Shown: piece after piece, positions 1-45,006 of the stretch
How the letters are laid out: every line of letters starts with the position of its first letter
Numbering within the stretch: the first letter of the stretch is position 1
DNA from: a virus
Reading direction: 5' to 3' (one strand)
DNA: 45,006 nt
Virus record (IMG/VR): IMGVR_UViG_3300025851_000003
Location: 1-45,006 of that record
Translations under genes and position numbers: made by a program
Notes under the pieces: model-generated
What the model saw: the letters and a program-made list of their open reading frames with translations, nothing else
Databases searched by the model: none
Told to the model about the DNA's origin: nothing

Positions 1-127
1 AATTAGTCGACAGTAGTCTCCTTCTCATAATTCCTCTGAGATATTTTTAAGGTGCTAAGAACACAAGCGTCCCGGCCCCTGCCCCCCATACACGCCCTTT
101 ATGGAAGTAGCCACTAACATTGATTTG
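1..127. repeat. Terminal duplication, left copy (identical to 44880-45006)
   Basis: Compared base by base by eye: 127/127 identical to the window end. Direct orientation. Unique genome length is therefore 44879 bp. Confidence 0.95.
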
Positions 128-248
128 TGTGATAGTAGACAACACTGTTGTCGGAGAGGTGTGGTGCTAAGTGTTTGAGCCAATTCCCCACTAAGATGAC
201 CCCTGAATAGGACATGCCCTGAATAGGTGCAGCCTTAGTCGCACTAGT

Positions 249-261
249 GTAGTCGGACTAT
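249..261. repeat. Palindrome family, degenerate 13-nt copy GTAGTCGGACTAT
   Basis: In the non-coding leader upstream of the first early ORF. Confidence 0.4.
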
Positions 262-285
262 GTTGTGTAAAGATGAAATGAGTAG

Positions 286-314
286 TAGACATACCTAATG
301 ATAACTGCCATACT
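286..314 (+). promoter_or_regulatory. Candidate sigma70-like early promoter (TAGACA-N17-CATACT)
   Basis: -35-like TAGACA at 286-291, 17-nt spacer, -10-like CATACT at 309-314, about 50 nt upstream of the first plus-strand ORF (ATG 363). Found by eye only. Confidence 0.25.
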
Positions 315-362
315 GTATACAGATCGAGGTATCCTACCTTTATCGTTAAAGAGGTTCTTATT

Positions 363-533
363 ATGTTCTCTATAGTGTTCGCTCTAATGCTCTTAGTAGG
401 TGGTATCGTTGGATTCGTCCTAGCTGCCATACACCAAGATGAGCAACCAGATCAAGATGAGTTCATGTCTTGTGATAGTAGCTGTTACTGTAAGTCTGAT
501 ACTAAGAACAATGGTCGTAAGGGGAGTAAGTAA
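363..533 (+). CDS. Small early membrane protein (56 aa)
   Basis: Below the ORF-track size cutoff. ATG is preceded by AAGAGG. Hydrophobic helix FSIVFALMLLVGGIVGFVLAAI, then a Cys-rich polar tail. Stop overlaps the next ATG (TAATG). Confidence 0.5.
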   Translation: MFSIVFALMLLVGGIVGFVLAAIHQDEQPDQDEFMSCDSSCYCKSDTKNNGRKGSK

Positions 534-694
534 TGTTTAAGATTAAGATTAGAATGTGCGGTGAGTGGTTCATTCTTGAGAGTGATAAAGGTTCTAAGGA
601 GCCAGACACCTTTAATACTTTTGAAGAGGCAGAGGTGGTCGCCAAGGAAAAGAGTCGTATGCTCAACACACGGTGTAAGGTGGTGAAGGCATGA
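533..694 (+). CDS. Small early protein (53 aa)
   Basis: ATG overlaps the upstream stop (TAATG). AAGGGGAG lies upstream. Its stop TGA overlaps the next ATG (ATGA). Confidence 0.45.
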   Translation: MFKIKIRMCGEWFILESDKGSKEPDTFNTFEEAEVVAKEKSRMLNTRCKVVKA

Positions 695-780
695 TTAATC
701 TTCTCCTTATTCGCTTGCATCCAATCACTAGCTGTGTAATAATACTGGCTTACTCATTCATACTATCAGGTACTCTATAA
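691..780 (+). CDS. Tiny hydrophobic ORF (29 aa)
   Basis: ATGA and TAATG coupling on both sides. AAGGTGGTGAAGG upstream. Very short, so weakly supported. Confidence 0.3.
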   Translation: MINLLLIRLHPITSCVIILAYSFILSGTL

Positions 781-950
781 TGGACTTTCAAACAATAGCT
801 TTAATCATCATCTGCCTTTGCTTCCTACCCACTGCTATCATGGTAGCGTTGCATCTCTTAACCTTATTCGTTGTTATACCATGTGCTGTTGTCATGCGTT
901 GGGTATACAAGATGTGTAAGATGAATCCACCAAAGAAGTGGGAGGGATAA
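780..950 (+). CDS. Small early membrane protein (56 aa, two hydrophobic segments)
   Basis: Translated by eye as MDFQTIALIIICLCFLPTAIMVALHLLTLFVVIPCAVV... followed by a basic tail. Coupled to the upstream stop. Confidence 0.45.
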   Translation: MDFQTIALIIICLCFLPTAIMVALHLLTLFVVIPCAVVMRWVYKMCKMNPPKKWEG

Positions 951-951
951 C

Positions 952-1059
952 ATGGAACTGCTAGTAATCGCCTTCGTTATAGCAGTCATCCCATTCTCTC
1001 TTACAATACTAGCCTTAACAGTACGTGAAATAATCATTGAACTAGATAGAGGTACTTAA
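952..1059 (+). CDS. Tiny membrane protein (35 aa)
   Basis: GGGAGGG Shine-Dalgarno upstream. Hydrophobic MELLVIAFVIAVIPFSLTILALTV. Ends 1 nt before ATG 1061. Confidence 0.4.
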   Translation: MELLVIAFVIAVIPFSLTILALTVREIIIELDRGT

Positions 1060-1060
1060 C

Positions 1061-1243
1061 ATGAACTATGAACAAGTGGAAGCAGTAGCTAAGGATATAC
1101 TAGCTAAACTTAATAGTGGTGAGTTGAAGAAGAGTGAGGCAGTGGCATGCCTTGAGGAGATCCAACGTACAGCAGGGAATGAGTTCTACTTAGTCAATGA
1201 GGATGGTACGTACTACTTAATGGAAGACGGGGAAGAGATATGA
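1061..1243 (+). CDS. Hypothetical early protein (60 aa)
   Basis: ORF track. AGAGGT upstream. Stop overlaps the next start (ATGA). Confidence 0.6.
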   Translation: MNYEQVEAVAKDILAKLNSGELKKSEAVACLEEIQRTAGNEFYLVNEDGTYYLMEDGEEI

Positions 1244-1662
1244 TCTGCGGTCATAAGTTTCAACAGGGTATCACTTGCAATCAAGAGATATCATTTAAGA
1301 TGGGATTCAAGTTAGGTATGTGTGCCTCGTGTTACCAGCTAACTCAGGATAAGAGAAGGAAGAAGATAGAAGATGAGGAGATAGAGGCAAGACGTGCAAT
1401 CAAAGAACGAATGGTGTTAGAACAGAGGAAGATAGAGAAGAGCGAGACTGTGATACTTGAACAAGTGATAAAGGAGTATAAAGAAGCGGTAGCTGAGGAG
1501 AAAGCGAGAGAGGTGGATGCTGCATTCATCCAGTGGGCTCATAAGATACAAGAGGAATGGACGGGTATAGAAGAGGAGAAAGCGAGTGAGAAAGAAGAAG
1601 AAAAGAAAAGAGTTAATGTCGCAATAAGACATAGACATAGTAAGTTAGGTGTGAGATACTAG
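1240..1662 (+). CDS. Hypothetical early protein with N-terminal Cys cluster and Glu/Lys-rich helical region (140 aa)
   Basis: ORF track. GGGGAAGAG upstream. Cys residues at C3, C13, C28 and C31, then a long charged helix-like segment. Confidence 0.65.
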   Translation: MICGHKFQQGITCNQEISFKMGFKLGMCASCYQLTQDKRRKKIEDEEIEARRAIKERMVLEQRKIEKSETVILEQVIKEYKEAVAEEKAREVDAAFIQWAHKIQEEWTGIEEEKASEKEEEKKRVNVAIRHRHSKLGVRY

Positions 1663-1668
1663 CTTCCT

Positions 1669-1685
1669 AGTTGAGAGACACAGGC
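1669..1685. repeat. Direct repeat AGTTGAGAGACACAGGC (copy 1)
   Basis: 17-mer repeated with one mismatch at 1840-1856. The pair brackets a 244-bp non-coding stretch. Confidence 0.7.
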
Positions 1686-1839
1686 CAAGAGGCCAAGTCT
1701 GATTGGTAAGGTAATAGCTGCCTAAGTCTTCGCATACAGCCCGAAGCTAACCGATCACCAACTAGAGAAGAAGAAAGAAGAGAAAAAGAATTAGAGAAAA
1801 GAGTAGACAAGGTGGCCAAGGTATGAGATACTGGGCACC

Positions 1840-1856
1840 AGTTGAGAGAGACAGGC
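1840..1856. repeat. Direct repeat AGTTGAGAGAGACAGGC (copy 2)
   Basis: 16/17 identical to 1669-1685. Confidence 0.7.
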
Positions 1857-1880
1857 AATCATGCCTACCCAGTTTAACAT

Positions 1881-1893
1881 GTAGTCTGACTAC
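1881..1893. repeat. Palindrome family, 13-nt variant GTAGTCTGACTAC (flanked T...A)
   Basis: Intergenic. Followed by AAAGGA and then ATG 1907. Confidence 0.7.
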
Positions 1894-1906
1894 AAAGGAA
1901 AAGATT

Positions 1907-2497
1907 ATGACTAACCTAGTGATTCATGCAAAGGCAGTATTAAAAGCAGCAGTTAACAGCCAGAAGTTGATCGACAAGCAGGCTGCTAAGATTAGCGACA
2001 AGATCCTTGAGTTGTACAAGGCGAGTGATAGCTTGCAGTTGTTCAAGCAAGCATGTCAGGAAGCAGAGGGCGACTACCGTACAGCATGTGCTAAGGCTGG
2101 TACTAAGGACAACCTACCACGTTGCTGGTCACAAGCTAAGTCTGACCTAGTAGCAGCAGCCACTGCGGGTATCGATGTTAAGGGTTGTGCCTCAGTTAGC
2201 CAAGCCAAGCGTAAGAAGATCGAAGCTAACAAGGAGAAGGTAGCCAAGGACACAGTACACGCCAACGCAGGGCCAGCTAAGTCTGATGATGATGCTAGCC
2301 TAAGCAACAACAAGTTCGTGGTACTGAGTGAGCTGTTAGGCCAGCTGAGTGAGAGCATGCAAGGTGTCATGATGGATACCTTCATTGAGCAGGCCACCAA
2401 TGCAGTGAACACGATGTCCGACGACGCTTTCACTCAAGCAACAGGTGGTGCTACATACACTCGCGTTAAGGCTGACGCTAAGCTAGCTGCTGTTTAA
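1907..2497 (+). CDS. Hypothetical protein (196 aa)
   Basis: The ORF track opens this frame at 1823. ATG 1907 (MTNLVIHAK) has AAAGGAAAAG at the right spacing, whereas ATG 1823 has no usable SD and overlaps the repeat region. Confidence 0.7.
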   Translation: MTNLVIHAKAVLKAAVNSQKLIDKQAAKISDKILELYKASDSLQLFKQACQEAEGDYRTACAKAGTKDNLPRCWSQAKSDLVAAATAGIDVKGCASVSQAKRKKIEANKEKVAKDTVHANAGPAKSDDDASLSNNKFVVLSELLGQLSESMQGVMMDTFIEQATNAVNTMSDDAFTQATGGATYTRVKADAKLAAV

Positions 2498-2525
2498 GCT
2501 AGCGATTGACCAAGGGGTACACGTT

Positions 2526-2765
2526 ATGCCACAATTAAATCGAATACGCTCTTACATAGAGCAAGTAGAAGAGTTGTTAGCGCAAGGGAAGAAGGGGGTT
2601 GACGTACAAGCTTACACCTACCTACTCAGCCTACGTAAACAGTTGGCGTCCTATCAAGCTAGCGGTATGTTAACAGCGACAGGTGAAGAGGATGCGGCGA
2701 AGTATCAGAGCGACATCTCTGTCATGATCATGATGTTAGATGAGGAACATGACGATGGATGTTAA
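2526..2765 (+). CDS. Hypothetical protein (79 aa)
   Basis: ORF track. AAGGGG upstream. Confidence 0.7.
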   Translation: MPQLNRIRSYIEQVEELLAQGKKGVDVQAYTYLLSLRKQLASYQASGMLTATGEEDAAKYQSDISVMIMMLDEEHDDGC

Positions 2766-2937
2766 TGTGAAGGGCGACAAGTGCACCATGTACAAGCAGT
2801 ATCGTATCACCTTAAACTCAGGTGTTACCTTTGAAGTTGCAGCCACTCGGTTAGGTGGAGCGTTAGCACTAGCCGAGATGCAGTGCGGAATATACGATGA
2901 GGTCACAGGTATAATCCGTTTAAGTTCAACCAAGTAG
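2740..2937 (+). CDS. Hypothetical protein (65 aa; could instead start at 2755)
   Basis: ORF track. Its TAG stop codon lies inside the palindrome at 2934-2947. Confidence 0.5.
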   Translation: MRNMTMDVNVKGDKCTMYKQYRITLNSGVTFEVAATRLGGALALAEMQCGIYDEVTGIIRLSSTK

Positions 2938-2947
2938 TCTAGACTAC
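2934..2947. repeat. Palindrome family, perfect GTAGTCTAGACTAC
   Basis: Its first TAG is the stop codon of CDS 2740-2937. A half site (AAGTAGTC) follows at 2951. Confidence 0.85.
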
Positions 2948-2996
2948 ATGAAGTAGTCAGCAAGCATACAGCATTAGCATAAGGTAGGGTAAAGTT

Positions 2997-3140
2997 ATGA
3001 GTAAGTACAACGAGTATGATGTGGTACGTGACGGTGTGAGCAAGTCAGCATTGGAACGCAAGGCTAAGGTCAAGGCACATGGTAAGGCAAGACGTAATGG
3101 ACGTGCTCGTAAGGCTTACGGGGGTTCAGGACATGTCTAA
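2997..3140 (+). CDS. Small basic protein (47 aa)
   Basis: Below the ORF-track cutoff. AAGGTAGGG upstream. Translated by eye as MSKYNEYDVVRDGVSKSALERKAKVKAHGKARRNGRARKAYGGSGHV. Stop overlaps ATG 3133 (ATGTCTAA). Confidence 0.4.
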   Translation: MSKYNEYDVVRDGVSKSALERKAKVKAHGKARRNGRARKAYGGSGHV

Positions 3141-3318
3141 CCTACCAGCTGTACCTGAAGCGTGGCGGATAGTGCGACATGAGAGAGGTGGCAAGAAGGT
3201 GATACATGATAACTTGACACACCGCGTTGCACTCCATTGGGCTAAGGTATACCAGAAAGAAGCTGACGTTTGTAATAAAGATTATGTCTATGACATGGAG
3301 ATGGTAGAGTATGAGTAG
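3133..3318 (+). CDS. Hypothetical protein (61 aa)
   Basis: Same frame as track ORF 3079-3318. I prefer the internal ATG 3133 (MSNLPAV) because it has a GGGGG..AGGA SD and is coupled to the upstream small ORF. Confidence 0.55.
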   Translation: MSNLPAVPEAWRIVRHERGGKKVIHDNLTHRVALHWAKVYQKEADVCNKDYVYDMEMVEYE

Positions 3319-3499
3319 TCGATATAAAATCTTAGTGGATACGGTGCCTTCAGAGTTAGAGAACCAAGTTAACCTGCACTTACAGGATGGTTACACGGTA
3401 GCTCAGCCCATGGTAGCGGTTAGCGTGGGGCAGTACACGAAGCTGTTCCAAGTTATGATCAAGTATGAGGATGCACTGATGAAGCAGTACGGTGTATGA
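3311..3499 (+). CDS. Hypothetical protein (62 aa)
   Basis: ORF track. Overlaps the upstream stop. Confidence 0.6.
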   Translation: MSSRYKILVDTVPSELENQVNLHLQDGYTVAQPMVAVSVGQYTKLFQVMIKYEDALMKQYGV

Positions 3500-3642
3500 A
3501 GATCATAACAGTGACAGCGGTACGGTATGACACGCTACTCAATGCGATGGCCCATAAGGGGCACGAAGGGTACGTTAAGACTGGCATCATGGTGCATGAG
3601 GACAACGTCTTCAAGCAGAAGATGAAGAAGATCACAGACTAG
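3496..3642 (+). CDS. Small hypothetical protein (48 aa)
   Basis: Below the track cutoff. ATGA overlap with the upstream stop. The SD is weak. Confidence 0.4.
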   Translation: MKIITVTAVRYDTLLNAMAHKGHEGYVKTGIMVHEDNVFKQKMKKITD

Positions 3643-3651
3643 GACACACAC

Positions 3652-3673
3652 AGCTCGCTATCATAGGCGGGCT
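3652..3673 (+). other. Hairpin AGCTCGC-N8-GCGGGCT abutting a promoter-like -35
   Basis: 7-bp stem with one T-G pair. No U tract follows. The arm sequence resembles the terminator hairpin at 36031-36060 (AGCCCGC...GCGGGCT). Confidence 0.3.
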
Positions 3674-3701
3674 TGACGTGGTGTAACCTTTTGAATATCA
3701 A
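3673..3701 (+). promoter_or_regulatory. Candidate sigma70-like promoter (TTGACG-N17-TATCAA) in front of the amidoligase island
   Basis: Lies in the 91-bp intergenic gap before ATG 3734. A perfect palindrome copy at 3703-3716 follows immediately, in an operator-like position at the predicted start site. Confidence 0.35.
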
Positions 3702-3702
3702 T

Positions 3703-3716
3703 GTAGTCTAGACTAC
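3703..3716. repeat. Palindrome family, perfect copy (16-bp with T...A flanks)
   Basis: Intergenic. Sits just after the promoter-like TATCAA and 17 nt before ATG 3734. Confidence 0.85.
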
Positions 3717-3733
3717 AACAACGGAGAGAGACA

Positions 3734-4612
3734 ATGACAACTATCGCTTATGATATTGTATACGGTAATGGCAAGACAGTATTCCTAGACTGCGAGCACT
3801 GCTTCGGTAAGCTCAAGCACCTTGAGGAACAAGCGGAATGGTCGGACAAAATAAACTCGCCAAAGATTAACGATGGTGTACAGTTCATTCGCTATTACAT
3901 GGAAGCTAAGTATGAGGACAAGGCAGCGGCGCTTGCATGGTACGAGTACCTGTTATCAACTAAGATATTCGGTGGCTTAGTACTAGGCACCAAGCAATAC
4001 CGCCCAGTTGATATGTTAGAGAATGGCATCAACGTGAGTACACGTGGTCGTCCTTATCACATGCTTAACACACTGTCTATGTATCGTCATGCATATACAC
4101 ACTACCGACAGGTTGACATCTTCCACAAGCTGTTAGGGTTGGGGGTTAACAAGCACATGGCAGCGATTGCAGGTAACTTGCTGGACTATCAAGACAACCG
4201 TAACATAACAACCCTCAAGCATGAGGACGCGGAACATGCAGTGGTATGTCACAACACCTTCACACCGCGTGACTACCAACGGTACGTTGCTATGGCAGAG
4301 GGCACTAAGAAGGTACCGACTAGCCGACACGACCAGAAAGAAAGCTATCGTGTTAAGCCTGAGTATAAGGCGGGCGGTGTGGCTACTTGGTTGACATACA
4401 CGGATGATCGTGATAAGCACAGCGGTAAGGAATTGCTGGGTAACTTGCTGTTAGAGCAGGCATACACAGTACGGTATGACAAAGAGAAGAAAGAGGTAGT
4501 GGACATTATATCTGTTCCTCTCGCTGTAGATAGCAACGATACAGCTGCTATGGCACGGTTAGCCACACAACTGAACAAGTTACACGATGAACTTATCAAT
4601 GATGTAGTCTAA
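3734..4612 (+). CDS. Hypothetical protein (292 aa), first gene of the amidoligase island
   Basis: ORF track. GGAGAGAG upstream. No motif recognised. Its TAA stop lies inside the palindrome copy at 4604-4617. Confidence 0.8.
   Translation: MTTIAYDIVYGNGKTVFLDCEHCFGKLKHLEEQAEWSDKINSPKINDGVQFIRYYMEAKYEDKAAALAWYEYLLSTKIFGGLVLGTKQYRPVDMLENGINVSTRGRPYHMLNTLSMYRHAYTHYRQVDIFHKLLGLGVNKHMAAIAGNLLDYQDNRNITTLKHEDAEHAVVCHNTFTPRDYQRYVAMAEGTKKVPTSRHDQKESYRVKPEYKAGGVATWLTYTDDRDKHSGKELLGNLLLEQAYTVRYDKEKKEVVDIISVPLAVDSNDTAAMARLATQLNKLHDELINDVV
4571..4599 (+). promoter_or_regulatory. Weak promoter-like element (CTGAAC-N17-TATCAA) inside the 3-prime end of the 292-aa gene
   Basis: Has the same TATCAAT..GTAGTC arrangement as at 3696-3716. 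The -35 is poor. Confidence 0.2.
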
Positions 4613-4617
4613 ACTAC
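4604..4617. repeat. Palindrome family, GTAGTCTAAACTAC (1 mismatch)
   Basis: Its TAA is the stop of CDS 3734-4612. Followed by AAAGGA and ATG 4631. Confidence 0.8.
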
Positions 4618-4630
4618 AAAGGATAGAGAG

Positions 4631-5422
4631 ATGAACGCATTAACTGTTGGACATGACGCTGAAGTTTTTGTAACTAACCGAGGTACTATAGCCCATGCTA
4701 TTGGGTTGTTAGGTGGTACTAAGGACGAGCCCTTGCAGGTTGATCAAGGTGCCATACAAGAAGACAACGTGCTAGCTGAGCTTAACATCTGGCCTGCTAC
4801 TAATGCCGATGACTTCGTATCACGTACCAATGTGGTGATGGATGAGATTGTTACACGATTACCTGATGGGTATGACGTACGTGTTCAAGCATCGCATCAT
4901 TACACTAAGCCTGTGCTTATGGCTATGCCTGACCAAGCGTTAGACTTTGGATGTAGTCCAGACTACAATGCATGGACACTGAGTGCTAATGATGTGTCAT
5001 CTCCCTTGACTACACTGCGTACAGCGGGGGGACATGTGCACATAGGGTTCTCACAGGCCGTGACAGCCACCTCACAGGTAGAAGTCATGCGTATGTGTGA
5101 CTACCTATTGGGTCTGCCCTCTGTCCTGTTAGACGATGATGTAGAGCGTCGCTCTTTGTATGGTAAGGCAGGTGCTTACCGTCCTAAAGCATACGGTGCT
5201 GAGTATCGTGTGCTCTCTAACTTCTGGCTGAAGGATGAGGAGTTGATGCGTTGGGTATATGCTCAAGCTGTGTTGTGTCATGATGAGACGCACATGCTAG
5301 ATCACTATGCCTCACTGCCTAACGATGAGCTGATACGTATCATCAATGAGTCAGACAAGGTAGCTGCTGCTCATTGGGTTGAACAATTAGGATTGATAAT
5401 GCCGGAGTCATACCATGTTTGA
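4631..5422 (+). CDS. COOH-NH2 ligase, phage type 2 (GCS2/glutamine-synthetase-like amidoligase family)
   Basis: 263 aa. Recognised from memory of the phiEco32-like COOH-NH2 ligase family through the motifs GHDAE, LLGGTKDEP, QEDNVLAELNI, FGCSPDYNAW, LRTAGGHVHIG, RRSLYGKAGAYRPKAYGAEYRVLSNFWL. Confidence 0.8.
   Translation: MNALTVGHDAEVFVTNRGTIAHAIGLLGGTKDEPLQVDQGAIQEDNVLAELNIWPATNADDFVSRTNVVMDEIVTRLPDGYDVRVQASHHYTKPVLMAMPDQALDFGCSPDYNAWTLSANDVSSPLTTLRTAGGHVHIGFSQAVTATSQVEVMRMCDYLLGLPSVLLDDDVERRSLYGKAGAYRPKAYGAEYRVLSNFWLKDEELMRWVYAQAVLCHDETHMLDHYASLPNDELIRIINESDKVAAAHWVEQLGLIMPESYHV
4953..4966. repeat. Palindrome family, GTAGTCCAGACTAC (1 mismatch)
   Basis: Inside the COOH-NH2 ligase gene, read as S-P-D-Y. 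Confidence 0.75.
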
Positions 5423-5723
5423 AGTAGGGGATATAGTTCAGGGTAAAACTCCCGCTTATCTCGACTACACTATCACCACACATGATGCAACCTTGGAGGT
5501 GGTAGAGGTGAGAGGTCGGAATGTCATGATAGTTAAAGTTGTGCAACATCGCACCCGTCCTGATACCATTGGTAGTAGACACGGTGTCCGGTGTAAGGAC
5601 TTTATCTATCTTGGCACTGCGTGTGATGTTGTAGCGGTGAGTAGTTTAGACTACATGCAATCCAGTGAGCTGTCCGATGTGGATAAGATATTAATAGAGG
5701 GGGCGCTGTCATGTTTAAAGTAG
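5415..5723 (+). CDS. Small-protein paralog P1 (102 aa): variable N-terminal MFxVGD domain plus conserved acidic tail
   Basis: MFEVGDIV... then VSSLDYMQSSELSDVDKILIEGAL. Overlaps its neighbours at a conserved ATGTTTGAAGTAGG junction. Confidence 0.8.
   Translation: MFEVGDIVQGKTPAYLDYTITTHDATLEVVEVRGRNVMIVKVVQHRTRPDTIGSRHGVRCKDFIYLGTACDVVAVSSLDYMQSSELSDVDKILIEGALSCLK
5641..5654. repeat. Palindrome family, GTAGTTTAGACTAC (1 mismatch, synonymous)
   Basis: Encodes SLDY of paralog P1. Confidence 0.75.
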
Positions 5724-6025
5724 GTGATATAGTAGTAGGTAAGAAACTTGACCACCCAGTGTATGGTCTCACCAATCATGAGGCTGTAATGGAGGTGATT
5801 AATACAACAGCACATGGCTCCAATAGGATGAGAGTTAAAATTCTTGTTGCACCACCGCGCAGAGAGGATCAAGTGGGCAAGGATTATCCGGTTGCTAAAA
5901 GACACTTCGAACTCTACATACCTGCACAAGATAAGGTAATAGTGAGAAGTACAGATTACATGGACTGTGATGACTTGTCTGATGAGGACAAGGAGATAAT
6001 AGGGGCGGCGTTATGTTTGCAGTAG
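5711..6025 (+). CDS. Small-protein paralog P2 (104 aa)
   Basis: MFKVGDIV... then VRSTDYMDCDDLSDEDKEIIGAAL. The upstream stop overlaps the start by 13 nt (ATGTTTAAAGTAG). Confidence 0.8.
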   Translation: MFKVGDIVVGKKLDHPVYGLTNHEAVMEVINTTAHGSNRMRVKILVAPPRREDQVGKDYPVAKRHFELYIPAQDKVIVRSTDYMDCDDLSDEDKEIIGAALCLQ

Positions 6026-6291
6026 GTGATAGAGTTGTCCGCACGGTGGCATGGAACTATGCCCGCGGCATGGTTGTAGGTGAGGTTTATACAGTCACGC
6101 ATGTCATCAAACTACGTGAAGGTTCAAGACTACGTTACGTTGAACTGGACGGTATGCTTGGTCTATACAACGCTGAGAACTTCGAGCTAGTACAATCAAT
6201 GACGGTAGTAAGTAGTCTAGACTACATGAATGACACCGTGTTAGATGAGGAAGACAAGCGTATCATAGGAGAAGCGTTATGTTTAAAGTAG
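6013..6291 (+). CDS. Small-protein paralog P3 (92 aa)
   Basis: MFAVGDRV... then VSSLDYMNDTVLDEEDKRIIGEAL. Same overlapping junction. Confidence 0.8.
   Translation: MFAVGDRVVRTVAWNYARGMVVGEVYTVTHVIKLREGSRLRYVELDGMLGLYNAENFELVQSMTVVSSLDYMNDTVLDEEDKRIIGEALCLK
6212..6225. repeat. Palindrome family, perfect copy
   Basis: Encodes SLDY of paralog P3. Confidence 0.85.
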
Positions 6292-6557
6292 GTGATAGCG
6301 TTGTAAGAATCAACAGAAACATGCCACATACCGGAGTGTATGTAGGAGATACGTATACAGTAGCACATTCCGATATGCGGGGTAATATAGGCGTCATAAC
6401 GTTGGTGGGTCTCGGATCGGCTGTGTTCTACTCAAGCAACTTCAAGCTCGGACAGCAATCATTCAGGGTGAATGTAAGTAGTCTAGATTACATGAACGAT
6501 GATACCTTGAGCATTGAAGATAAACAAATTATAACTGAGGCATTGAGTAATGATTAA
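6279..6557 (+). CDS. Small-protein paralog P4 (92 aa)
   Basis: MFKVGDSV... then VSSLDYMNDDTLSIEDKQIITEAL. Confidence 0.8.
   Translation: MFKVGDSVVRINRNMPHTGVYVGDTYTVAHSDMRGNIGVITLVGLGSAVFYSSNFKLGQQSFRVNVSSLDYMNDDTLSIEDKQIITEALSND
6478..6491. repeat. Palindrome family, GTAGTCTAGATTAC (1 mismatch, synonymous)
   Basis: Encodes SLDY of paralog P4. Confidence 0.75.
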
Positions 6558-7164
6558 GGATCGAGAGCTATACACAAGACAGGATACCTCGATGTACCTG
6601 TCTGATTGTATCGTAGGTGTACGCACTGATGAGGGTATCGAGGCACACACTGTACGTGGTGTTGACAGTAGTATACTGCGCTTAGATAATGATCAACGTT
6701 CGTTAGAGATAGACTTCTATGATGAGCGTTTGATACTTGACTGGCCTACACTAGGTGTCGTACAGTTCAGAGGTTTTGTTGGGTACGTCATGACAGAATC
6801 ATTCGATGGTGCATACAAGAAGGGGTTCAACATACGAGGCACCGCACCTATCAAGGTTCCCTTTGCTACCGAGGTTGAGTACATAGGCGAACCATACCTA
6901 TCACACAAGGTACTCAGTGACATGTATGATAACAAGTCGCTCTCATTACAAGAGGCATGTGCCTTGCTTAGTACCCACATATCAGTACGTATTGATCGTA
7001 GCTTCTTTGTTGGTCATAGGTATGGGTATGCCATGCCCTTACTAGGGTATCGAGATAAGGTAGTAGGTGAGGTGCACGGTGATACTGTGATCTTGTTCCC
7101 TTCCTCCGCTCATCTAGCTAGTAAGTTAGAGAGCATAGCAACTGTTGAAATCCACGAGGGTTAG
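6550..7164 (+). CDS. Hypothetical protein (204 aa) inside the amidoligase island
   Basis: ORF track. Overlaps the P4 stop. No motif recognised. Confidence 0.75.
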   Translation: MIKDRELYTRQDTSMYLSDCIVGVRTDEGIEAHTVRGVDSSILRLDNDQRSLEIDFYDERLILDWPTLGVVQFRGFVGYVMTESFDGAYKKGFNIRGTAPIKVPFATEVEYIGEPYLSHKVLSDMYDNKSLSLQEACALLSTHISVRIDRSFFVGHRYGYAMPLLGYRDKVVGEVHGDTVILFPSSAHLASKLESIATVEIHEG

Positions 7165-7168
7165 TACG

Positions 7169-8134
7169 ATGAAGAAGATGTATGAGATATTCGAGAAGGA
7201 TGACGATGCAGTGGGTTGTAATGTATCTCCTTACCTAGTCAGTAACACAATGGTAGGTATTGAGCACGAGTTAGAGGGATACGATACGGAAATAAATGTT
7301 GGTGGTTGGAAGACAGAGCATGATCCCTCTCTACGTAATGGTGGTATCGAGTTCATACTTGATGGCCCTCAAGGTGGTGCTAGGTTAGTAACATCAATCG
7401 AGGCTATGCACAGTATGATTGATAGGCATCCTGAGTTGATAGCCAATGAGCGCACATCAACACACATCCACATAGATGCACGTGATATGACAACACGTCA
7501 GCTATTGAACATGATTGTAGTCTACACTACATTCGAACATGCTATCTTCGCTATGTGTGAGCAGTCACGTACCGATAACAACTTCTGTGTACCATCATAC
7601 AAGAACGGCGGTCTTGCTGACCGTGTACGTAGAGTGCACCTTAACCCTGATAGTGATAGCGCAGTGCATACATTAGCTCACAGTAACTTTCGTTACGCAG
7701 CTATGAACCTGTCAGCTCTGTCACGGTACGGTTCAATAGAGTTTCGTATGAGTGGTACGCTTACTGATAAGGATAAGCTGTTCGATTGGATCAACATCTT
7801 CTTGTCTATCAAGACATTCGCTATGTTGTTAGGCGAGGATGATGTGCAAGATACCATCACTCGTATGAGTAAGATGGAGGCACCACGTCTTACCTCTTTT
7901 ATTTTTGGTGAGAAAATTGCCGAGCTATTTAGTGATAAGGTGAACATGTTTCAGGTGGTAGGTGAGGGGTTGCTACTTGCTAAGCATACATACTGTAGTA
8001 ATGTAGCGTCAGACGCTGATGTATGCGACTATGCACAGCGTTGTGATGTAGAGGCAAGCCCTATACTGGGTGCAATAGAAAGTTTAACAGGCGGTCGTAC
8101 AGACTTCGTTAATTATATGAGAGGTGCAGGATAA
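7169..8134 (+). CDS. Putative amidoligase (Amidoligase_2 / glutamine-synthetase-like fold)
   Basis: 321 aa from ATG 7169 (GAGGG upstream); the track start 7145 is a TTG. Motifs GIEHELE, DPSLRNGGIEF, STHIHID and YGSIEFRMSGT match the putative amidoligase enzyme family as I remember it. Confidence 0.8.
   Translation: MKKMYEIFEKDDDAVGCNVSPYLVSNTMVGIEHELEGYDTEINVGGWKTEHDPSLRNGGIEFILDGPQGGARLVTSIEAMHSMIDRHPELIANERTSTHIHIDARDMTTRQLLNMIVVYTTFEHAIFAMCEQSRTDNNFCVPSYKNGGLADRVRRVHLNPDSDSAVHTLAHSNFRYAAMNLSALSRYGSIEFRMSGTLTDKDKLFDWINIFLSIKTFAMLLGEDDVQDTITRMSKMEAPRLTSFIFGEKIAELFSDKVNMFQVVGEGLLLAKHTYCSNVASDADVCDYAQRCDVEASPILGAIESLTGGRTDFVNYMRGAG
7517..7530. repeat. Palindrome family, GTAGTCTACACTAC (1 mismatch)
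   Basis: Inside the amidoligase gene in the GTA GTC frame. The mismatch turns the would-be TAG into TAC. Confidence 0.7.
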
Positions 8135-9504
8135 TGTGTGGTATCGTAACGGTATTTGGTAAGGGCATGGGCACCACACACGGTGCTATCTTCCATGACC
8201 TACTAATCATTGATCAACTGCGTGGTGTGCATGGTACTGGCATCATCAAGATCAAGAAGAATGGTGAGGCATGGGTACTTAAGGATGGTGTCAATGCATC
8301 TGAGTTACTAGCTGATCCAGCTAACAAGGAGTTTGCTAAGAATGCTAGCACGGCTAACGGTTTCATAGGACACAATCGTTGGGCTACTGTTGGTGCTCAT
8401 ACATCTGACAACTCACATCCATTCACACATGATAACATCTGTATGGTACACAATGGCACGCTTGATGATCAATCTAAGCTAGCCACTGACAAGGATCACA
8501 AGGAGTTCGCTGTTGATAGTGATCAGATAGCCTTCACTCTATCTAAACGTAGCGTAGAGGACACAGTGAAGGCCATTGATGGTGCCTTTGTACTGGCATG
8601 GCATGATGATGAGGACAACTCATTCAACTTTGTACGTAATGATGAGCGTCCATTCCATATAGCTAAGGTGCAGGGACAGGATATCTACATCGGTGCTAGT
8701 GAGGAGTGGATGATACATGCAGCCATTAGCAGACAGAAGGTAGTCTTTGAGATTGACCCACCTAAAGAGTTACCTGTTGGTGTGCATGTTAAGTTCGAGT
8801 TACCTATGCACTACGGTGCGATGGGTGATGTAACCAAGACAACAGTCTCGCTTATGCCTGAGACAGAGAGGTACTGGGCTTCGCTGAGTGCGTACAAAAG
8901 CGCAACCAACTGGAATGGTGGCCAAAGCTCTCGCAGCTATAAGAAATTTCAAGCTCCGAAAGTAGTCCAGACTACACACAAGACGCTATCCTCACAGGTA
9001 GCTGCTGATATGAAGCGCTTGGAACATAAGATTGGTGAGTATGTCGAGGTTGATATGTCACACTTCGAACCATACCCTCAAGCTACTAGTACTGGTAAGC
9101 AGTACGGTGTCATGCATGGTACTGCTATCGTAGCAGGTGGGTTACAAGCTTACGCTGTACATGCAGTCGATCAAGATAAGTTCAAGGAAGGTGCATACAC
9201 TGGCAAGGTAGTGAGTGTGTCGCACAACCTACGTAGAGATGGTGTGCCTCGTGACATGCGTGACATCATTATCTTACATGATGTGACTAAGGCAAGCGTT
9301 TCGCATGATGATGCTTACTTGTATGGCCCGACAGGTGATCTTGTTACAGCTAAGGCATTCAAGATACTAACAGCTGAAGGTTGTATCTGTTGCACATGTG
9401 AGATAACAGAGCAGATGGACACTGATATGTCATGGGATTTCAATGAGCCTGTATGTCCTAACTGTACTGATAGTCTCAAGGGTATGCAAACACTAGCAGT
9501 ATAG
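8134..9504 (+). CDS. Class II (Ntn) glutamine amidotransferase domain protein with unknown C-terminal half and terminal zinc ribbon
   Basis: 456 aa. Begins MCGIV (Cys nucleophile after Met removal). GHNRWATVG...NSHPF...MVHNGTL is typical of GATase type 2. The C-terminal ~230 aa are unassigned and end in CICCTC...CPNC. Confidence 0.85.
   Translation: MCGIVTVFGKGMGTTHGAIFHDLLIIDQLRGVHGTGIIKIKKNGEAWVLKDGVNASELLADPANKEFAKNASTANGFIGHNRWATVGAHTSDNSHPFTHDNICMVHNGTLDDQSKLATDKDHKEFAVDSDQIAFTLSKRSVEDTVKAIDGAFVLAWHDDEDNSFNFVRNDERPFHIAKVQGQDIYIGASEEWMIHAAISRQKVVFEIDPPKELPVGVHVKFELPMHYGAMGDVTKTTVSLMPETERYWASLSAYKSATNWNGGQSSRSYKKFQAPKVVQTTHKTLSSQVAADMKRLEHKIGEYVEVDMSHFEPYPQATSTGKQYGVMHGTAIVAGGLQAYAVHAVDQDKFKEGAYTGKVVSVSHNLRRDGVPRDMRDIIILHDVTKASVSHDDAYLYGPTGDLVTAKAFKILTAEGCICCTCEITEQMDTDMSWDFNEPVCPNCTDSLKGMQTLAV
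8962..8975. repeat. Palindrome family, GTAGTCCAGACTAC (1 mismatch)
   Basis: Inside the amidotransferase gene in the GTA GTC frame. The mismatch turns TAG into CAG. Confidence 0.7.
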
Positions 9505-9603
9505 GAGGCAGCATGTTTATTAGGAACCCATGGTTCATGGAGAGTAGTGTAGTATCATTAACGTTAGACAAATCATTTAAAATATTAGACGGAGAGCTTA
9601 CTG

Positions 9604-10374
9604 ATGAGCAACAAAAAGATTTTTATATTGCCTTACAAGAGTGGCAGCAAGTCAGCCAAGGCACTAGCGACAGCACTGGATTCGAAACGTATCAAATTGA
9701 AGAACTCCCGCTATCGTCCGAGCCAACAACATCTAGTGATCAACTGGGGGAGTCGGGGGGAAACATCGGTCAACTTAGAAGAGAGTGGGTTGCCTTTGTT
9801 GAATCCACCCAGCGCAGTGAGGCTGGCTTCGTGCAAGCTGAAGACATTCCGTTCACTACCTACCGAGGTGGTGCCGATGTGGACAGTGAGCAAAGAGACC
9901 GCAGCAACGTGGATTGGAGAAGGGCTAGTCGTCTGCCGTGGTAAGCTTAACGGTCACAGTGGACAGGGTATTGTGATTGCTTCAACAGTGGACGAGTTGA
10001 TTGATGCCCCCTTGTATGTCAAGTACATTAACAAGAAGCATGAGTATCGAGTACACGTAGTAAACGGCAAGGTGATAGACCAACAACGTAAGATGAGGAG
10101 TCGTAAAGTTGCAGATGAGGATGTCAATTGGAAAATTCGTAACCATTCTAACGGATTTATATTCGGTCGGGAGGGTGTTGATCTCCCACAGGCGGCACTT
10201 GATATGTGTGTCGAGAGTGTTGGAACCCTCGGTCTTGACTTTGGAGCTGTTGACATGGTGTGGAATGAGCGTGATGATAGGTACTATGTACTTGAGATTA
10301 ACACAGCGTGTGGGTTGACAGGTACTACCCTAGAAAAATATGTTGAAGTCTTCAAGGAGATAGCTAATGGCTAA
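9604..10374 (+). CDS. ATP-grasp enzyme (RimK-like / R2K-type small ATP-grasp)
   Basis: 256 aa. Pattern: KLKTFRSL, GLVVCRGKLNGHSGQGIV, YVKYINKKHEYRVHVVNGKV, NHSNGF, GLDFGAVDMVW...YYVLEINTACGL. The final E-x-N matches the metal-binding motif of ATP-grasp ligases. Confidence 0.8.
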   Translation: MSNKKIFILPYKSGSKSAKALATALDSKRIKLKNSRYRPSQQHLVINWGSRGETSVNLEESGLPLLNPPSAVRLASCKLKTFRSLPTEVVPMWTVSKETAATWIGEGLVVCRGKLNGHSGQGIVIASTVDELIDAPLYVKYINKKHEYRVHVVNGKVIDQQRKMRSRKVADEDVNWKIRNHSNGFIFGREGVDLPQAALDMCVESVGTLGLDFGAVDMVWNERDDRYYVLEINTACGLTGTTLEKYVEVFKEIANG

Positions 10375-10657
10375 TGCAATGTGTTGCTCGGTTGGTGATG
10401 CGATAGGCCATTCGTGGGATGGCAACAGATGGTTGGTTGAATCAACAATGGCAATTGGTGTCACGGTACGGCGTATACTAGAAGATGGCAAGCTGGCTGG
10501 TCGGGCTATTCCGGTATACAATTATACGTTAAGGGGAATGGTTATCTTCGAACACGCAGGGGTGCCATCGGCTCTAACAGTAAGTAGTCTGGACTACATG
10601 AATGATGATGAACTGTCTGATGAGGATAAGGACATAATAGCGAGGGCTTTGGCATGA
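10367..10657 (+). CDS. Small-protein paralog P5 (96 aa)
   Basis: ..CSVGDAIG... then VSSLDYMNDDELSDEDKDIIARALA. Overlaps the ATP-grasp stop. Confidence 0.8.
   Translation: MANAMCCSVGDAIGHSWDGNRWLVESTMAIGVTVRRILEDGKLAGRAIPVYNYTLRGMVIFEHAGVPSALTVSSLDYMNDDELSDEDKDIIARALA
10584..10597. repeat. Palindrome family, GTAGTCTGGACTAC (1 mismatch, synonymous)
   Basis: Encodes SLDY of paralog P5. Confidence 0.75.
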
Positions 10658-10947
10658 TGGTTAGTGCATCGTATTGTAAAGTTGGTGATGTGCTAGGTTA
10701 TACCAATAGAGCTTATCGATGGAAGGTTACGAGCGTAAGAGAAGGTGGTGTAACACTACGTCGTATACTAAGCGATGGTAGGCTAGATGAATTCTTATCC
10801 TACCAAGTCAATCGTAAGTTAGCTCCAATGTTTATCTATGAACACGCAGCTCCTTCGTCAGCTGTAACAGTGAGTAGTCTAGACTACATGAGCGATGACA
10901 ACCTATCTAATGAAGACAAACAAATAATTAAAGAGGCACTACTATGA
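10654..10947 (+). CDS. Small-protein paralog P6 (97 aa)
   Basis: ..CKVGDVLG... then VSSLDYMSDDNLSNEDKQIIKEALL. ATGA coupling on both sides. Confidence 0.8.
   Translation: MMVSASYCKVGDVLGYTNRAYRWKVTSVREGGVTLRRILSDGRLDEFLSYQVNRKLAPMFIYEHAAPSSAVTVSSLDYMSDDNLSNEDKQIIKEALL
10874..10887. repeat. Palindrome family, perfect copy
   Basis: Encodes SLDY of paralog P6. Confidence 0.85.
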
Positions 10948-11321
10948 AAGATTCTACATTGGTTGGCGTGTATGGTTCCTTACGTAAGGGCTTAAGCAAT
11001 CACCACTACCTGCAGAACGCTGAGTTTGTTTCAACTACTGAGTTACCTGCTGTGTATAGCATGGTATCTCTTGGTGGATTCCCCGGTGTCATGGAGGGAG
11101 GTGATACTAAGATCATGCTTGAGATGTATCGTGTCACACCTGATGAGCTAGCTAATCTCGATAGTCTAGAAAGCAATGAGAGCTTCTACACTCGTAAGGA
11201 AGTAGATACCCTTGGGGGTAGCACTCCTTGGGTTTACTTTCTCCCTAGAGAGAAGTGGATAGACAATGAGCCTGTACCTAGTGGTGATTGGAAACTATTC
11301 TTGGAGCATCGTTATGCTTAA
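10944..11321 (+). CDS. Gamma-glutamyl cyclotransferase-like protein (GGCT/AIG2 family)
   Basis: 125 aa. The N-terminal VGVYGSLRKGLSNHHYL is the YGSL-x(2)-G-x(2)-N signature of the family. The size is typical. Confidence 0.75.
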   Translation: MKDSTLVGVYGSLRKGLSNHHYLQNAEFVSTTELPAVYSMVSLGGFPGVMEGGDTKIMLEMYRVTPDELANLDSLESNESFYTRKEVDTLGGSTPWVYFLPREKWIDNEPVPSGDWKLFLEHRYA

Positions 11322-11637
11322 GGTAGGTGATAGAGTTAGAATGAGGGCGTCTACTACTATCTATCATGAATGCTATAACAATCCTCGTGGCGTGGATGGT
11401 GTTGTTGTCTCGGTACTTCTTAGTTGCCGAGACGATGGTCATAGTTATAGCGTGCGTTGGGACAACGGTTATACAAACAGTGCATACAGATGGGGTAGAG
11501 ATATTTCTCGGTCGCCACGTGATAACACGGTCGTGATATGCAGTTCATCGTATCAGTCATGTGCTACCCTTGATGAGGAGGATAAAGAAATAATTAAAAA
11601 TAAGTTGAACCTTTTAGAAACTGCACTGTCTAATTAA
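11314..11637 (+). CDS. Small-protein paralog P7 (107 aa), divergent tail with C-terminal extension
   Basis: Start moved to ATG 11314 (GGAG upstream, junction ATGCTTAAGGTAGGTGATA). MLKVGDRV... then CSSSYQSCATLDEEDKEIIKNKLNLLETALSN. The last ~15 codons are also promoter copy A. Confidence 0.75.
   Translation: MLKVGDRVRMRASTTIYHECYNNPRGVDGVVVSVLLSCRDDGHSYSVRWDNGYTNSAYRWGRDISRSPRDNTVVICSSSYQSCATLDEEDKEIIKNKLNLLETALSN
11605..11634 (+). promoter_or_regulatory. Conserved promoter copy A: TTGAAC-N18-TCTAAT with A-rich upstream tract, ahead of the primase-helicase gene
   Basis: -35 at 11605-11610 and -10 at 11629-11634. The same hexamers, spacer length and AAAAATAA upstream tract recur at 32510-32539 and 44645-44674 on the other strand, each time pointing into the downstream gene. 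Confidence 0.6.
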
Positions 11638-11721
11638 TCATACAGTCTCAATCATATCTACTTTAATTTCTTTTAATATAAAGAATTAGTAGTAACGAAT
11701 AAGTAAAGAGGAGTGTTACCT

Positions 11722-13413
11722 ATGGCTGGTCGGCCTTATGAAAAAATAGAGGGAGGTTGTACTGCCTGTGGTGGTTCGCCTCAAGTCTTTGAACAAGATG
11801 ATGGTACGTTTGATTCGTACTGTTACAAGTGTGGTCATGTTGATGATGATCCTTATGGTGAGGGTAAGGCTACTAAGGGAGAGCCACCTAAACGTTTAAC
11901 ACCTGAGCAACTGGCTGCTCAACTACAGGAGATAACAGATGACATGCCAGTACGTGACATACCTGATCGTGGATTACGTAAGGGTGTGTTAGCTTACCTT
12001 GGTATACGTGTTGCAGTTAGTCAGACTGATGGTAAGACTATCCACTCACACTACTACCCAACAGAGATCGATGGAGTGATCACAGGGTATGAGGTAAGAC
12101 GTTGTGATCCTAAAGGTTTCTATGCTATGGGTCAACGTAAGGGTGCTGATCCTTTCAACTGGAAGAAGGCAATGGAAGAGATAGGTAAGGGGCAACGTGA
12201 TCTAATCATCGTTGAAGATGCACTGTCCTGTGCCTCAGTCATCCAAGAGTTCCGTGCTGCACAGAAGGGTACGCAGTATGAGAAGAACATACCTGCTGTG
12301 ATTGCATTACCTATGGGTGCTCAGTCAGGGTTGAAATGTTTAGAGGGTAAGGGTGATCAACTACGTATGGTTGACCGCTTCATCTTCTGCTTAGATCAAG
12401 ATGCAGCTGGTGAGGAAGGCACTCGTAAGCTAATCACCTTGTTAGGACAAGAGAAGTGTATGGCTGCTAAGCTCCCACTTAAAGATCCTAACGACATGAC
12501 AATGGCAGGACGTGGTGCTGAGTTATTCACTGCATTGAAATGGAAGTCACAAGCTGTACGTAATGATGGTGTGAAGGATGCATCGGATTACTTTGATGAT
12601 GCAGGTAAGAAGGCTGAGTGGGGATTGTCGTGGCCTTGGCCATCGGCTACTACTGCCACCTTTGGTATACGTACTGGTGAGATACATATCGTTGGTGCTG
12701 CACCTAAGATTGGTAAGACGGATCACCACTATCAAGTAGCTGATTGGTTGGTACGTGAACACAAGGAGACAATCGGATTGTTTACCTTCGAGTTCTCTGG
12801 TGCCAAGGCAATGAAGATGATAGCTGGTAAGGCAGCACGTAAGCCATTCCATAGACCTGACGTTGAGTACACACCAGCTGAGTTACAAGAAGCTATGGAG
12901 TTATTCAGGGACAAGGTTAAGATCTATGACAGTCGTCAAGACAGGGACTGGCAGTGTGTTAAGGATGCTATCACTGGTATGAGTATACATGATGGAGTTA
13001 AGTACTTCTTCATTGATCCTCTTACTGCATTGATTAGTAGTGTTAGTGCTAGTGAGGCTAACGATAGGTTGAACATGATCATGACTGATCTTGCTAAGCT
13101 TACTGCTGATCTAGGTTGTACCTTCTTTGTATACACACACGTTAACCCTGTTGGTAAGGGCACACCACATGAGCAAGGTGGTCGTGTACTAGCTGGACAG
13201 TTCACAGGGTCACGTGCTATGGAGAAGTGGGCACACTATGGTTGGGGTATCAGTCGTGATCGATTGAATGAGGACGAGGTAGTACGTAATACTTCTACCT
13301 TGGAGATGTTGTTCGATAGAGAGTTCGGTAACACATGCCGCTTCCCTCTCATCTATGATCCATCAACTGCTACCTTCGGGGAGCAATCATACACAGCAAG
13401 CGAGGACTTCTAA
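11722..13413 (+). CDS. Bifunctional DNA primase-helicase (T7 gp4-like)
   Basis: 563 aa from ATG 11722 (AAAGAGGAG upstream). Zinc ribbon CTACGG..CYKCGH, TOPRIM-like IIVEDALS and CLDQDAAG, Walker A GAAPKIGKTD, DnaB-type helicase C-terminal half. Confidence 0.9.
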   Translation: MAGRPYEKIEGGCTACGGSPQVFEQDDGTFDSYCYKCGHVDDDPYGEGKATKGEPPKRLTPEQLAAQLQEITDDMPVRDIPDRGLRKGVLAYLGIRVAVSQTDGKTIHSHYYPTEIDGVITGYEVRRCDPKGFYAMGQRKGADPFNWKKAMEEIGKGQRDLIIVEDALSCASVIQEFRAAQKGTQYEKNIPAVIALPMGAQSGLKCLEGKGDQLRMVDRFIFCLDQDAAGEEGTRKLITLLGQEKCMAAKLPLKDPNDMTMAGRGAELFTALKWKSQAVRNDGVKDASDYFDDAGKKAEWGLSWPWPSATTATFGIRTGEIHIVGAAPKIGKTDHHYQVADWLVREHKETIGLFTFEFSGAKAMKMIAGKAARKPFHRPDVEYTPAELQEAMELFRDKVKIYDSRQDRDWQCVKDAITGMSIHDGVKYFFIDPLTALISSVSASEANDRLNMIMTDLAKLTADLGCTFFVYTHVNPVGKGTPHEQGGRVLAGQFTGSRAMEKWAHYGWGISRDRLNEDEVVRNTSTLEMLFDREFGNTCRFPLIYDPSTATFGEQSYTASEDF

Positions 13414-13877
13414 TGATTACTAGTCGAGACATAGTACTGGCATTGGGTGTGGGTGTGTGCTTAGGCATGGCATACGAGGCTAACGCAGAGGAGAAACATC
13501 ATGAGGTTAACGTAGGCTTCTACACTAAGCACCTAACAGGCGATACGTCTGAGTTAAACGAGACTAACAACATCGTAGCTTATACGTACCATCAACTGAC
13601 AGAGCCTTACGAGTGGCACATGACGTACTCAATTGGCGACTTCTCTAACAGTCATGATGTGGCATCTAATTACATAGGTGTTGGTTATAACAAGACAGTA
13701 TTCAACGGTGCTGGCAGTTACGGTATGTCTGTGTTAGCAGTGAATGGTTACGAGGGACACGTAGCTACCATGTACAAGGGCTTGGTGTTCATGCCTGTCC
13801 CTACTGTACGGTATCACTGTGTATCAGGTGCCTTGTTTGGTAATGTTGTTATCGGTACAGTATCTATTAACTTTTAA
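13413..13877 (+). CDS. Secreted protein with features of a small outer-membrane beta-barrel (Lom/Ail/PagL-like architecture)
   Basis: 154 aa. N-terminal signal-like LALGVGVCLGMAYEANA. Alternating-hydrophobicity strands such as VNVGFYTKH, NIVAYTY, NYIGVGYNK, YGMSVLAVNGY. C-terminal ...VSINF ends in Phe. The family assignment is tentative. Confidence 0.55.
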   Translation: MITSRDIVLALGVGVCLGMAYEANAEEKHHEVNVGFYTKHLTGDTSELNETNNIVAYTYHQLTEPYEWHMTYSIGDFSNSHDVASNYIGVGYNKTVFNGAGSYGMSVLAVNGYEGHVATMYKGLVFMPVPTVRYHCVSGALFGNVVIGTVSINF

Positions 13878-13892
13878 GAGGATTGATTATGA
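13867..13892. repeat. 26-bp perfect direct repeat TTAACTTTTAAGAGGATTGATTATGA (copy 1)
   Basis: Identical to 14285-14310. Covers the last codons and stop of the upstream gene, the SD, and the ATG of the next gene. Confidence 0.9.
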
Positions 13893-14281
13893 AGAAGCAT
13901 ATACACTGTGATATTATTAAAGCATTTGCCAAAGGTGAGCGGGTGCAGGTGTTGAATCTGAGTGGGAATTGGAAAGGGGTAACTGACCCTGCCTTCAACC
14001 CTGACTTAACGTATCGTATAGTACCTGACTGTGAGGCCAAGCATGTACATCATTATGCTATGTTGGCATGGGCAGATGGTCACGAGATACAGTGCCTTCT
14101 TTCGGAGGGTACACCTAAAGAAGTTTGGAGAGATACACCGAGTCCTACCTTCGCTGCCTACTTAAATTATCGTGTCAAGCCAGCTGTCAGCGAGAAGGTT
14201 GCGTTGATGGAGGAGATGGAGGAACTACTGGAACGTATGAAGAAGTTGGAGAAACAGTATGACGAAGCATTTGCACTGTGA
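13889..14281 (+). CDS. Hypothetical protein (130 aa) with two internal ~45-aa repeats and a C-terminal coiled coil
   Basis: ATG 13889 with AAGAGGA upstream. Internal duplication visible (IKAFAKGERVQ..W..DPAFNPDLTYRIVP versus MLAWADGHEIQ..W..TPSPTFAAYLNYRVKP). Confidence 0.7.
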   Translation: MKKHIHCDIIKAFAKGERVQVLNLSGNWKGVTDPAFNPDLTYRIVPDCEAKHVHHYAMLAWADGHEIQCLLSEGTPKEVWRDTPSPTFAAYLNYRVKPAVSEKVALMEEMEELLERMKKLEKQYDEAFAL

Positions 14282-14284
14282 CGG

Positions 14285-14310
14285 TTAACTTTTAAGAGGA
14301 TTGATTATGA
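14285..14310. repeat. 26-bp perfect direct repeat (copy 2)
   Basis: Identical to 13867-13892. Provides the SD and ATG for the ORF at 14307. Confidence 0.9.
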
Positions 14311-14474
14311 GTGATAAGATAACACAACTAAGTGATGCGATTGAAAAGAAACTGGCAATTGAGAGGGGAGGTTTACCGGAAAGCAAGAAGGAAAAACAGA
14401 TGAGGGAGATGTCAGCATTTTACTGGAGCAGGTTGATACCGAGCAACAAGTGCACGATGAAGTCGGGGAGTTAA
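14307..14474 (+). CDS. Small hypothetical protein (55 aa)
   Basis: Below the track cutoff. Its start lies inside the 26-bp repeat with AAGAGGA. Begins MSDKITQLS. Confidence 0.4.
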   Translation: MSDKITQLSDAIEKKLAIERGGLPESKKEKQMREMSAFYWSRLIPSNKCTMKSGS

Positions 14475-14602
14475 TGATGGTTGATAAGATAACGGAACTA
14501 ACTGTAGCGGTGCTTTGTATTATCGCTGCGTGGTCGCTCATAGTATCGCTGGTAATTCTGATCGTTGAACTTACTGCAAAAGGTACTGGCCTATGTACCT
14601 AG
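14474..14602 (+). CDS. Tiny membrane protein (42 aa)
   Basis: TAATG coupling, GGGGAG upstream. MMVDKITELT, then the hydrophobic helix VAVLCIIAAWSLIVSLVILIV. The N-terminus resembles that of the preceding ORF. Confidence 0.35.
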   Translation: MMVDKITELTVAVLCIIAAWSLIVSLVILIVELTAKGTGLCT

Positions 14603-16596
14603 TCTTTGATTGGGAAGCTAATGGCTTACTCGAAGAGGTTACTACTGCTCACTGCTTTGTTGGGATAGACGTAGGTAGTGGGGAGAAGTTTGAATCATAC
14701 ACTGGACAGGAGGATTGGATACAACGTAGTCTAGACTACATGGATACAGCAAAGGTATTGGTAGGACATAACATCATCGGTTATGATCTACCTATGCTTA
14801 AGAAGTTATACAACTGGAAGCCTAAGCCTGATGTACAGATAGTTGATACGTACATACAGAGCAGGACGCAGCATCCTGATAGACGCAGACCATTCAATAT
14901 GAAAGGTAAGGGTGGACCACATGGTCTTGATGCTTGGGGTTACAGAGTTGGTAGAGGTAAGCCATCGTATGATCAATGGGAAACATTCGACATGGAGATG
15001 TTACACCGTTGCTCAGAGGATGTAGCTATCAACGTACTAACCTATAAGAAGTTATGCGAGGAAGGTGGACAGGAGATACTAAACTTCTGGTGGTGTGGCG
15101 CACCATGGAACAAGTCGTTACGCTTAGAGCAGACGGTACAGACGTTCATCAATGAGATGGAGATCAATGGTTGTCCTGTTGATCAACCTCAGATGGAAGA
15201 ACGTATCGCTGACCTGACTGCTATGATGAATGAGATTGAGCGCGAGATCTTACCTGACATACCAAAGAAGATTAGTATGCACGGTGTCGTAGTTAGTAAG
15301 CCCTTCTTGAAGAATGGTGGTCTAGCTAAGATGACAACTGATTGGACTGATGAGGATGTAGGTGGCCCCTTCAGTCGTGTCAAGTTCACACCATTGAACC
15401 TTGGCTCAGAGAAACAAGTGAAGGAATACCTACTTAGTATTGGTTGGATACCTACTGAGTATAACTTCAAGAAGGTAACACAGATAGAACATGATGATCC
15501 ATCATCACCTTATCACGGTCAACCTGTTAAGAGAGAGGCCAAGGATAAGGATGGTAACAAGGTAAGGGCTGGCCCTAAGCTTACAGAGGACTCCTTCAAG
15601 TCGTTGAAGAGTGATGTCGGTAAGAAGATTGCTAGCTACTTACAACGTAGCCACCGTAGAAGCTTACTAGAGGGACTTGTTAAACGTATCCGACCAGACG
15701 GTAGGATATCACAAGGTATCACTGGTATCGCATCGACAGGACGCTACAAGCACACAGGTATTGTTAACATCCCAAGCACAGGATGGTATGGACATGAGAT
15801 TAGATCTTGTTTCGTATCACCTACTGGCTACAAGATGATCGGTACTGATGCAGCTTCATGTCAGTTACGTATGCTAGCTCATTACATGGGTGATGAGGAG
15901 TACATACGAACAGTATGTGAGGGTGAGGAAGCGATTGAACAACCAGATAAGACAGAGATCTACGTAGGTACTGATGTGCATACACGTAATGGACTGGCTG
16001 CTGGCTTGATTAATCCTGACTGGGTAGAACATTGTAAGGGTAAGTTCATACATGACCTTGCTCATGATGACATATATAATGTCCTCTCATACAACAGACG
16101 GTTAGCTAAGAACTTTATCTACGGTCTACTCTTTGGTGCTGGTGATCCTAAGATTGCTGATACCTTGGGTGTGACAGTACGTAAGGCTAAACAGATACGA
16201 GCTACCTTCATGGCTGGGTTGCCTGCACTAGCAGCGCTACTTGCTAAGCTTGATAAGGTATACAAAGAGAGAGGTTATGTTGTTGCACCTGATGGTCGTA
16301 AGCTATATGTACGCTCAGCACATATGATGCTAGTGTATCTCCTACAAGGAGCAGAGGCTACGTTCATGAAGGTTGCATGGTGTTACCTTAACAATGGTGT
16401 TGCGAAGGCTGGACTTGATGTTCAGAAGGTCATGTTTAATCATGATGAATTCCAAGACCTTGTTGCAGAGAAAGATGTTGATGCCTACATGGACATTGCG
16501 AAGGACGCATTCGTACGTGCTGGTGTTTACTTAAAGTTTAAATGTCCCACTGCTGGTGGCCCGAAGGTTGGGTTGTCATGGTATGAGACACACTAA
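14593..16596 (+). CDS. Family A DNA polymerase with 3-prime-5-prime exonuclease domain (T7 gp5-like)
   Basis: 667 aa. Exo motif LVFDWEANGL, motif A GTDAASCQLRMLAH, motif B RRLAKNFIYGLLFGAG, motif C NHDEFQ. Confidence 0.92.
   Translation: MYLVFDWEANGLLEEVTTAHCFVGIDVGSGEKFESYTGQEDWIQRSLDYMDTAKVLVGHNIIGYDLPMLKKLYNWKPKPDVQIVDTYIQSRTQHPDRRRPFNMKGKGGPHGLDAWGYRVGRGKPSYDQWETFDMEMLHRCSEDVAINVLTYKKLCEEGGQEILNFWWCGAPWNKSLRLEQTVQTFINEMEINGCPVDQPQMEERIADLTAMMNEIEREILPDIPKKISMHGVVVSKPFLKNGGLAKMTTDWTDEDVGGPFSRVKFTPLNLGSEKQVKEYLLSIGWIPTEYNFKKVTQIEHDDPSSPYHGQPVKREAKDKDGNKVRAGPKLTEDSFKSLKSDVGKKIASYLQRSHRRSLLEGLVKRIRPDGRISQGITGIASTGRYKHTGIVNIPSTGWYGHEIRSCFVSPTGYKMIGTDAASCQLRMLAHYMGDEEYIRTVCEGEEAIEQPDKTEIYVGTDVHTRNGLAAGLINPDWVEHCKGKFIHDLAHDDIYNVLSYNRRLAKNFIYGLLFGAGDPKIADTLGVTVRKAKQIRATFMAGLPALAALLAKLDKVYKERGYVVAPDGRKLYVRSAHMMLVYLLQGAEATFMKVAWCYLNNGVAKAGLDVQKVMFNHDEFQDLVAEKDVDAYMDIAKDAFVRAGVYLKFKCPTAGGPKVGLSWYETH
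14726..14739. repeat. Palindrome family, perfect copy
   Basis: Inside the DNA polymerase gene, read as R-S-L-D-Y-M. Confidence 0.85.
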
Positions 16597-16621
16597 GATT
16601 AATTATTGGAGAACAAATAAT

Positions 16622-17320
16622 ATGACTGCTACTAAATCTACTTACGTACCACCTGAAGCTCGTGAACATGAAGCTCGTTTCGTACACGTTGTATGTGCTG
16701 GTAAGCATACACCTAAGAACGATAAGTTCAACAAGGGTAGCACACCTCGGCTGTACATTACCTATGAGTTAGTTGATGAACAGAAAGAGGATGGTATGAA
16801 CAAGTGGTTGCAAGGTTTCAACTACCAACAACCAATGAATAACTACGGTGGTGAGCGAGGGGGTCGCTTCGATCTGCTGAATAAGATGGGCTTCTCATCT
16901 AATGAGGATGAGGATTTAAAGTCCTTACCTAACATGCAGTGCTGGGTTGGTGTGACACACAGTGAGTGGCAAGGTAAGACGTACGCTAACATGGGTACAC
17001 TTAATCGTTGTAGTCCACGTGACGGAGAGTTCGCACCATTACATAACCCTGCTGTCTTCTTTGATGCATACAACCCAGTGGTTGAGGATTGGAACAACCT
17101 TCCTAAATGGATTAAAGACTACTGCTTAGAAGCAGATGATGCAGATGAAACAGGTATTAAGGAGTTCGCAGATGAAGCACGTAAATCTTACAAGCCAACG
17201 GATGACACAGGATCAATGCAATCAGTACAGGGAGCGGCTAGCGGAGCGGTTAGCGGGTCAGGCAAAGCAGCACCCGCAGCTGTGGCCGGAGATGACGATG
17301 ACGAAGACGTCCCATTCTAG
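16622..17320 (+). CDS. Single-stranded DNA-binding protein candidate (acidic C-terminal tail)
   Basis: 232 aa from ATG 16622 (GGAG upstream). Ends in GDDDDEDVPF, the acidic-tail-plus-Phe pattern of bacterial SSB and T7 gp2.5. Position between polymerase and exonuclease supports the call. Confidence 0.65.
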   Translation: MTATKSTYVPPEAREHEARFVHVVCAGKHTPKNDKFNKGSTPRLYITYELVDEQKEDGMNKWLQGFNYQQPMNNYGGERGGRFDLLNKMGFSSNEDEDLKSLPNMQCWVGVTHSEWQGKTYANMGTLNRCSPRDGEFAPLHNPAVFFDAYNPVVEDWNNLPKWIKDYCLEADDADETGIKEFADEARKSYKPTDDTGSMQSVQGAASGAVSGSGKAAPAAVAGDDDDEDVPF

Positions 17321-17351
17321 TCTTAACCCTGAACCTTGGAAGGAGACTAAC

Positions 17352-17570
17352 ATGTCTAACAAAGCATTAGATACACAGGTAGGGGGTGCTCATTACCAGC
17401 TACCTATCCAGCCTGTTGATTACATCGTAAAGAATAGCTTATCATTCTTACAGGGTAACGTAGTTAAATATGTTACTCGTTACAAAGATAAGAATGGTAA
17501 GGAAGACTTGATCAAGGCTAAGCATTACCTTGACATGATAATTGAATTTGAATATGGAGATACTAAATGA
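17352..17570 (+). CDS. DUF3310-like small phage protein (72 aa)
   Basis: Start moved to ATG 17352 (GGAGAC upstream). VGGAHYQ...IQPVDYI...GNVVKYVTRYK.K....DL.KAKHYL is the DUF3310 pattern as I remember it. Confidence 0.65.
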   Translation: MSNKALDTQVGGAHYQLPIQPVDYIVKNSLSFLQGNVVKYVTRYKDKNGKEDLIKAKHYLDMIIEFEYGDTK

Positions 17571-17812
17571 TATTAGTTAAAGATATGAAGTACTTTGCAG
17601 TGTACCTACTAGAGTCTGATGATTACGAGGGCTACGAGGATGACATTAACTACGTACTGATTAACAAGGAGTATGACACGGTAGACTATCAAGACGCCTC
17701 AGAGGTACGCTGTCGTAGCAATGGTCAACTCTTTGATGCTGAGAAGCAACGCCTTGTTGACTTGGAAGCGCAAGCTAAGGAGTTATCTGATGAGCACAAT
17801 GTCATCCATTAG
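17567..17812 (+). CDS. Hypothetical acidic protein (81 aa)
   Basis: ORF track. ATGA coupling. Confidence 0.6.
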   Translation: MILVKDMKYFAVYLLESDDYEGYEDDINYVLINKEYDTVDYQDASEVRCRSNGQLFDAEKQRLVDLEAQAKELSDEHNVIH

Positions 17813-18002
17813 ACCACGGTATGTACAGATGGGTAGCACAGGGCGTTATGCCCTCTACCCTGTGAGTGTGGACAGTGATGATCTATGTCCTGCTACATTC
17901 ACCTTTGATAACATTGATATAGAGAAGGTCAAGGAGGAGTACAACGCTAACGAGGCTCGCATGGATGTAGAGGAGGCAGCCGCTGATGAAAGCACTGATT
18001 GA
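17790..18002 (+). CDS. Hypothetical protein (70 aa)
   Basis: Frame of track ORF 17721-18002. I prefer ATG 17790 because AAGGAG lies 8 nt upstream. Confidence 0.55.
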   Translation: MSTMSSIRPRYVQMGSTGRYALYPVSVDSDDLCPATFTFDNIDIEKVKEEYNANEARMDVEEAAADESTD

Positions 18003-18825
18003 TGCGGACATCCTCTGCTATGAGATAGGCTTTGTTACTGAGCAAGTAACCTTCTCTTATAAGGGGAAGCATTACGGCACAATCACAGAGGCTAAGGCTC
18101 ATGTAGTCGGACTACAAACGGATGATCTTGAACGTCATGTACATCCAGATCCTGCTCACTTAGCTAAGAAGATGATTGACACACGGATAGCAGGTATACT
18201 CAAGGCAGTGGGAGCAACAAGTTATAAGTGCTTCTTAACTGGTAAGGGTAACTTCCGTAATGAGACAGCTACTATCCTTAAGTATAAGGGTACACGCCAC
18301 TCACCTAAGCCTTACCACTATCAAACGATATGGGATTACTTGGTAGCTAAGTATGATGCCACTGTCATTGAGGGATACGAAGCTGATGATGCTATATCAA
18401 TAGCTCAGTACCAAGGTGATGGCGACACAGTGATCTGCTCACGGGACAAGGACTTAAGGATGGTACGTGGCTACCATTACTCATGGAAGTGTGGTGATAG
18501 ACAGCCTGAGAAGCCCCTGTATACTATATCAGAGTTCGAGGGATCATACAACTGGGCATATCAGATGCTGGTGGGTGATACAGTGGACAACATATGGGGT
18601 GTACCGGGGATTGGGCCTAAGAAGGCTAAGGGAATACTTGAAGCATGTGCTACATACGCTGAGTTAAAGGCAGCAGTCATGGCTACATACTTAAAGGTGT
18701 TCGGAGATGAACCTATTAACTATCAATCATGGGATGGCAAGTGGTTAACTACTACCTACAAGGGCATAGCTAAGGAGAACCACCACCTACTATGGATGAT
18801 GAGAGATGTTAAGGAGATACCATGA
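17986..18825 (+). CDS. 5-prime-3-prime exonuclease / flap endonuclease (FEN, PIN plus H3TH)
   Basis: 279 aa. Acidic-cluster motifs DADILCYE, GYEADD and SRDKDL, plus the H3TH-like GDTVDNIWGVPGIGPKKAK. Confidence 0.8.
   Translation: MKALIDADILCYEIGFVTEQVTFSYKGKHYGTITEAKAHVVGLQTDDLERHVHPDPAHLAKKMIDTRIAGILKAVGATSYKCFLTGKGNFRNETATILKYKGTRHSPKPYHYQTIWDYLVAKYDATVIEGYEADDAISIAQYQGDGDTVICSRDKDLRMVRGYHYSWKCGDRQPEKPLYTISEFEGSYNWAYQMLVGDTVDNIWGVPGIGPKKAKGILEACATYAELKAAVMATYLKVFGDEPINYQSWDGKWLTTTYKGIAKENHHLLWMMRDVKEIP
18103..18115. repeat. Palindrome family, 13-nt variant GTAGTCGGACTAC (flanked T...A)
   Basis: Inside the FEN gene in the GTA GTC frame. The shortened centre removes the TAG. Confidence 0.7.
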
Positions 18826-19001
18826 AGCACACTATAATGAGTGTTAACACAGACAGAGATGGTGTTGAGACACACACCGTTGAGATGGAGTACAGGACAC
18901 ACGATGCAGCAGAGAGGATAATCACATTGATGCGTGATCAGGAGGAAATACGGAAGAAGGGTAATAAGTATTACATGATAGAATCAGGGGGTCGGTCATG
19001 A
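18822..19001 (+). CDS. Small hypothetical protein (59 aa)
   Basis: Just below the track cutoff. AAGGAG upstream. ATGA coupling at both ends. Confidence 0.45.
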   Translation: MKHTIMSVNTDRDGVETHTVEMEYRTHDAAERIITLMRDQEEIRKKGNKYYMIESGGRS

Positions 19002-19348
19002 TAGTAGTACCAGTTAAACCCATGTCACAGAACAAGGCGTACCTTGGACGTAAGACAAAGAGTAAGGACTACAGGTTGTATACGGGCAACATCGTTGACA
19101 TCCTACCACCTTATGACATCCCAGAGGGAGAGCTAGACTTAAAAGTAAACGTATACTACAGTAATAGAGCAGCTGACATAGACAACTGCTTGAAACCATT
19201 CATCGACATCTTACAATTCCACTATGGCTTCAACGATAACAAGATATATCACCTAGATGTGACCAAGTTGATCGTGCCCAAGGGACAGGAAAAGTTAGAG
19301 TTCGAATTCAAACCATATATAGCAGCAGAGGTACAGCCTAATGCGTAA
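18998..19348 (+). CDS. RusA-like Holliday junction resolvase
   Basis: 116 aa. Size and the AADIDNCLKPFIDIL acidic motif fit the RusA family. Located in the replication/recombination block. Confidence 0.6.
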   Translation: MIVVPVKPMSQNKAYLGRKTKSKDYRLYTGNIVDILPPYDIPEGELDLKVNVYYSNRAADIDNCLKPFIDILQFHYGFNDNKIYHLDVTKLIVPKGQEKLEFEFKPYIAAEVQPNA

Positions 19349-20108
19349 CCAAGACATCATCGTAATCGCAGACACACAAGTAGATAACGATAGCCCTACT
19401 GAGCACCTCGATGCACTGAGTCGCTTCATCTGGGAGAAGAAGGCAGCACACATCGTACACATCGGAGATCATTGGGACTTCGGCTCACTATCTACCTATG
19501 CTAGTAAGCAGGAGCAAGAGGGTGCTCGCTTATACGATGACCTTGAGGGTGGATTCTCTGCATTCAAGAAGATCATGGCAGAAACTAAGTTACGTAATAA
19601 GATTGGCAAGAAGAAGAAGTATAACCCTAACAAACACTTCCTTATGGGCAACCATGAGAATCGATTAGCTCGTTACATCGCTGCTAACCCTGTATTAGAG
19701 GGATGCTTCGACATTGAGAAGTGGGTACGCAATGAGGGATGGCAAGTCAAGGGTATGAATGATCCACTATGGATTAATGAGGTGTGCTTCAGCCATTACA
19801 TGGAGTCTGCTCAATCAGGACGTGCAGTAGGTGGTAGTATGGAGAACAAGTTGAACAAGTTCCCTCACTCATTCGTACATGGACACCAACAGCAGTATCA
19901 GTACGCATCTAGACAGAACTTGAAGGGTGAGCCACACTTTGGTATCTGTGCTGGTTCCTTCTACCTACATGATGAGGCATACCGTGGTGCTAACAACACA
20001 GAGAAGCGAGGCTTTGTTTACATGAAGGCTTACACTAACCGATACGGGTATCTGGACTATGACACAGAGTTCGTAGCACTTGAACGCTTACTTGAGCAGT
20101 GGGGATGA
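19341..20108 (+). CDS. Calcineurin-like metallophosphoesterase
   Basis: 255 aa. Motifs IVIADTQVD, HIGDHWD (GDxxD) and MGNHENR (GNHE). Confidence 0.75.
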   Translation: MRNQDIIVIADTQVDNDSPTEHLDALSRFIWEKKAAHIVHIGDHWDFGSLSTYASKQEQEGARLYDDLEGGFSAFKKIMAETKLRNKIGKKKKYNPNKHFLMGNHENRLARYIAANPVLEGCFDIEKWVRNEGWQVKGMNDPLWINEVCFSHYMESAQSGRAVGGSMENKLNKFPHSFVHGHQQQYQYASRQNLKGEPHFGICAGSFYLHDEAYRGANNTEKRGFVYMKAYTNRYGYLDYDTEFVALERLLEQWG

Positions 20109-20109
20109 T

Positions 20110-20325
20110 ATGACTACAACAGCAGGAGATGTGTACTGGCAGGTGATATCATTCACAGACCCAACACTGGTACACTGTCGAGTGATAGCTAAGAGCGCTG
20201 AGTTAGCTGTCGAACAAGCATGTCGCTTCACCGAGTGGGAACCTTCCGAGTGCAGGGCACACGAGATAGAGTTCAACAAGGATGGTGTGATGTGTATGAA
20301 AGAAACAGGAGAGAAAGCACTATGA
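20110..20325 (+). CDS. Hypothetical protein (71 aa)
   Basis: Frame of track ORF 20080-20325. ATG 20110 follows the upstream stop by 1 nt. Confidence 0.6.
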   Translation: MTTTAGDVYWQVISFTDPTLVHCRVIAKSAELAVEQACRFTEWEPSECRAHEIEFNKDGVMCMKETGEKAL

Positions 20326-20552
20326 GTAGATTATTATACGTAGATGACACACTAACTCACTTCGAGAATGTGTTAGCAAACAATGTAGCAACCATGTTTA
20401 TCAACACAGTAGAGGATAACGGTGGTTTCGAGAGTAGTGAGGCTAAGGCAGCAGGTAGTGCTTACCTTACCACTAACTGGAAGGGTGAGAACAAGATGTT
20501 AGCACCTTATGTTCAAGCAATTATGGAGAGTCGTGGTTATGAGAAACAATGA
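20322..20552 (+). CDS. Hypothetical protein (76 aa)
   Basis: Frame of track ORF 20220-20552. ATG 20322 has AGGAGAGAAAG upstream and an ATGA overlap. Confidence 0.6.
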   Translation: MSRLLYVDDTLTHFENVLANNVATMFINTVEDNGGFESSEAKAAGSAYLTTNWKGENKMLAPYVQAIMESRGYEKQ

Positions 20553-21213
20553 GAGCGAGTTTAGGTTAGTACAGTTAGCAGCAGCAGCTATAATGGGTCT
20601 TGCCCTTGGCTTAGGGCTAGGATCAGGACTAATAAGCAGCACCCCACCAGCACCCATACAGGAGATTACAGAGGATGAAAGCATACACGTACAAGAGGGA
20701 GTGGTCAGCTCACAGGAGGATACGCGAAGCGAGGTCGAAGCTAGTGGTGGAGTTATCGCAGAGTCGGTCAAACGAGCAGAAACTTTTGAGGGATTTGAAG
20801 GAGAGGTGTATGAACTTAACGGTTTGTGCCATATTGGTTACGGTCACCTTACTGAATGTAGTAACCCAGCAATTCTTAGTATGACAGAGGCTAATGAACT
20901 GTTGTATAGTGATTTAGTTGCCACATATGACCAGTTAGATGCAGTGATTCAAGACTTTGATAAGGTACATCCCAACATTCAGGTAGTATTACTGGATATG
21001 GGGCTTAACATGGGGGTAGCAGGACTTCTGAAGTTCGAGGATATGTTCTATGCCTTCTCTCAGAACGATCTATGGGGTGCAATGATGGCTATTGAGGACA
21101 GTCTGTACTTTGAACAGGTTAATAGCAGAGCAGAGGCTAACATTGATATGTTATACGTACTCTTACAGCTTCAACAAGAAGCAGCCAATCAACCACCAGC
21201 GGTGTCTTTCTAA
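20539..21213 (+). CDS. Endolysin: GH24 (T4-type) lysozyme domain behind an N-terminal membrane anchor (SAR-like)
   Basis: 224 aa from ATG 20539 (GGAGAG upstream). Hydrophobic LVQLAAAAIMGLALGLGLGSGLI. Catalytic-region pattern FEGFEGEVYELNGLCHIGYGHL, compared with T4 E...Y.D..G..TIGIGH. Confidence 0.75.
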   Translation: MRNNESEFRLVQLAAAAIMGLALGLGLGSGLISSTPPAPIQEITEDESIHVQEGVVSSQEDTRSEVEASGGVIAESVKRAETFEGFEGEVYELNGLCHIGYGHLTECSNPAILSMTEANELLYSDLVATYDQLDAVIQDFDKVHPNIQVVLLDMGLNMGVAGLLKFEDMFYAFSQNDLWGAMMAIEDSLYFEQVNSRAEANIDMLYVLLQLQQEAANQPPAVSF

Positions 21214-21707
21214 TGAGTAAGAAATATAAGGGTTGTGGTGTACTAGATGAGTTTACTGGGTGTATCATTACACCTGAGTCTCTACTAGATAGGGTAACTA
21301 AGGGGAAGAAGCACTTCTACTTGAATAAGTCTGTGACTGTAGGTATATGGCACAGGTACAAGGGTAAGGATGTTGAGGAGTTCATCACCATACCTTCTTC
21401 GTACAGTTGGGACGGGGCTAGTATCCCCTCTCTCTTCACTTGGTTGATAGGTGAGAAGTTAGCACCTGAGTTTGCATTAGCTAGCATGGTACATGACTTC
21501 TTGTATGAGAGATTGTATCATAAGCCTACAGCAGACGCTATCTTCTTTGATTTGCTACAGGATACGAAGTTTAGGGACATACCACCTTGGAAAGAGAAGT
21601 GTATGTTCGCAGCAGTAACACTATTCGGAGGTAAGGATTACCCTATCTCTGCTAAACATAAGAGTTGGAGGGATAATCGTTGCAAGATAGTAAAGTCGGT
21701 CGTTTAA
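21213..21707 (+). CDS. DUF1353-like protein (164 aa)
   Basis: SYSWDGASIPS...ASMVHDFLY matches the DUF1353 signature as I remember it. Confidence 0.55.
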   Translation: MSKKYKGCGVLDEFTGCIITPESLLDRVTKGKKHFYLNKSVTVGIWHRYKGKDVEEFITIPSSYSWDGASIPSLFTWLIGEKLAPEFALASMVHDFLYERLYHKPTADAIFFDLLQDTKFRDIPPWKEKCMFAAVTLFGGKDYPISAKHKSWRDNRCKIVKSVV

Positions 21708-21724
21708 TATGGAGGGCAGAACCA

Positions 21725-21883
21725 ATGCCGCATATGTATGGCAGCTATGTGAAGCTGAACGTATACGGTACGAACAAGATGGTAGCTTGCTTTGTTATGG
21801 ACTATGAGGTTAAGGGACACCCTGAACGGATGGTTCCCCATATCCAAGACCTACTTGACAAGGTAAATCAATTAATGTATTGA
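21725..21883 (+). CDS. Small hypothetical protein (52 aa)
   Basis: Frame of track ORF 21680-21883, which starts at a TTG. ATG 21725 has GGAGGG 7 nt upstream. Confidence 0.4.
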   Translation: MPHMYGSYVKLNVYGTNKMVACFVMDYEVKGHPERMVPHIQDLLDKVNQLMY

Positions 21884-21893
21884 GGTAATAAAC

Positions 21894-22325
21894 ATGACTA
21901 CGATAGCATACAGTTACAAGATGGGCCTAGTTGCTTACGATTCACGTGCAACAGGTGGTTCTTATATCTATACGGATAGTATGGAGAAGAAGATCAAAGT
22001 TGATGGGGTTACATTCTTATTAGCTGGTCAATGTTCTGACAGAGAGGAGACAGTAGCTGCATACTTCACAGAGGATCGGGAGATTCGAGAAGATATTGTG
22101 GTTAATGCTTTCGCTATTGTCCATAAAGAGAAGAAGGTTTACATGTTAACAGCAGAGGATGGTAAGATGTCTGTCACTGAGATGGATCATGATACATGTG
22201 CAGGGTCAGGAGGACATTACGCTATTACAGCATTGGATTGTGGGCTAACACCCAAGGAGGCTATCAAGATGGCAGCTAAACGAGATGCTTGTACAGGTGG
22301 GAAGATTCGGCAGGTGAAGGTGTGA
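21894..22325 (+). CDS. HslV/proteasome beta-like Ntn threonine peptidase (short form, 143 aa)
   Basis: Begins MTTIAY, giving Thr1 after Met removal. Has an AYDSRAT Asp, a MEKKIKV Lys and a CAGSGGHYAITAL GSGG motif in the order and spacing seen in HslV (TTIV..GDGQ..KKV..GSGG.YA). Confidence 0.7.
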   Translation: MTTIAYSYKMGLVAYDSRATGGSYIYTDSMEKKIKVDGVTFLLAGQCSDREETVAAYFTEDREIREDIVVNAFAIVHKEKKVYMLTAEDGKMSVTEMDHDTCAGSGGHYAITALDCGLTPKEAIKMAAKRDACTGGKIRQVKV

Positions 22326-22326
22326 T

Positions 22327-22500
22327 ATGTATATAGCCATACCACTACTAATCATTCTAGTTACATGTTTCGTTGCAACTTTATGTTACTTGGAGATGGC
22401 ACACAGGGAGAACTTAATGTTATTAAAGATGATTGGTGATTTAGGAGCTCAGAACGAGCAAGGAGGTGGTTGTATCTGCGTAGGCCCACGCATTGGGTAG
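22327..22500 (+). CDS. Small membrane protein (57 aa), holin or lysis-accessory candidate
   Basis: Below the track cutoff. GAAGGTG upstream. N-terminal helix YIAIPLLIILVTCFVATLCYL. Last gene of the plus arm. Confidence 0.45.
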   Translation: MYIAIPLLIILVTCFVATLCYLEMAHRENLMLLKMIGDLGAQNEQGGGCICVGPRIG

Positions 22501-22512
22501 AGTTAAAACACA

Positions 22513-22548
22513 GGGGAGGTAGGCATTGCGCTTACTTCCCCTTTTTTT
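22513..22548 (+). terminator. Rho-independent terminator between the convergent arms
   Basis: GGGGAGGTAGGC (22513-22524), loop ATTGC, GCTTACTTCCCC (22530-22541). This gives a 12-bp stem with two G-U pairs, followed by TTTTTTT (22542-22548). The reverse strand has only a weaker U-rich trail. Confidence 0.75.
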
Positions 22549-22552
22549 GTGC

Positions 22553-22801
22553 CTAGAATAAACGTTCTAACATACGTAGTACTACATCTGAGTTCATCCC
22601 TAGCATCCCTGCACCTCCTGCCACTAACCACTTAAAGCCCATCACGACAGTCCTTGTCATGCTCATAGTGTCGGTCAATGTATCGACCTTGTCCCCTAGC
22701 TTATCTACTTTTTCATCTATATCTTCTACCTTTTTATCTAGCATATCGAGTTTCCCTTTTACATAACCTAACTCGGCTGTATTATTGTCTGTCTGACTCA
22801 T
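22553..22801 (-). CDS. Small coiled-coil protein with C-terminal membrane segment (82 aa), XhlA/holin-like architecture
   Basis: ORF track. N-terminal heptad-like KLDMLDKKVEDIDEKVDKLGDKVDTL. C-terminal VVMGFKWLVAGGAGMLG. Confidence 0.55.
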   Translation of the reverse strand: MSQTDNNTAELGYVKGKLDMLDKKVEDIDEKVDKLGDKVDTLTDTMSMTRTVVMGFKWLVAGGAGMLGMNSDVVLRMLERLF

Positions 22802-24459
22802 CGTAGAACTCCTGCCTCAATATTGAACAGCTTACGAATGTAGTCTAGACTAGACTCGTGTTCATCCTTCCATAGATACGGATACTTATTAGCTAGTCCT
22901 GCCATAGACTGCACACTAGCTTGCATTAAGGAGTCAACACCTGTCCCCGATGCACGTATCGTCTTAACTATACTGCCCACCCCAAACGCTCCTCTATTCC
23001 TTACAGCTTCTACTTCTTGAATATCGAAATCACTTGGTACGTTGCCTTGAGCAAGTATTAAGTTAGCTTTAGCTTGTCTCACAACACCTTCCAGACTACT
23101 TTCCAACGGCTTACGCCACTGTTCTGGATTACGTGCAATCAAAGCTGGGTATTCACCCTTACCTAGTAGTGCAATAGAGGTGGGGCTGTCGATAGCCGCA
23201 TCCTTAAACAACTGCTCAGCTTGTGGATTAACTTTCAAGCCTTCCTCTACTACACTTCCTAAGTTCTTAGAACCTAACATAGTTATAAAACCAGCAGTCT
23301 CAGCTAATTTCTCTTCAGGGTCACTTGCACCGAATAAGGAGTTAACACCCTTACCCATGACGTGAGCTATGTCCTGTTCAAACTGTCCTACCATACCCGA
23401 AACCTTCTTAAAGAAGGGATCATTCTCTAGAACAATACCTAATTCATCGTTCCCTTGGAATGCAGTAAGTAACTTAGTAACACCTACCTCTCCCATGCTA
23501 TCCTTAACAGCCTTTAAAGCACCGAAGTTCTTTAATACAGCACTATCAAAGTTATTCTTTAGGATAGACTGGTTATCCTTAACGATATTTAACATGGCGC
23601 TATCGTCCATCAAACCTTTAAGAGAGAATATAGTATCATCAACCTCTTTACGTGCATCCTGATAAGCACGAGCTGATATCTTTGTACCACCAGCCATTCT
23701 CTGTAACTGCTTATGTAACTTAGATTCAATCAGAGGAAGCTGTTGCTTGTATTCTAAGAGGCGTTGAGGTGATAGAGCACCATTGGTATTAACATCAGCT
23801 ATAAGCGCCTGAGAGAGGTTCATACGAGCCTCATTGGATGCAGACGAAGCGAATGATAGATACTCATCACCATTAAGCTCACGTCTAGCCTTAGTTAATG
23901 CTATCTTCTTCTGATCAAACATCATCTGCTCATTATCTTCGATGCGTTGTTCAGCTAATTCCTCAGATACACCAAGCTTAAGAGCTGTTGATGTGACATT
24001 GGCACGATACTCGGCCTCTGCCTTCTCCTCAGCAGTAGGTGTGAAGATGGATGCACCAGCACCTCCGAAGAACTTGTTGTATTCCTTCTGAATGTCATCA
24101 GCGAAGAAGGCATTATCATTCTTTGCTGTCTTTAAGATAGAAGTAGCACGAGCCTTAGCCTGTGCAAGTGGTAAGCCTGCCTTACGAGCAGCAGCCAACT
24201 TACCTAAGCTATTAATACTGTCGTTAGCCATAGACTGTCCAACCTCGTCAACCTCCTCCATAGAAGCTAGAGCCTCTTTAGGGACGATATCAAGGCTACC
24301 ATCTGTAAGAGAGGCGACAGCTAGTTGCCGTCCCCCCTCCACTGCTAATCCACCAATCTTACTGATTAAATCAGCACCTGATGTGTCAACATTAGCACCC
24401 TGTACGAAAGTGTTAGCTGTAGTATCTGATAGTTGTGGAGCGAATATATTACTGGCCAT
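22798..24459 (-). CDS. Internal virion / ejection protein candidate (553 aa)
   Basis: ORF track. Sits at the end of the tail and internal-protein block, as T7 gp15/gp16 do. No enzymatic motif recognised. Confidence 0.6.
   Translation of the reverse strand: MASNIFAPQLSDTTANTFVQGANVDTSGADLISKIGGLAVEGGRQLAVASLTDGSLDIVPKEALASMEEVDEVGQSMANDSINSLGKLAAARKAGLPLAQAKARATSILKTAKNDNAFFADDIQKEYNKFFGGAGASIFTPTAEEKAEAEYRANVTSTALKLGVSEELAEQRIEDNEQMMFDQKKIALTKARRELNGDEYLSFASSASNEARMNLSQALIADVNTNGALSPQRLLEYKQQLPLIESKLHKQLQRMAGGTKISARAYQDARKEVDDTIFSLKGLMDDSAMLNIVKDNQSILKNNFDSAVLKNFGALKAVKDSMGEVGVTKLLTAFQGNDELGIVLENDPFFKKVSGMVGQFEQDIAHVMGKGVNSLFGASDPEEKLAETAGFITMLGSKNLGSVVEEGLKVNPQAEQLFKDAAIDSPTSIALLGKGEYPALIARNPEQWRKPLESSLEGVVRQAKANLILAQGNVPSDFDIQEVEAVRNRGAFGVGSIVKTIRASGTGVDSLMQASVQSMAGLANKYPYLWKDEHESSLDYIRKLFNIEAGVLR
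22840..22853. repeat. Palindrome family, GTAGTCTAGACTAG (1 mismatch)
   Basis: The only copy in the structural arm. Read on the minus strand as S-L-D-Y near the C-terminus of the 553-aa protein. Confidence 0.7.
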
Positions 24460-27400
24460 TGTTAGCCTCCTCTAGTTTCTCAATTACATTTGAGTTAAGC
24501 TGACTGCCAGCTCTCATGAACTCGCTACCCGCATTCTCTAATATCTTACGTATCTGCTTACCTTGTGGATCATTAGGACGTGCAAGACGTGTCTTAACAC
24601 CCTTCATAATATCCCTTCTATCCTTCTCAGAACCAAACGCTGTTAACATAGCCTCAATACCTAGCTGATAACCACGCGTCTTCTCTCCGCCAGTCTCTGC
24701 ATCCCTAATCATAGGTAGGTACATATTAACAATACCTGTTACAGCGTCCTTCTTGGCTTTCTGATAGCGCTTATTATCCATCTCAGCTTCCCAGTACTGT
24801 GCATACTCCTTATTACCAAAACCTAAGCCTTGCATAACAAGTGTCTGCATGTTCTGATCTTCCTGATAGATATACTTACCTGTCTTAGTACGGAAAGGTT
24901 GACCATTAGCTAATGACATAGCCAATAGAACGTTACGACTAGAAGCAGGTACACTAGCAAGAGACTCAGATACCAACTTAGTAAGTTGACCAACATCCTT
25001 AAATGACAGTTCCTCAGTACGGTATCCTATCTTAGCAGCGTTCAATGCTGTAGCTACTACATTCCATGCACGTTCGACCGTACTAGCAGATGGCCCTAAC
25101 AATATCTTAGGAGCCTCTGATTGATCGAACATAACCTCTTCAATCTTATCAAAGACTTGTCCACCAATAGCAGCACGTGAAGTTAATGATGTATTCATGT
25201 CAAGTATGTCCTGTGCGAACCAACCTAACACACCCTCTTTAGCTAATGCTAATGCTTCAGGGCTCATATCCTCAGCACTTACGTCCTTCATGATCTGATT
25301 GAATATAGTGTCAGCTCCAACAACACCAGCAGTACCAAAGATACCACCTTGTAGAGCAAACATACTTATCTTCTCTTTAAAGGTAAAGTTCTGACCGCCT
25401 AATGCTTCCATGAACTTGGCGTTAACTTGCATAAACTGTGTAGGTACAGCCATATTACCTTTCTGCCATGCAGCCTTGTTAGCTGGAGACATTTGTAATC
25501 GTAACTGTTCAGTACGAGAGATGATCTGTTGTAATGCAGAATCATCAACAGCCTTATTAGGGTTGTTAGCCTTCCACTTACTCAGTGCTGTGTTGAATGA
25601 GACACGCATGTTAGCAAGTTCACCCATCTTATAGAACACTGTGTGTGTACCAGCCATCTTCTTAATCATACCAGCACTATAAGGTAGCCCCTGCATAACG
25701 TTAGCTACATCAGCGTTACCTGCCAACACACTCTCCTGCATACCAGTCTTCAACCATAACTTATGATCAGCTGCAATGTCAGTGCCCAAGTCTAACTCCT
25801 TCTTATTAGAGAGGAACTTACCTAGTGTTTCACGTTGCTTAGGATCGTTTAAGTTATCCATCATCCAAAATGCTAATGAACGAGGGAATGATTTAACTGC
25901 ATGCACTGGATGAACAGATAATGCGATAGTAGCACCCATTGCTTGTACAAATATCTGGGCTGGATTCCAAGTACCTAGCATAGTAGTAAATGTAGCCTTA
26001 CGAATCAACGTAGCTGGGTCAATTACATCTGCACTCAGTACCTTCTTAGCTGACTTAGACCATCCAGCCTTCTCAAGCTTAACTCCAACTGCTCTTTGTA
26101 GCCCTTGAACTCTCTGAGAAGCCTTGTCAGGTGCTTTAACCATGTCACTGATATGATCATGTGCATTAAGTAACTTCGTACGAGCAGCAGGCTTAGAGGT
26201 AGACGAGTCAACAACAGCTCTTGCATCAGCAAATGAACCACCGAAGCCATGTTCAAGTAAACCCTTGTTACGAGCATCATTCATCCATGCCTTTTGGATA
26301 CCAATCTTATACTCAGCTTGTGGATAACGGTTGCCAATGTGTTGTGTATAGTTTTGAATAGCTTCAATAGCATCAACACGCTCACCTTCCTTCCCATCTA
26401 AACCGAACTTAAGTATTTCATCCCCACGCTTACCGGTATATAGACCACCGAACTGCTCAACACCGTCAGTATCAAGTCCCATAGGTGTGGTTTCGCCATC
26501 AGCCATGATATGGTACATCTTTTCATCGAACTCTTCCCCCTTAAGTAATGCATCTTCCTTCATACGACCTAAGTGTACAACAGCATCAGCATTATTATCA
26601 AAGTAACGGATAGTACGACGACCTACGTTGGCTATCTTACCATCAATTGATTCACGTCTATCCTGTTTAAGGAAGAAGTGGTTATTCTTATATGTACGTG
26701 TTACATAACCCTCTGCTCTATTCAATACTTGTGCTGGTAATTCGTTAACTTCATCCTTACGAACCATAGCCCAAGCTGCTTGTGTATCTCCTACCTTATA
26801 ATACTCTCCCATAGTATCACCACGGACTAAGGTGTAACCCTTGTCATAGAACTCTGCTATGTCCTCGTCAGTCATATGAGTGACTGAGGTTCCACGTCCT
26901 TTAGGTGGCTTAGGAATAGATACCATGTTCTTAGCACTCTCACGATAAGCTGCCTTAGCTGCACCAACACTATCCATAGGCACAGTAATAAACTTAGTAC
27001 CATCAATAGTAATCTCCTTAGCACCCTTAGCTACTAAAGTCTTACGTGTCTCAATATTCTTAACCTTCCATGCATTGTCCATTACACGGCGCATACCTGC
27101 ATAAGCTTCATACTCTTTATCAGACATACGGTTTGCACCCATGCCATCTAATACAGCTTCCTTATAAGAGAACACCTTAGCCTCTGCATCACCCTTTTGT
27201 AATGTAGTTGATACGTTAGTAGCCTCAGTCTTAGTTAAGCCACTAGCAGCTACGTTAATAGCCTTGTTGAAGCCATCCTTAATCTTACTTGACTGGAACA
27301 TAATACGTTCAAATGGCTGGACTATACGAGCAGCATCTCTACCTTGTACTAAATTAGGAGAGGCTATATAAGAGAATGTATCTCCTCCTACCATTGCACC

Positions 27401-28831
27401 ATCCTCAATGAAACCATCACCTACATCATTAACTGTGAACGGGATCTCATTACTCTTGCCTTTAACCATCGTGCCATCAGGTTGAGGGATCTCAAAATTA
27501 ATAGTAGTACCAGACTTAGACTGTTTGAATGTAACGTTCTCAATGTCAGGGTTCTTAAAGAATGGTTTAGCAGCCTTCTGACTTGCCTTAAGCTTATCAT
27601 TAGCTGTAAGACCTAAACCCTCATCAACAATGTTAACAGCTTCATCAGCTAAACTGTCTATCTCGGCTAACTCATTACGTATCTTAGAAGCTACACCAGT
27701 AGGAGCACCCTCTAACATATCAGCAATAGCATCTGTGCGTGGATCAGCAGCCGCAGCAGCGTGTGCTTGTGGAACACCCATAGCCTTAGCACCATCTGGT
27801 GAACGCATAGCTGTGTCAGCTACCATAGAGATTGTCTTAGCTTCTTCAACCTTACTAAGTGAGTGTAAATTGCTTAAGCCACGTATCGTCTTCATGATAC
27901 GACCGCCTATACCAAGACCCACTAATGCAACATCAACCTTATCTACCGCTAAGTCTAGTTCTAACGTAGTCTCAGAATCATGACCAGCAATACCCATCAA
28001 CAGCATTACCTGTTTAACCTTGTTGCTTTCAATATCTTCCATCTGCTCAGCTAAGGAGTTAAAGAAGTTCATACGTTGTTTAATAGGTAACTCATTGTTA
28101 CCAACAACAGAGCGAACCTTTAATATGAACTCTGCACTGTTAATGTAGTTGGCAGTATAAGCATCATCACCTAAGCTAGCACCTAGTTCAGCTGCGTTGT
28201 AGCTCATATCAGGAACAAACAACAGACCAGCTAGATCTAATGCCATCTCGCTACCTGTGTAATCCTCGTCCATTATGGCAGCTATCTTATCTTGTGTATA
28301 TTTAGCGAATGCGATATCATCTATCTCATCAGCTGTCATGTTAGTACCATTATCTAATGCCATAGCATAACCACGGTACTTGTTTAATACGTTATCAGTT
28401 GCACCTAGCTTAGCTATATCGTCTCTGTAATCTTGTTGCATCTGCAAAGCATCCTCAGTGAGGAACTCATTAGCATCCTCTGTAAGGATATCAAATGCAT
28501 CTACAGTCTCTTGTTCTACATCACCCCATGCTAGTGAATGAATCTTATCTCTTGCCTCTTCAGGTGTCAGTGTGGTAGCCTCATCATACGACTCAACAAA
28601 ACCTGTACCACGAGACATACCTACAATAGCAGCATTAGTAGCAGCAAACTGTTGTTGGTTAGCCGCAGATGTAACACTCACATCGTACATGTTTAAAGGA
28701 GCTTCCTCTTCAAAGAAGCTAACTGGCATATCAGTCTCTTCGAAGTCACCCTCATAGAATTCTTTCTCAGGAGCCACTACAGGAGCAGGTGCCTGTGTGT
28801 TCTCTTCCTGTCCTGTAATTTCTTCTGGCAT
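24449..28831 (-). CDS. Large internal virion protein candidate (1460 aa)
   Basis: ORF track. AGGAG upstream. Size and position after the tail tubular genes resemble T7 gp16-class core proteins. No catalytic motif recognised by eye. Confidence 0.65.
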   Translation of the reverse strand: MPEEITGQEENTQAPAPVVAPEKEFYEGDFEETDMPVSFFEEEAPLNMYDVSVTSAANQQQFAATNAAIVGMSRGTGFVESYDEATTLTPEEARDKIHSLAWGDVEQETVDAFDILTEDANEFLTEDALQMQQDYRDDIAKLGATDNVLNKYRGYAMALDNGTNMTADEIDDIAFAKYTQDKIAAIMDEDYTGSEMALDLAGLLFVPDMSYNAAELGASLGDDAYTANYINSAEFILKVRSVVGNNELPIKQRMNFFNSLAEQMEDIESNKVKQVMLLMGIAGHDSETTLELDLAVDKVDVALVGLGIGGRIMKTIRGLSNLHSLSKVEEAKTISMVADTAMRSPDGAKAMGVPQAHAAAAADPRTDAIADMLEGAPTGVASKIRNELAEIDSLADEAVNIVDEGLGLTANDKLKASQKAAKPFFKNPDIENVTFKQSKSGTTINFEIPQPDGTMVKGKSNEIPFTVNDVGDGFIEDGAMVGGDTFSYIASPNLVQGRDAARIVQPFERIMFQSSKIKDGFNKAINVAASGLTKTEATNVSTTLQKGDAEAKVFSYKEAVLDGMGANRMSDKEYEAYAGMRRVMDNAWKVKNIETRKTLVAKGAKEITIDGTKFITVPMDSVGAAKAAYRESAKNMVSIPKPPKGRGTSVTHMTDEDIAEFYDKGYTLVRGDTMGEYYKVGDTQAAWAMVRKDEVNELPAQVLNRAEGYVTRTYKNNHFFLKQDRRESIDGKIANVGRRTIRYFDNNADAVVHLGRMKEDALLKGEEFDEKMYHIMADGETTPMGLDTDGVEQFGGLYTGKRGDEILKFGLDGKEGERVDAIEAIQNYTQHIGNRYPQAEYKIGIQKAWMNDARNKGLLEHGFGGSFADARAVVDSSTSKPAARTKLLNAHDHISDMVKAPDKASQRVQGLQRAVGVKLEKAGWSKSAKKVLSADVIDPATLIRKATFTTMLGTWNPAQIFVQAMGATIALSVHPVHAVKSFPRSLAFWMMDNLNDPKQRETLGKFLSNKKELDLGTDIAADHKLWLKTGMQESVLAGNADVANVMQGLPYSAGMIKKMAGTHTVFYKMGELANMRVSFNTALSKWKANNPNKAVDDSALQQIISRTEQLRLQMSPANKAAWQKGNMAVPTQFMQVNAKFMEALGGQNFTFKEKISMFALQGGIFGTAGVVGADTIFNQIMKDVSAEDMSPEALALAKEGVLGWFAQDILDMNTSLTSRAAIGGQVFDKIEEVMFDQSEAPKILLGPSASTVERAWNVVATALNAAKIGYRTEELSFKDVGQLTKLVSESLASVPASSRNVLLAMSLANGQPFRTKTGKYIYQEDQNMQTLVMQGLGFGNKEYAQYWEAEMDNKRYQKAKKDAVTGIVNMYLPMIRDAETGGEKTRGYQLGIEAMLTAFGSEKDRRDIMKGVKTRLARPNDPQGKQIRKILENAGSEFMRAGSQLNSNVIEKLEEANNGQ

Positions 28832-28840
28832 ATATTACTC

Positions 28841-29257
28841 CTATAAAAATAAGTTATCTAATCGTGTATCATTTGCCAAGGCTAAACCACCTACAGCACC
28901 AACAGTGGCACCAACAGATCGTGCATCAGCAGCACCAGATAAAGCAGTACTTGCCTCATCAGCTAACTCAGTTGTAGTAGCCAAGAAGTTTAAGTTGCTT
29001 CCAAGTTGTGAGGCGATAGATGTACTAGCAGCAATCACATTAGATGATGTACCGCTACCAGTAGCAGCACCAGCAGCTTCTACCTCTGCACTAGCTATCT
29101 GTGCCTCTTGAACAGCAGCACGTCTCTTACGAGCTTCCTGAGCCCTAGCAATACGCCTCTGAGCTCTAGCTGCCTTGTTCTGTTTACCTATTGCAATATT
29201 CTCTTGCCGCTTCTGGAATATAGCGGAACCCGCAGCAATTGCTAATCCTATTGCCAT
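28841..29257 (-). CDS. Small Ala-rich virion protein candidate (138 aa)
   Basis: ORF track. N-terminal hydrophobic AIGLAIAAGSAIF, then a basic helix. In a gp13/gp14-like position. Confidence 0.5.
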   Translation of the reverse strand: MAIGLAIAAGSAIFQKRQENIAIGKQNKAARAQRRIARAQEARKRRAAVQEAQIASAEVEAAGAATGSGTSSNVIAASTSIASQLGSNLNFLATTTELADEASTALSGAADARSVGATVGAVGGLALANDTRLDNLFL

Positions 29258-29267
29258 CTCTTTTCTC

Positions 29268-31433
29268 CTATGTCTTAGTGTTACCTAACATGTGCAAGTT
29301 AAGTCCGTATAGATGACAGTGACTGCCCTCTGTTCTTATCGAGACGCTAAGTGCATTACCCGAACCTCGTAGCTTACTTCGTGTCTCAACAACACCCTTA
29401 CCGTAAATATACGGGCCATTCATTGTAGGCATGTTCACACGCTTCAATCTATAAGCTTGGAACTCAGTACTATACTTGTTTGAATCTTCATGGTCTGCGA
29501 AATCCCAAGCCACACGAGTCAAACAACTAGATTGATCCTCTAACCCAAATTCCCCAACACTGCGTTCCGTCTGTCTGAAGTACATATTCAAGAAGGTTGC
29601 TTGCTTACGCTTACTACCATCACCGAATGTACTTATGTTAGTAGTCATACTAGCATGAGCCTTGTTACCATCAGTAATGTATGTACGAAACTGATTAAAA
29701 GCTGAGTTGAATGTCTGTATATCCATGTTACTGTCACCGTCAGTGCTTTGTAACTTAGTAGGTATATATATCAGAGGGATATCTGTAGCTGCATCTAAGT
29801 TACCTGATCCTATAGTAGCTGTAACGAATGCACCTAACTTAACGTTCAAGTGTAATTCTTTATACTCTGTCTCACCAGACACCAAGTATATCCACTTAGC
29901 ATAACCTTGAACCGCATCATAACCAGCTGCATATATAGTAACATCTACTAATGTTCTATACAATGAATCGATATTACCTGACACTGTTTGTTCAGCTAGG
30001 CGTCCTGTTCTCTCATCAGGTACTAACATCTTGATACCAGACTTAGCCCAATACATAATGTTACCCTCTACTAAGACGACACTTAGCATGTCAATAACTT
30101 CCTCAGTAGATATACGTCGTACCGAGTAATCAGTTGACTTGAAGATTGTATCAGAACTTATCTCCCACACACCAGTGGATGAGAATATTAATAACTTATT
30201 ACCTACTGATCTCATACCGTGAGCTAAACCGATATTAGGTAATGATACGAAACCACCGTCTGTTGCAAGAACAGAGTTAGCCTCAGCAGCTGTTAAGTCA
30301 TTATGAGAGTGACACTTAACAATAGATGTATGATCCACAATAGATTGAGAATATAATAACATCGTATTTAAATCTGGACTAAGGGCGTCACCATCTGTAA
30401 CACCGAAACCAACACCTATATAGAAGACTCGTCCTTCATGTGCTTGTGTGATAAAGCGACCTGATTGACTTGCATCAACTATTGTATGTGAGTTTGTATA
30501 TGATACAGTAGAGATAGGTGAGCCAACAGGAAGTGCGTTCCGTTCTACTACAGTATAGACTTGTGAGGAACTAGGAACTGTTCCCATATATGAATCACGA
30601 CTAGCTCCACGCTTTGTTACGTTAATCTTAACCTTACCAAAAGGTGATCGACCAGTACCGTACAACTTAGCACTGTCACCAGCTAACGTATAGTCGAACT
30701 GATTAGCAGCATTCAAACCACTAGACATAGTCAGAGACTTTGTACCTTCTACGCCAGTACGAACCAACGAGGTAAGTGTATCTAATGTCCAACCACCGTT
30801 AAGCATGTTGTAATTATATTTAGATACTTGTTCGTGTTCAGAAACACTGTCACTTACGTAGAAAAGACCCTCACTGAATGTGTTAGGTAATGGCTCATCA
30901 TTATCTAAACCATCATCTATACCGAACAAGTCATTGATCAGAATAGTTTTGAAGTCACGAGTGAATGATGTTGGCCCTAAACGATCCCATGTTAAAACGT
31001 GTGTATCACCATGAGATGCACCAGCACCCTGAGCTGTTGCTATTAATAAACCAGAAGCCTCTGTAACACTTATAGGTAATCGTACATCAGTGCCGAAGTA
31101 TGAATACACAAGAGCACCTATACCAGTATCCTTGTTGTATTCGTAGAAGTCAGCCCTTAGCTGCATGAATACACATAACAAAGGTTGTGTTGACTCGGAA
31201 GGATTCTCCCATATATAAAGATGAGGTTGAAATGTATCAGTCACATCTCTGGTACTAACAGCTGACTGTCTAAAGGTGTACTCATTGCGAGCTTCAATAG
31301 AACCATCTGTATGTAGTACCCAGTTTTCTAGCGCACTGGCAGTTGAGATGTCTCCACTTAAAGGATTCACCTCAGTAACAAGACCCTTACTAAAGCTCTT
31401 TAGTTCCACGTTTGCTTGACTTTGCGACATCAA
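29268..31433 (-). CDS. Tail tubular protein B / nozzle candidate (721 aa, gp12-like by position)
   Basis: ORF track. Large beta-rich protein just downstream of the gp11-like gene. Confidence 0.6.
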   Translation of the reverse strand: MMSQSQANVELKSFSKGLVTEVNPLSGDISTASALENWVLHTDGSIEARNEYTFRQSAVSTRDVTDTFQPHLYIWENPSESTQPLLCVFMQLRADFYEYNKDTGIGALVYSYFGTDVRLPISVTEASGLLIATAQGAGASHGDTHVLTWDRLGPTSFTRDFKTILINDLFGIDDGLDNDEPLPNTFSEGLFYVSDSVSEHEQVSKYNYNMLNGGWTLDTLTSLVRTGVEGTKSLTMSSGLNAANQFDYTLAGDSAKLYGTGRSPFGKVKINVTKRGASRDSYMGTVPSSSQVYTVVERNALPVGSPISTVSYTNSHTIVDASQSGRFITQAHEGRVFYIGVGFGVTDGDALSPDLNTMLLYSQSIVDHTSIVKCHSHNDLTAAEANSVLATDGGFVSLPNIGLAHGMRSVGNKLLIFSSTGVWEISSDTIFKSTDYSVRRISTEEVIDMLSVVLVEGNIMYWAKSGIKMLVPDERTGRLAEQTVSGNIDSLYRTLVDVTIYAAGYDAVQGYAKWIYLVSGETEYKELHLNVKLGAFVTATIGSGNLDAATDIPLIYIPTKLQSTDGDSNMDIQTFNSAFNQFRTYITDGNKAHASMTTNISTFGDGSKRKQATFLNMYFRQTERSVGEFGLEDQSSCLTRVAWDFADHEDSNKYSTEFQAYRLKRVNMPTMNGPYIYGKGVVETRSKLRGSGNALSVSIRTEGSHCHLYGLNLHMLGNTKT

Positions 31434-31596
31434 TCTTCTCCCCTAGATACTTTATAATAGCCTTCTCAGCTTCAGGTACGCTCGTGTACTGACCGTTAAG
31501 CGCAGCAGGTACCTCACCCCCACCCTCAAAGTAAACTACCTTCAGTGAACCGTATGGTGCGTTACGTACTTTTAACTCTTTAGTTTCTTTAGACAT
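31390..31596 (-). CDS. Small hypothetical protein (68 aa)
   Basis: ORF track. Overlaps the start of the 721-aa gene by 44 nt. Confidence 0.5.
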   Translation of the reverse strand: MSKETKELKVRNAPYGSLKVVYFEGGGEVPAALNGQYTSVPEAEKAIIKYLGEKIDVAKSSKRGTKEL

Positions 31597-31607
31597 ATGT
31601 GTATCTC

Positions 31608-32414
31608 CTAGTGACCAGTTGTATTAGGGAACAGTGGAGATCGGTAAATAGATGGTGAGTAACTCTTTCGGGAGCCCCGACCATAGTTTTGGTAACGTAC
31701 ACCACCACCTACTTTCCAATCATTCTGTGATATCCATCTCTGTTGGGATTGACTTCTTTGTTCTGCTTTAGCATCTTGTACTTGTCGTAGCTTTAAACTA
31801 CATGCACTCTTCGCCTCTTCAACCAATAAGATGAATGCTTCATCAGGCATAGAGGGTGTGAAGCCATCAGTCATACTAAACGTATTCTGTTCATAGCCAA
31901 TACATTGAGTACGAACTTGAACCAATGTGCTTTGTGTTTCTTCATCGTACGAATCAAATACTAACGTATCCTCAGAGAACGATGTGTAATACTTAGGAGC
32001 ACCTGTTTTACGTACAAGAACAGATACACCATCAACTTCCATTGTTACAGTATCTGCATCTTCAGAGTCAAACTTATTCATACGTGCTATGAAGTATTCA
32101 GGTTCTATATACCTAACTTCTTGGAAGTCTAAACGGTTAACACCAAGAGGTCGTCTATCATAGTTAATGATCTCAACCTTCTTAATGGTATCAGGTATAT
32201 ACATAACGCAAGGTAATAAACTATCACCAGAAGCATTTAGTTCAAACAACTTCTTTTGATATGCCCATTCTTTATTAGACGACAGAAATTGATACGTTGA
32301 ACGAACTATCTCAGCAACTTGTAAGGATTCAATAGTATCAGAGATACTACCAACCTCATCACCATCCATATCGTTTAATATACTTTGTACTATTTGTAGT
32401 AATGTTTGTTTCAT
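31608..32414 (-). CDS. Tail tubular protein A / adaptor candidate (268 aa, gp11-like)
   Basis: N-terminal LLQIVQSILNDMDGDEVGSISDTIESLQVAEIVRSTY resembles the T7 gp11 N-terminal pattern (VNDILASIGEPPVSTLEGD..A..A.RIL). First gene after promoter copy B. Confidence 0.6.
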   Translation of the reverse strand: MKQTLLQIVQSILNDMDGDEVGSISDTIESLQVAEIVRSTYQFLSSNKEWAYQKKLFELNASGDSLLPCVMYIPDTIKKVEIINYDRRPLGVNRLDFQEVRYIEPEYFIARMNKFDSEDADTVTMEVDGVSVLVRKTGAPKYYTSFSEDTLVFDSYDEETQSTLVQVRTQCIGYEQNTFSMTDGFTPSMPDEAFILLVEEAKSACSLKLRQVQDAKAEQRSQSQQRWISQNDWKVGGGVRYQNYGRGSRKSYSPSIYRSPLFPNTTGH

Positions 32415-32509
32415 TATTGATCCTTATAAGTAATAAGCCTCTTATCATACTGCTTCTTTATATTAAAATAAATAAGGAAGAAGTTAGTATGATTGAGGCT
32501 GTATGATTA

Positions 32510-32539
32510 ATTAGACAACTAATATTCCATTAAGTTCAA
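32510..32539 (-). promoter_or_regulatory. Conserved promoter copy B (minus strand): TTGAAC-N18-TCTAAT
   Basis: The reverse complement of 32534-32539 is TTGAAC and of 32510-32515 is TCTAAT, with an 18-nt spacer. About 100 bp, including the leader TAATCATACAGyCTCAATCATA and TTTTAATATAAAGAA, aligns with the reverse complement of 11590-11690. Confidence 0.6.
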
Positions 32540-32552
32540 TTTATTTTCAACT

Positions 32553-33758
32553 TTATTTGAATATACGTACATACCACCCATTAACCTTGACATCACAAGT
32601 CTTATCAGCAGAGACTTGGAACTTAGCTGCTCCGTTAAGGGTGCTGGTATCTCCCATGTATATGCTATTAAAGCACATAACCTTTTCCACACCTATATTC
32701 TTGTAGTTAATGGGGTTAAGCCAGCCGATAGTATAAGCTCCACCAGCTAATTCTAACACTATGTTAACCTCTGTGTTAACGGATTGTACATCTATCTCAA
32801 CATCTAAACGTATATCCAAGGTATCACCTAGTGACAGTTCTGACCAATCAAACTCGTTAGTAGCTCCAGCTATCCACACATCTGTCACACCAGAAGGTGC
32901 GTAGGTCTTACTGGTGAACGCACCAGCCTCATCGTTGGTTAAGTATGCACTACCGCCGCCTGTCACTGTAACAGGTGTTGTAGCTGTTGCTGTATCGTTG
33001 TAATCGAAGAAGCCTTGTACTAAGCTTCCGTCTAGCGGAGTACCAACTGATCTGAAGTCTGTTGCTAATACACCTATATTAAATATAAGAGGAACTGTAG
33101 TACCGTCCATAGGCCCGTTAGCTTGGTACCAAGCACCACCTTGTCGTACAACATCATGCATTGCATATATACCAGCAGTATCAAAGGGTGCAGTTGGCCC
33201 CTCTGCTACGTTGTACCATTCATCCTGAGCACGTCCCTCAACAAAGGGTACAGGTAGTGGTATACTAGCTACAATAGGGAACGAAGGGGCATACAGTTTA
33301 TTATTCAATAGTACTATATCACCCAGACCATAACTCTGTGTTGGATCGTGTGCAACTGCTAAGCCACCAACATTGATCAACTCCCAAGCAGGATCAACAA
33401 CTCCACCTACTTGAGGTTTGATACCAACAGTACCATTGATAGCGCAACGATATACTCGCTCATCATCATCTACAACTACCTCAGTTATTCCGTAAGGTGT
33501 TAAGTTGTTGTAATCAGGCCATGTTGAACCTGAACCATCAGCGCCATCTCTTACTACGATAGTTCCGAATACAACACTGGAATCGCTTGAACGGTATAAT
33601 GTGTAAGTCTTATCTCCACCCACGTCCTCTGTTAATGTGATGTGGTCTATGCCTAATGTTGCAACCTCCATCTCTCTTAGTTGTCCTGCACGATCTACAA
33701 ACAGTAAATCACCAGCTTGTACATCTGTTACTATTGAACCTACAACCTTGTCTACCAT
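32553..33758 (-). CDS. Receptor-binding / tail fibre candidate with three CBM5/12-like aromatic repeats (401 aa)
   Basis: The pattern W/Y...Y..GD.V.....Y.A recurs three times: TPYGITEVVVDDDERVYRCAINGT..DPAWELI, QSYGLGDIVLLNNKLYAPS and GIYAMHDVVRQGGAWYQANGP. Confidence 0.5.
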   Translation of the reverse strand: MVDKVVGSIVTDVQAGDLLFVDRAGQLREMEVATLGIDHITLTEDVGGDKTYTLYRSSDSSVVFGTIVVRDGADGSGSTWPDYNNLTPYGITEVVVDDDERVYRCAINGTVGIKPQVGGVVDPAWELINVGGLAVAHDPTQSYGLGDIVLLNNKLYAPSFPIVASIPLPVPFVEGRAQDEWYNVAEGPTAPFDTAGIYAMHDVVRQGGAWYQANGPMDGTTVPLIFNIGVLATDFRSVGTPLDGSLVQGFFDYNDTATATTPVTVTGGGSAYLTNDEAGAFTSKTYAPSGVTDVWIAGATNEFDWSELSLGDTLDIRLDVEIDVQSVNTEVNIVLELAGGAYTIGWLNPINYKNIGVEKVMCFNSIYMGDTSTLNGAAKFQVSADKTCDVKVNGWYVRIFK

Positions 33759-33774
33759 AATCTATTCTCCAATT

Positions 33775-34653
33775 TTAATCTGATAAGTCCCATATGACAT
33801 CTTCACCATCTCTGGTCTGTATCATATTGCCATCTCTTCGATGGATGGTTAATCTTTCTGGAATCTCTGGATGATAGCTTGCAATAAGTGCCTGCATTGT
33901 AAACTCTGATTCCCCTATCCTAGTTTTTGTTTCTACATCCTCTGCCAACATCTCATCTGTATACGTACGAAACTTCAGTATTGTATATACAGCATCTGTA
34001 TCACCAGCAGCTGCTCTTGCAAGAAGCTGATGCTCCTCGCCATCAGTGTTGGTAACAACTGTCTCTCTATCTACTACACTTCCTGCGTCCATCTCAATAG
34101 GATGATCGAACCACCATGTAATACGATCTCCTTCTGCATAAGCTCTCCCTGTTAGCAGCTGTTGATATAATTGAATCCCTTCTGATCTAGTCTCATTATA
34201 GATGTTCCAACTGATCACATCCGTTGAAGCTATATCCTCCCCAGCGATAAGTTCGATACCATGAACAGACATGTTAAATGGGAACGTAAAGATACCTATA
34301 TCTGTACGAACAACACTTTCATGCTCAGGCCCAACTGTCTCTATCAGTATCAGGTTATCGCCGTAGCGTCTTGTGCTGGCTCTAATGATACCACCAGAGT
34401 CTTGGTTAACAGCATCTGATTGACGACGTATACCTGCTCTGGTGCCTTGGTAGGCAATATCTGTGGATTGGTTAGTCAGGAATACGTTATCACCACCAGA
34501 TGATATAGCATGCTGTCCACCAATATAGAAGCTGTTCAATGTTGTTTGCAAAGGTACATCAGTTACAACTCTGCCTATATCCTCTATATATTCTATATGC
34601 TCTAGAGTTGTTTCCTGCGTTTTAGTTATACCGTTTTGCCAATTATAAGCCAT
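33775..34653 (-). CDS. Hypothetical virion protein (292 aa)
   Basis: ORF track, in the structural arm. No motif recognised. Confidence 0.6.
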   Translation of the reverse strand: MAYNWQNGITKTQETTLEHIEYIEDIGRVVTDVPLQTTLNSFYIGGQHAISSGGDNVFLTNQSTDIAYQGTRAGIRRQSDAVNQDSGGIIRASTRRYGDNLILIETVGPEHESVVRTDIGIFTFPFNMSVHGIELIAGEDIASTDVISWNIYNETRSEGIQLYQQLLTGRAYAEGDRITWWFDHPIEMDAGSVVDRETVVTNTDGEEHQLLARAAAGDTDAVYTILKFRTYTDEMLAEDVETKTRIGESEFTMQALIASYHPEIPERLTIHRRDGNMIQTRDGEDVIWDLSD

Positions 34654-34867
34654 CCCGTTTACCTCTGTTTAAGTATACGTCGAGTCCTTCAATTTGATTA
34701 GCGTCAGAGGCAGCATGTAATATATGCACCTCAGCGACCGTAGGATACGCTACAGCACCCTCTACATAGTAGGGTAGTAGCATCATAGCTCTTCCCTCAT
34801 AGATCACCTCAGAGCAGCTTATACACGGCCCTGAAGGTATCTCCGTTATACTGCAATTGTTTATCAT
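34643..34867 (-). CDS. Hypothetical protein (74 aa)
   Basis: ORF track. Overlapping coupling with both neighbours. Confidence 0.5.
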   Translation of the reverse strand: MINNCSITEIPSGPCISCSEVIYEGRAMMLLPYYVEGAVAYPTVAEVHILHAASDANQIEGLDVYLNRGKRDGL

Positions 34868-35598
34868 ACTACCACCATTGTGACTTTATCTGATGGCCAT
34901 GATCTAGGAGTAGGTAAGTTCTCGCCAGCCCAATCACCATCCTCATCTTGTGTGAATGTCCCCCAGTTGTGAGCCTCTCCCTGATAGCCCCCATGCCATG
35001 CCTCGCCTGTTGATCCCGTATCCAAGAGGGTAAGTGAGTCATTGCTGTGTCCATCATCCATAGCATAGAAGTAATCTTTACTTATCGTAAGATCCTCAAC
35101 ATGCATATTAGCTAGAACACCGACAAACCTAAGACTGTCAGAACTGTATCTTCCGATCTTTCTAATACCTAACTTAGATATCTGAGCTACGTTATCTTGG
35201 TTGGATATACCGCCACTCGCCGTACTCTCGATTCGCAAAGTTCCTTCTGCCTTCAGGACTCTGATTGTGGTATACTCAGCACTCAGCACCGCACCGTCCA
35301 ATTCTACAGCACCACCAGAAGTTGATACTGTTATCCTTCCGTTAGTACTCAGGAAGATGTACTCATTAAGAGCTACATCATCACTAAGTATGATCTGAGA
35401 TGCACCAATAACATTTGGGTGCCATATATCAAATGTGATATTGTAGTTCTCAGTCAAAGGAATCTTGGGGATTATCATGTTATTAACAAGACCCTCGTTG
35501 TAGAAGAATTCACGTGTGCCTCCTCCTCCACCAACTGAGGCTATACCAAACAGAGGTGGTGATCCTATGGGCAGACTTGCTGCCGCTGTGTTATACAT
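34864..35598 (-). CDS. Hypothetical virion protein (244 aa), possibly a lectin/LamG-like beta sandwich
   Basis: ORF track. The fold suggestion rests only on beta-rich composition and is weak. Confidence 0.5.
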   Translation of the reverse strand: MYNTAAASLPIGSPPLFGIASVGGGGGTREFFYNEGLVNNMIIPKIPLTENYNITFDIWHPNVIGASQIILSDDVALNEYIFLSTNGRITVSTSGGAVELDGAVLSAEYTTIRVLKAEGTLRIESTASGGISNQDNVAQISKLGIRKIGRYSSDSLRFVGVLANMHVEDLTISKDYFYAMDDGHSNDSLTLLDTGSTGEAWHGGYQGEAHNWGTFTQDEDGDWAGENLPTPRSWPSDKVTMVVV

Positions 35599-35998
35599 AT
35601 TTATCTACAAAAGCCGATACGTGTGTAGCTGTTGTAGTTCCTGCTAATAGTAATCGCCATTGACGCATAGGGCCAGAGGCTGCTGGTTGTACACGAGTAG
35701 CATCACTTAGAGTAGATGCATTGAATGAACCGTTATTAATGTCCTGCCAGTGAGAATCCGTAGAGGCTCTACCTTGTATCGTTATAGTACCTGTATCTGT
35801 TGTAAGTGGAGCTCCTGCATTCCATAACAATACTGTGAAGTAAGATCGTTCTGTTGTACCGGATACTTCTTCAGACTCGAAGGGTGTTCCTGTTGCATCA
35901 GCTACCGGAATCAATGTAGTTTCAGTTCCGCCTAAGTTATAGTGTCTAGATGCTTGCCCTATCTGAGATCCTTGTACTGTTACTGAGGTGTCTTGCAT
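35591..35998 (-). CDS. Hypothetical virion protein (135 aa)
   Basis: ORF track. First gene after the terminator hairpin at 36031-36060. Confidence 0.55.
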   Translation of the reverse strand: MQDTSVTVQGSQIGQASRHYNLGGTETTLIPVADATGTPFESEEVSGTTERSYFTVLLWNAGAPLTTDTGTITIQGRASTDSHWQDINNGSFNASTLSDATRVQPAASGPMRQWRLLLAGTTTATHVSAFVDKYV

Positions 35999-36020
35999 AA
36001 TACTTTTTCCTTATATCAGT

Positions 36021-36060
36021 AAACCAAGAAAGCCCGCTCTAGCATTATACTAGGCGGGCT
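36021..36060 (-). terminator. Rho-independent terminator or attenuator after the capsid gene pair (minus strand)
   Basis: Read on the minus strand: AGCCCGC-CTAG, loop TATAATG, CTAG-A-GCGGGCT, followed by TTCTTGGTTT. 11 paired bases with one bulge. Confidence 0.55.
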
Positions 36061-36067
36061 CTATTAT

Positions 36068-36520
36068 CTAAACGCGGTAAGTAAGAGTGATCTTTCCTTT
36101 ACCAATTCCCATATCAGCAACACTGTCAGTCAAACCAATAGCGGTGTCAGCAAGAAGTGGGGCAACCCAAGTACCAACAGCAGCATCGCCAGCTACTACA
36201 GAGTTATCATTACCTAAACCACCTACAGGCCATGAGATACCGTTAGTAGCTTCAGAGCCCTTTGTACCGAGCTCTAGAACAGCAGCGCCAGCAGATGCGA
36301 AACCTATCTCTTGGTACAGAGACGCTTCTACAATCTGAGCACCAGCAGGAAGGAAGACATCTAAGAAATCTTCTTGAAGATCTTCGAAGTCGAAAGCGAT
36401 TATGACAGTTTGTAATGGGCCAGCTGAAATGTAACCACCAGCTACGATAGTATCACCACGTTCAGCAGCACCGAAAGTTTGACGAACACCAAGGCCGTTT
36501 GCATTTTGAGAGTAAGACAT
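36068..36520 (-). CDS. Hypothetical capsid-associated protein (150 aa; decoration or minor capsid candidate by position)
   Basis: ORF track. Shares a near-identical translation-initiation region (TTTAAAAAGGTAAT.AATTAT) with the major capsid gene. Confidence 0.55.
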   Translation of the reverse strand: MSYSQNANGLGVRQTFGAAERGDTIVAGGYISAGPLQTVIIAFDFEDLQEDFLDVFLPAGAQIVEASLYQEIGFASAGAAVLELGTKGSEATNGISWPVGGLGNDNSVVAGDAAVGTWVAPLLADTAIGLTDSVADMGIGKGKITLTYRV

Positions 36521-36588
36521 ATAATTATTACCTTTTTAAAAATTAGAATAAGTTGTATAAGTAAGGGACAATTAAGTCCCCTATACTA

Positions 36589-37545
36589 TTAGCTAGTTGC
36601 AGTAGCTGAAGTGAAGATAACACCGATGGTATCGTTACGCTGGATGCCGAAGCCATCACGAGCTGTTACGATGAACTCATCTTGACGCAAGTCCTTGTTA
36701 CGTGAAGTCTCAGCCATTGGAGCCTGACGAGAAGCATACATAAGAGGCTTACAGTTATCATCAGCAACACACATTGCGATGTTAGCAACCTGACCAGTAG
36801 AACCTTCAGAAGTCTCACCAGCTTCTACGATGTGTAGACGGTTAGAAGTGTAGATATCGAAACCGTACAAGTTAGTTACGAAGCGACCCTCATTCACGAA
36901 GCTAGACTCTAGCATAGAAGTGAACTTAGGAGAGCTGTTAGCTTGGTAGTTAGCAGTGAAGAACAACTGCATAGTAGCAGCAACAACTGGATCAACAACC
37001 ATTACACGACCTACAGTAGGTACGTTAGCTTTATCAAAAGCAAGACCCATAGAGATGATGTCAGCTAGGATAAGAGTACTGTTAGTACCAGTAGCTACAT
37101 AGTTGTGAGCGAAACCGTTGATAGTGTTAGTATCTGTAACAGCTTGAGCAGAAGTACGTAGGAAACGAGACTCAGCATCAACTTGGAATGCACGAGTACT
37201 TTCCATTGCACGAGAAGCCATTAGCTGTTCAACTTGAGCACCGTCTTGACGAAGGATGTCAGAGATAGCCCAAGCATCACCAGCGTAATCACTGATAGAT
37301 AATTGAACGTTACCAGTATCAATTGGGTTGTAGATTAAAGGAGTTCCCTCAGCAACTTCTTGTAGCGCTACAGTACCGATGGTCTTAATGTTTAAAGTAG
37401 AACCACTATTGAAGTCTGACACGTTACGATAGAACTGAGTAGGAAGGAAACCATCATCTAGGTTATCCAACATGAACTGAGAATACACTTCAGCTTCGAT
37501 AAAAGCAGCTGAGTTTGCAGAGTTTTGAGTCATAGCATGAGACAT
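36589..37545 (-). CDS. Major capsid protein candidate (318 aa)
   Basis: Follows the scaffold-like gene. Size fits an HK97-fold capsid protein. Strong conserved initiation region, with a terminator downstream of the gene pair. Confidence 0.75.
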   Translation of the reverse strand: MSHAMTQNSANSAAFIEAEVYSQFMLDNLDDGFLPTQFYRNVSDFNSGSTLNIKTIGTVALQEVAEGTPLIYNPIDTGNVQLSISDYAGDAWAISDILRQDGAQVEQLMASRAMESTRAFQVDAESRFLRTSAQAVTDTNTINGFAHNYVATGTNSTLILADIISMGLAFDKANVPTVGRVMVVDPVVAATMQLFFTANYQANSSPKFTSMLESSFVNEGRFVTNLYGFDIYTSNRLHIVEAGETSEGSTGQVANIAMCVADDNCKPLMYASRQAPMAETSRNKDLRQDEFIVTARDGFGIQRNDTIGVIFTSATATS

Positions 37546-37583
37546 AATTAATTACCTTTTTAAAGTTTAGTTTGTGTTACAGT

Positions 37584-38318
37584 TTATTTATATTTTGCTG
37601 CTACAATAGCTGCATTACGATTCCACTCAGCCATCAGATCTTTCGAGCCATGGCCCGTCATCTTGAAGGTTCTGGCAGGAGCGTCAGGCACCTGTTGTTG
37701 CAAGGCCGTAGGGTTGATACTACCACCCGTCGGTAAGGCCGTAGGAGCGGTTGAGCTAAGTCCTAGTAGCTGTTTTGCTGCTGCTGGTGAGGTACGTGAA
37801 ACATCTTGGAGATATTCCATTGTAACTCCTAACTGGGCAGCCTTAGCTACCATTACCTCTTTTGCTTTGTCGCCGTACTGAGCGATCACAGCACTCGACA
37901 CATCACGTTCGTTAGATTCATTTGTCGTTTGTACTTTCTGATCGTTCATTAGTTTAGCGAATAGCGCGGCTGCATCCTCTTCCCCTAATCCTGTAACAGC
38001 AGGTATTACTGTCTCTGGCGTAGTTGGTTTCAGTGCGTCCATTATTTCCTGTTGGTTAACAGCTTTATCGGCAGCGGCTTGAGCAGTAGCTAACTGTTCT
38101 TGTAACTGTGCGATATATGTTTGTGCGTTAGCAGCGCCTGTAAGGGCATCACCTACACTAGCATACTTCTGTAATCCATCAGGGTTTTTGATACCTGCAA
38201 GCTGGTCAGCGAACAATGTATCGGGTGTAGCTACCGGAGCAGGAGCAACTGGGGCTTCTACTGGTGCTACTACAGGTGTCACATCAGGGGTAGCTGGTGC
38301 GAATACTGAATCTGTCAT
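37584..38318 (-). CDS. Scaffolding protein candidate (244 aa)
   Basis: Lies between portal and capsid. Ala/Pro-rich N-terminus, then a long helical Ala/Gln/Lys-rich sequence. Confidence 0.65.
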   Translation of the reverse strand: MTDSVFAPATPDVTPVVAPVEAPVAPAPVATPDTLFADQLAGIKNPDGLQKYASVGDALTGAANAQTYIAQLQEQLATAQAAADKAVNQQEIMDALKPTTPETVIPAVTGLGEEDAAALFAKLMNDQKVQTTNESNERDVSSAVIAQYGDKAKEVMVAKAAQLGVTMEYLQDVSRTSPAAAKQLLGLSSTAPTALPTGGSINPTALQQQVPDAPARTFKMTGHGSKDLMAEWNRNAAIVAAKYK

Positions 38319-38322
38319 AAGG

Positions 38323-38559
38323 TTAATCCTCTAAATAAGTTAGTAAATCTTTGATGGCTCGTAAGTAACCATTCAAGTCTGCTTGTTTGTATGCCCATGA
38401 AGCTGACTCATACTGATCCTTCATATTCGAATTAGCAGCCTTAGCCTTCTTCTCCATAAGCGTCGATAATCTCTCACGTACTGGCCGAGCTAACCTGAAC
38501 AACTCTTCTAGTTCTTCCTGTTCCTCTTTCGGTATGCCACTGATAAACTTACTCTTCAA
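38323..38559 (-). CDS. Small hypothetical protein (78 aa)
   Basis: ORF track. Overlaps the portal stop. Confidence 0.55.
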   Translation of the reverse strand: MKSKFISGIPKEEQEELEELFRLARPVRERLSTLMEKKAKAANSNMKDQYESASWAYKQADLNGYLRAIKDLLTYLED

Positions 38560-40318
38560 AAGGGATACCCTCCTCTTCTATAGGGGTAGCTTGATTAACA
38601 GCTACATCCTCTTGTGCTTGATTCATAAGCTCTTGTGTTTCTTGATCCTCGAATATCTTAACGTTAGGTGAGAATAATGAGAACCTTTCTAAGTTCAATG
38701 CACCCTCTACTAGAGTTGACAACTTCTTACCTGATACGTGTGGTTGAACTATGCCACCCAATGCACCACCTAGAAGCCCTGTAAGGTTCTGTACTAGTTG
38801 AGCTTGAGCTGCGAAGTGTCTAGCACCAACAGGTCTTAACTTACCCTTAGCTGTGATATCAGCCTTGGTTATGTTTAAGAACTCTGCTACACCTAGATCA
38901 TCATCCATCACACGTACGATATCGTTCGTATCTAAGTGACGTACTGCTAACTCTAACATATCATTAAGTAATGGTTCAAGTAACATGATCTCGAAGTTTG
39001 TAATCTTCTCTTGGAAGATACGACCTGATGCATTCTGTAAGGACTGCACTTCAAAGGCTGTCTTCTCCCCCGGAGTTCGTACTCCCATTGCATTCTTAGG
39101 TGCTCCTGCAAACTCTTCCATCTTAGCTTCTAATGTTTGAATCTGAAGATCAGCTTGTAGTGCTTGGCTTGGTGGAGCTAATGATGTAACACTACCATCA
39201 CCATCAATGTGTATTTGTTCGTATGGCCCCCAAGTAAATGGATCAACATCACCCTTAATAACTAATGGTGGAGCTGCAATCATATCAAAGATATCAGCCT
39301 TAAGATTCTCAAGGTGATCAATACGATATTGCATACCAACTAGATTATCCAGTGGGCCCATTGCATATAGATTGTCAGGACGAAGTCTCCAACCCACGTG
39401 TCGTATGTTTGATCCAATAGACCAAGAAGGTAAGGGATCGTTAGATAATACGTACGCCCTATCAATAATAGTAATGCGTCGATTACGATGTAAAGTACCA
39501 CTAACATTATCAAAGATATCTCCTTCGAAGCGTAGTATCTCTACGTAGCCTGATTGGTAATACTCTCGTAAGTTACCAAAGCCATCTACTGTATACCCTG
39601 CTGACTTATCAAAATCTGCATGATCAATACCACCTAACTTACTACGTGTCTCTAAGGCTTTGTCTAAGGCTTCCTGTAGCATTGCTTCTTCAGGTCTATC
39701 CTCTACATCACGAGCTAGATCACCTAAGCTCTTGAGGCTTCGTACGATCTTGTAGCTATCTTCAAAGCGAGAAGCTGTTGGGTTGAACACGATATCAAGT
39801 GGACTGATACGAACAATACGTGGCCCAATAAATCCGGGTACTACTTCTAGTGTTTGTTCATCTAACTTAGTCTCGTTAACATACTCTACATCAGCGAAGG
39901 CATTACCGTAGTCAATGTAATCATATAGCAATTGAGAAATGACAGTACGGCTGTTACCCTCTCGAACCTTGTTGGACATATAGGCTTGGATTGCTGTACG
40001 TTTGTTTGCTTCGTTGTCTTCACTTGTATATGCCTCCCATTGTAGCCAGTTATCATTTGGGAATGCAGCTGCAATATAGTTTGAATGTAAGTTGTCTCGT
40101 ATCGAACATAGCTTAGGAAGTGTTGTACTATTCTTCCATCCACTATCTTGATTGGTTGTTGTAGTAGTATCAGTAGCGAATACGTAATCACGTAACTCTC
40201 TCTTCTCTGATACCCATGGAATACGTTGGTTATTAAGTGTAGACCAGTTCATCGATATCTGTTCAGCTAGTGATTCAGAACCGATGATATCTTCAATTTG
40301 TAGTGCTTGACCTGTCAT
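38549..40318 (-). CDS. Portal protein candidate (589 aa)
   Basis: Immediately downstream of the large terminase with a 4-nt overlap. Typical portal size, with an acidic C-terminus. Confidence 0.8.
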   Translation of the reverse strand: MTGQALQIEDIIGSESLAEQISMNWSTLNNQRIPWVSEKRELRDYVFATDTTTTTNQDSGWKNSTTLPKLCSIRDNLHSNYIAAAFPNDNWLQWEAYTSEDNEANKRTAIQAYMSNKVREGNSRTVISQLLYDYIDYGNAFADVEYVNETKLDEQTLEVVPGFIGPRIVRISPLDIVFNPTASRFEDSYKIVRSLKSLGDLARDVEDRPEEAMLQEALDKALETRSKLGGIDHADFDKSAGYTVDGFGNLREYYQSGYVEILRFEGDIFDNVSGTLHRNRRITIIDRAYVLSNDPLPSWSIGSNIRHVGWRLRPDNLYAMGPLDNLVGMQYRIDHLENLKADIFDMIAAPPLVIKGDVDPFTWGPYEQIHIDGDGSVTSLAPPSQALQADLQIQTLEAKMEEFAGAPKNAMGVRTPGEKTAFEVQSLQNASGRIFQEKITNFEIMLLEPLLNDMLELAVRHLDTNDIVRVMDDDLGVAEFLNITKADITAKGKLRPVGARHFAAQAQLVQNLTGLLGGALGGIVQPHVSGKKLSTLVEGALNLERFSLFSPNVKIFEDQETQELMNQAQEDVAVNQATPIEEEGIPFEE

Positions 40319-41856
40319 CTAAATGCTACCCCGCCGAATCGGCTGTTAATTTGTACTACGTTATGTCTGGTTCCACTATCCATACGTGCTCTCCGAGGAG
40401 CTACTGCAATAGCGATAACAGATGCAAGGCAATCCTTTATATCATCATGAGGGGGACGAGCTAACACTAGCTCCTCTTCTAAGATAGAAGTCCAACCACC
40501 CTTGTAATGCCATATTGTATTGTTCTCATATCTTGGTTCTAACGTAGCTGCCATCCGTTCTAACTTAGAACCTTCATGACGTGATGGACGATACTCATCA
40601 ACTACAATCGTCTGACCGTTAGCCCTGAACATATCCTTGATGTCGTTTACGATAATCTGTTGAGCAACTGATACCTCAGCCCTCATCTTCTTGAACTGCC
40701 ACTTAGCGTGTAGCTCCATGATCTCATCATAGTAACCTTGTATCTTGTCTGACTTGAAGCGAGCTATATCTAATACATAGATGTAACCATCTGAATCTAT
40801 CCCGATAACAACGATAGCAGTATAATCCGCTTTCTTGCTTAAGGAGAATGCAAAGTCAATACCTGCATAGATGTTTAACTTCTTACCCTTGAATGACCAC
40901 TGCCCATTATCACAGGCTATGTACTTCTGTTCAAAGTATTGAAAGTTATCACGACTCAAACGATTACTCTCATCTGAGTTAGCTTGCTGGTAATACTGTG
41001 CGTAGTATTGAGTCTTGTCTATGTACTTAGTTCGTTTGATAGCTAGTATCTTATTATCGAACCCGTAGAACTTACCATCAGCTCTCATCTCTTTAGGCCA
41101 AAGGAAGGCACCATCAGTTTCAACTACGTGAACCTTGAAGTCGTATAACTCTTCCTCTCCTATGACATCACCCTCATCATCGAAGATAGGTAACATCATC
41201 TCTTTTAAATCTGTGTAGATATCAGCAGGGTGATAGATAGTTCCTACCACTGTCTCAGTAGCTCCCGTGCTCTCAATCGAAGCTAGCTGTGAGTATTGCT
41301 GTGTAACCTTACGTCGTCCTTCCTCAGTGTATGCATTGTTAGGTACAACCATATCATCTAGGAATACGTGGTTAGCGTGGAAGCCTGTGATGTTAGTAGT
41401 AAGACCAGCTGCAAAGACTGTTGAGTCTCGTACGCCTTCCTGCTTACGCTTAGGGTGATCAACACATACCTCAGTGTTAGTCCACTTCTCCCTCTTACCT
41501 TCCTCACGCTCTAGCATCTCAGGCCAGTAGTAAGTATAGATATCACAGGTTAATATATCTTTGATAGCCTTCAACTGCTTCTCAGCTAAAGCGCTTGTTG
41601 CCGATACGTATAGTATGGTATCAGCTGGGAATCTTGTGATCAACCATGCAGCCTTAACAGCAGCACAGTGACTCTTCTGATGATCTCGTGGTAATAGCAG
41701 GACTGAGTTGTCTTTCTCATCAGCCTCTAAATCCATCCACCACTTGAACGTATCTAAATGTATTTGACCGTACACGCGGTGAGGGTTAACTAGCTTGGCG
41801 AAGATACGAAGATCAGCCTCCGCTGCTTCCCTTACCACTTGTTTCTTATCGGTCAT
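40315..41856 (-). CDS. terL: Terminase large subunit
   Basis: 513 aa. ATPase-like LLLPRDHQKSH (Walker A-like) and VFLDDM (Walker B-like). C-terminal nuclease-like GIDFAFS...DYTAIVVIG. Confidence 0.85.
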   Translation of the reverse strand: MTDKKQVVREAAEADLRIFAKLVNPHRVYGQIHLDTFKWWMDLEADEKDNSVLLLPRDHQKSHCAAVKAAWLITRFPADTILYVSATSALAEKQLKAIKDILTCDIYTYYWPEMLEREEGKREKWTNTEVCVDHPKRKQEGVRDSTVFAAGLTTNITGFHANHVFLDDMVVPNNAYTEEGRRKVTQQYSQLASIESTGATETVVGTIYHPADIYTDLKEMMLPIFDDEGDVIGEEELYDFKVHVVETDGAFLWPKEMRADGKFYGFDNKILAIKRTKYIDKTQYYAQYYQQANSDESNRLSRDNFQYFEQKYIACDNGQWSFKGKKLNIYAGIDFAFSLSKKADYTAIVVIGIDSDGYIYVLDIARFKSDKIQGYYDEIMELHAKWQFKKMRAEVSVAQQIIVNDIKDMFRANGQTIVVDEYRPSRHEGSKLERMAATLEPRYENNTIWHYKGGWTSILEEELVLARPPHDDIKDCLASVIAIAVAPRRARMDSGTRHNVVQINSRFGGVAFR

Positions 41857-41857
41857 A

Positions 41858-42340
41858 TTATAATCCTAATCGTTGTAAGTCTCCATCGACAATAGACACT
41901 ATCTTAGTTGCCGCTTTAAGTTCTGCTTCCTTCTCAACCTTAGATGGGGCACCAGCCTTTCGACGATCCCAACCCTTGTCTAGAAGTATCTTAGCAGATG
42001 ACTTGCACCCACCCTTAGCTAATACTCGTATCTGACGTAAGCCTACTGAGCGTAGACGAACTTCAAGTTCATCCCTCCACTCCTCTACCCGATTCTTTAG
42101 GATACCCTCAGAGAGTATGATCCAATGCTTCCAAGAACCGAAGTGCTCCTTAGCAATACGATACTCTGTGGGGTCTTCAAGCTCAACGAAGATACGTTGG
42201 ATAGAAGGATAAGTGATACCACGGTATGTTGTATCGTCTTCACGTAGCGTGTACAGGACACGGTCTAAGTCCCCTTGGCATGTCTCCAAGAACAACTTCT
42301 TTGTTAGCCAGTGGCCTTGTGTACCTTTGAACTTAGACAT
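41858..42340 (-). CDS. Terminase small subunit candidate (160 aa)
   Basis: Called on position alone, directly upstream of terL. No motif recognised. Confidence 0.4.
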   Translation of the reverse strand: MSKFKGTQGHWLTKKLFLETCQGDLDRVLYTLREDDTTYRGITYPSIQRIFVELEDPTEYRIAKEHFGSWKHWIILSEGILKNRVEEWRDELEVRLRSVGLRQIRVLAKGGCKSSAKILLDKGWDRRKAGAPSKVEKEAELKAATKIVSIVDGDLQRLGL

Positions 42341-42349
42341 AGTGTCTCC

Positions 42350-42697
42350 TTAAAAGTTAACTTTGATAGGCCACTCTACCTCAGTAGGGAAGCCTTCTTG
42401 ATCTGTAATGTTTAATAGCATCTCACGTAAGTCATTGAGTAGACCTTTCTGATACGTAGTACATGCTGCCCAACGAATACCGGAGTAGATGTCAATCTCT
42501 TTAACTAAACGTTCATCACGCTTAGCACGTACCTCTGCTTCGAGATCAGTCTCTGGTTTAACGTAGTTGATGATGATAGCCTTAGCTTCCAGCACCTCTT
42601 GCTTCATAGTCTTGTAATCACGATTGCCCTTACAGTCAGGGACAGTCTTGCCATCTAGATCATATAAACCGCTTTCTAATTGCTTGTATATCTTCAT
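42350..42697 (-). CDS. Hypothetical protein (115 aa)
   Basis: ORF track. Confidence 0.55.
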   Translation of the reverse strand: MKIYKQLESGLYDLDGKTVPDCKGNRDYKTMKQEVLEAKAIIINYVKPETDLEAEVRAKRDERLVKEIDIYSGIRWAACTTYQKGLLNDLREMLLNITDQEGFPTEVEWPIKVNF

Positions 42698-42698
42698 A

Positions 42699-44537
42699 TT
42701 ATATCTCCGCCTCTGCTACCCAGTGGAATCGTAAGTCATCACCAGCTGCTGGTGTTCCTGATGCGTATACACCTGTGCCCGTCTGTCCGGGATTATAGAC
42801 AATAGCTGATATGTCGGAGACTATGCCATCATTTCTCATCGTTGTCAAAGTGCCTGTAATGGGACTATAGACGGATATAGTAGGTGTAGCATACATCCTC
42901 GTACCAAACGTAACCTGTGTAACAGGGGTGATCAACCCTGTACCTTCGTAAATATAAGACCCTACGGCTGTTACAGCTTGCGGCCCATCTTCATAGTTAT
43001 AAGACTTCTGATAGTATCGCTCACACTGTGCTAGGTTCTCACCGAAAGGTAAGGTTATAAGTGGAGTAGCTACATCACCTATCTCTGCTTTAATATTAGC
43101 TAACTGTACAACAGCTGTAGGGTTAGCATTAATACTACCACCGAAGAAGTCTGTGCCTGCATAGGTATAGAACTCTAGAGCCCAGTACGAGTCATCAGTA
43201 ACAGTCGTAGTACCTAGATCGGTTAAGGGTATGGTAACTTCGTACTGTGTCCACGTACCATCAATATCTACAGGAGTTGCTTCGATAGTTGTAGGAGCCG
43301 AACCGCCAGTACCGTGGTTAGCATTGATAAGTACTAGAACTTTCTGATTAGTTTCCGCACCATTAGCTAGGAAGGATACTGTTAGATTCTTAGCTGGTGC
43401 ATCTGAACGCGAACGTAGTAAGGTTTTAACATTCTCAATCCTCTGTATCAGTCCAGCAACACCATTCGTAGCGTTAAGGCTTGTGTAATCCATCTCAATA
43501 ATCTTACAATTCTTACGACCTGATAGTAGGTTGACTACCGAGGAGTCATCTCTAAGCTGGGGAGTAATACTTCCAGAAGTACCTCCACGTGCCATAAGCC
43601 ATCTATCTGCTATATAACCTTGCGGGGTTACACCGTCTAGTGTTGTGATCTCACCATCACGTTGATCTACTTCAAAATCACTATTCATCAACTCGTTGTT
43701 GTTCACAGTAACCAATGGTTCTAAAGCAGCTAACTCTATCTGAAGGTTAGCGTTTGATACTGCATCATCATCACCGGGGCCAATGATACCAGTCATATCT
43801 AACACAGCGATAGCATTGTTAATTCGTGTCTCTGCCTCTCCAACTTGGAATGCACCGTTAGCTGCGATGACTGCATCAGCACTTGCTGTACCAGCTGCAC
43901 CTGTAGCTATGGTAGCTTGTGCCCCTGCTAGTTGCACTTGATCGTTAGCTAGTTGAACCTCATCAGCTGCTAGTCCTACTTGGACTACACACTTAGCTAC
44001 CTCATCCTCAGCTAGACCTACTTGAATTATTGATTGGTTGTAAGCATTGATTGCTGATTGATTGGAGGCTTCTGAATCTATTGCTGATTGAGCTGCTGCT
44101 GCCTCACTAGCTCCTATCGTAGCTACACCATTGTTAGCTGTTACAGCACTAGCCGCCGCTGCTATTGCACTGTCTGCTGCTGATGAAGCTTGTTGTGTTG
44201 CTGCTAACTCTGCTGCATCAACCTGTGCTATAATGTCTATACCACCTGATAGGATATTAGTAGCATCGATACTATTGACATTGAGTAGATCATTGCTGTC
44301 AGCATCTAGATCGTGATCCATGTTATTGGACTCACCCATAACCGCTGTTCGCCATAACACATTCGTATTAAGGGCATCCTCTACTTGTTGGAACCGAGCG
44401 TTAACATCTTGTTGCAGGTTATACCCACCGCTAACATCTGCTATTGTAATCTTAGCCAATGGCTTATCTCCTCTATTTGAATTAGTGCTACCCTCTACCG
44501 CATACTTTGTTTCGGCTTGGGTGGGTAGCGAACCCAT
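42699..44537 (-). CDS. Tail fibre protein (612 aa)
   Basis: The N-terminal pattern NARFQQVEDALNTNVLWR...NNMDHDLDADSNDLLNV is the conserved podovirus fibre/spike N-terminus as I remember it (N..F..IE.ALN..LSR.....N.M...LDM..N.I.NL). An Ala-rich coiled-coil shaft and a beta-rich C-terminal domain follow. Confidence 0.7.
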   Translation of the reverse strand: MGSLPTQAETKYAVEGSTNSNRGDKPLAKITIADVSGGYNLQQDVNARFQQVEDALNTNVLWRTAVMGESNNMDHDLDADSNDLLNVNSIDATNILSGGIDIIAQVDAAELAATQQASSAADSAIAAAASAVTANNGVATIGASEAAAAQSAIDSEASNQSAINAYNQSIIQVGLAEDEVAKCVVQVGLAADEVQLANDQVQLAGAQATIATGAAGTASADAVIAANGAFQVGEAETRINNAIAVLDMTGIIGPGDDDAVSNANLQIELAALEPLVTVNNNELMNSDFEVDQRDGEITTLDGVTPQGYIADRWLMARGGTSGSITPQLRDDSSVVNLLSGRKNCKIIEMDYTSLNATNGVAGLIQRIENVKTLLRSRSDAPAKNLTVSFLANGAETNQKVLVLINANHGTGGSAPTTIEATPVDIDGTWTQYEVTIPLTDLGTTTVTDDSYWALEFYTYAGTDFFGGSINANPTAVVQLANIKAEIGDVATPLITLPFGENLAQCERYYQKSYNYEDGPQAVTAVGSYIYEGTGLITPVTQVTFGTRMYATPTISVYSPITGTLTTMRNDGIVSDISAIVYNPGQTGTGVYASGTPAAGDDLRFHWVAEAEI

Positions 44538-44644
44538 TTCTAAATTCTTTATGTATAGGATACATCCTTATCATGATACATAGTCATGCTTCTCATTAAC
44601 TTCTTTATTGACTTCTTTTTAACTCTTCTTTTTAAAGATACTAT

Positions 44645-44674
44645 ATTAGACAACAAAAGTTGGAAAAAGTTCAA
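44645..44674 (-). promoter_or_regulatory. Conserved promoter copy C (minus strand): TTGAAC-N18-TCTAAT ahead of the tail-fibre/terminase block
   Basis: The reverse complement of 44669-44674 is TTGAAC and of 44645-44650 is TCTAAT, with an 18-nt spacer and AAAAATAAA immediately upstream of the -35. Confidence 0.6.
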
Positions 44675-44879
44675 TTTATTTTTAAATTATTTTAAATCAG
44701 TTATAAATATAAGAAGAAGGTAGAAGATAAGACCTGTATAGTATCATGATGTAACGTAGGAGATAGTATGATTAGTAGAGCGAGTTATGAGACTAGTTAC
44801 CCTTGTATGTAACGAGCGATCACGTGATTTATATATATTGGCCTCTACCTGTATAGGTGTAATCTTAAGGAGTCCTCCG

Positions 44880-45006
44880 AATTAGTCGACAGTAGTCTCC
44901 TTCTCATAATTCCTCTGAGATATTTTTAAGGTGCTAAGAACACAAGCGTCCCGGCCCCTGCCCCCCATACACGCCCTTTATGGAAGTAGCCACTAACATT
45001 GATTTG
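44880..45006. repeat. Terminal duplication, right copy (identical to 1-127)
   Basis: Exact direct repeat of bases 1-127. Either an assembler overlap marking circular closure or a genuine short direct terminal repeat. Confidence 0.95.

Follow-up and report, generated by a model that had tools for sequence, protein, structure and literature searches.

Copies of a short palindrome, GTAGTCTAGACTAC, lie between and inside genes of this phage, raising the question of whether they are read at the level of protein, DNA or RNA, and what they do there. The window, i.e. the whole 45,006-nucleotide stretch analysed here, represents a RIO-1-like (Zobellviridae-type) podophage of about 45 kb, marine, uncultured and of metagenome origin. 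All 16 copies listed in the original prediction are present and are concentrated in the early half of the window. Five are exact, which brings the number at ≤1 mismatch to 13, and three are 13-nt variants; a 17th, degenerate copy is not counted as a member.

249..261, plus strand: 13-nt variant GTAGTCGGACTAT; the first early promoter (286-314) lies downstream
1881..1893, plus strand: 13-nt variant (T)GTAGTC-T-GACTAC(A) (GTAGTCTGACTAC), adjoining the Shine-Dalgarno AAAGGA of gene 1907-2497
2934..2947, plus strand: exact copy that provides, as its bases 2-4, the TAG stop of 2740-2937; the next start, 2997, is 49 nt on
3703..3716, plus strand: exact copy, intergenic; the start of 3734-4612 is 17 nt downstream
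4604..4617, plus strand: one-mismatch copy GTAGTCTAAACTAC, whose central TAA terminates 3734-4612; the COOH-NH2 ligase start is 13 nt on
4953..4966, plus strand: one-mismatch copy GTAGTCCAGACTAC within the COOH-NH2 ligase gene, kept in relative L225
5641..5654, plus strand: one-mismatch copy GTAGTTTAGACTAC, tail of paralog P1 (SSLDYM); the P2 start is 56 nt downstream
5946..5959, plus strand: degenerate non-member GAAGTACAGATTAC, four mismatches, paralog P2 (RSTDYM)
6212..6225, plus strand: exact copy, tail of paralog P3
6478..6491, plus strand: one-mismatch copy GTAGTCTAGATTAC, tail of paralog P4; the change is G·U-compatible
7517..7530, plus strand: one-mismatch copy GTAGTCTACACTAC, amidoligase gene (VVYTT)
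8962..8975, plus strand: one-mismatch copy GTAGTCCAGACTAC, glutamine amidotransferase gene
10584..10597, plus strand: one-mismatch copy GTAGTCTGGACTAC, tail of paralog P5
10874..10887, plus strand: exact copy, tail of paralog P6; the GGCT gene is 56 nt downstream
14726..14739, plus strand: exact copy, DNA polymerase gene, codons 45-49 (RSLDYM)
18103..18115, plus strand: 13-nt variant GTAGTCGGACTAC, 5'-3' exonuclease gene
22840..22853, minus strand: one-mismatch copy GTAGTCTAGACTAG in the minus arm, inside the 553-aa gene and close to its 3' end; an 82-aa gene (22801-22553) starts 38 nt on

Dinucleotide shuffles produced 0.00 exact copies against 5 observed, and 0.46 copies at ≤2 mismatches against 13 observed. 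Codon-preserving shuffles, which hold protein and codon usage fixed and leave the intergenic copies untouched, gave a mean of 2.4 copies at ≤1 mismatch and a maximum of 5, against 13 observed; the mean corresponds essentially to these 2-3 intergenic copies. The five copies within the six tandem paralogs (5415-6557 and 10367-10947) are not independent, so about 11 independent copies are left, still far above chance. The palindrome is a real, selected signal, and nothing resembling the element has been described so far.

The reading frames and stop codons are as the original prediction described them: every perfect intragenic copy is in the S-L-D-Y frame, the copies in the GTA-GTC frame are changed at the central TAG, and the copies at 2934 and 4604 supply real stops. 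Codon choice in the paralog tails follows the motif, with Ser encoded by AGT in 13/13 cases (25% genome-wide), Leu by CTA in 9/11 (20% genome-wide) and the motif Asp by GAC in 10/13, whereas the Asp of the neighbouring EDK favours GAT. In the DNA polymerase genes of two lineages the motif is offset by 4 nt and occupies different frames (RSLDYM in one and ALSRLH in the other, L072 carrying GTTGTCTAGACTAC); the window polymerase site shows no insertion relative to homologs. Selection on the nucleic acid and not on the protein sequence, as originally proposed, is strongly supported by the codon-preserving shuffles, the locked codons, the different frames and the conservation in distant relatives.

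All closer relatives retrieved carry several copies of the same 14-mer, as do at least four other distant lineages, whose GC content is 33-49% and whose shared proteins show 25-46% identity; 85 further relatives lack it. The intergenic copies at 1881, 3703 and 4604, which end 13-17 nt ahead of a start codon as first reported, all have counterparts at orthologous sites; at the place matching 3703, L225 carries GTAGTTTAGACTAC. The L225 ortholog of the 249 copy is the 14-nt form GTAGTCCAGACTAT, and the amidoligase site holds the identical 14-mer in L223 and GTAGTCTACACTGC in L221. Across 15 sequences 57 of 96 copies (59%) lie at gene boundaries, while the non-ORF share of sequence is 15%. Where an ORF ends ≤100 nt upstream of a boundary copy, 30 of 43 copies lie between -9 and +15 nt relative to its stop codon, and the typical junction copy overlaps the upstream stop or trails it by ≤15 nt, with a median of 25.5 nt from boundary copies to the next start. 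A start equipped with a Shine-Dalgarno sequence is found ≤35 nt away at 14/53 sites on the sense strand and at 0/53 on the mirrored strand. Two copies precede tRNA genes, and the role is therefore not purely translational.

The arms of the palindrome are nearly invariant and its centre is free in both sequence and length, so that 13-, 14-, 15- and 16-nt forms occur with the arms intact. The 13-nt form ahead of gene 1907-2497 is unchanged in relatives with 75-92% protein identity; at the same position more distant relatives carry instead 14-nt forms, 15-nt forms and GTAAGC-ACT-GCTTAC, the last altering two pairs of GTAGTC/GACTAC on both sides. The site orthologous to 4604, upstream of the ligase gene, holds the exact motif in L226 and L227 and GGGGCTTCGGCCCC in L223, where GGGGC-TTCG-GCCCC fills the 14 alignment columns of the motif between conserved flanks. 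In the alignment of this site 100% of cells are paired and three pairs are changed on both sides, a result matched by 2/500 shuffles, and the C(UUCG)G tetraloop is present on the sense strand only. Each of the two hairpin replacements is probably a single evolutionary event. Of the arm transitions, 11 allow G·U pairing on the sense strand and 2 allow it on the antisense strand alone (p = 0.02), a bias partly confounded by coding constraint and shared ancestry. The isolated RNA hairpin is worth only -2.4 kcal/mol, and in half the contexts it persists when the minimum-free-energy fold is computed.

We favour, with a probability of roughly 50%, a sense-strand RNA stem-loop at early and middle gene junctions that would be read by a sequence-specific factor; among the roles offered originally, the small RNA hairpin is now the best supported. 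The element would act in cis in sense transcripts of the plus arm, which holds the early and middle genes, as a hairpin in which a stem of 5-6 bp, GUAGU(C)/(G)ACUAC, carries a loop of 3-4 nt, located on or just past the upstream stop and 10-40 nt ahead of the next ribosome-binding site, with a few copies inside middle genes. Since the hairpin is weak alone and the stem is conserved at 25-46% protein identity, a sequence-specific reader is most likely; such a dedicated trans-acting factor may bind or cut the hairpin and thereby set the processing, stability or translation of the adjoining mRNA segments. The sole candidate partner, we infer, is the product of an early gene:

1907..2497, plus strand: early 196-aa all-helical protein (AF2 model) of the 'W1907 family', homologs of which were found only in motif-bearing genomes

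The family and the motif occur together in every genome where either was examinable, and the family is absent from the 85 motif-less relatives. Fold comparison of the AF2 model gave no informative match, and no RNA-binding or nuclease domain was found among the window proteins.

An RNA element of this kind would amount to a regulated counterpart of the intercistronic hairpins found in T7-type early mRNA, reportedly described by Dunn and Studier as the RNase III sites R0.3-R1.3. Those elements likewise recur from one early gene to the next in a podophage of the T7 supergroup, each immediately ahead of the following ribosome-binding site, and they shape the stability and translation of polycistronic early mRNA segments, a trait that may be shared. 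The hairpins of T7 are irregular, ~50-60 nt long and cleaved by host RNase III; in contrast, the 5-6 bp stem here is too short for RNase III, with cleavage as a candidate activity, the sequence is identical among copies and across distant phages, and some copies lie within genes. Small RNA hairpins recognised by proteins (lambda boxB/N, the MS2 coat-protein operator, the T4 gp43 operator, Cas6/Csy4 repeat hairpins) share the 5-6 bp stem, small loop and lineage-specific sequence, some lying beside a ribosome-binding site, and Csy4 recognises the stem sequence while the loop matters little. Such systems rely on one or two sites in each genome or on a repeat array, whereas the 10-16 copies here are dispersed and lie ahead of tRNA genes and within genes as well. 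No homolog of N, coat protein, RegA or Cas6 was found.

An alternative that is still live, although we consider it unlikely, is the operator for a dimeric regulator that the original prediction also offered: a phage protein on two GTAGTC half-sites of double-stranded DNA, tuning or shutting early and middle transcription as an operator or stoperator-like roadblock, in the manner of the numerous repressor sites scattered over the genomes of cluster A mycobacteriophages or P1. Such binding would suit a perfect palindrome whose arms do not vary and whose variable centre is left uncontacted, and also flank palindromy that is of consensus type, with no site-specific stem extension past the consensus (p = 0.49). 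Copies also precede the first early promoter (window 249, L225 7409, L221 9179), probably in untranscribed DNA, and in L005 and L010 a convincing promoter, TTGCGC-17-TATAAT, stops 2 nt short of a copy in a promoter, operator and second-operator layout; the transcript would begin within the left arm, a DNA-operator geometry that counts against the RNA reading, as do the L221 hybrid-arm sites GTAGTC-TA-GCTTAC, which pair poorly. Other lineages have arms of their own (GGACAG-N4-CTGTCC, TCCTAA-NN-TTAGGA), between which the centre varies and even flips, as co-evolving protein-operator pairs would yield; L136 has its own repeat with three copies in 75 bp at the left end; and the copy ahead of the co-occurring early protein's gene resembles autoregulation. 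However, the distance between the arms changes by 1-3 bp among bona fide sites, orthologous ones included, a variation incompatible with a rigid dimer; unrelated hairpins substitute at the same place, and transitions are strand-biased. The TATCAAT -10-like element noted originally is not general, a -10 box just upstream being no commoner than in the mirrored control, and the domain searches detected neither HTH or RHH nor any other DNA-binding domain. The stoperators of cluster A mycobacteriophages, to which the HTH immunity repressor of a temperate phage binds, are asymmetric DNA sites with a fixed length of 13 bp (PMC9283540, PMC6550527). They too are a single short site repeated tens of times in the small gaps between genes along transcription units, with a lineage-specific consensus co-evolving with a phage protein; in contrast, the present element is a palindrome of variable centre length, replaced by unrelated hairpins, in a phage with no identified repressor and no recognisable lysogeny genes.

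It is improbable that the main role is that of a recombination hotspot for early ORFan cassettes, the 14-mer serving as micro-homology at boundaries within or between co-infecting phages, although such a role may be secondary. Small early ORFans are flanked by copies; the window and L223 share conserved anchor genes and the motif copies but have different ORFans between the anchors; and the patchy, non-monophyletic distribution of the motif across the phage family suggests horizontal spread. Against this, 14 bp of homology is very short, copies built by point substitution inside the DNA polymerase and amidoligase genes are no cassette borders, and the unrelated hairpin at the L223 position favours structure over homology. 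The promoter-early stem-loops (PeSLs) of T4-type phages are also conserved, repeated motifs bordering small early ORFans in plastic regions, combining a stable GGGG...CCCC terminator stem with a consensus sigma-70 promoter (PMC2839356, PMC4122927). ORFan content likewise varies between relatives here while the motif is retained, but the associated promoter and GC-rich terminator stem that define PeSLs are missing, the stem is weak and AT-rich, and the next start is just 10-40 nt away.

Even less probable is a DNA-level signal, i.e. a cruciform or single-stranded hairpin for priming or replication, a nick site, a modification target or an N4-like hairpin promoter. Hairpin arms with flexible loops would also suit recognition of single-stranded DNA, and the arms contain on both strands GTC, the recognition core of T7-type primases, in a phage that encodes a gp4-like primase-helicase. 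Restriction to the early arm and junctions would be unexpected for replication, nicking or modification, however; a nick at a palindrome would yield double-strand breaks, at -1.3 kcal/mol the hairpin has very little stability as DNA, and the UUCG substitute is an RNA-specific motif. The nicking or modification originally suggested found no support; no methylase or nickase was identified in the window. N4 has three virion-RNA-polymerase hairpin promoters, similar as DNA hairpins with a 5-7 bp stem and 3-nt loop in a podophage early region, and a giant virion RNA polymerase; here no phage RNA polymerase gene was identified in the window, and the ribosome-binding site, 0-6 nt past many copies, leaves no room for a downstream transcription start.

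The reading without nucleic-acid function, as an SLDY protein motif, paralogy or compositional bias, is in keeping with the shared descent of five paralog copies but is refuted by the codon-preserving shuffles, the motif-locked codons and the polymerase copies in different frames, and copies occur between genes and in different frames, with the same 14-mer in genomes of 33-49% GC.

The palindrome with arms GTAGT(C)/(G)ACTAC and a variable centre is a real, strongly selected, family-specific and undescribed element. The coordinates, reading frames and stop-codon statements of the original prediction were all borne out, as was the over-representation, with five exact copies of GTAGTCTAGACTAC and 13 at no more than one mismatch, against 0.00 exact copies and 0.46 at up to two mismatches in dinucleotide shuffles. 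Both arms are intact in the three 13-nt variants (249, 1881 and 18103).

The window is a podophage genome, complete or nearly so, of JGI metagenome origin, and is matched at >99.99% by Ga0105356_10000300 (sample 3300008222). The plus-strand early and replication arm extends from 1 to ~22.5 kb and the structural arm lies on the minus strand; the genes include a gp4-type primase-helicase, a family A DNA polymerase and a 1460-aa internal virion protein. The closest cultured relatives belong to the Zobellviridae (Vibrio phages 1.208.B and PS32B and Pseudoalteromonas phage RIO-1, ~35% DNA polymerase identity), while 50,697 phage records contained no nucleotide-level match. The main features are as follows.

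Features of the window
1-127 and 44880-45006: ends identical over ~127 bp, either a direct terminal repeat like that of RIO-1 (121 bp) or a circular-assembly overlap
286-314, 1632-1660 and 1804-1832: nearly identical promoters of the sigma-70 type, TAGACA-17-(C/G)ATACT with a TG extension in all three, probably early promoters for the host polymerase
1907-2497, plus strand: W1907, a 196-aa early protein encoded directly after motif copy 1881
4631-11321: cluster of COOH-NH2 ligase, Amidoligase_2, GATase (glutamine amidotransferase), ATP-grasp and GGCT genes
5415-6557 and 10367-10947, inside this cluster: six tandem paralogs of 92-104 aa
13413-13877, between primase and DNA polymerase: signal-peptide protein with a PagP-like beta-barrel

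The six paralogs share the N-terminus MF[KA]VGD..V, and their acidic tail is conserved as SSLDYM.DD.LS.EDK.II.EAL; one to four of them are retained in relatives, and they may be peptide substrates or carriers of the cluster ligases. Five motif copies lie in these genes and share descent through the common SSLDYM tail, leaving about 11 independent copies. Codon-preserving shuffles gave a mean of 2.4 copies against 13 observed and did not recreate the intragenic copies, the only ones retained being the intergenic copies left untouched. Among 13 tails of paralogs drawn from four genomes, the motif serine is AGT in 13 of 13 (genome-wide share 25%), the leucine CTA in 9 of 11 (20%) and the aspartate GAC in 10 of 13 (32%), unlike the aspartate of the adjacent EDK motif, which favours GAT. 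The DNA polymerase gene carries the motif at codons 45-49. In the DNA polymerase of another phage (locus L072; L numbers denote loci or contigs compared with the window), GTTGTCTAGACTAC lies 4 nt from the window's motif position in a different frame, giving ALSRLH in place of RSLDYM. The failure of the shuffles, the motif-locked codons and the presence of the polymerase motif in two frames therefore indicate selection on the nucleic acid, which supports the DNA- or RNA-level function originally proposed. A mobile-element insertion at the GGATACA repeats around 14726 is ruled out, since comparison with homologs revealed no inserted sequence.

Placement was analysed for 96 copies in 15 sequences whose non-ORF share is 15%. 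Gene boundaries hold 57 copies and 39 are intragenic, half of the latter within 72 nt of the stop of their own gene. The upstream stop codon is overlapped by 17 copies, the motif providing TAG or TAA in two frames, and a further 13 follow that stop by 15 nt or less. Downstream of a copy, the median distance to the start of the next long ORF is 25.5 nt, and in many cases the ribosome-binding site begins 0-6 nt past the motif. On the sense strand, a start codon with a Shine-Dalgarno sequence was found no more than 35 nt away at 14 of 53 sites, whereas the mirrored strand gave none in 53. The sole minus-arm copy, 22840, obeys the same rule on its own strand, and two copies stand before tRNA genes. 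Immediately after copy 2934, positions 2948-2963 hold a start-stop mini-ORF (ATGAAGTAG) and a third arm, GTAGTC, conserved in L225; the right arm could thus pair with either neighbour, the alternative hairpin being GACTAC-ATGAA-GTAGTC. At two sites only (1895-1900 and 4619-4624) the ribosome-binding site following the hairpin reads ACAAAGGA, similar to A(N)GGA, the consensus bound by CsrA/RsmA.

Across 100 distinct sites with up to two mismatches, the arms (positions 1-5 and 10-14) contain 27 mismatches, mostly in the terminal pair, and the centre (6-9) contains 41. With the arms intact, the element has lengths of 13, 14, 15 and 16 nt, and its length differs between genomes even at one orthologous site. 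The hairpin forms include TGTAGTCTAGACTACA, the 13-nt and 15-nt forms, GTAAGC-ACT-GCTTAC and GGGGCUUCGGCCCC. Substitution at a single position is illustrated by the site abutting the Shine-Dalgarno sequence AAAGGA of the W1907-family gene.

Hairpin forms upstream of the W1907-family gene
Window and relatives down to 75% identity: TGTAGTC-T-GACTACA
L223: GTAGTC-TA-GACTAA
L229 and L230: GTAGTC-TAA-GACTAC
L221, L227 and L228: GTAAGC-ACT-GCTTAC

The last of these forms has two base pairs altered, each on both sides. MAFFT could not align the variable-centre hairpins, and pair counts there were therefore read by eye. The exact motif precedes the ligase gene in L226 and L227. In L223 the flanks are conserved, and GGGGCTTCGGCCCC fills the 14 alignment columns that the motif occupies in the other two; all cells of this alignment are paired and three pairs are altered on both sides, a result reached by 2 of 500 shuffles. 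The extra-stable C(UUCG)G tetraloop of the L223 substitute exists on the sense strand only. Among arm transitions, those compatible with G·U pairing in the sense strand prevail by 11 to 2 (p = 0.02), a bias inflated by coding constraint and orthology. The native hairpin is weak (-2.4 kcal/mol as RNA, -1.3 as DNA), with a stem of only 5-7 bp that appears in the minimum-free-energy fold in 6 of 12 contexts; it is followed by no U-tract, and site-specific extension of the stem into the flanks was rejected (permutation p = 0.49). A generic stabiliser or terminator role is thus unlikely, and the conserved stem sequence of so weak a hairpin calls for a reader. Several results, namely spacing, orthologous swaps, transitions and energy, favour a hairpin over a rigid duplex binding site. 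The best-supported mechanism, to which a probability of about one half is assigned, is a stem-loop that would form in the sense RNA at junctions of early and middle cistrons and would be read by a sequence-specific factor.

The main rival, that the palindrome is an operator recognised as DNA, is rather unlikely. It draws on L005 and L010, in which one copy stands 2 nt after a strong promoter (TTGCGC-17-TATAAT) and another lies 78 bp downstream, just ahead of the first gene, in an operator-like geometry. Such promoter overlap is clear in L005, L010 and some L007 sites and is not general. The original prediction had noted a -10-like element before two of the intergenic copies, but as a general feature this does not hold, because such hexamers at a fixed upstream distance show no excess over the mirrored control, and a general layout of -10 box then operator falls with it; a promoter scan near the copies flagged only 4941-4969 and 7487-7515. 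Three clade members conserve copies that precede the first early promoter; these copies, the hybrid-arm sites of L221 and the lack of site-specific pairing in the flanks are consistent with an operator, and lineage-specific arms with free or flipped centres would fit co-evolving dimer-operator pairs equally well. Operators and stoperators are DNA sites of fixed length, however, whereas the motif varies from 13 to 16 nt with its arms intact. Pfam and PHROG searches for a cognate repressor revealed no DNA-binding domain, and the helical W1907 family gave TetR-like fold hits that were non-significant. A recombination role resembling that of T4-type promoter-stem-loops (PeSLs) is possible as a secondary property. 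PeSLs lie at borders of variable ORFans and contain recombination junctions. The motif occupies gene junctions, and its copies persist where the ORFans between conserved anchors differ (window versus L223). It has neither the adjoining consensus sigma-70 promoter nor the stable GC-rich terminator stem-loop of PeSLs. A promoter in which TAGACT within the motif serves as the -10 is rejected, as many copies run almost directly into the ribosome-binding site and no -35 is present.

Where testable, the motif lacks defining features of RNase III sites, PeSLs, stoperators, boxB and N4 hairpin promoters. Functionally it most resembles the intercistronic hairpins of T7 early mRNA, sharing with T7-type RNase III sites the intercistronic place in a polycistronic early transcript, but those sites require an extended duplex of about two helical turns with an internal loop. 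A lambda-type nut/boxB site occurs once per early operon between promoter and terminators and has a small arginine-rich reader. In contrast, the motif has 16 copies, some intragenic and several downstream of terminator-like hairpins, and a 47-aa basic ORF (2997-3140) considered as a boxB-type reader is without support. Translational operators such as those of MS2 coat and T4 gp43/RegA occupy the ribosome-binding sites of regulated genes only, whereas the motif abuts such a site at 14 of 53 positions, precedes tRNA genes twice and is often intragenic. N4-type hairpin promoters need a phage (virion) RNA polymerase and a downstream start; no phage RNA polymerase was found in the window, where the 1460-aa protein matches an internal virion protein family.

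As to the reader of the sense-RNA stem-loop, BLAST and phmmer searches for a small regulator shared among motif-bearing loci yielded the W1907 family alone. A database search retrieved nine homologs (46-92% identity), each on a contig that carries the motif: L225 (10 copies), L223 (9), L221 (11), L226 (7), L227 (5), L229 (2) and L230 (1), together with the shortest contigs, L242 (778 bp) and L243 (2.5 kb), in which the pre-gene site alone was checked and has the 13-nt form. Within the fetched sequences homologs were confined to motif-bearing genomes, and none was found in cultured phages. L007 1031-1732 is a further homolog (phmmer 4e-9), and L017 5509-6174 and L012 592-1260 are tentative ones (profile comparison P-value 3e-4), given an hhalign probability of only 40%. 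The AlphaFold model of W1907 is all-helical (pLDDT ~85-91 for residues 1-116). PDB profile and fold searches gave no significant match (the top hit being TetR-like, E ~2), and its structural relatives are uncharacterised viral proteins only; to judge from a BFVD match, other phages may encode more divergent versions. Pfam and PHROG scans of ~45 early proteins detected no nucleic-acid-binding domain. The co-occurrence of W1907 and motif is suggestive of a partnership, although partly confounded by relatedness.

Conservation among relatives holds in part: an exact-pattern scan of IMG/VR found the palindrome in multiple copies in several contigs of 33% to 49% GC, but it is absent from RIO-1, Vibrio phage 1.208.B, T5S1 and 82 more.

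Motif-bearing lineages in IMG/VR
UViG_3300032212_000016 (L007 and L015): 13 copies
UViG_3300038682_000083 (L017 and L072): 16 copies
UViG_3300030450_001638 group (L012 and L044, L001, L008, L105): about 10 copies
UViG_3300006802_003101 / 3300021964_000108 (L005, L010): 2 copies each

Three of the four lineages have the amidoligase cluster or replication genes in common with the window (25-46% identity), and the L005/L010 lineage shows only a weak terminase match (20% identity). The distribution is patchy, since several motif-less relatives encode an ATP-grasp protein nearer to the window's than that of the motif-bearing lineages. No match emerged from Rfam at the gathering threshold (motif copies of the window and five motif-rich loci) or from literature searches for the motif sequence and for Zobellviridae promoters; a metagenome scan (A5) gave 0 confirmed relatives and one with the ligase-start DNA pattern only unrelated sequences. 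Enriched 8-mers of RIO-1 are without common flanks and look compositional, and were rejected as a counterpart. A minority of motif-less relatives of the same phage family possess over-represented inverted repeats of their own in the early region, with variable centres that are flipped at orthologous sites (GGATTC versus GAATCC).

Early-region repeats of other lineages
GGACAG-N4-CTGTCC: seven loci, including L194 3651-6490
TCCTAA-NN-TTAGGA: L207 1013-10277, 8 copies
CTAATAG-NN-CTATTAG: L136 315-5045
L205 3454-8065: region also bearing over-represented inverted repeats

A more speculative and doubtful extension is a 'hairpin code' in a subset of marine Zobellviridae-like phages, by which W1907 would read GUAGU(C)/(G)ACUAC and, by binding or cleavage, split early polycistronic transcripts into separately controlled units, with sister lineages using GGACAG/CUGUCC and UCCUAA/UUAGGA stems with their own readers. 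If true, it would define a new family of sequence-specific hairpin readers with programmable specificity, similar in function to Cas6 or RegB while unrelated to both. Marine RIO-1/VpV262-type podophages are very abundant and lack an RNA polymerase of their own, and their transcription and mRNA control are essentially unstudied. The element offers a concrete handle on them, combining one 14-mer, natural variants, natural hairpin swaps that resemble mutagenesis and a candidate partner protein, and it marks a sub-lineage traceable through metagenomes. A confirmed W1907 reader would constitute a new module of sequence-specific RNA (or DNA) recognition and would explain the timing of early versus middle gene expression in these phages.

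At the place held by the PagP-like protein in the window, RIO-1 and T5S1 encode a sigma factor; no sigma homolog is detectable in the whole window, and an anticorrelation of palindromes with phage sigma factors was not significant. A small HTH-like ORF (L194 4296-4439) lies inside the GGACAG cluster. Within L205 3430-3530, GACAGGAAGCTGTC lies 9 nt after an extended -10 promoter (TGTTATAAT) and ahead of an intrinsic terminator, in what resembles a tiny promoter-hairpin-terminator unit and may be a small RNA. The motif-bearing contig L005 has a type II hammerhead ribozyme match at 8344-8407 (41 bits, above the Rfam gathering score). The early region of L007 opens with a stretch devoid of ORFs, in which two exact motif copies spaced 94 bp apart flank three tandem 20-bp repeats (cacattatgacaattatggt, 628-707); these may represent an origin, or else an iteron-like or promoter cluster.

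Follow-up and report, generated by a model that had tools for sequence, protein, structure and literature searches.

Seven small, predicted SH3-like proteins with a composite tail interleaved in a known podophage amidoligase cassette

The enzyme combination shared by several podophages was flagged by Iyer et al. (2009, Mol Biosyst) and Hardies et al. (2013, J Virol) as a candidate system for peptide, γ-glutamyl or cell-wall modification, with no substrate named; the preliminary description of the DNA analysed here, which stated that surveys by Iyer, Aravind and colleagues had flagged such phage ligase combinations, was right in this. The literature gives the operon a putative role in making γ-glutamyl amide or unusual peptide bonds, and PMC5498523 names it a 'peptidoglycan modification cassette'. 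Our literature search found no experimental test of the function of the podophage amidoligase cassette. The cassette occurs in LUZ24-, phiEco32-, ΦRIO-1-, PA11- and CW02-type podophages.

We analysed the whole 45,006-nt stretch of DNA (the window), which carries a 127-nt exact terminal duplication. Its source is a marine podophage, and the block at 3734–11637 lies among the early genes. This block (7904 of 45,006 nt, the 18% claimed earlier) is the known podophage γ-glutamyl/amidoligase enzyme set; it is not new, and its function is only putative. All ORF coordinates given in the preliminary description matched, and Pfam and PHROG searches bore out its five enzyme families. Together with partners of ~290 and ~200 aa, the five enzymes make up seven cassette proteins encoded upstream of the primase:

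3734–4612, + strand: 292-aa conserved cassette member, with homologs at the same position in relatives
4631–5422, + strand: COOH-NH2 ligase type 2 (GCS2-like); PF14395 COOH-NH2_lig, 3.8e-12; phrog_3815, 3e-87
6550–7164, + strand: 204-aa conserved cassette member; phrog_11055
7169–8134, + strand: Amidoligase_2 (GS-like amidoligase); PF12224, 1.3e-10; phrog_7469, 6e-55
8134–9504, + strand: class II (Ntn) glutamine amidotransferase; GATase_6/7 at residues 72–188; phrog_4736 over the full length, 2e-89
9604–10374, + strand: ATP-grasp ligase of a divergent RimK-like clade; phrog_2599, 6e-88; ExN motif LEINT
10944–11321, + strand: GGACT/AIG2-like γ-glutamyl cyclotransferase; PF06094, 3e-20; YGSLR motif

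The amidotransferase began with MCGIV and matched GATase_6 (1.3e-12) at residues 72–177 only; its C-terminal half had no Pfam match and closed with a Zn-ribbon-like CxxC...CxxC, and its PDB matches were confined to GlmS/PurF N-domains. The ATP-grasp protein scored 17.1 bits against Pfam RimK, below the 21-bit cut-off. Searched as a single sequence, its top PDB match was the graspetide ligase CdnC (1.8e-4), while its family profile placed RimK (4iwx, 5zct) first at 1.3e-4, with CdnC at 0.05. The 292-aa protein, which had no Pfam or PHROG match, had homologs in matching position in T5S1, O4, HP1 and L011–L018 and matched the C-terminal part of ~465-aa Citrovirus proteins; a Foldseek search of the PDB with its AF2 model (pLDDT 80, pTM 0.83) returned no match. 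Orthologs of the 204-aa protein in 13 other phages always lay between the COOH-NH2 ligase and Amidoligase_2, and the protein had no PDB sequence match.

Gene order was conserved in CW02, CVT22, Klyazma, Pecta, T2S1, T5S1, O4, KIT05, HP1 and 275E43-1, and the cassette genes were likewise present, in unchanged order, in 7 metagenomic relatives and the LUZ24-like phage UFV-P2. From the chemistry of the families, the ATP-dependent carboxylate-amine ligases would draw on glutamate, or on ammonia from glutamine, to build an amide-linked product, which the cyclotransferase would trim by taking off γ-glutamyl groups. The target, which may be a metabolite, a host protein or a cell-wall precursor, is probably shared by many Proteobacteria, because phages of Pseudomonas, Vibrio, Klebsiella, Citrobacter and others have the cassette without the small proteins described below.

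Seven small genes (P1–P7) and one suspected remnant occupy junctions of the cassette:

5415–5723, + strand: P1, SH3-like, composite tail; palindrome (see below) at 5641–5654
5711–6025, + strand: P2; palindrome degenerate
6013–6291, + strand: P3; perfect palindrome at 6212–6225
6279–6557, + strand: P4; palindrome at 6478–6491; AF2 barrel at residues 1–57, helices at 68–72 and 79–91
9505–9603, + strand: 99-nt gap between the amidotransferase and ATP-grasp genes, reading MFIRN...SSVVSLTLDKSFKILDGEL
10367–10657, + strand: P5; palindrome at 10584–10597
10654–10947, + strand: P6; perfect palindrome at 10874–10887
11314–11637, + strand: P7, the most divergent paralog; tail with neither the palindrome nor an SD-constrained end

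As proposed earlier, these are seven paralogs with a conserved acidic tail: they aligned over their full length, with M1, V4, G5 and D6 invariant and the tail consensus V.VSSLDYM.DD.LS.EDK.II..AL, and a six-frame scan of the window found the tail motif nowhere beyond P1–P7. Each paralog had its own orthologs among 64 family homologs, at 40–70% identity (those of P7 are P0007 and P0014). With ~75 small full-length clusters among 1.84 billion representative proteins and no Pfam model matching, the P family is narrow and previously undescribed. The AF2 model (pLDDT 85) predicted an SH3-like barrel followed by two tail helices, and its Foldseek matches were YorP, KOW, SH3, Tudor and phage SaV-like/DUF4314 proteins. 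In CVT22, T2S1, Klyazma and Pecta, an HMM of the N-terminal domain also matched junction genes whose tails are of the LENx type. The 99-nt gap is possibly, though with low confidence, what remains of a collapsed P gene; L012 and L016 carry an intact P gene in the equivalent position.

The association of the small proteins with the cassette held within the clade: across 8 related phages, 38 of 42 tail-bearing ORFs lay between the COOH-NH2 ligase and the primase, and none lay after the primase. Nine of the 13 internal junctions overlap, by 1–13 nt, and gaps of 4, 18 and 99 nt make up the rest; P7 is separated from the primase by 75 nt. The promoters placed at 3673 and 11605 were not borne out: a sigma-70 scan called none at either position, and sites were fewer than in shuffled sequences.

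A 14-bp palindrome, GTAGTCTAGACTAC, occurred 13 times in the window with at most one mismatch, compared with 0.01 in shuffles. Copies outside the P genes, and a weak promoter candidate, were located as follows:

2934–2947, no strand: perfect intergenic palindrome copy, overlapping the stop codon of the upstream gene
3672–3698, + strand: candidate sigma-70-like promoter TTGACG-N17-TATCAA, weak, seen by eye, with no call in the consensus scan
3703–3716, no strand: perfect palindrome, 17 nt upstream of the ATG at 3734
4604–4617, no strand: palindrome copy (1 mismatch) that overlaps the 292-aa gene's stop codon, with the ligase ATG 13 nt further on

Across the clade (8 phages) we counted 61 sites, often at gene junctions and, at those of early genes, typically 5–59 nt upstream of the next start codon. 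Twenty-four sites were intergenic or overlapped a stop codon and 26 read xSLDY, while the 10 in another frame each carried exactly the mismatch that removes a TAG (VVQTT, VVYTT); one in-frame variant of this kind, at 7517 in Amidoligase_2 (VVYTT), was conserved in position in 5 relatives. The palindrome is probably a regulatory site at the DNA (or RNA) level; RNA hairpins around it were no more stable than in shuffles, and the early region yielded no recognisable DNA-binding protein.

The P tail is half repeated DNA palindrome and half true peptide motif, as judged from codon usage. Its first half ('SSLDY') is encoded by the palindrome and showed a strong codon skew (Ser AGT 32/33, Leu CTA 25/28, Asp GAC 29/33). 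In the second half (L..EDK.II...L), the invariant L, D, K, I, I and L used all synonymous codons and are therefore selected as peptide. In phages L017 and L018 the palindrome was nearly lost and the tails were kept, which implies that the peptide is itself functional. Where the tail ends, its codons run into the SD and start of the following gene (ATGTTTAAAGTAG), and these elements constrain the last 4–5 P codons.

The evidence that the preliminary description had named as counting against its proposal was found in part, in that some homologous islands in other phages lack the small family. In O4, KIT05, T5S1 and Vibrio phage 275E43-1 the enzyme genes are contiguous, and neither a tail nor an 11-mer is over-represented; in LUZ24-like phages, too, the cassette comes with none of the tail-bearing small genes. 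Other clade-specific tails (LENE, LENK, LEND, LLEENV) are found in sister clades, where they also occur outside the cassette; among the primase, sigma, polymerase and exonuclease genes of CW02 and the Citrovirus phages there are likewise small genes that bear the tail of their clade. In these sister clades the tail DNA TGGAGAATGA(A/T)TAATG, which includes the SD, ranked first among over-represented 11-mers.

On this comparative evidence we lean towards a known cassette accompanied by SH3-like early proteins in an accessory role, which have a dual-coded tail and are not obligatory substrates. Seven anciently diverged paralogs occupy the gene junctions ('slots'), each combining a variable barrel with a constant ~27-residue tail. 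The first half of this tail, T-V-S-S-L-D-Y, is the palindrome read in frame. The second half is an acidic amphipathic helix through which all paralogs most likely bind one common partner, with the variable barrel giving each a different specificity; the P proteins may or may not interact with the cassette enzymes. Against the accessory reading, the confinement of P genes to the cassette and their translational coupling to enzyme genes fit a functional link better than chance insertion. ATP-grasp enzymes and amidoligases act on Ser, Asp and Lys, the residue types invariant in the tail, and GGACT enzymes cleave ε-(γ-glutamyl)-lysine, both of which also count against it. The single-sequence CdnC match was likewise counted on that side.

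Less probably, the constant helix would dock P onto a ligase or onto the 204-aa or 292-aa protein while the barrel recruits different targets, so that the paralogs broaden or direct the cassette's range of targets. The variable domain joined to an invariant tail, the maintenance of seven paralogs each with orthologs, peptide-level selection on the helix, and the confinement and coupling of P genes are consistent with such adaptors, and optional presence across clades fits accessory subunits. However, the sister-clade small genes among replication and transcription genes, and the finding that no cassette protein is restricted to the P-bearing clade, make this unlikely.

In the earlier proposal, the ATP-grasp, COOH-NH2 and GS-like ligases would act on the P1–P7 tails as their dedicated, ribosomally made substrates, with GGACT reversing the modification (glutamylation, amidation, γ-glutamyl-lysine isopeptide or Ser/Lys-Asp/Glu crosslinks). 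We regard this as improbable, although peptide-level selection on the L..EDK.II..L half of the tail leaves it some room. It draws on the interleaving and translational coupling of P and ligase genes, the 38/42 count, the invariant D, K and Y and near-invariant S of the tail, and a weak similarity of the ATP-grasp protein to the graspetide ligases CdnC and MdnC. Many phages, however, keep the cassette without any P-like proteins, sister tails occur outside it, and the family profile puts the ATP-grasp enzyme nearer RimK than CdnC. The P proteins are modelled as folded domains rather than leader-core peptides, and the DNA palindrome accounts for most of the Ser-Ser-Leu-Asp conservation. The P C-termini are unconserved, and a RimK-type C-terminal extension would therefore lack a fixed site.

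That the tail is kept purely as the 5′ regulatory region of the downstream gene (palindrome, spacer, SD, start), with a functionless peptide, is very improbable and largely refuted by codon statistics: palindrome and SD/start overlap do fall within the tail, and the sister-clade 11-mer contains an SD, but every synonymous codon occurs for the invariant L, D, K, I, I, L and Y, the L017 and L018 tails survive palindrome loss, and the sister-clade tail peptide is retained through SD-breaking synonymous codons (CTC GAA, CTA, TTA) where no downstream gene is coupled.

Among modification systems, RimK, which glutamylates ribosomal protein S6, shares with the phage enzyme an ATP-grasp fold with an ExN motif, but no P protein ends in the S6-like ...EE, and the phage protein forms its own family, phrog_2599. 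In graspetide loci (microviridin, chryseoviridin; MdnC/CdnC), an ATP-grasp gene adjoins multi-copy small genes, as in the window, and the P genes likewise share a conserved Ser/Asp/Glu/Lys-rich segment. Here, in contrast, this segment is C-terminal on folded SH3-like proteins, and leader, protease and exporter are all absent; many phages have the ligase without the small genes, and the motif is partly DNA-constrained. The Pup-PafA/Dop-proteasome system and the window have in common carboxylate-amine ligases of the GS/GCS2 superfamily, small proteins and, at a distance from the block, an Ntn hydrolase resembling the proteasome, yet the folded P proteins have no GGQ/GGE C-terminus and no Pup-ligase family match was found. 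The HslV-like ORF at 21894–22325, earlier put forward for processing, proved a borderline case: it matched Proteasome at 22.8 bits, where the cut-off is 22.4, and over its N-terminal 50 residues only.

Predicted P residues 1–57 resemble the fold of YorP (B. subtilis SPβ, 2heq), DUF4314 and 'SaV-like' proteins, and small SH3-like phage proteins are common as multi-copy small early genes, like P1–P7; the helical tail with its embedded palindrome is specific to the P clade. Repeated junction elements are known from phage early operons, including T7 RNase III sites, T4-type PeSL cassettes, which flank shuffled small genes, and λ boxB. The window palindrome is similarly a short inverted repeat between early cistrons with variable small genes nearby, but it differs in being only 14 bp long and often coding (SLDY), with hairpins not above shuffles. 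The known operon of phiEco32, LUZ24/PaP3/tf/UFV-P2, ΦRIO-1/HP1, PA11/O4 and CW02 encodes the same seven proteins; in LUZ24-like phages the order is identical, before primase/helicase on the early/middle strand. A class I GATase is present in CW02, the Citrovirus phages and O4 and absent from the block described here, which differs from the known operons also in its 14-bp palindrome, specific to the clade, and in the seven P genes at its junctions.

The open reading frames of the block (3734–11637, + strand) were found exactly at the positions listed in the preliminary description, and a profile check supported the enzyme families proposed there, with Pfam accounting for the COOH-NH2 ligase, Amidoligase_2, amidotransferase (GATase) and GGACT assignments and phrog_2599 for the ATP-grasp enzyme:

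3734–4612, + strand: 292-aa protein
4631–5422, + strand: PF14395 COOH-NH2_lig, type 2 (Pfam 3.8e-12, 46.4 bits vs a 25-bit cut-off; phrog_3815, 3e-87)
starts at 5415, 5711, 6013 and 6279, + strand: small paralogs P1 to P4
7169–8134, + strand: PF12224 Amidoligase_2 (Pfam 1.3e-10, 42 bits vs a 22-bit cut-off)
8134–9504, + strand: class II amidotransferase, GATase_6/7 match over the N-terminal ~190 residues (GATase_6, 48.3 bits, Pfam)
9604–10374, + strand: ATP-grasp enzyme of the phage family phrog_2599 (6e-88)
starts at 10367 and 10654, + strand: P5 and P6
10944–11321, + strand: PF06094 GGACT (AIG2/GGACT cyclotransferase; Pfam 3e-20)
start at 11314, + strand: P7

The N-terminus of the amidotransferase reads MCGIV, the Ntn-Cys of class II enzymes; phrog_4736 spans its full length, extra C-terminal domain included, and no Pfam family matched the C-terminal half. 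The ATP-grasp enzyme retains the ExN motif (LEINT), and PADLOC returned no match for any of the cassette proteins. Junctions that had been described as nearly all overlapping do overlap, by 1–13 nt, at nine of the 13 internal positions, and the proposed promoters were not borne out by a sigma-70 scan, which gave fewer sites than shuffles.

By sequence and synteny, the enzyme island is an already known kind of cassette, because the same set occurs in relatives and is described in the literature. The block has no close DNA relative among GenBank phages, where megablast gave no match. The ATP-grasp protein found 315 phage records with the best in Zobellviridae, the closest being Salinivibrio CW02 (56%) and Citrobacter CVT22 (53%), followed by Klebsiella Klyazma, Erwinia Pecta, Pseudomonas O4/PA11, Pseudoalteromonas HP1 and Vibrio phages. 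Directly upstream of the primase/helicase, these relatives carry the same cassette: an unknown protein of ~290 aa or more, the COOH-NH2 ligase, a second unknown of ~190–200 aa, Amidoligase_2, the class II amidotransferase together with its C-terminal domain, the ATP-grasp enzyme and often GGACT, with a class I GATase additionally present in many. Across 10 GenBank phages, 7 metagenomic contigs and the UFV-P2 gene table, every sequence and synteny test placed the island in the podophage amidoligase cassette, and the gene order of the window was identical to that of LUZ24-like phages (UFV-P2 ORF19-31). This set has also been discussed under the name 'peptidoglycan modification cassette', with superinfection exclusion as its hypothesised role (PMC5498523; PMC10580990); the passages concerned draw on Iyer et al. 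2009 and Hardies et al. 2013, and, as far as these later citing papers tell, the preliminary description was right that phage amidoligase combinations had been flagged in such surveys. An experimental assignment of its product or substrate was not found in the literature searched.

The cassette fills 10–18% of the genome in many podophages, among them Bruynoghevirus, Kuravirus (phiEco32) and Zobellviridae. Bruynoghevirus comprises the LUZ24-like phages, which are in use for Pseudomonas phage therapy. To our knowledge, the cassette has been without a known substrate ever since it was noticed in 2009. From the established reactions of its enzyme classes (carboxylate-amine ligases of the GCS2/GS-like type, ATP-grasp ligases, Ntn amidotransferases and GGACT), it would build and trim a γ-glutamyl or peptide product, joined through an amide bond, on a target common to many Proteobacteria.

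The 292-aa and 204-aa proteins are conserved members of this cassette, not fillers. The 292-aa family has the invariant residues W36, Y72, R118 and H168, and its AF2 model was confident (pLDDT 80, pTM 0.83); Foldseek matched this model to no PDB structure. The profile of this family against PDB sequences gave nothing significant, and the protein matched no Pfam family, its homologs likewise being without any precomputed Pfam domain; the 204-aa family matched no Pfam family either, and its profile against PDB sequences gave nothing significant. In Citrovirus phages the 292-aa counterpart is fused to a ~170-aa N-terminal extension, and two ORFs of ~285 aa occupy the corresponding place in UFV-P2 as candidate counterparts.

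Several further features were recorded in the window, the unique length of the genome being about 44.9 kb:

1–127 and 44880–45006: identical 127-nt ends, a circular-assembly overlap or a short direct terminal repeat
13413–13877: 154-aa ORF directly after the primase/helicase, no Pfam match
16556–17320: SSB-like protein ending DDDDEDVPF, no Pfam match
19341–20108: calcineurin-like phosphoesterase
20509–21213: phage lysozyme
21213–21707: DUF1353 protein
21894–22325: borderline proteasome/HslV-like Ntn hydrolase, starting MTTIAY

At the place matching 13413–13877, CW02, CVT22, Klyazma and O4 carry a sigma-70-family factor. The HslV-like peptidase of the preliminary description is retained as a borderline Proteasome match only.

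The seven small proteins at the junctions had been put forward as paralogs with a conserved tail, and alignment identified P1–P7 as true paralogs, with a common start M-F-K-V-G-D and a common C-terminal tail V.VSSLDYM.DD.LS.EDK.II..AL (for example SSLDYMNDDELSDEDKDIIARAL); a six-frame scan of the 45-kb window did not find the tail motif elsewhere. The P family is previously undescribed. A profile search gave 64 homologs, every one metagenomic, and an exhaustive search of 1.84 billion representatives recovered about 75 small full-length members of 90–116 aa, indicating that the tail-bearing family is narrow, along with about 35 large proteins that match the P N-terminal domain only, as repeats. 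Each of P1–P7 has its own orthologs on other contigs at 40–70% identity, and the paralogs are therefore old and individually maintained. No Pfam family matched more than one of 63 P members, only P7 matched PHROGs (of unknown function), the family profile gave nothing significant against PDB sequences, and tblastn with P5 found no match in GenBank phages. A degenerate pattern of the tail DNA occurred nowhere in IMG/VR and on one 1-kb TARA contig in JGI metagenomes. AF2 with a 63-sequence alignment (pLDDT 85) predicted an SH3-like barrel at residues 1–57, a lower-confidence linker, a short helix across SLDYM and a 13-residue helix across EDK.II..AL. Foldseek matched the five-stranded barrel in BFVD at probability 1.00 (E down to 8.6e-5), in the PDB to YorP, Spt5-KOW, SH3 and Tudor, and also to many uncharacterised phage proteins, including a CW02 DUF4314 protein.

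All seven metagenomic relatives with enough context showed the same layout as the window. A tail HMM run on eight phages, the window included, found 42 tail-bearing ORFs, 38 of them between the COOH-NH2 ligase and the primase and the other four in the early region 2–3 kb upstream; none lay past the primase or on the other strand. The slots recur behind the COOH-NH2 ligase, the 200-aa gene and GGACT, and on both sides of the ATP-grasp gene. Such confinement is the strongest point for a putative functional link with the cassette. P genes would have spread through tandem duplication at junctions, which the 13-nt overlaps between P1–P4 support. The 99-nt gap ahead of the ATP-grasp gene (9505–9603) starts ATGTTTATTAGG and reads MFIRN..SSVVSLTLDKSFKILDGEL; it may be a collapsed P gene, and the matching slot still holds an intact one in two related metagenomic contigs, L012 and L016. 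In the same two contigs TATATATATAT runs are over-represented, with 7–8 copies of an 11-mer.

A 14-bp palindrome, GTAGTCTAGACTAC, first noticed in two intergenic regions, occurs in the window in 13 copies with at most one mismatch, against 0.01 in shuffles:

14 bp each, starting at 2934, 3703, 4604, 4953, 5641, 6212, 6478, 7517, 8962, 10584, 10874, 14726 and 22840: palindrome copies

Twelve of these lie within the first 15 kb. Five form the codons AGT AGT CTA GAC TAC (S-S-L-D-Y) of P1, P3, P4, P5 and P6, those at 2934 and 4604 overlap stop codons, and the copy at 3703 stands 17 nt ahead of the ATG of the 292-aa gene, just past TTGACG-N17-TATCAA; the rest are within the ligase, amidoligase, amidotransferase and DNA polymerase genes, with one at 22840. 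The palindrome is kept in the metagenomic relatives, nearly lost in two of them (L017 and L018), and absent from all ten GenBank relatives (Zobellviridae). Among 61 sites in the eight phages together, 24 lie between genes or across a stop codon, mostly 5–59 nt upstream of the next start, 26 translate as xSLDY, and ten are read in another frame with exactly the central mismatch that abolishes an in-frame TAG (GTC CAG or GTC TAC, giving VVQTT or VVYTT). Judged from these positions, the palindrome is a clade-wide junction element. RNA folding at ten copies gave stems of 5–6 bp only, with z-scores of −1.6 to +1.7; as these were no better than shuffles, an extended hairpin or RNase III-type element was not supported, and we favour a putative protein-binding DNA site or minimal RNA operator. 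A Pfam search of ten early small ORFs found no DNA-binding protein for it.

The neighbourhood of the enzymes was found to tie the P family to the cassette in the eight phages, but not in O4, KIT05, T5S1 and 275E43-1, where the enzyme genes are contiguous, no tail-sharing small genes occur near the orthologous ATP-grasp gene, and the genomes have no over-represented 11-mer. The UFV-P2 cassette holds few small genes. Small genes occupy the same slots in CW02, CVT22, T2S1, Klyazma and Pecta, and for some of them homology to the P barrel can be detected; in each of these phages a short C-terminal tail particular to it (LLEENV, LENE, MENE, LENK or LEND) recurs on 8–17 small early/middle ORFs with unrelated N-terminal types, one of which begins with an 'APEWATH' motif. 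These tails, uniform within each genome (concerted evolution), are also found among the primase, sigma-factor, polymerase and exonuclease genes, and the Pecta exonuclease itself ends in one (…ILENE). Their DNA, (C/T)TG GAG AAT GAx TAA TG, comprises the SD, spacer and overlapping stop/start, and supplies the most over-represented 11-mer of each sister genome. Where no gene is coupled downstream, the tail peptide is kept with SD-breaking synonymous codons, indicating some peptide-level selection in the sister phages too. In HP1, three small ORFs (7375–7683, 12855–13145 and 13797–14051) share a tail of another kind, (V)IGIPSLKG.IFG with acidic residues after it, one within the cassette and two far outside.

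We lean towards P proteins being accessory early proteins and not the required substrate of the cassette. The constant tail helix would dock all paralogs to one common partner, and the variable barrels would give each its specificity. A doubtful alternative casts P proteins as SH3-like carriers/adaptors, whose invariant L..EDK.II..L helix would be bound by one of the ligases, possibly modified covalently (at the invariant Lys or Asp) and reset by GGACT, with the palindrome separately acting as a new early-operon control element; if true, it would give this widespread phage enzyme set its first defined protein client, besides a control element written into protein-coding sequence. That P proteins serve the cassette simply as adaptors is unlikely in our estimate; the 38 of 42 tail-bearing ORFs inside the COOH-NH2 ligase–primase interval argue for a functional link of this kind. 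Quite unlikely is that they are its true substrates, as had been proposed earlier for the tails: the physical tie to the cassette favours this, but the predicted fold of the P proteins and the four phages whose cassettes lack tail-sharing genes argue against an obligatory substrate link. Whether clients, adaptors or bystanders, the accessory proteins that we take P to be form a compact co-encoded set with one invariant helix, and thus a concrete probe of the cassette.

Codon statistics over 40 tails separated two constraints. In the first half of the tail, Ser is AGT in 32 of 33 cases, Leu CTA in 25 of 28 and Asp GAC in 29 of 33, a skew indicating constraint on DNA. In the second half, the invariant Leu uses six codons, Asp is GAT 30 times and GAC ten, Lys AAA 26 times and AAG 13, and both Ile use all three codons, a synonymous variety that points to constraint on the peptide; the invariant Tyr is TAC in 18 tails and TAT in 22. 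The last 4–5 tail codons overlap the SD and, in P1–P3, also the 13-nt ATGTTTAAAGTAG start of the next paralog; a purely RBS cassette was ruled out by the codon statistics. The tail of the window P proteins is dual-coded, with DNA constraint in the first half and peptide constraint in the second. That the tail is a nucleic-acid signal only is hardly credible given the synonymous variation at invariant second-half residues and the retention of tails in L017 and L018 despite near-total palindrome loss. A palindrome in frame within coding sequence offers a clean natural case of dual coding with separable DNA and peptide roles, and a caution that the near-invariance of a peptide tail among phage paralogs can partly be the shadow of a nucleic-acid element.

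By analogy, the cassette may work like RimK, graspetide or Pup systems, through protein modification with carboxylate-amine ligases, and each of these differs from the block in definable ways. The phage ATP-grasp enzyme scores under the RimK Pfam cut-off (17.1 vs 21 bits), its profile matches RimK structures at E about 1e-4 only, and the S6 substrate of RimK has an acidic …EE-COOH end, whereas the last residues of P1–P7 are K, Q, K, D, A, L and N, variable C-termini that rule out RimK-type extension of the P proteins; a RimK/S6 system was rejected on the family score and on the lack of an acidic end in P. Graspetide precursors are short leader-core peptides with obligatory ligase–precursor co-occurrence; in contrast, P is a predicted SH3-like barrel with a helical tail, and ATP-grasp orthologs occur without tail genes in O4, KIT05, T5S1 and 275E43-1, so a graspetide locus was rejected. 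A Pup system was likewise rejected, since no P1–P7 C-terminus has the GGQ/GGE end of that tag and the block ligases match PF14395 and PF12224 instead of the PafA/Dop family. Closest in fold, although P matches no curated family, are the SH3-like small phage proteins (YorP/DUF4314/SaV-like), with which it shares the predicted five-stranded barrel.

Follow-up and report, generated by a model that had tools for sequence, protein, structure and literature searches.

Seven small proteins (P1 to P7, 92-107 aa) encoded in a 45,006-nt stretch of DNA from an uncultured marine phage (IMG/VR record IMGVR_UViG_3300025851_000003, hereafter the window) are, judged by their sequences, a lineage-specific multigene family. 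The explanation favoured here, at a probability of about 55%, is that variable barrel heads are carried on a constant docking helix, that the tail answers to three constraints, and that this recombining family provides adaptors or substrates in host takeover. P1-P7 would be small early or middle phage proteins, each composed of a variable SH3/KOW-like head and a constant, amphipathic, acidic C-terminal helix. The heads would bind different targets and the helix would dock all paralogues to one common partner, so that the family would act as a set of interchangeable adaptors or substrates. The most economical docking partner would come from the flanking amidoligase/ATP-grasp cluster, with whose genes the family genes appear to be translationally coupled. 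We infer docking and adaptor functions from how the proteins are built and how fast their parts evolve; the roles that the original prediction proposed for the tail (a handle for docking, modification, degradation or packaging) and an arms race behind the diversity of the heads are likewise conjectural. Three superimposed layers would account for the constancy of the tail, namely a palindromic cis-element, protein-level selection on the helix, and the Shine-Dalgarno sequence and start codon of the next gene. A family gene would then end, at its 3' side, in a translated version of the regulatory cassette that occurs bare in the same slots of relatives lacking the family. The family would grow, shrink and swap heads via unequal homologous recombination in the conserved DNA of tail and junction.

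All seven ORFs were found on the plus strand where the original prediction had placed them, inside a phiEco32/LUZ24-type amidoligase cluster encoded on the same strand. The cluster opens with a phiEco32-like COOH-NH2 ligase (PF14395; 4631..5422), whose stop is overlapped by 8 nt by the start of P1 (5415..5723, 102 aa). P2 (5711..6025, 104 aa), P3 (6013..6291, 92 aa) and P4 (6279..6557, 92 aa) follow in tandem. Next come a conserved cluster member of 204 aa and unknown function (phrog_11055; 6550..7164), Amidoligase_2 (PF12224; 7145..8134), a class II glutamine amidotransferase (GATase; 8134..9504) and a RimK/MvdCD-superfamily ATP-grasp ligase (9604..10374), whose stop overlaps the start of P5 (10367..10657, 96 aa) by 8 nt. 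P6 (10654..10947, 97 aa) is followed by a gamma-glutamyl cyclotransferase-like protein (GGACT/AIG2; 10944..11321) and P7 (11314..11637, 107 aa). The start of P7 was set at 11314, not 11266, because its homologues begin at MLKVGD. In every related contig, one to four family genes stand directly behind the COOH-NH2 ligase; the other slots are downstream of the ATP-grasp or GATase and downstream of GGACT, and overlaps measure 4-13 nt. The amidoligase prediction goes back to Iyer et al. (2009), as quoted at second hand in PMC10580990.

A profile search of 1.84e9 representative proteins returned 102 matches, about 70 of them full-length (90-116 aa), and the tail was never found among these on a larger protein. 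These relatives, all of them unnamed proteins, come from one clade of ~45-kb marine podophages, and all sequences compared for the family were metagenomic contigs. The family proteins have no Pfam, NCBIfam or source name, a PDB sequence search with the family profile gave nothing meaningful, and megablast of 4600-11700 against GenBank phages gave no match. A tblastn search of GenBank phages with a family member yielded weak, head-only matches, the tail being absent from cultured phages. A tail-only profile returned nothing at E<=0.1, because a profile of 34 positions is too short to reach significance in 5.8e9 sequences.

The heads had been proposed to be SH3-like, and fold prediction bears this out. 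The AF2 models of P4 and P6 have the same architecture at pLDDT 82-84 (81.8 and 83.9, respectively). In P4 a predicted beta-barrel (residues 1-57) is followed by helices at 68-72 and 79-90, and the barrels of both proteins have 4-5 strands at a pLDDT of ~90. The best PDB matches in Foldseek were the small beta-barrels of eS4/Spt5 KOW, YorP, PWWP, SH3 and Gemin6, with probabilities of up to 0.97 but E >=0.04, which is not significant; Tudor and Sm-like barrels and uncharacterised phage proteins were also returned, the best BFVD match having E = 1e-4. The head of the family profile matches SH3_15-repeat proteins, which is an indirect link to the Pfam families. No curated Pfam SH3 or KOW model scored above its gathering threshold; P3 and P5 matched no family, P1 matched DUF7914 below threshold, and the P7 head matches PHROGs 9469/11307/18715 (function unknown). 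Stand-alone SH3/KOW-like phage proteins (YorP of a B. subtilis prophage, PDB 2heq; DUF4314; PHROGs 4317, 9469, 11307 and 18715) have the same ~60-aa barrel head and share the F.VGD-type N-terminal strand, an early-region location and an unknown function. None of them carries the Y..L..EDK.II..L tail, however, and the PHROG matches cover only the head. To our knowledge, tandem arrays of such proteins sharing a constant tail have not been described.

The positions invariant in the alignment of P1-P7 are M1, V, G, D, S, Y, L, D, K, I and L. The tail had been described as almost invariant, which is overstated, since P2 reads VRSTDY and P7 reads ICSSSY; across 62 homologues only its Y, L, D, K, I and L stay invariant. 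A further claim, that fast-changing heads sit on a constrained tail, held when the two parts were measured separately. The pooled heads have dN 0.29, dS 0.35 and omega 0.84 (bootstrap 0.64-1.12), the helix has omega 0.23 (0.10-0.48) at dS 0.43, and the flanking enzymes have dN 0.004-0.046 and omega 0.06-0.25. By these comparisons the heads appear to evolve almost neutrally, with rates that extend to positive ones. The P6 head and its counterpart in contig L029 give omega 1.94 (1.02-3.99), although these values are pairwise NG86 estimates on 60-70 codons and argue only weakly for positive selection. Head dS, at 0.35, is higher than in the neighbouring genes (0.05-0.20); therefore some of the pairs taken as orthologues may in fact be paralogous or recombinant, and dN and omega would then be inflated.

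Tandem duplication by unequal recombination, also part of the original prediction, is supported because copy number varies between close relatives and because one chimera was found. The array consists of types 1-2-3-4 in the window and 2-3-3'-4 in L028, that of L029 begins with type 1 followed by a P2-like copy broken by an assembly gap, and other contigs hold 1-3 family copies. The chimera, P0004, comes from a 1.7-kb contig of its own and combines the head of P2 with the tail of P4. The ankyrin/PRANC (F-box-like) families of poxviruses combine variable target-binding domains with a constant C-terminal docking motif and expand and contract by recombination. They are a conceptual analogue only: there is no homology, kingdom, size and partner differ, and docking is putative here.

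The gene neighbourhood allows a different reading, which we consider unlikely. The family proteins may be substrates or carriers of the neighbouring ligases, with Ser/Thr, Asp/Glu or Asp-Lys residues of the tail covalently modified, either by graspetide-type side-chain macrocyclisation or by glutamylation through the RimK/MvdCD-type ATP-grasp or the GS-like amidoligases, with GGACT removing gamma-glutamyl links. In all 10 of the 10 contigs with family genes the cluster is present, and the family genes come directly after, and overlap the stops of, the COOH-NH2 ligase, the ATP-grasp and GGACT. The D and K of the tail are among the residues invariant in the 62 homologues, and Ser/Thr persists in the tail even where the palindrome has been lost. 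A RiPP cluster typically has several precursor genes in tandem that share a constant, modified region. Among solved structures, graspetide macrocyclases are closest to the ATP-grasp, although the matches are weak (CdnC, 7mgv, E=1.8e-4; MdnC, 0.06; MdnC/MdnB structures 5ig9/5ig8). The NCBIfam families listed for it (RimK, MvdC, MvdD and LysX) all score far under their curated cut-offs, as with MvdC (37 bits versus 425) and RimK (39 versus 143). As in graspetide (microviridin-type), LysW and RimK-S6 systems, small proteins adjoin a RimK/MvdCD-superfamily ATP-grasp, often in tandem, and have a constant Ser/Thr-Asp/Glu-Lys region. Unlike graspetide precursors, they have a folded, variable barrel as their head in place of a leader peptide, and the conserved S/T, D/E, DK region is predicted to be helical, with an invariant L, I, I, L spacing that suits a docking helix. 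LysW-, S6- or Pup-like carriers require EDWGE, ..EE or GGQ/GGE at the extreme C-terminus. The proteins in the window end in K, Q, K, D, A, L and N, homologues are equally varied, and a carrier reacting at its C-terminus was rejected because these ends are not conserved.

The distribution of the cluster also counts against such substrates. The same enzymes occur without the family in many phages (tf/LUZ24-like phages, L018 and L004/L015), and some family genes lie outside the cluster (L002 5289-5886; L024 2538-3123). The link between family and cluster could be shared descent only, and these points weigh against the docking partner favoured above as well. The protein tf_23, located between the GATase and ATP-grasp of phage tf, was considered as a relative of the tail and has no similarity to it. 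We know of no function established since 2009 for the phiEco32/LUZ24-type amidoligase cluster. If the docking-helix explanation is true, P1-P7 would be its first candidate partners or substrates.

The palindrome in the tails, a 14-mer with the sequence GTAGTCTAGACTAC, had been treated as a side issue. It is instead a DNA element in its own right, present across the clade and also outside the family. The window contains 13 copies with <=2 mismatches, against 0.46 expected, and eight of these lie outside family genes, some of them intergenic or in other reading frames. Within the family, copies are found in the tails of P1 (5641..5654, GTAGTTTAGACTAC, 56 nt before the P2 ATG), P3 (6212..6225, exact, 53 nt before the P4 ATG), P4 (6478..6491, GTAGTCTAGATTAC, 58 nt before the ATG at 6550), P5 (10584..10597, GTAGTCTGGACTAC, 56 nt before the P6 ATG) and P6 (10874..10887, exact, 56 nt before the GGACT ATG); in P2 the palindrome is degenerate, and the P7 tail is without one. 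Outside the family, the copy at 2934..2947 overlaps the stop of a 65-aa ORF (2740-2937), with 49 nt to the ATG at 2997, the intergenic copy at 3703..3716 lies 17 nt before the ATG at 3734, and that at 4604..4617 (GTAGTCTAAACTAC) has the stop codon of ORF 3734-4612 as its centre, 13 nt before the ligase ATG. The COOH-NH2 ligase gene itself holds a copy (4953..4966, GTAGTCCAGACTAC) that reads CSPDY. Copies in another frame are found in Amidoligase_2 (7517..7530, GTAGTCTACACTAC, read as VVYTT) and GATase (8962..8975, GTAGTCCAGACTAC, read as VVQTT), and in both a single mismatch removes an in-frame TAG. An exact copy in the DNA polymerase gene (14726..14739) reads RSLDYMD and is found at the same place in L022; the copy at 22840..22853 (GTAGTCTAGACTAG) marks the border of convergent gene blocks.

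Of 71 palindrome sites, 50 lie 10-87 nt upstream of gene starts (P=4e-23), and the element is kept in relatives that lack the family and whose proteins are only 28-47% identical. The half-sites GTAGT/ACTAC are nearly invariant and changes gather at centre positions 6-9. In L027 a 13-mer with a 3-nt centre, GTAGTC[A/T]GACTAC, replaces the palindrome at orthologous intergenic sites, and in L015 the flanks lengthen it. Inverted 5-bp half-sites, a variable centre and concerted, lineage-wide change fit a dimer-binding operator or a hairpin/cruciform site. The palindrome is probably a new expression-related cis-element, undescribed so far, located just ahead of early/middle genes and shared by phages with proteins only 30-45% identical. 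A literature search for the 14-mer found unrelated cloning primers only.

Several known element types were considered for the palindrome and rejected. A sigma-70 promoter does not fit, as 79 aligned sites have no conserved upstream positions and no fixed -35/-10; a sigma-70 scan gave 26 sites versus 32.5 expected, none of them coincident with palindromes. A stable RNA hairpin was rejected at ~-5 kcal/mol (z -2.1 to +1.6, mostly near 0), and an intrinsic terminator was rejected with no terminator calls at palindrome sites. Rfam and tRNA scans gave no matches. A search of the window for a phage sigma factor or RNA polymerase detected none, nor a homologue of the oyster-phage sigma factor; the large virion proteins of the phage gave no Pfam or PDB matches.

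LUZ24-like phages have the same genome architecture and amidoligase cluster, with a ligase 48% identical to that of the window. They carry a nick-associated motif, TACT/RTGMC in phage tf and WACTRTGAC in Rembedalsseter and 60 relatives, in ~9-14 copies at conserved positions, mostly in the early half and both within and outside genes (PMC3517423, PMC11780129). The palindrome is not this motif: WACTRTGAC/TACTRTGMC has 1 match in the window versus 3.2 expected, and phage tf has no copy of the palindrome. The nick motif occurs on one strand only, whereas the element described here is palindromic and known from assemblies alone. In addition, the palindrome is strongly enriched just upstream of gene starts, whereas the LUZ24 motif has no enrichment outside coding sequence (PMC11780129). 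If the palindrome does act on expression, it could explain the timing of gene expression in these RNAP-less podophages, where LUZ24-like relatives carry the nick motif instead.

Like T7 class II and N4 hairpin promoters, the palindrome occurs as about a dozen copies of a short, highly conserved element spread over DNA-metabolism genes, 10-60 nt upstream of starts and often within the gene before, at its 3' end. With its 5-bp inverted repeat around a centre of 3-4 nt, it resembles the N4 early-promoter hairpin in size. In contrast to T7 and N4, neither a phage RNA polymerase nor a sigma factor turned up in the window, and the element is a perfect palindrome. A joint reading, which is decidedly improbable, takes the palindrome as promoter or operator in a phage-specific transcription switch that has gone unrecognised, and the tail as a recognition or acceptor peptide of the phage's ATP-grasp/amidoligase/GGACT machinery. 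The factor would co-evolve with the palindrome, as the change from 14-mer to 13-mer in L027 suggests. The seven paralogues would be diversified, ribosomally made small proteins that the cluster covalently modifies or directs to targets, so that the phage would encode a RiPP-like or protein-tagging system whose cargo is of the SH3 type.

How much of the tail belongs to the DNA and how much to the protein can be read from its codons. 'SSLD(Y)' is the sole stop-free reading of GTAGTCTAGACTAC, and on this evidence the palindrome by itself accounts for the 'SSLD' part of the tail. The fraction of synonymous differences is 0.08-0.20 at the codons for T, S, S, L and D and 0.67-0.77 at L15, I22, I23 and L27, and the invariant L15, D19, K20, I23 and L27 each use 2-5 synonymous codons. 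By the same measure, purifying selection acts on the protein sequence of the helix, Y....L..(E)DK.II...L, with synonymous change free. In L027, where the element in the tails has changed, the peptide has decayed to CSADY/YASDY; 'SSL' is lost and DYM..L.EEDK.II is kept. If the triple constraint is true, L027 is a natural control lineage that splits DNA-level from protein-level constraint. The original prediction had considered it unlikely that the palindrome alone fully explains the tail. The codons of the helix do vary synonymously, and those of 'SSLD' hardly do. A caution for motif-based annotation follows, in that an 'invariant peptide motif' can be merely the sole open reading of a regulatory palindrome.

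The third layer lies at the gene junctions. The junction ATGTTTAAAGTAGGTGATA occurs in 5 copies (<=3 mismatches) versus 0.01 expected. An overlap of 13 nt had been proposed for consecutive genes; this was found at P1/P2, P2/P3 and P3/P4, but other junctions overlap by 8 nt (ligase/P1, P4/next gene, GGACT/P7) or 4 nt (P5/P6, P6/GGACT). The C-terminal residues CLK/CLQ follow simply from the 13-nt overlap. Every downstream ATG is preceded, at 7-11 nt, by an SD-like purine run, and tail positions 24-25 are biased to G-ending codons (P=0.003). As read from these features, the final tail codons are the Shine-Dalgarno site and overlapping start codon of the next gene. Part of the fixity of the tail arises because the same DNA carries the palindrome and the ribosome-binding site of the next gene. 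If true, this is triple-use DNA, in which one stretch serves as protein helix, cis-acting palindrome and ribosome-binding site.

A bare palindrome stands in the same intergenic slots of family-less relatives, as in L018 after the ligase, ATP-grasp and GGACT (2728, 7070, 8491), and the slots occupied by family genes differ among relatives. With the variable copy number, the chimera and a head omega near 1, this would fit genes that are mainly vehicles of the palindrome, selfish or regulatory cassettes that spread by recombination at the palindrome and the conserved junction, and in which the protein is secondary or unimportant. Mobile promoter/stem-loop cassettes (PeSLs), as Arbiol and colleagues are said to have described in 2010, reportedly shuffle small genes in T4-type phages in this way. 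PeSLs and the palindrome are alike in that a repeat flanks small, fast-turnover early genes and offers a substrate for recombination, with variation in copy number and order. In contrast to PeSLs, the repeat here is translated into protein, and that segment is itself under purifying selection. Such a view of the genes is very doubtful: the helix codons conserve amino acids amid free synonymous change (omega 0.23), ORFs are intact in ~70 divergent representatives, the F.VGD signature and strand pattern of the heads are retained among homologues, and L027 keeps six family genes with conserved helices after palindrome loss in their tails.

The tail could alternatively be a signal for capsid loading and co-injection, or for timed proteolysis. 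The architecture, a constant terminal peptide on variable small proteins, would suit such a signal, and the phage has a 1459-aa internal virion protein. This is highly improbable, however, as the family belongs to the early/middle block of replication genes and not to the late genes, and no similarity to known capsid-targeting sequences was found. That tail conservation is wholly DNA- or RNA-level, the protein tail having no function of its own, deserves almost no credence: although ~11 of ~28 tail codons lie under the palindrome, SD or overlap, it is largely refuted by the synonymous codon variety at the invariant helix positions and by the helix omega at a dS of 0.43, the ~40 nt between palindrome and SD are missing from bare intergenic cassettes (gaps 10-30 nt), and a search for conserved RNA structure detected none (z about 0).

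A possible headless remnant of an eighth family member is located at 9513..9650 on the plus strand and reads ..SSVVSLTLD..LTDEQQKDFYIAL. Its similarity is to the tail of an ORF in the same slot of L026 (6766-7482) that is complete, with both head and tail.

The seven small paralogous genes of the window (P1-P4, 5415-6557; P5-P6, 10367-10947; P7, 11314-11637) form a real, rare and fast-evolving tandem family, in which each protein has a small beta-barrel head and recombination has remodelled the array. All seven ORFs lie exactly where the original prediction had placed them, every one on the + strand. The encoded proteins (92-107 aa) share the start M-[FLAM]-x-V-G-D and show 22-44% identity to P1 in a seven-protein alignment (A1). 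Their C-terminal tail had been described as almost invariant, which is overstated: the residues invariant in the P1-P7 alignment are S, Y, L, D, K, I and L. The junction sequence ATGTTTAAAGTAGGTGATA was found five times with up to three mismatches, against 0.01 expected. The 13-nt overlap claimed for consecutive genes holds at P1/P2, P2/P3 and P3/P4, where the ATG of the downstream gene precedes the upstream stop by 13 nt, but not at the remaining junctions, where the figure is 8 or 4 nt. Because of the 13-nt overlap, the C-terminal C-L-K/Q of the upstream protein at those three junctions is an other-frame reading of ATGTTTAAAGTAG.

Searched with a profile, 5.8 billion clustered proteins yielded 64 homologues, which carry no Pfam domain and whose source names go no further than 'hypothetical protein'. 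When 1.84 billion representatives were scanned exhaustively with HMMER, 102 matched, and about 70 of these are full-length (90-116 aa). In longer matches the head alone was aligned, via repeated SH3-type domains, and one such match scores against Pfam SH3_15 at 7e-71; the tail was never found on a larger protein among the 102. AlphaFold2 models of P4 and P6, built with a 62-sequence alignment (mean pLDDT 81.8 and 83.9), have an identical architecture: a small beta-barrel of four to five strands, a short helix at L-D-Y-M and a second, terminal one at EDK.II..AL. Foldseek matched the models to KOW, SH3, Tudor, PWWP and Sm-like barrels in the PDB with probabilities of up to 0.97 but E values of at least 0.04, and to many uncharacterised small phage proteins in BFVD with E down to 1e-4. 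The fold class once proposed for the head, SH3/Tudor-like, is thus borne out, and nothing specific on function follows from it.

Evolutionary rates were compared between the window and its two closest relatives (L028 and L029) by pairwise NG86 with bootstrap 95% intervals, which is crude on about 65 codons. The flanking enzymes gave dN 0.004-0.046, dS 0.055-0.20 and omega 0.06-0.25, and the pooled family heads dN 0.29, dS 0.35 and omega 0.84 (0.64-1.12). The P6 head alone reached dN 0.55, dS 0.28 and omega 1.94 (1.02-3.99), and the helix gave dN 0.10, dS 0.43 and omega 0.23 (0.10-0.48). Non-synonymous change in the heads is therefore 6-70 times faster than in neighbouring genes, and their higher dS suggests that they have exchanged sequence with paralogues or divergent alleles. 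The arrays are unlike even among these close relatives, running 1-2-3-4 in the window and 2-3-3'-4 in L028; in L029, type 1 is followed by a P2-like gene that runs into an assembly gap and continues beyond it as a P4-type tail end. In keeping with the unequal recombination originally proposed, the homologue P0004, on a separate 1.7-kb contig, has the structure expected from unequal crossing-over between tails: its P2-type head leads, from a point inside the tail, into a P4-type end (STDYMDCD, then ALSIEDKQIITEALSND). In the reading that we prefer, the heads would be interchangeable binding modules and the helix a docking handle common to the paralogues. Taken jointly with a dual-coding account of the tail, this reading has a probability of roughly 0.55. 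Neither small SH3-like proteins of phages nor tandem families of early genes are new as kinds; new are the constant helix and the embedding in it of a palindromic cis-element found clade-wide and of the Shine-Dalgarno site of the following gene.

The window is a complete metagenomic contig of 45,006 bp organised like a podophage genome, with a leftward early/replication block on the + strand (T7-type primase-helicase, family A DNA polymerase, exonuclease, metallophosphoesterase) and a convergent structural block on the - strand (terminase, portal, tail proteins and a 1459-aa internal virion protein). Its terminase is about 57% identical to counterparts in Vibrio phage ICP2 and oyster-metagenome Zobellviridae, and no nucleotide-level relatives were found among GenBank phages. 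Between the primase-helicase and the DNA polymerase, a 154-aa ORF (13413-13877) with a hydrophobic N-terminal segment resembling a signal peptide matches phrog_3600, annotated as a PagP-like lipid A acylation protein, and looks like a moron. P1-P7 sit within a conserved enzyme cluster of the phiEco32/LUZ24 amidoligase type. A phiEco32-like COOH-NH2 ligase (4631-5422) is followed by P1-P4, a 204-aa protein (phrog_11055), Amidoligase_2 (7145-8134), a class II glutamine amidotransferase (GATase, 8134-9504), a RimK-superfamily ATP-grasp (9604-10374), P5 and P6, a GGACT-like cyclotransferase (10944-11321), P7 and the primase-helicase. The cluster is present in all ten retrieved contigs that bear family genes, with one to four copies directly 3' of the COOH-NH2 ligase, one or two after the ATP-grasp or GATase and one or two after GGACT. 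Two homologues (P0014 and P0021) are deposited at NCBI under a Phaeodactylibacter sp. MAG; since all retrieved contigs have a phage context, that MAG contig is probably a mis-binned phage fragment. Between GATase and ATP-grasp in the window, a short ORF (9513-9650; ..SSVVSLTLD..GELTDEQQKDFYIALQEW) resembles a divergent tail without a head, and the same slot in the related contig L026 (6766-7482) encodes a full SH3-like head with a matching tail (..GELTHDEQKDFYTALQKW). The short ORF may be a decayed eighth family member overlapping the ATP-grasp start.

Whether the cluster enzymes are partners of the family proteins is uncertain. The conserved adjacency to the ligase, ATP-grasp and GGACT, the start/stop overlaps with these three and the invariant Asp-Lys of the tail speak for it. 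So does the kinship of the ATP-grasp, whose nearest solved structures are the graspetide macrocyclases CdnC (7mgv, E=1.8e-4) and MdnC (0.06), along with MdnB, and whose nearest NCBIfam models are MptN, RimK, MvdC, MvdD and LysX; however, every match is far under the family cut-offs. Moreover, some family genes lie outside the cluster, farther upstream in the early region (L002 5289-5886, L024 2538-3123), and the cluster is common in phages without the family: phage tf, LUZ24, PaP3 and upwards of 300 further phages have its enzymes in identical order and lack the small genes. Because conservation stops short of the extreme C-termini, chemistry of the LysW, S6 or Pup type was excluded. That the family proteins are themselves substrates appears unlikely. 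The sole role quoted for the cluster, as a prediction, is cell-wall or metabolite modification (PMC10580990). In phage tf, a small protein immediately 5' of the ATP-grasp (tf_23, 11740-11949) includes A-T-R-K-Y-P-F-T. Its TRKYP is shared with the microviridin J core (ISTRKYPSDWEEW); the likeness may be chance, or LUZ24-like phages may encode a graspetide-like precursor.

The SSLDY codons of the tail, AGT AGT CTA GAC TAC, contain a perfect 14-bp palindrome, GTAGTCTAGACTAC. Allowing up to two mismatches, 13 copies occur in the window against 0.46 expected, a number reached in none of 100 shuffles, and 8 of the 13 lie outside family genes: at gene boundaries (2934, 3703 and 4604, respectively 49, 17 and 13 nt upstream of the following ATG), inside enzyme genes (4953, 7517, 8962 and 14726) and at the convergence point of the gene blocks (22840). 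TAG closes two of the three frames on both strands, so that just one frame is open, xGT-AGT-CTA-GAC-TAC, read as x-S-L-D-Y. This accounts for RSLDYMD in the DNA polymerase (14726) and CSPDY in the ligase (4953), and also for the single substitution that removes the stop in each of the two other-frame copies (7517, GTC-TAC, VVYTT; 8962, GTC-CAG, VVQTT). The exact palindrome occupies the same DNA polymerase position in the window (14726-14739) and in L022 (14680; DWIQ-R/S-SLDYMD), with an in-frame ATG after it; the gene may thus have an internal start or a regulatory site. The element is also multicopy, and mostly intergenic, on IMG/VR contigs that lack the family but have the same cluster at 28-47% protein identity (L010/L018 and L004/L011/L015), and is multicopy on L020, whose 9.2 kb of available sequence showed no cluster gene. 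In L018 it stands in the slots that hold family genes in the window, after the ligase (2728), ATP-grasp (7070) and GGACT (8491). No copy occurs in tf, in Pseudoalteromonas phage Slicky01 or in two oyster Zobellviridae. A 'selfish regulatory cassette' model of the family is improbable, more so than the substrate model. The AT-rich lineage L015/L004 has its own variant of the palindrome, mostly GTAGTTTAGACTAC (L015 233, 459 and 1697), with flanks in L015 that extend the symmetry (cGA...TCg) to about 18 bp. In L010, palindromes at 614 and 708 flank three or four tandemly repeated units, each about 20 bp long (ATTATGACAATTATGGTCAC; 630-700), which could be iteron-like or tandem promoter-like, near the genome end.

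Three overlapping constraints act on the tail. Among 26 family tails from five contigs, the T-S-S-L-D codons (ACA, AGT, AGT, CTA, GAC) have synonymous-difference fractions of 0.08-0.20 and the V codon (GTA/GTG) is freer at 0.47; the equally conserved L15, I22, I23 and L27 farther along reach 0.67-0.77. Where the first palindrome base pair varies, S becomes D, N or G and the 12-bp core is retained; members without the palindrome (P2, P7, L022 4466 and L022 10228) are without SSLD. Selection on the helix at the protein level is indicated by L15, D19, K20, I23 and L27, which lie 3' of the palindrome and are invariant or nearly so, each with two to five synonymous codons. The related contig L027 offers a natural experiment. 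Its orthologous intergenic sites hold the 13-mer GTAGTC[A/T]GACTAC instead, in five copies (4076, 5766, 6806, 7569 and 8637), each 14-77 nt upstream of a start, and an in-frame substitution of the 14-mer by the 13-mer is impossible. Its family tails read CSADY, CSTDY, YASDY and LASDY and keep DYM..L.EEDK.II.EA; thus it is the DNA element that fixes SSL, selection on the protein maintains D-Y and the helix, and the family survives without the element. An account of the tail as DNA alone is essentially refuted. At the last conserved residues (K/x-E-A/Y-L), the codons form purine runs such as AAGGAG, GAGGG and AGGAGA, 7-11 nt before the next ATG, and codons at positions 24-25 are biased to end in G compared with the same amino acids at 18 and 20 (P=0.003). 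The tail therefore doubles as the Shine-Dalgarno site of the next gene, and translational coupling to that gene is plausible.

Our best guess is that the palindrome is expression-related and would serve early/middle genes either as a phage-specific promoter or as an operator. On nine clade contigs, a called gene start lies 10-87 nt downstream at 50 of 71 sites, against 12.1 expected (binomial P=4e-23). The gaps are bimodal: bare intergenic sites have 13-30 nt, whereas tail copies and some other sites have 47-65 nt. Variation, length change included, is centred on the middle four positions, and the arms GTAGT/ACTAC are almost invariant, a pattern that would fit a dimeric DNA-binding protein or extruded-hairpin recognition. 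In copy number (about 12 here) and in spread over DNA-metabolism genes, the element resembles T7 class II promoters and likewise the nick-associated motif of LUZ24-like phages (PMC3517423; PMC11780129). That nick motif is itself absent. A sigma-70 promoter was rejected, as no conserved -35/-10 was seen beside the element and sigma-70-like sites were not enriched, and so was a structured RNA (weak hairpin, z-scores near 0, no Rfam match). Searches for an RNA polymerase or sigma factor of the phage found none, and no description of the palindrome was found in the literature, so the cis-element itself appears to be new. Judged from sequence, the finding would amount to well-resolved overlapping codes with a new regulatory motif. 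The leftmost early region is without the palindrome and bears three near-identical promoter-like sites (286-314, 1632-1660 and 1804-1832) of the form TAGACA-N17-(C/G)ATACT, each with TG preceding the second hexamer; these may be true host-RNAP early promoters. All L027 copies of the palindrome changed in concert, which argues for a co-evolving, probably phage-encoded, recognition factor. Candidates are a 224-aa protein with no family assignment (1823-2497) and a basic protein of 47 aa (ORF 2997-3140). The 224-aa protein is absent from the motif-less relatives (tf, Slicky01 and the oyster phages) and present in every motif-bearing contig that covers its region, weakly in the family-less L010, a co-occurrence that makes it a lead.
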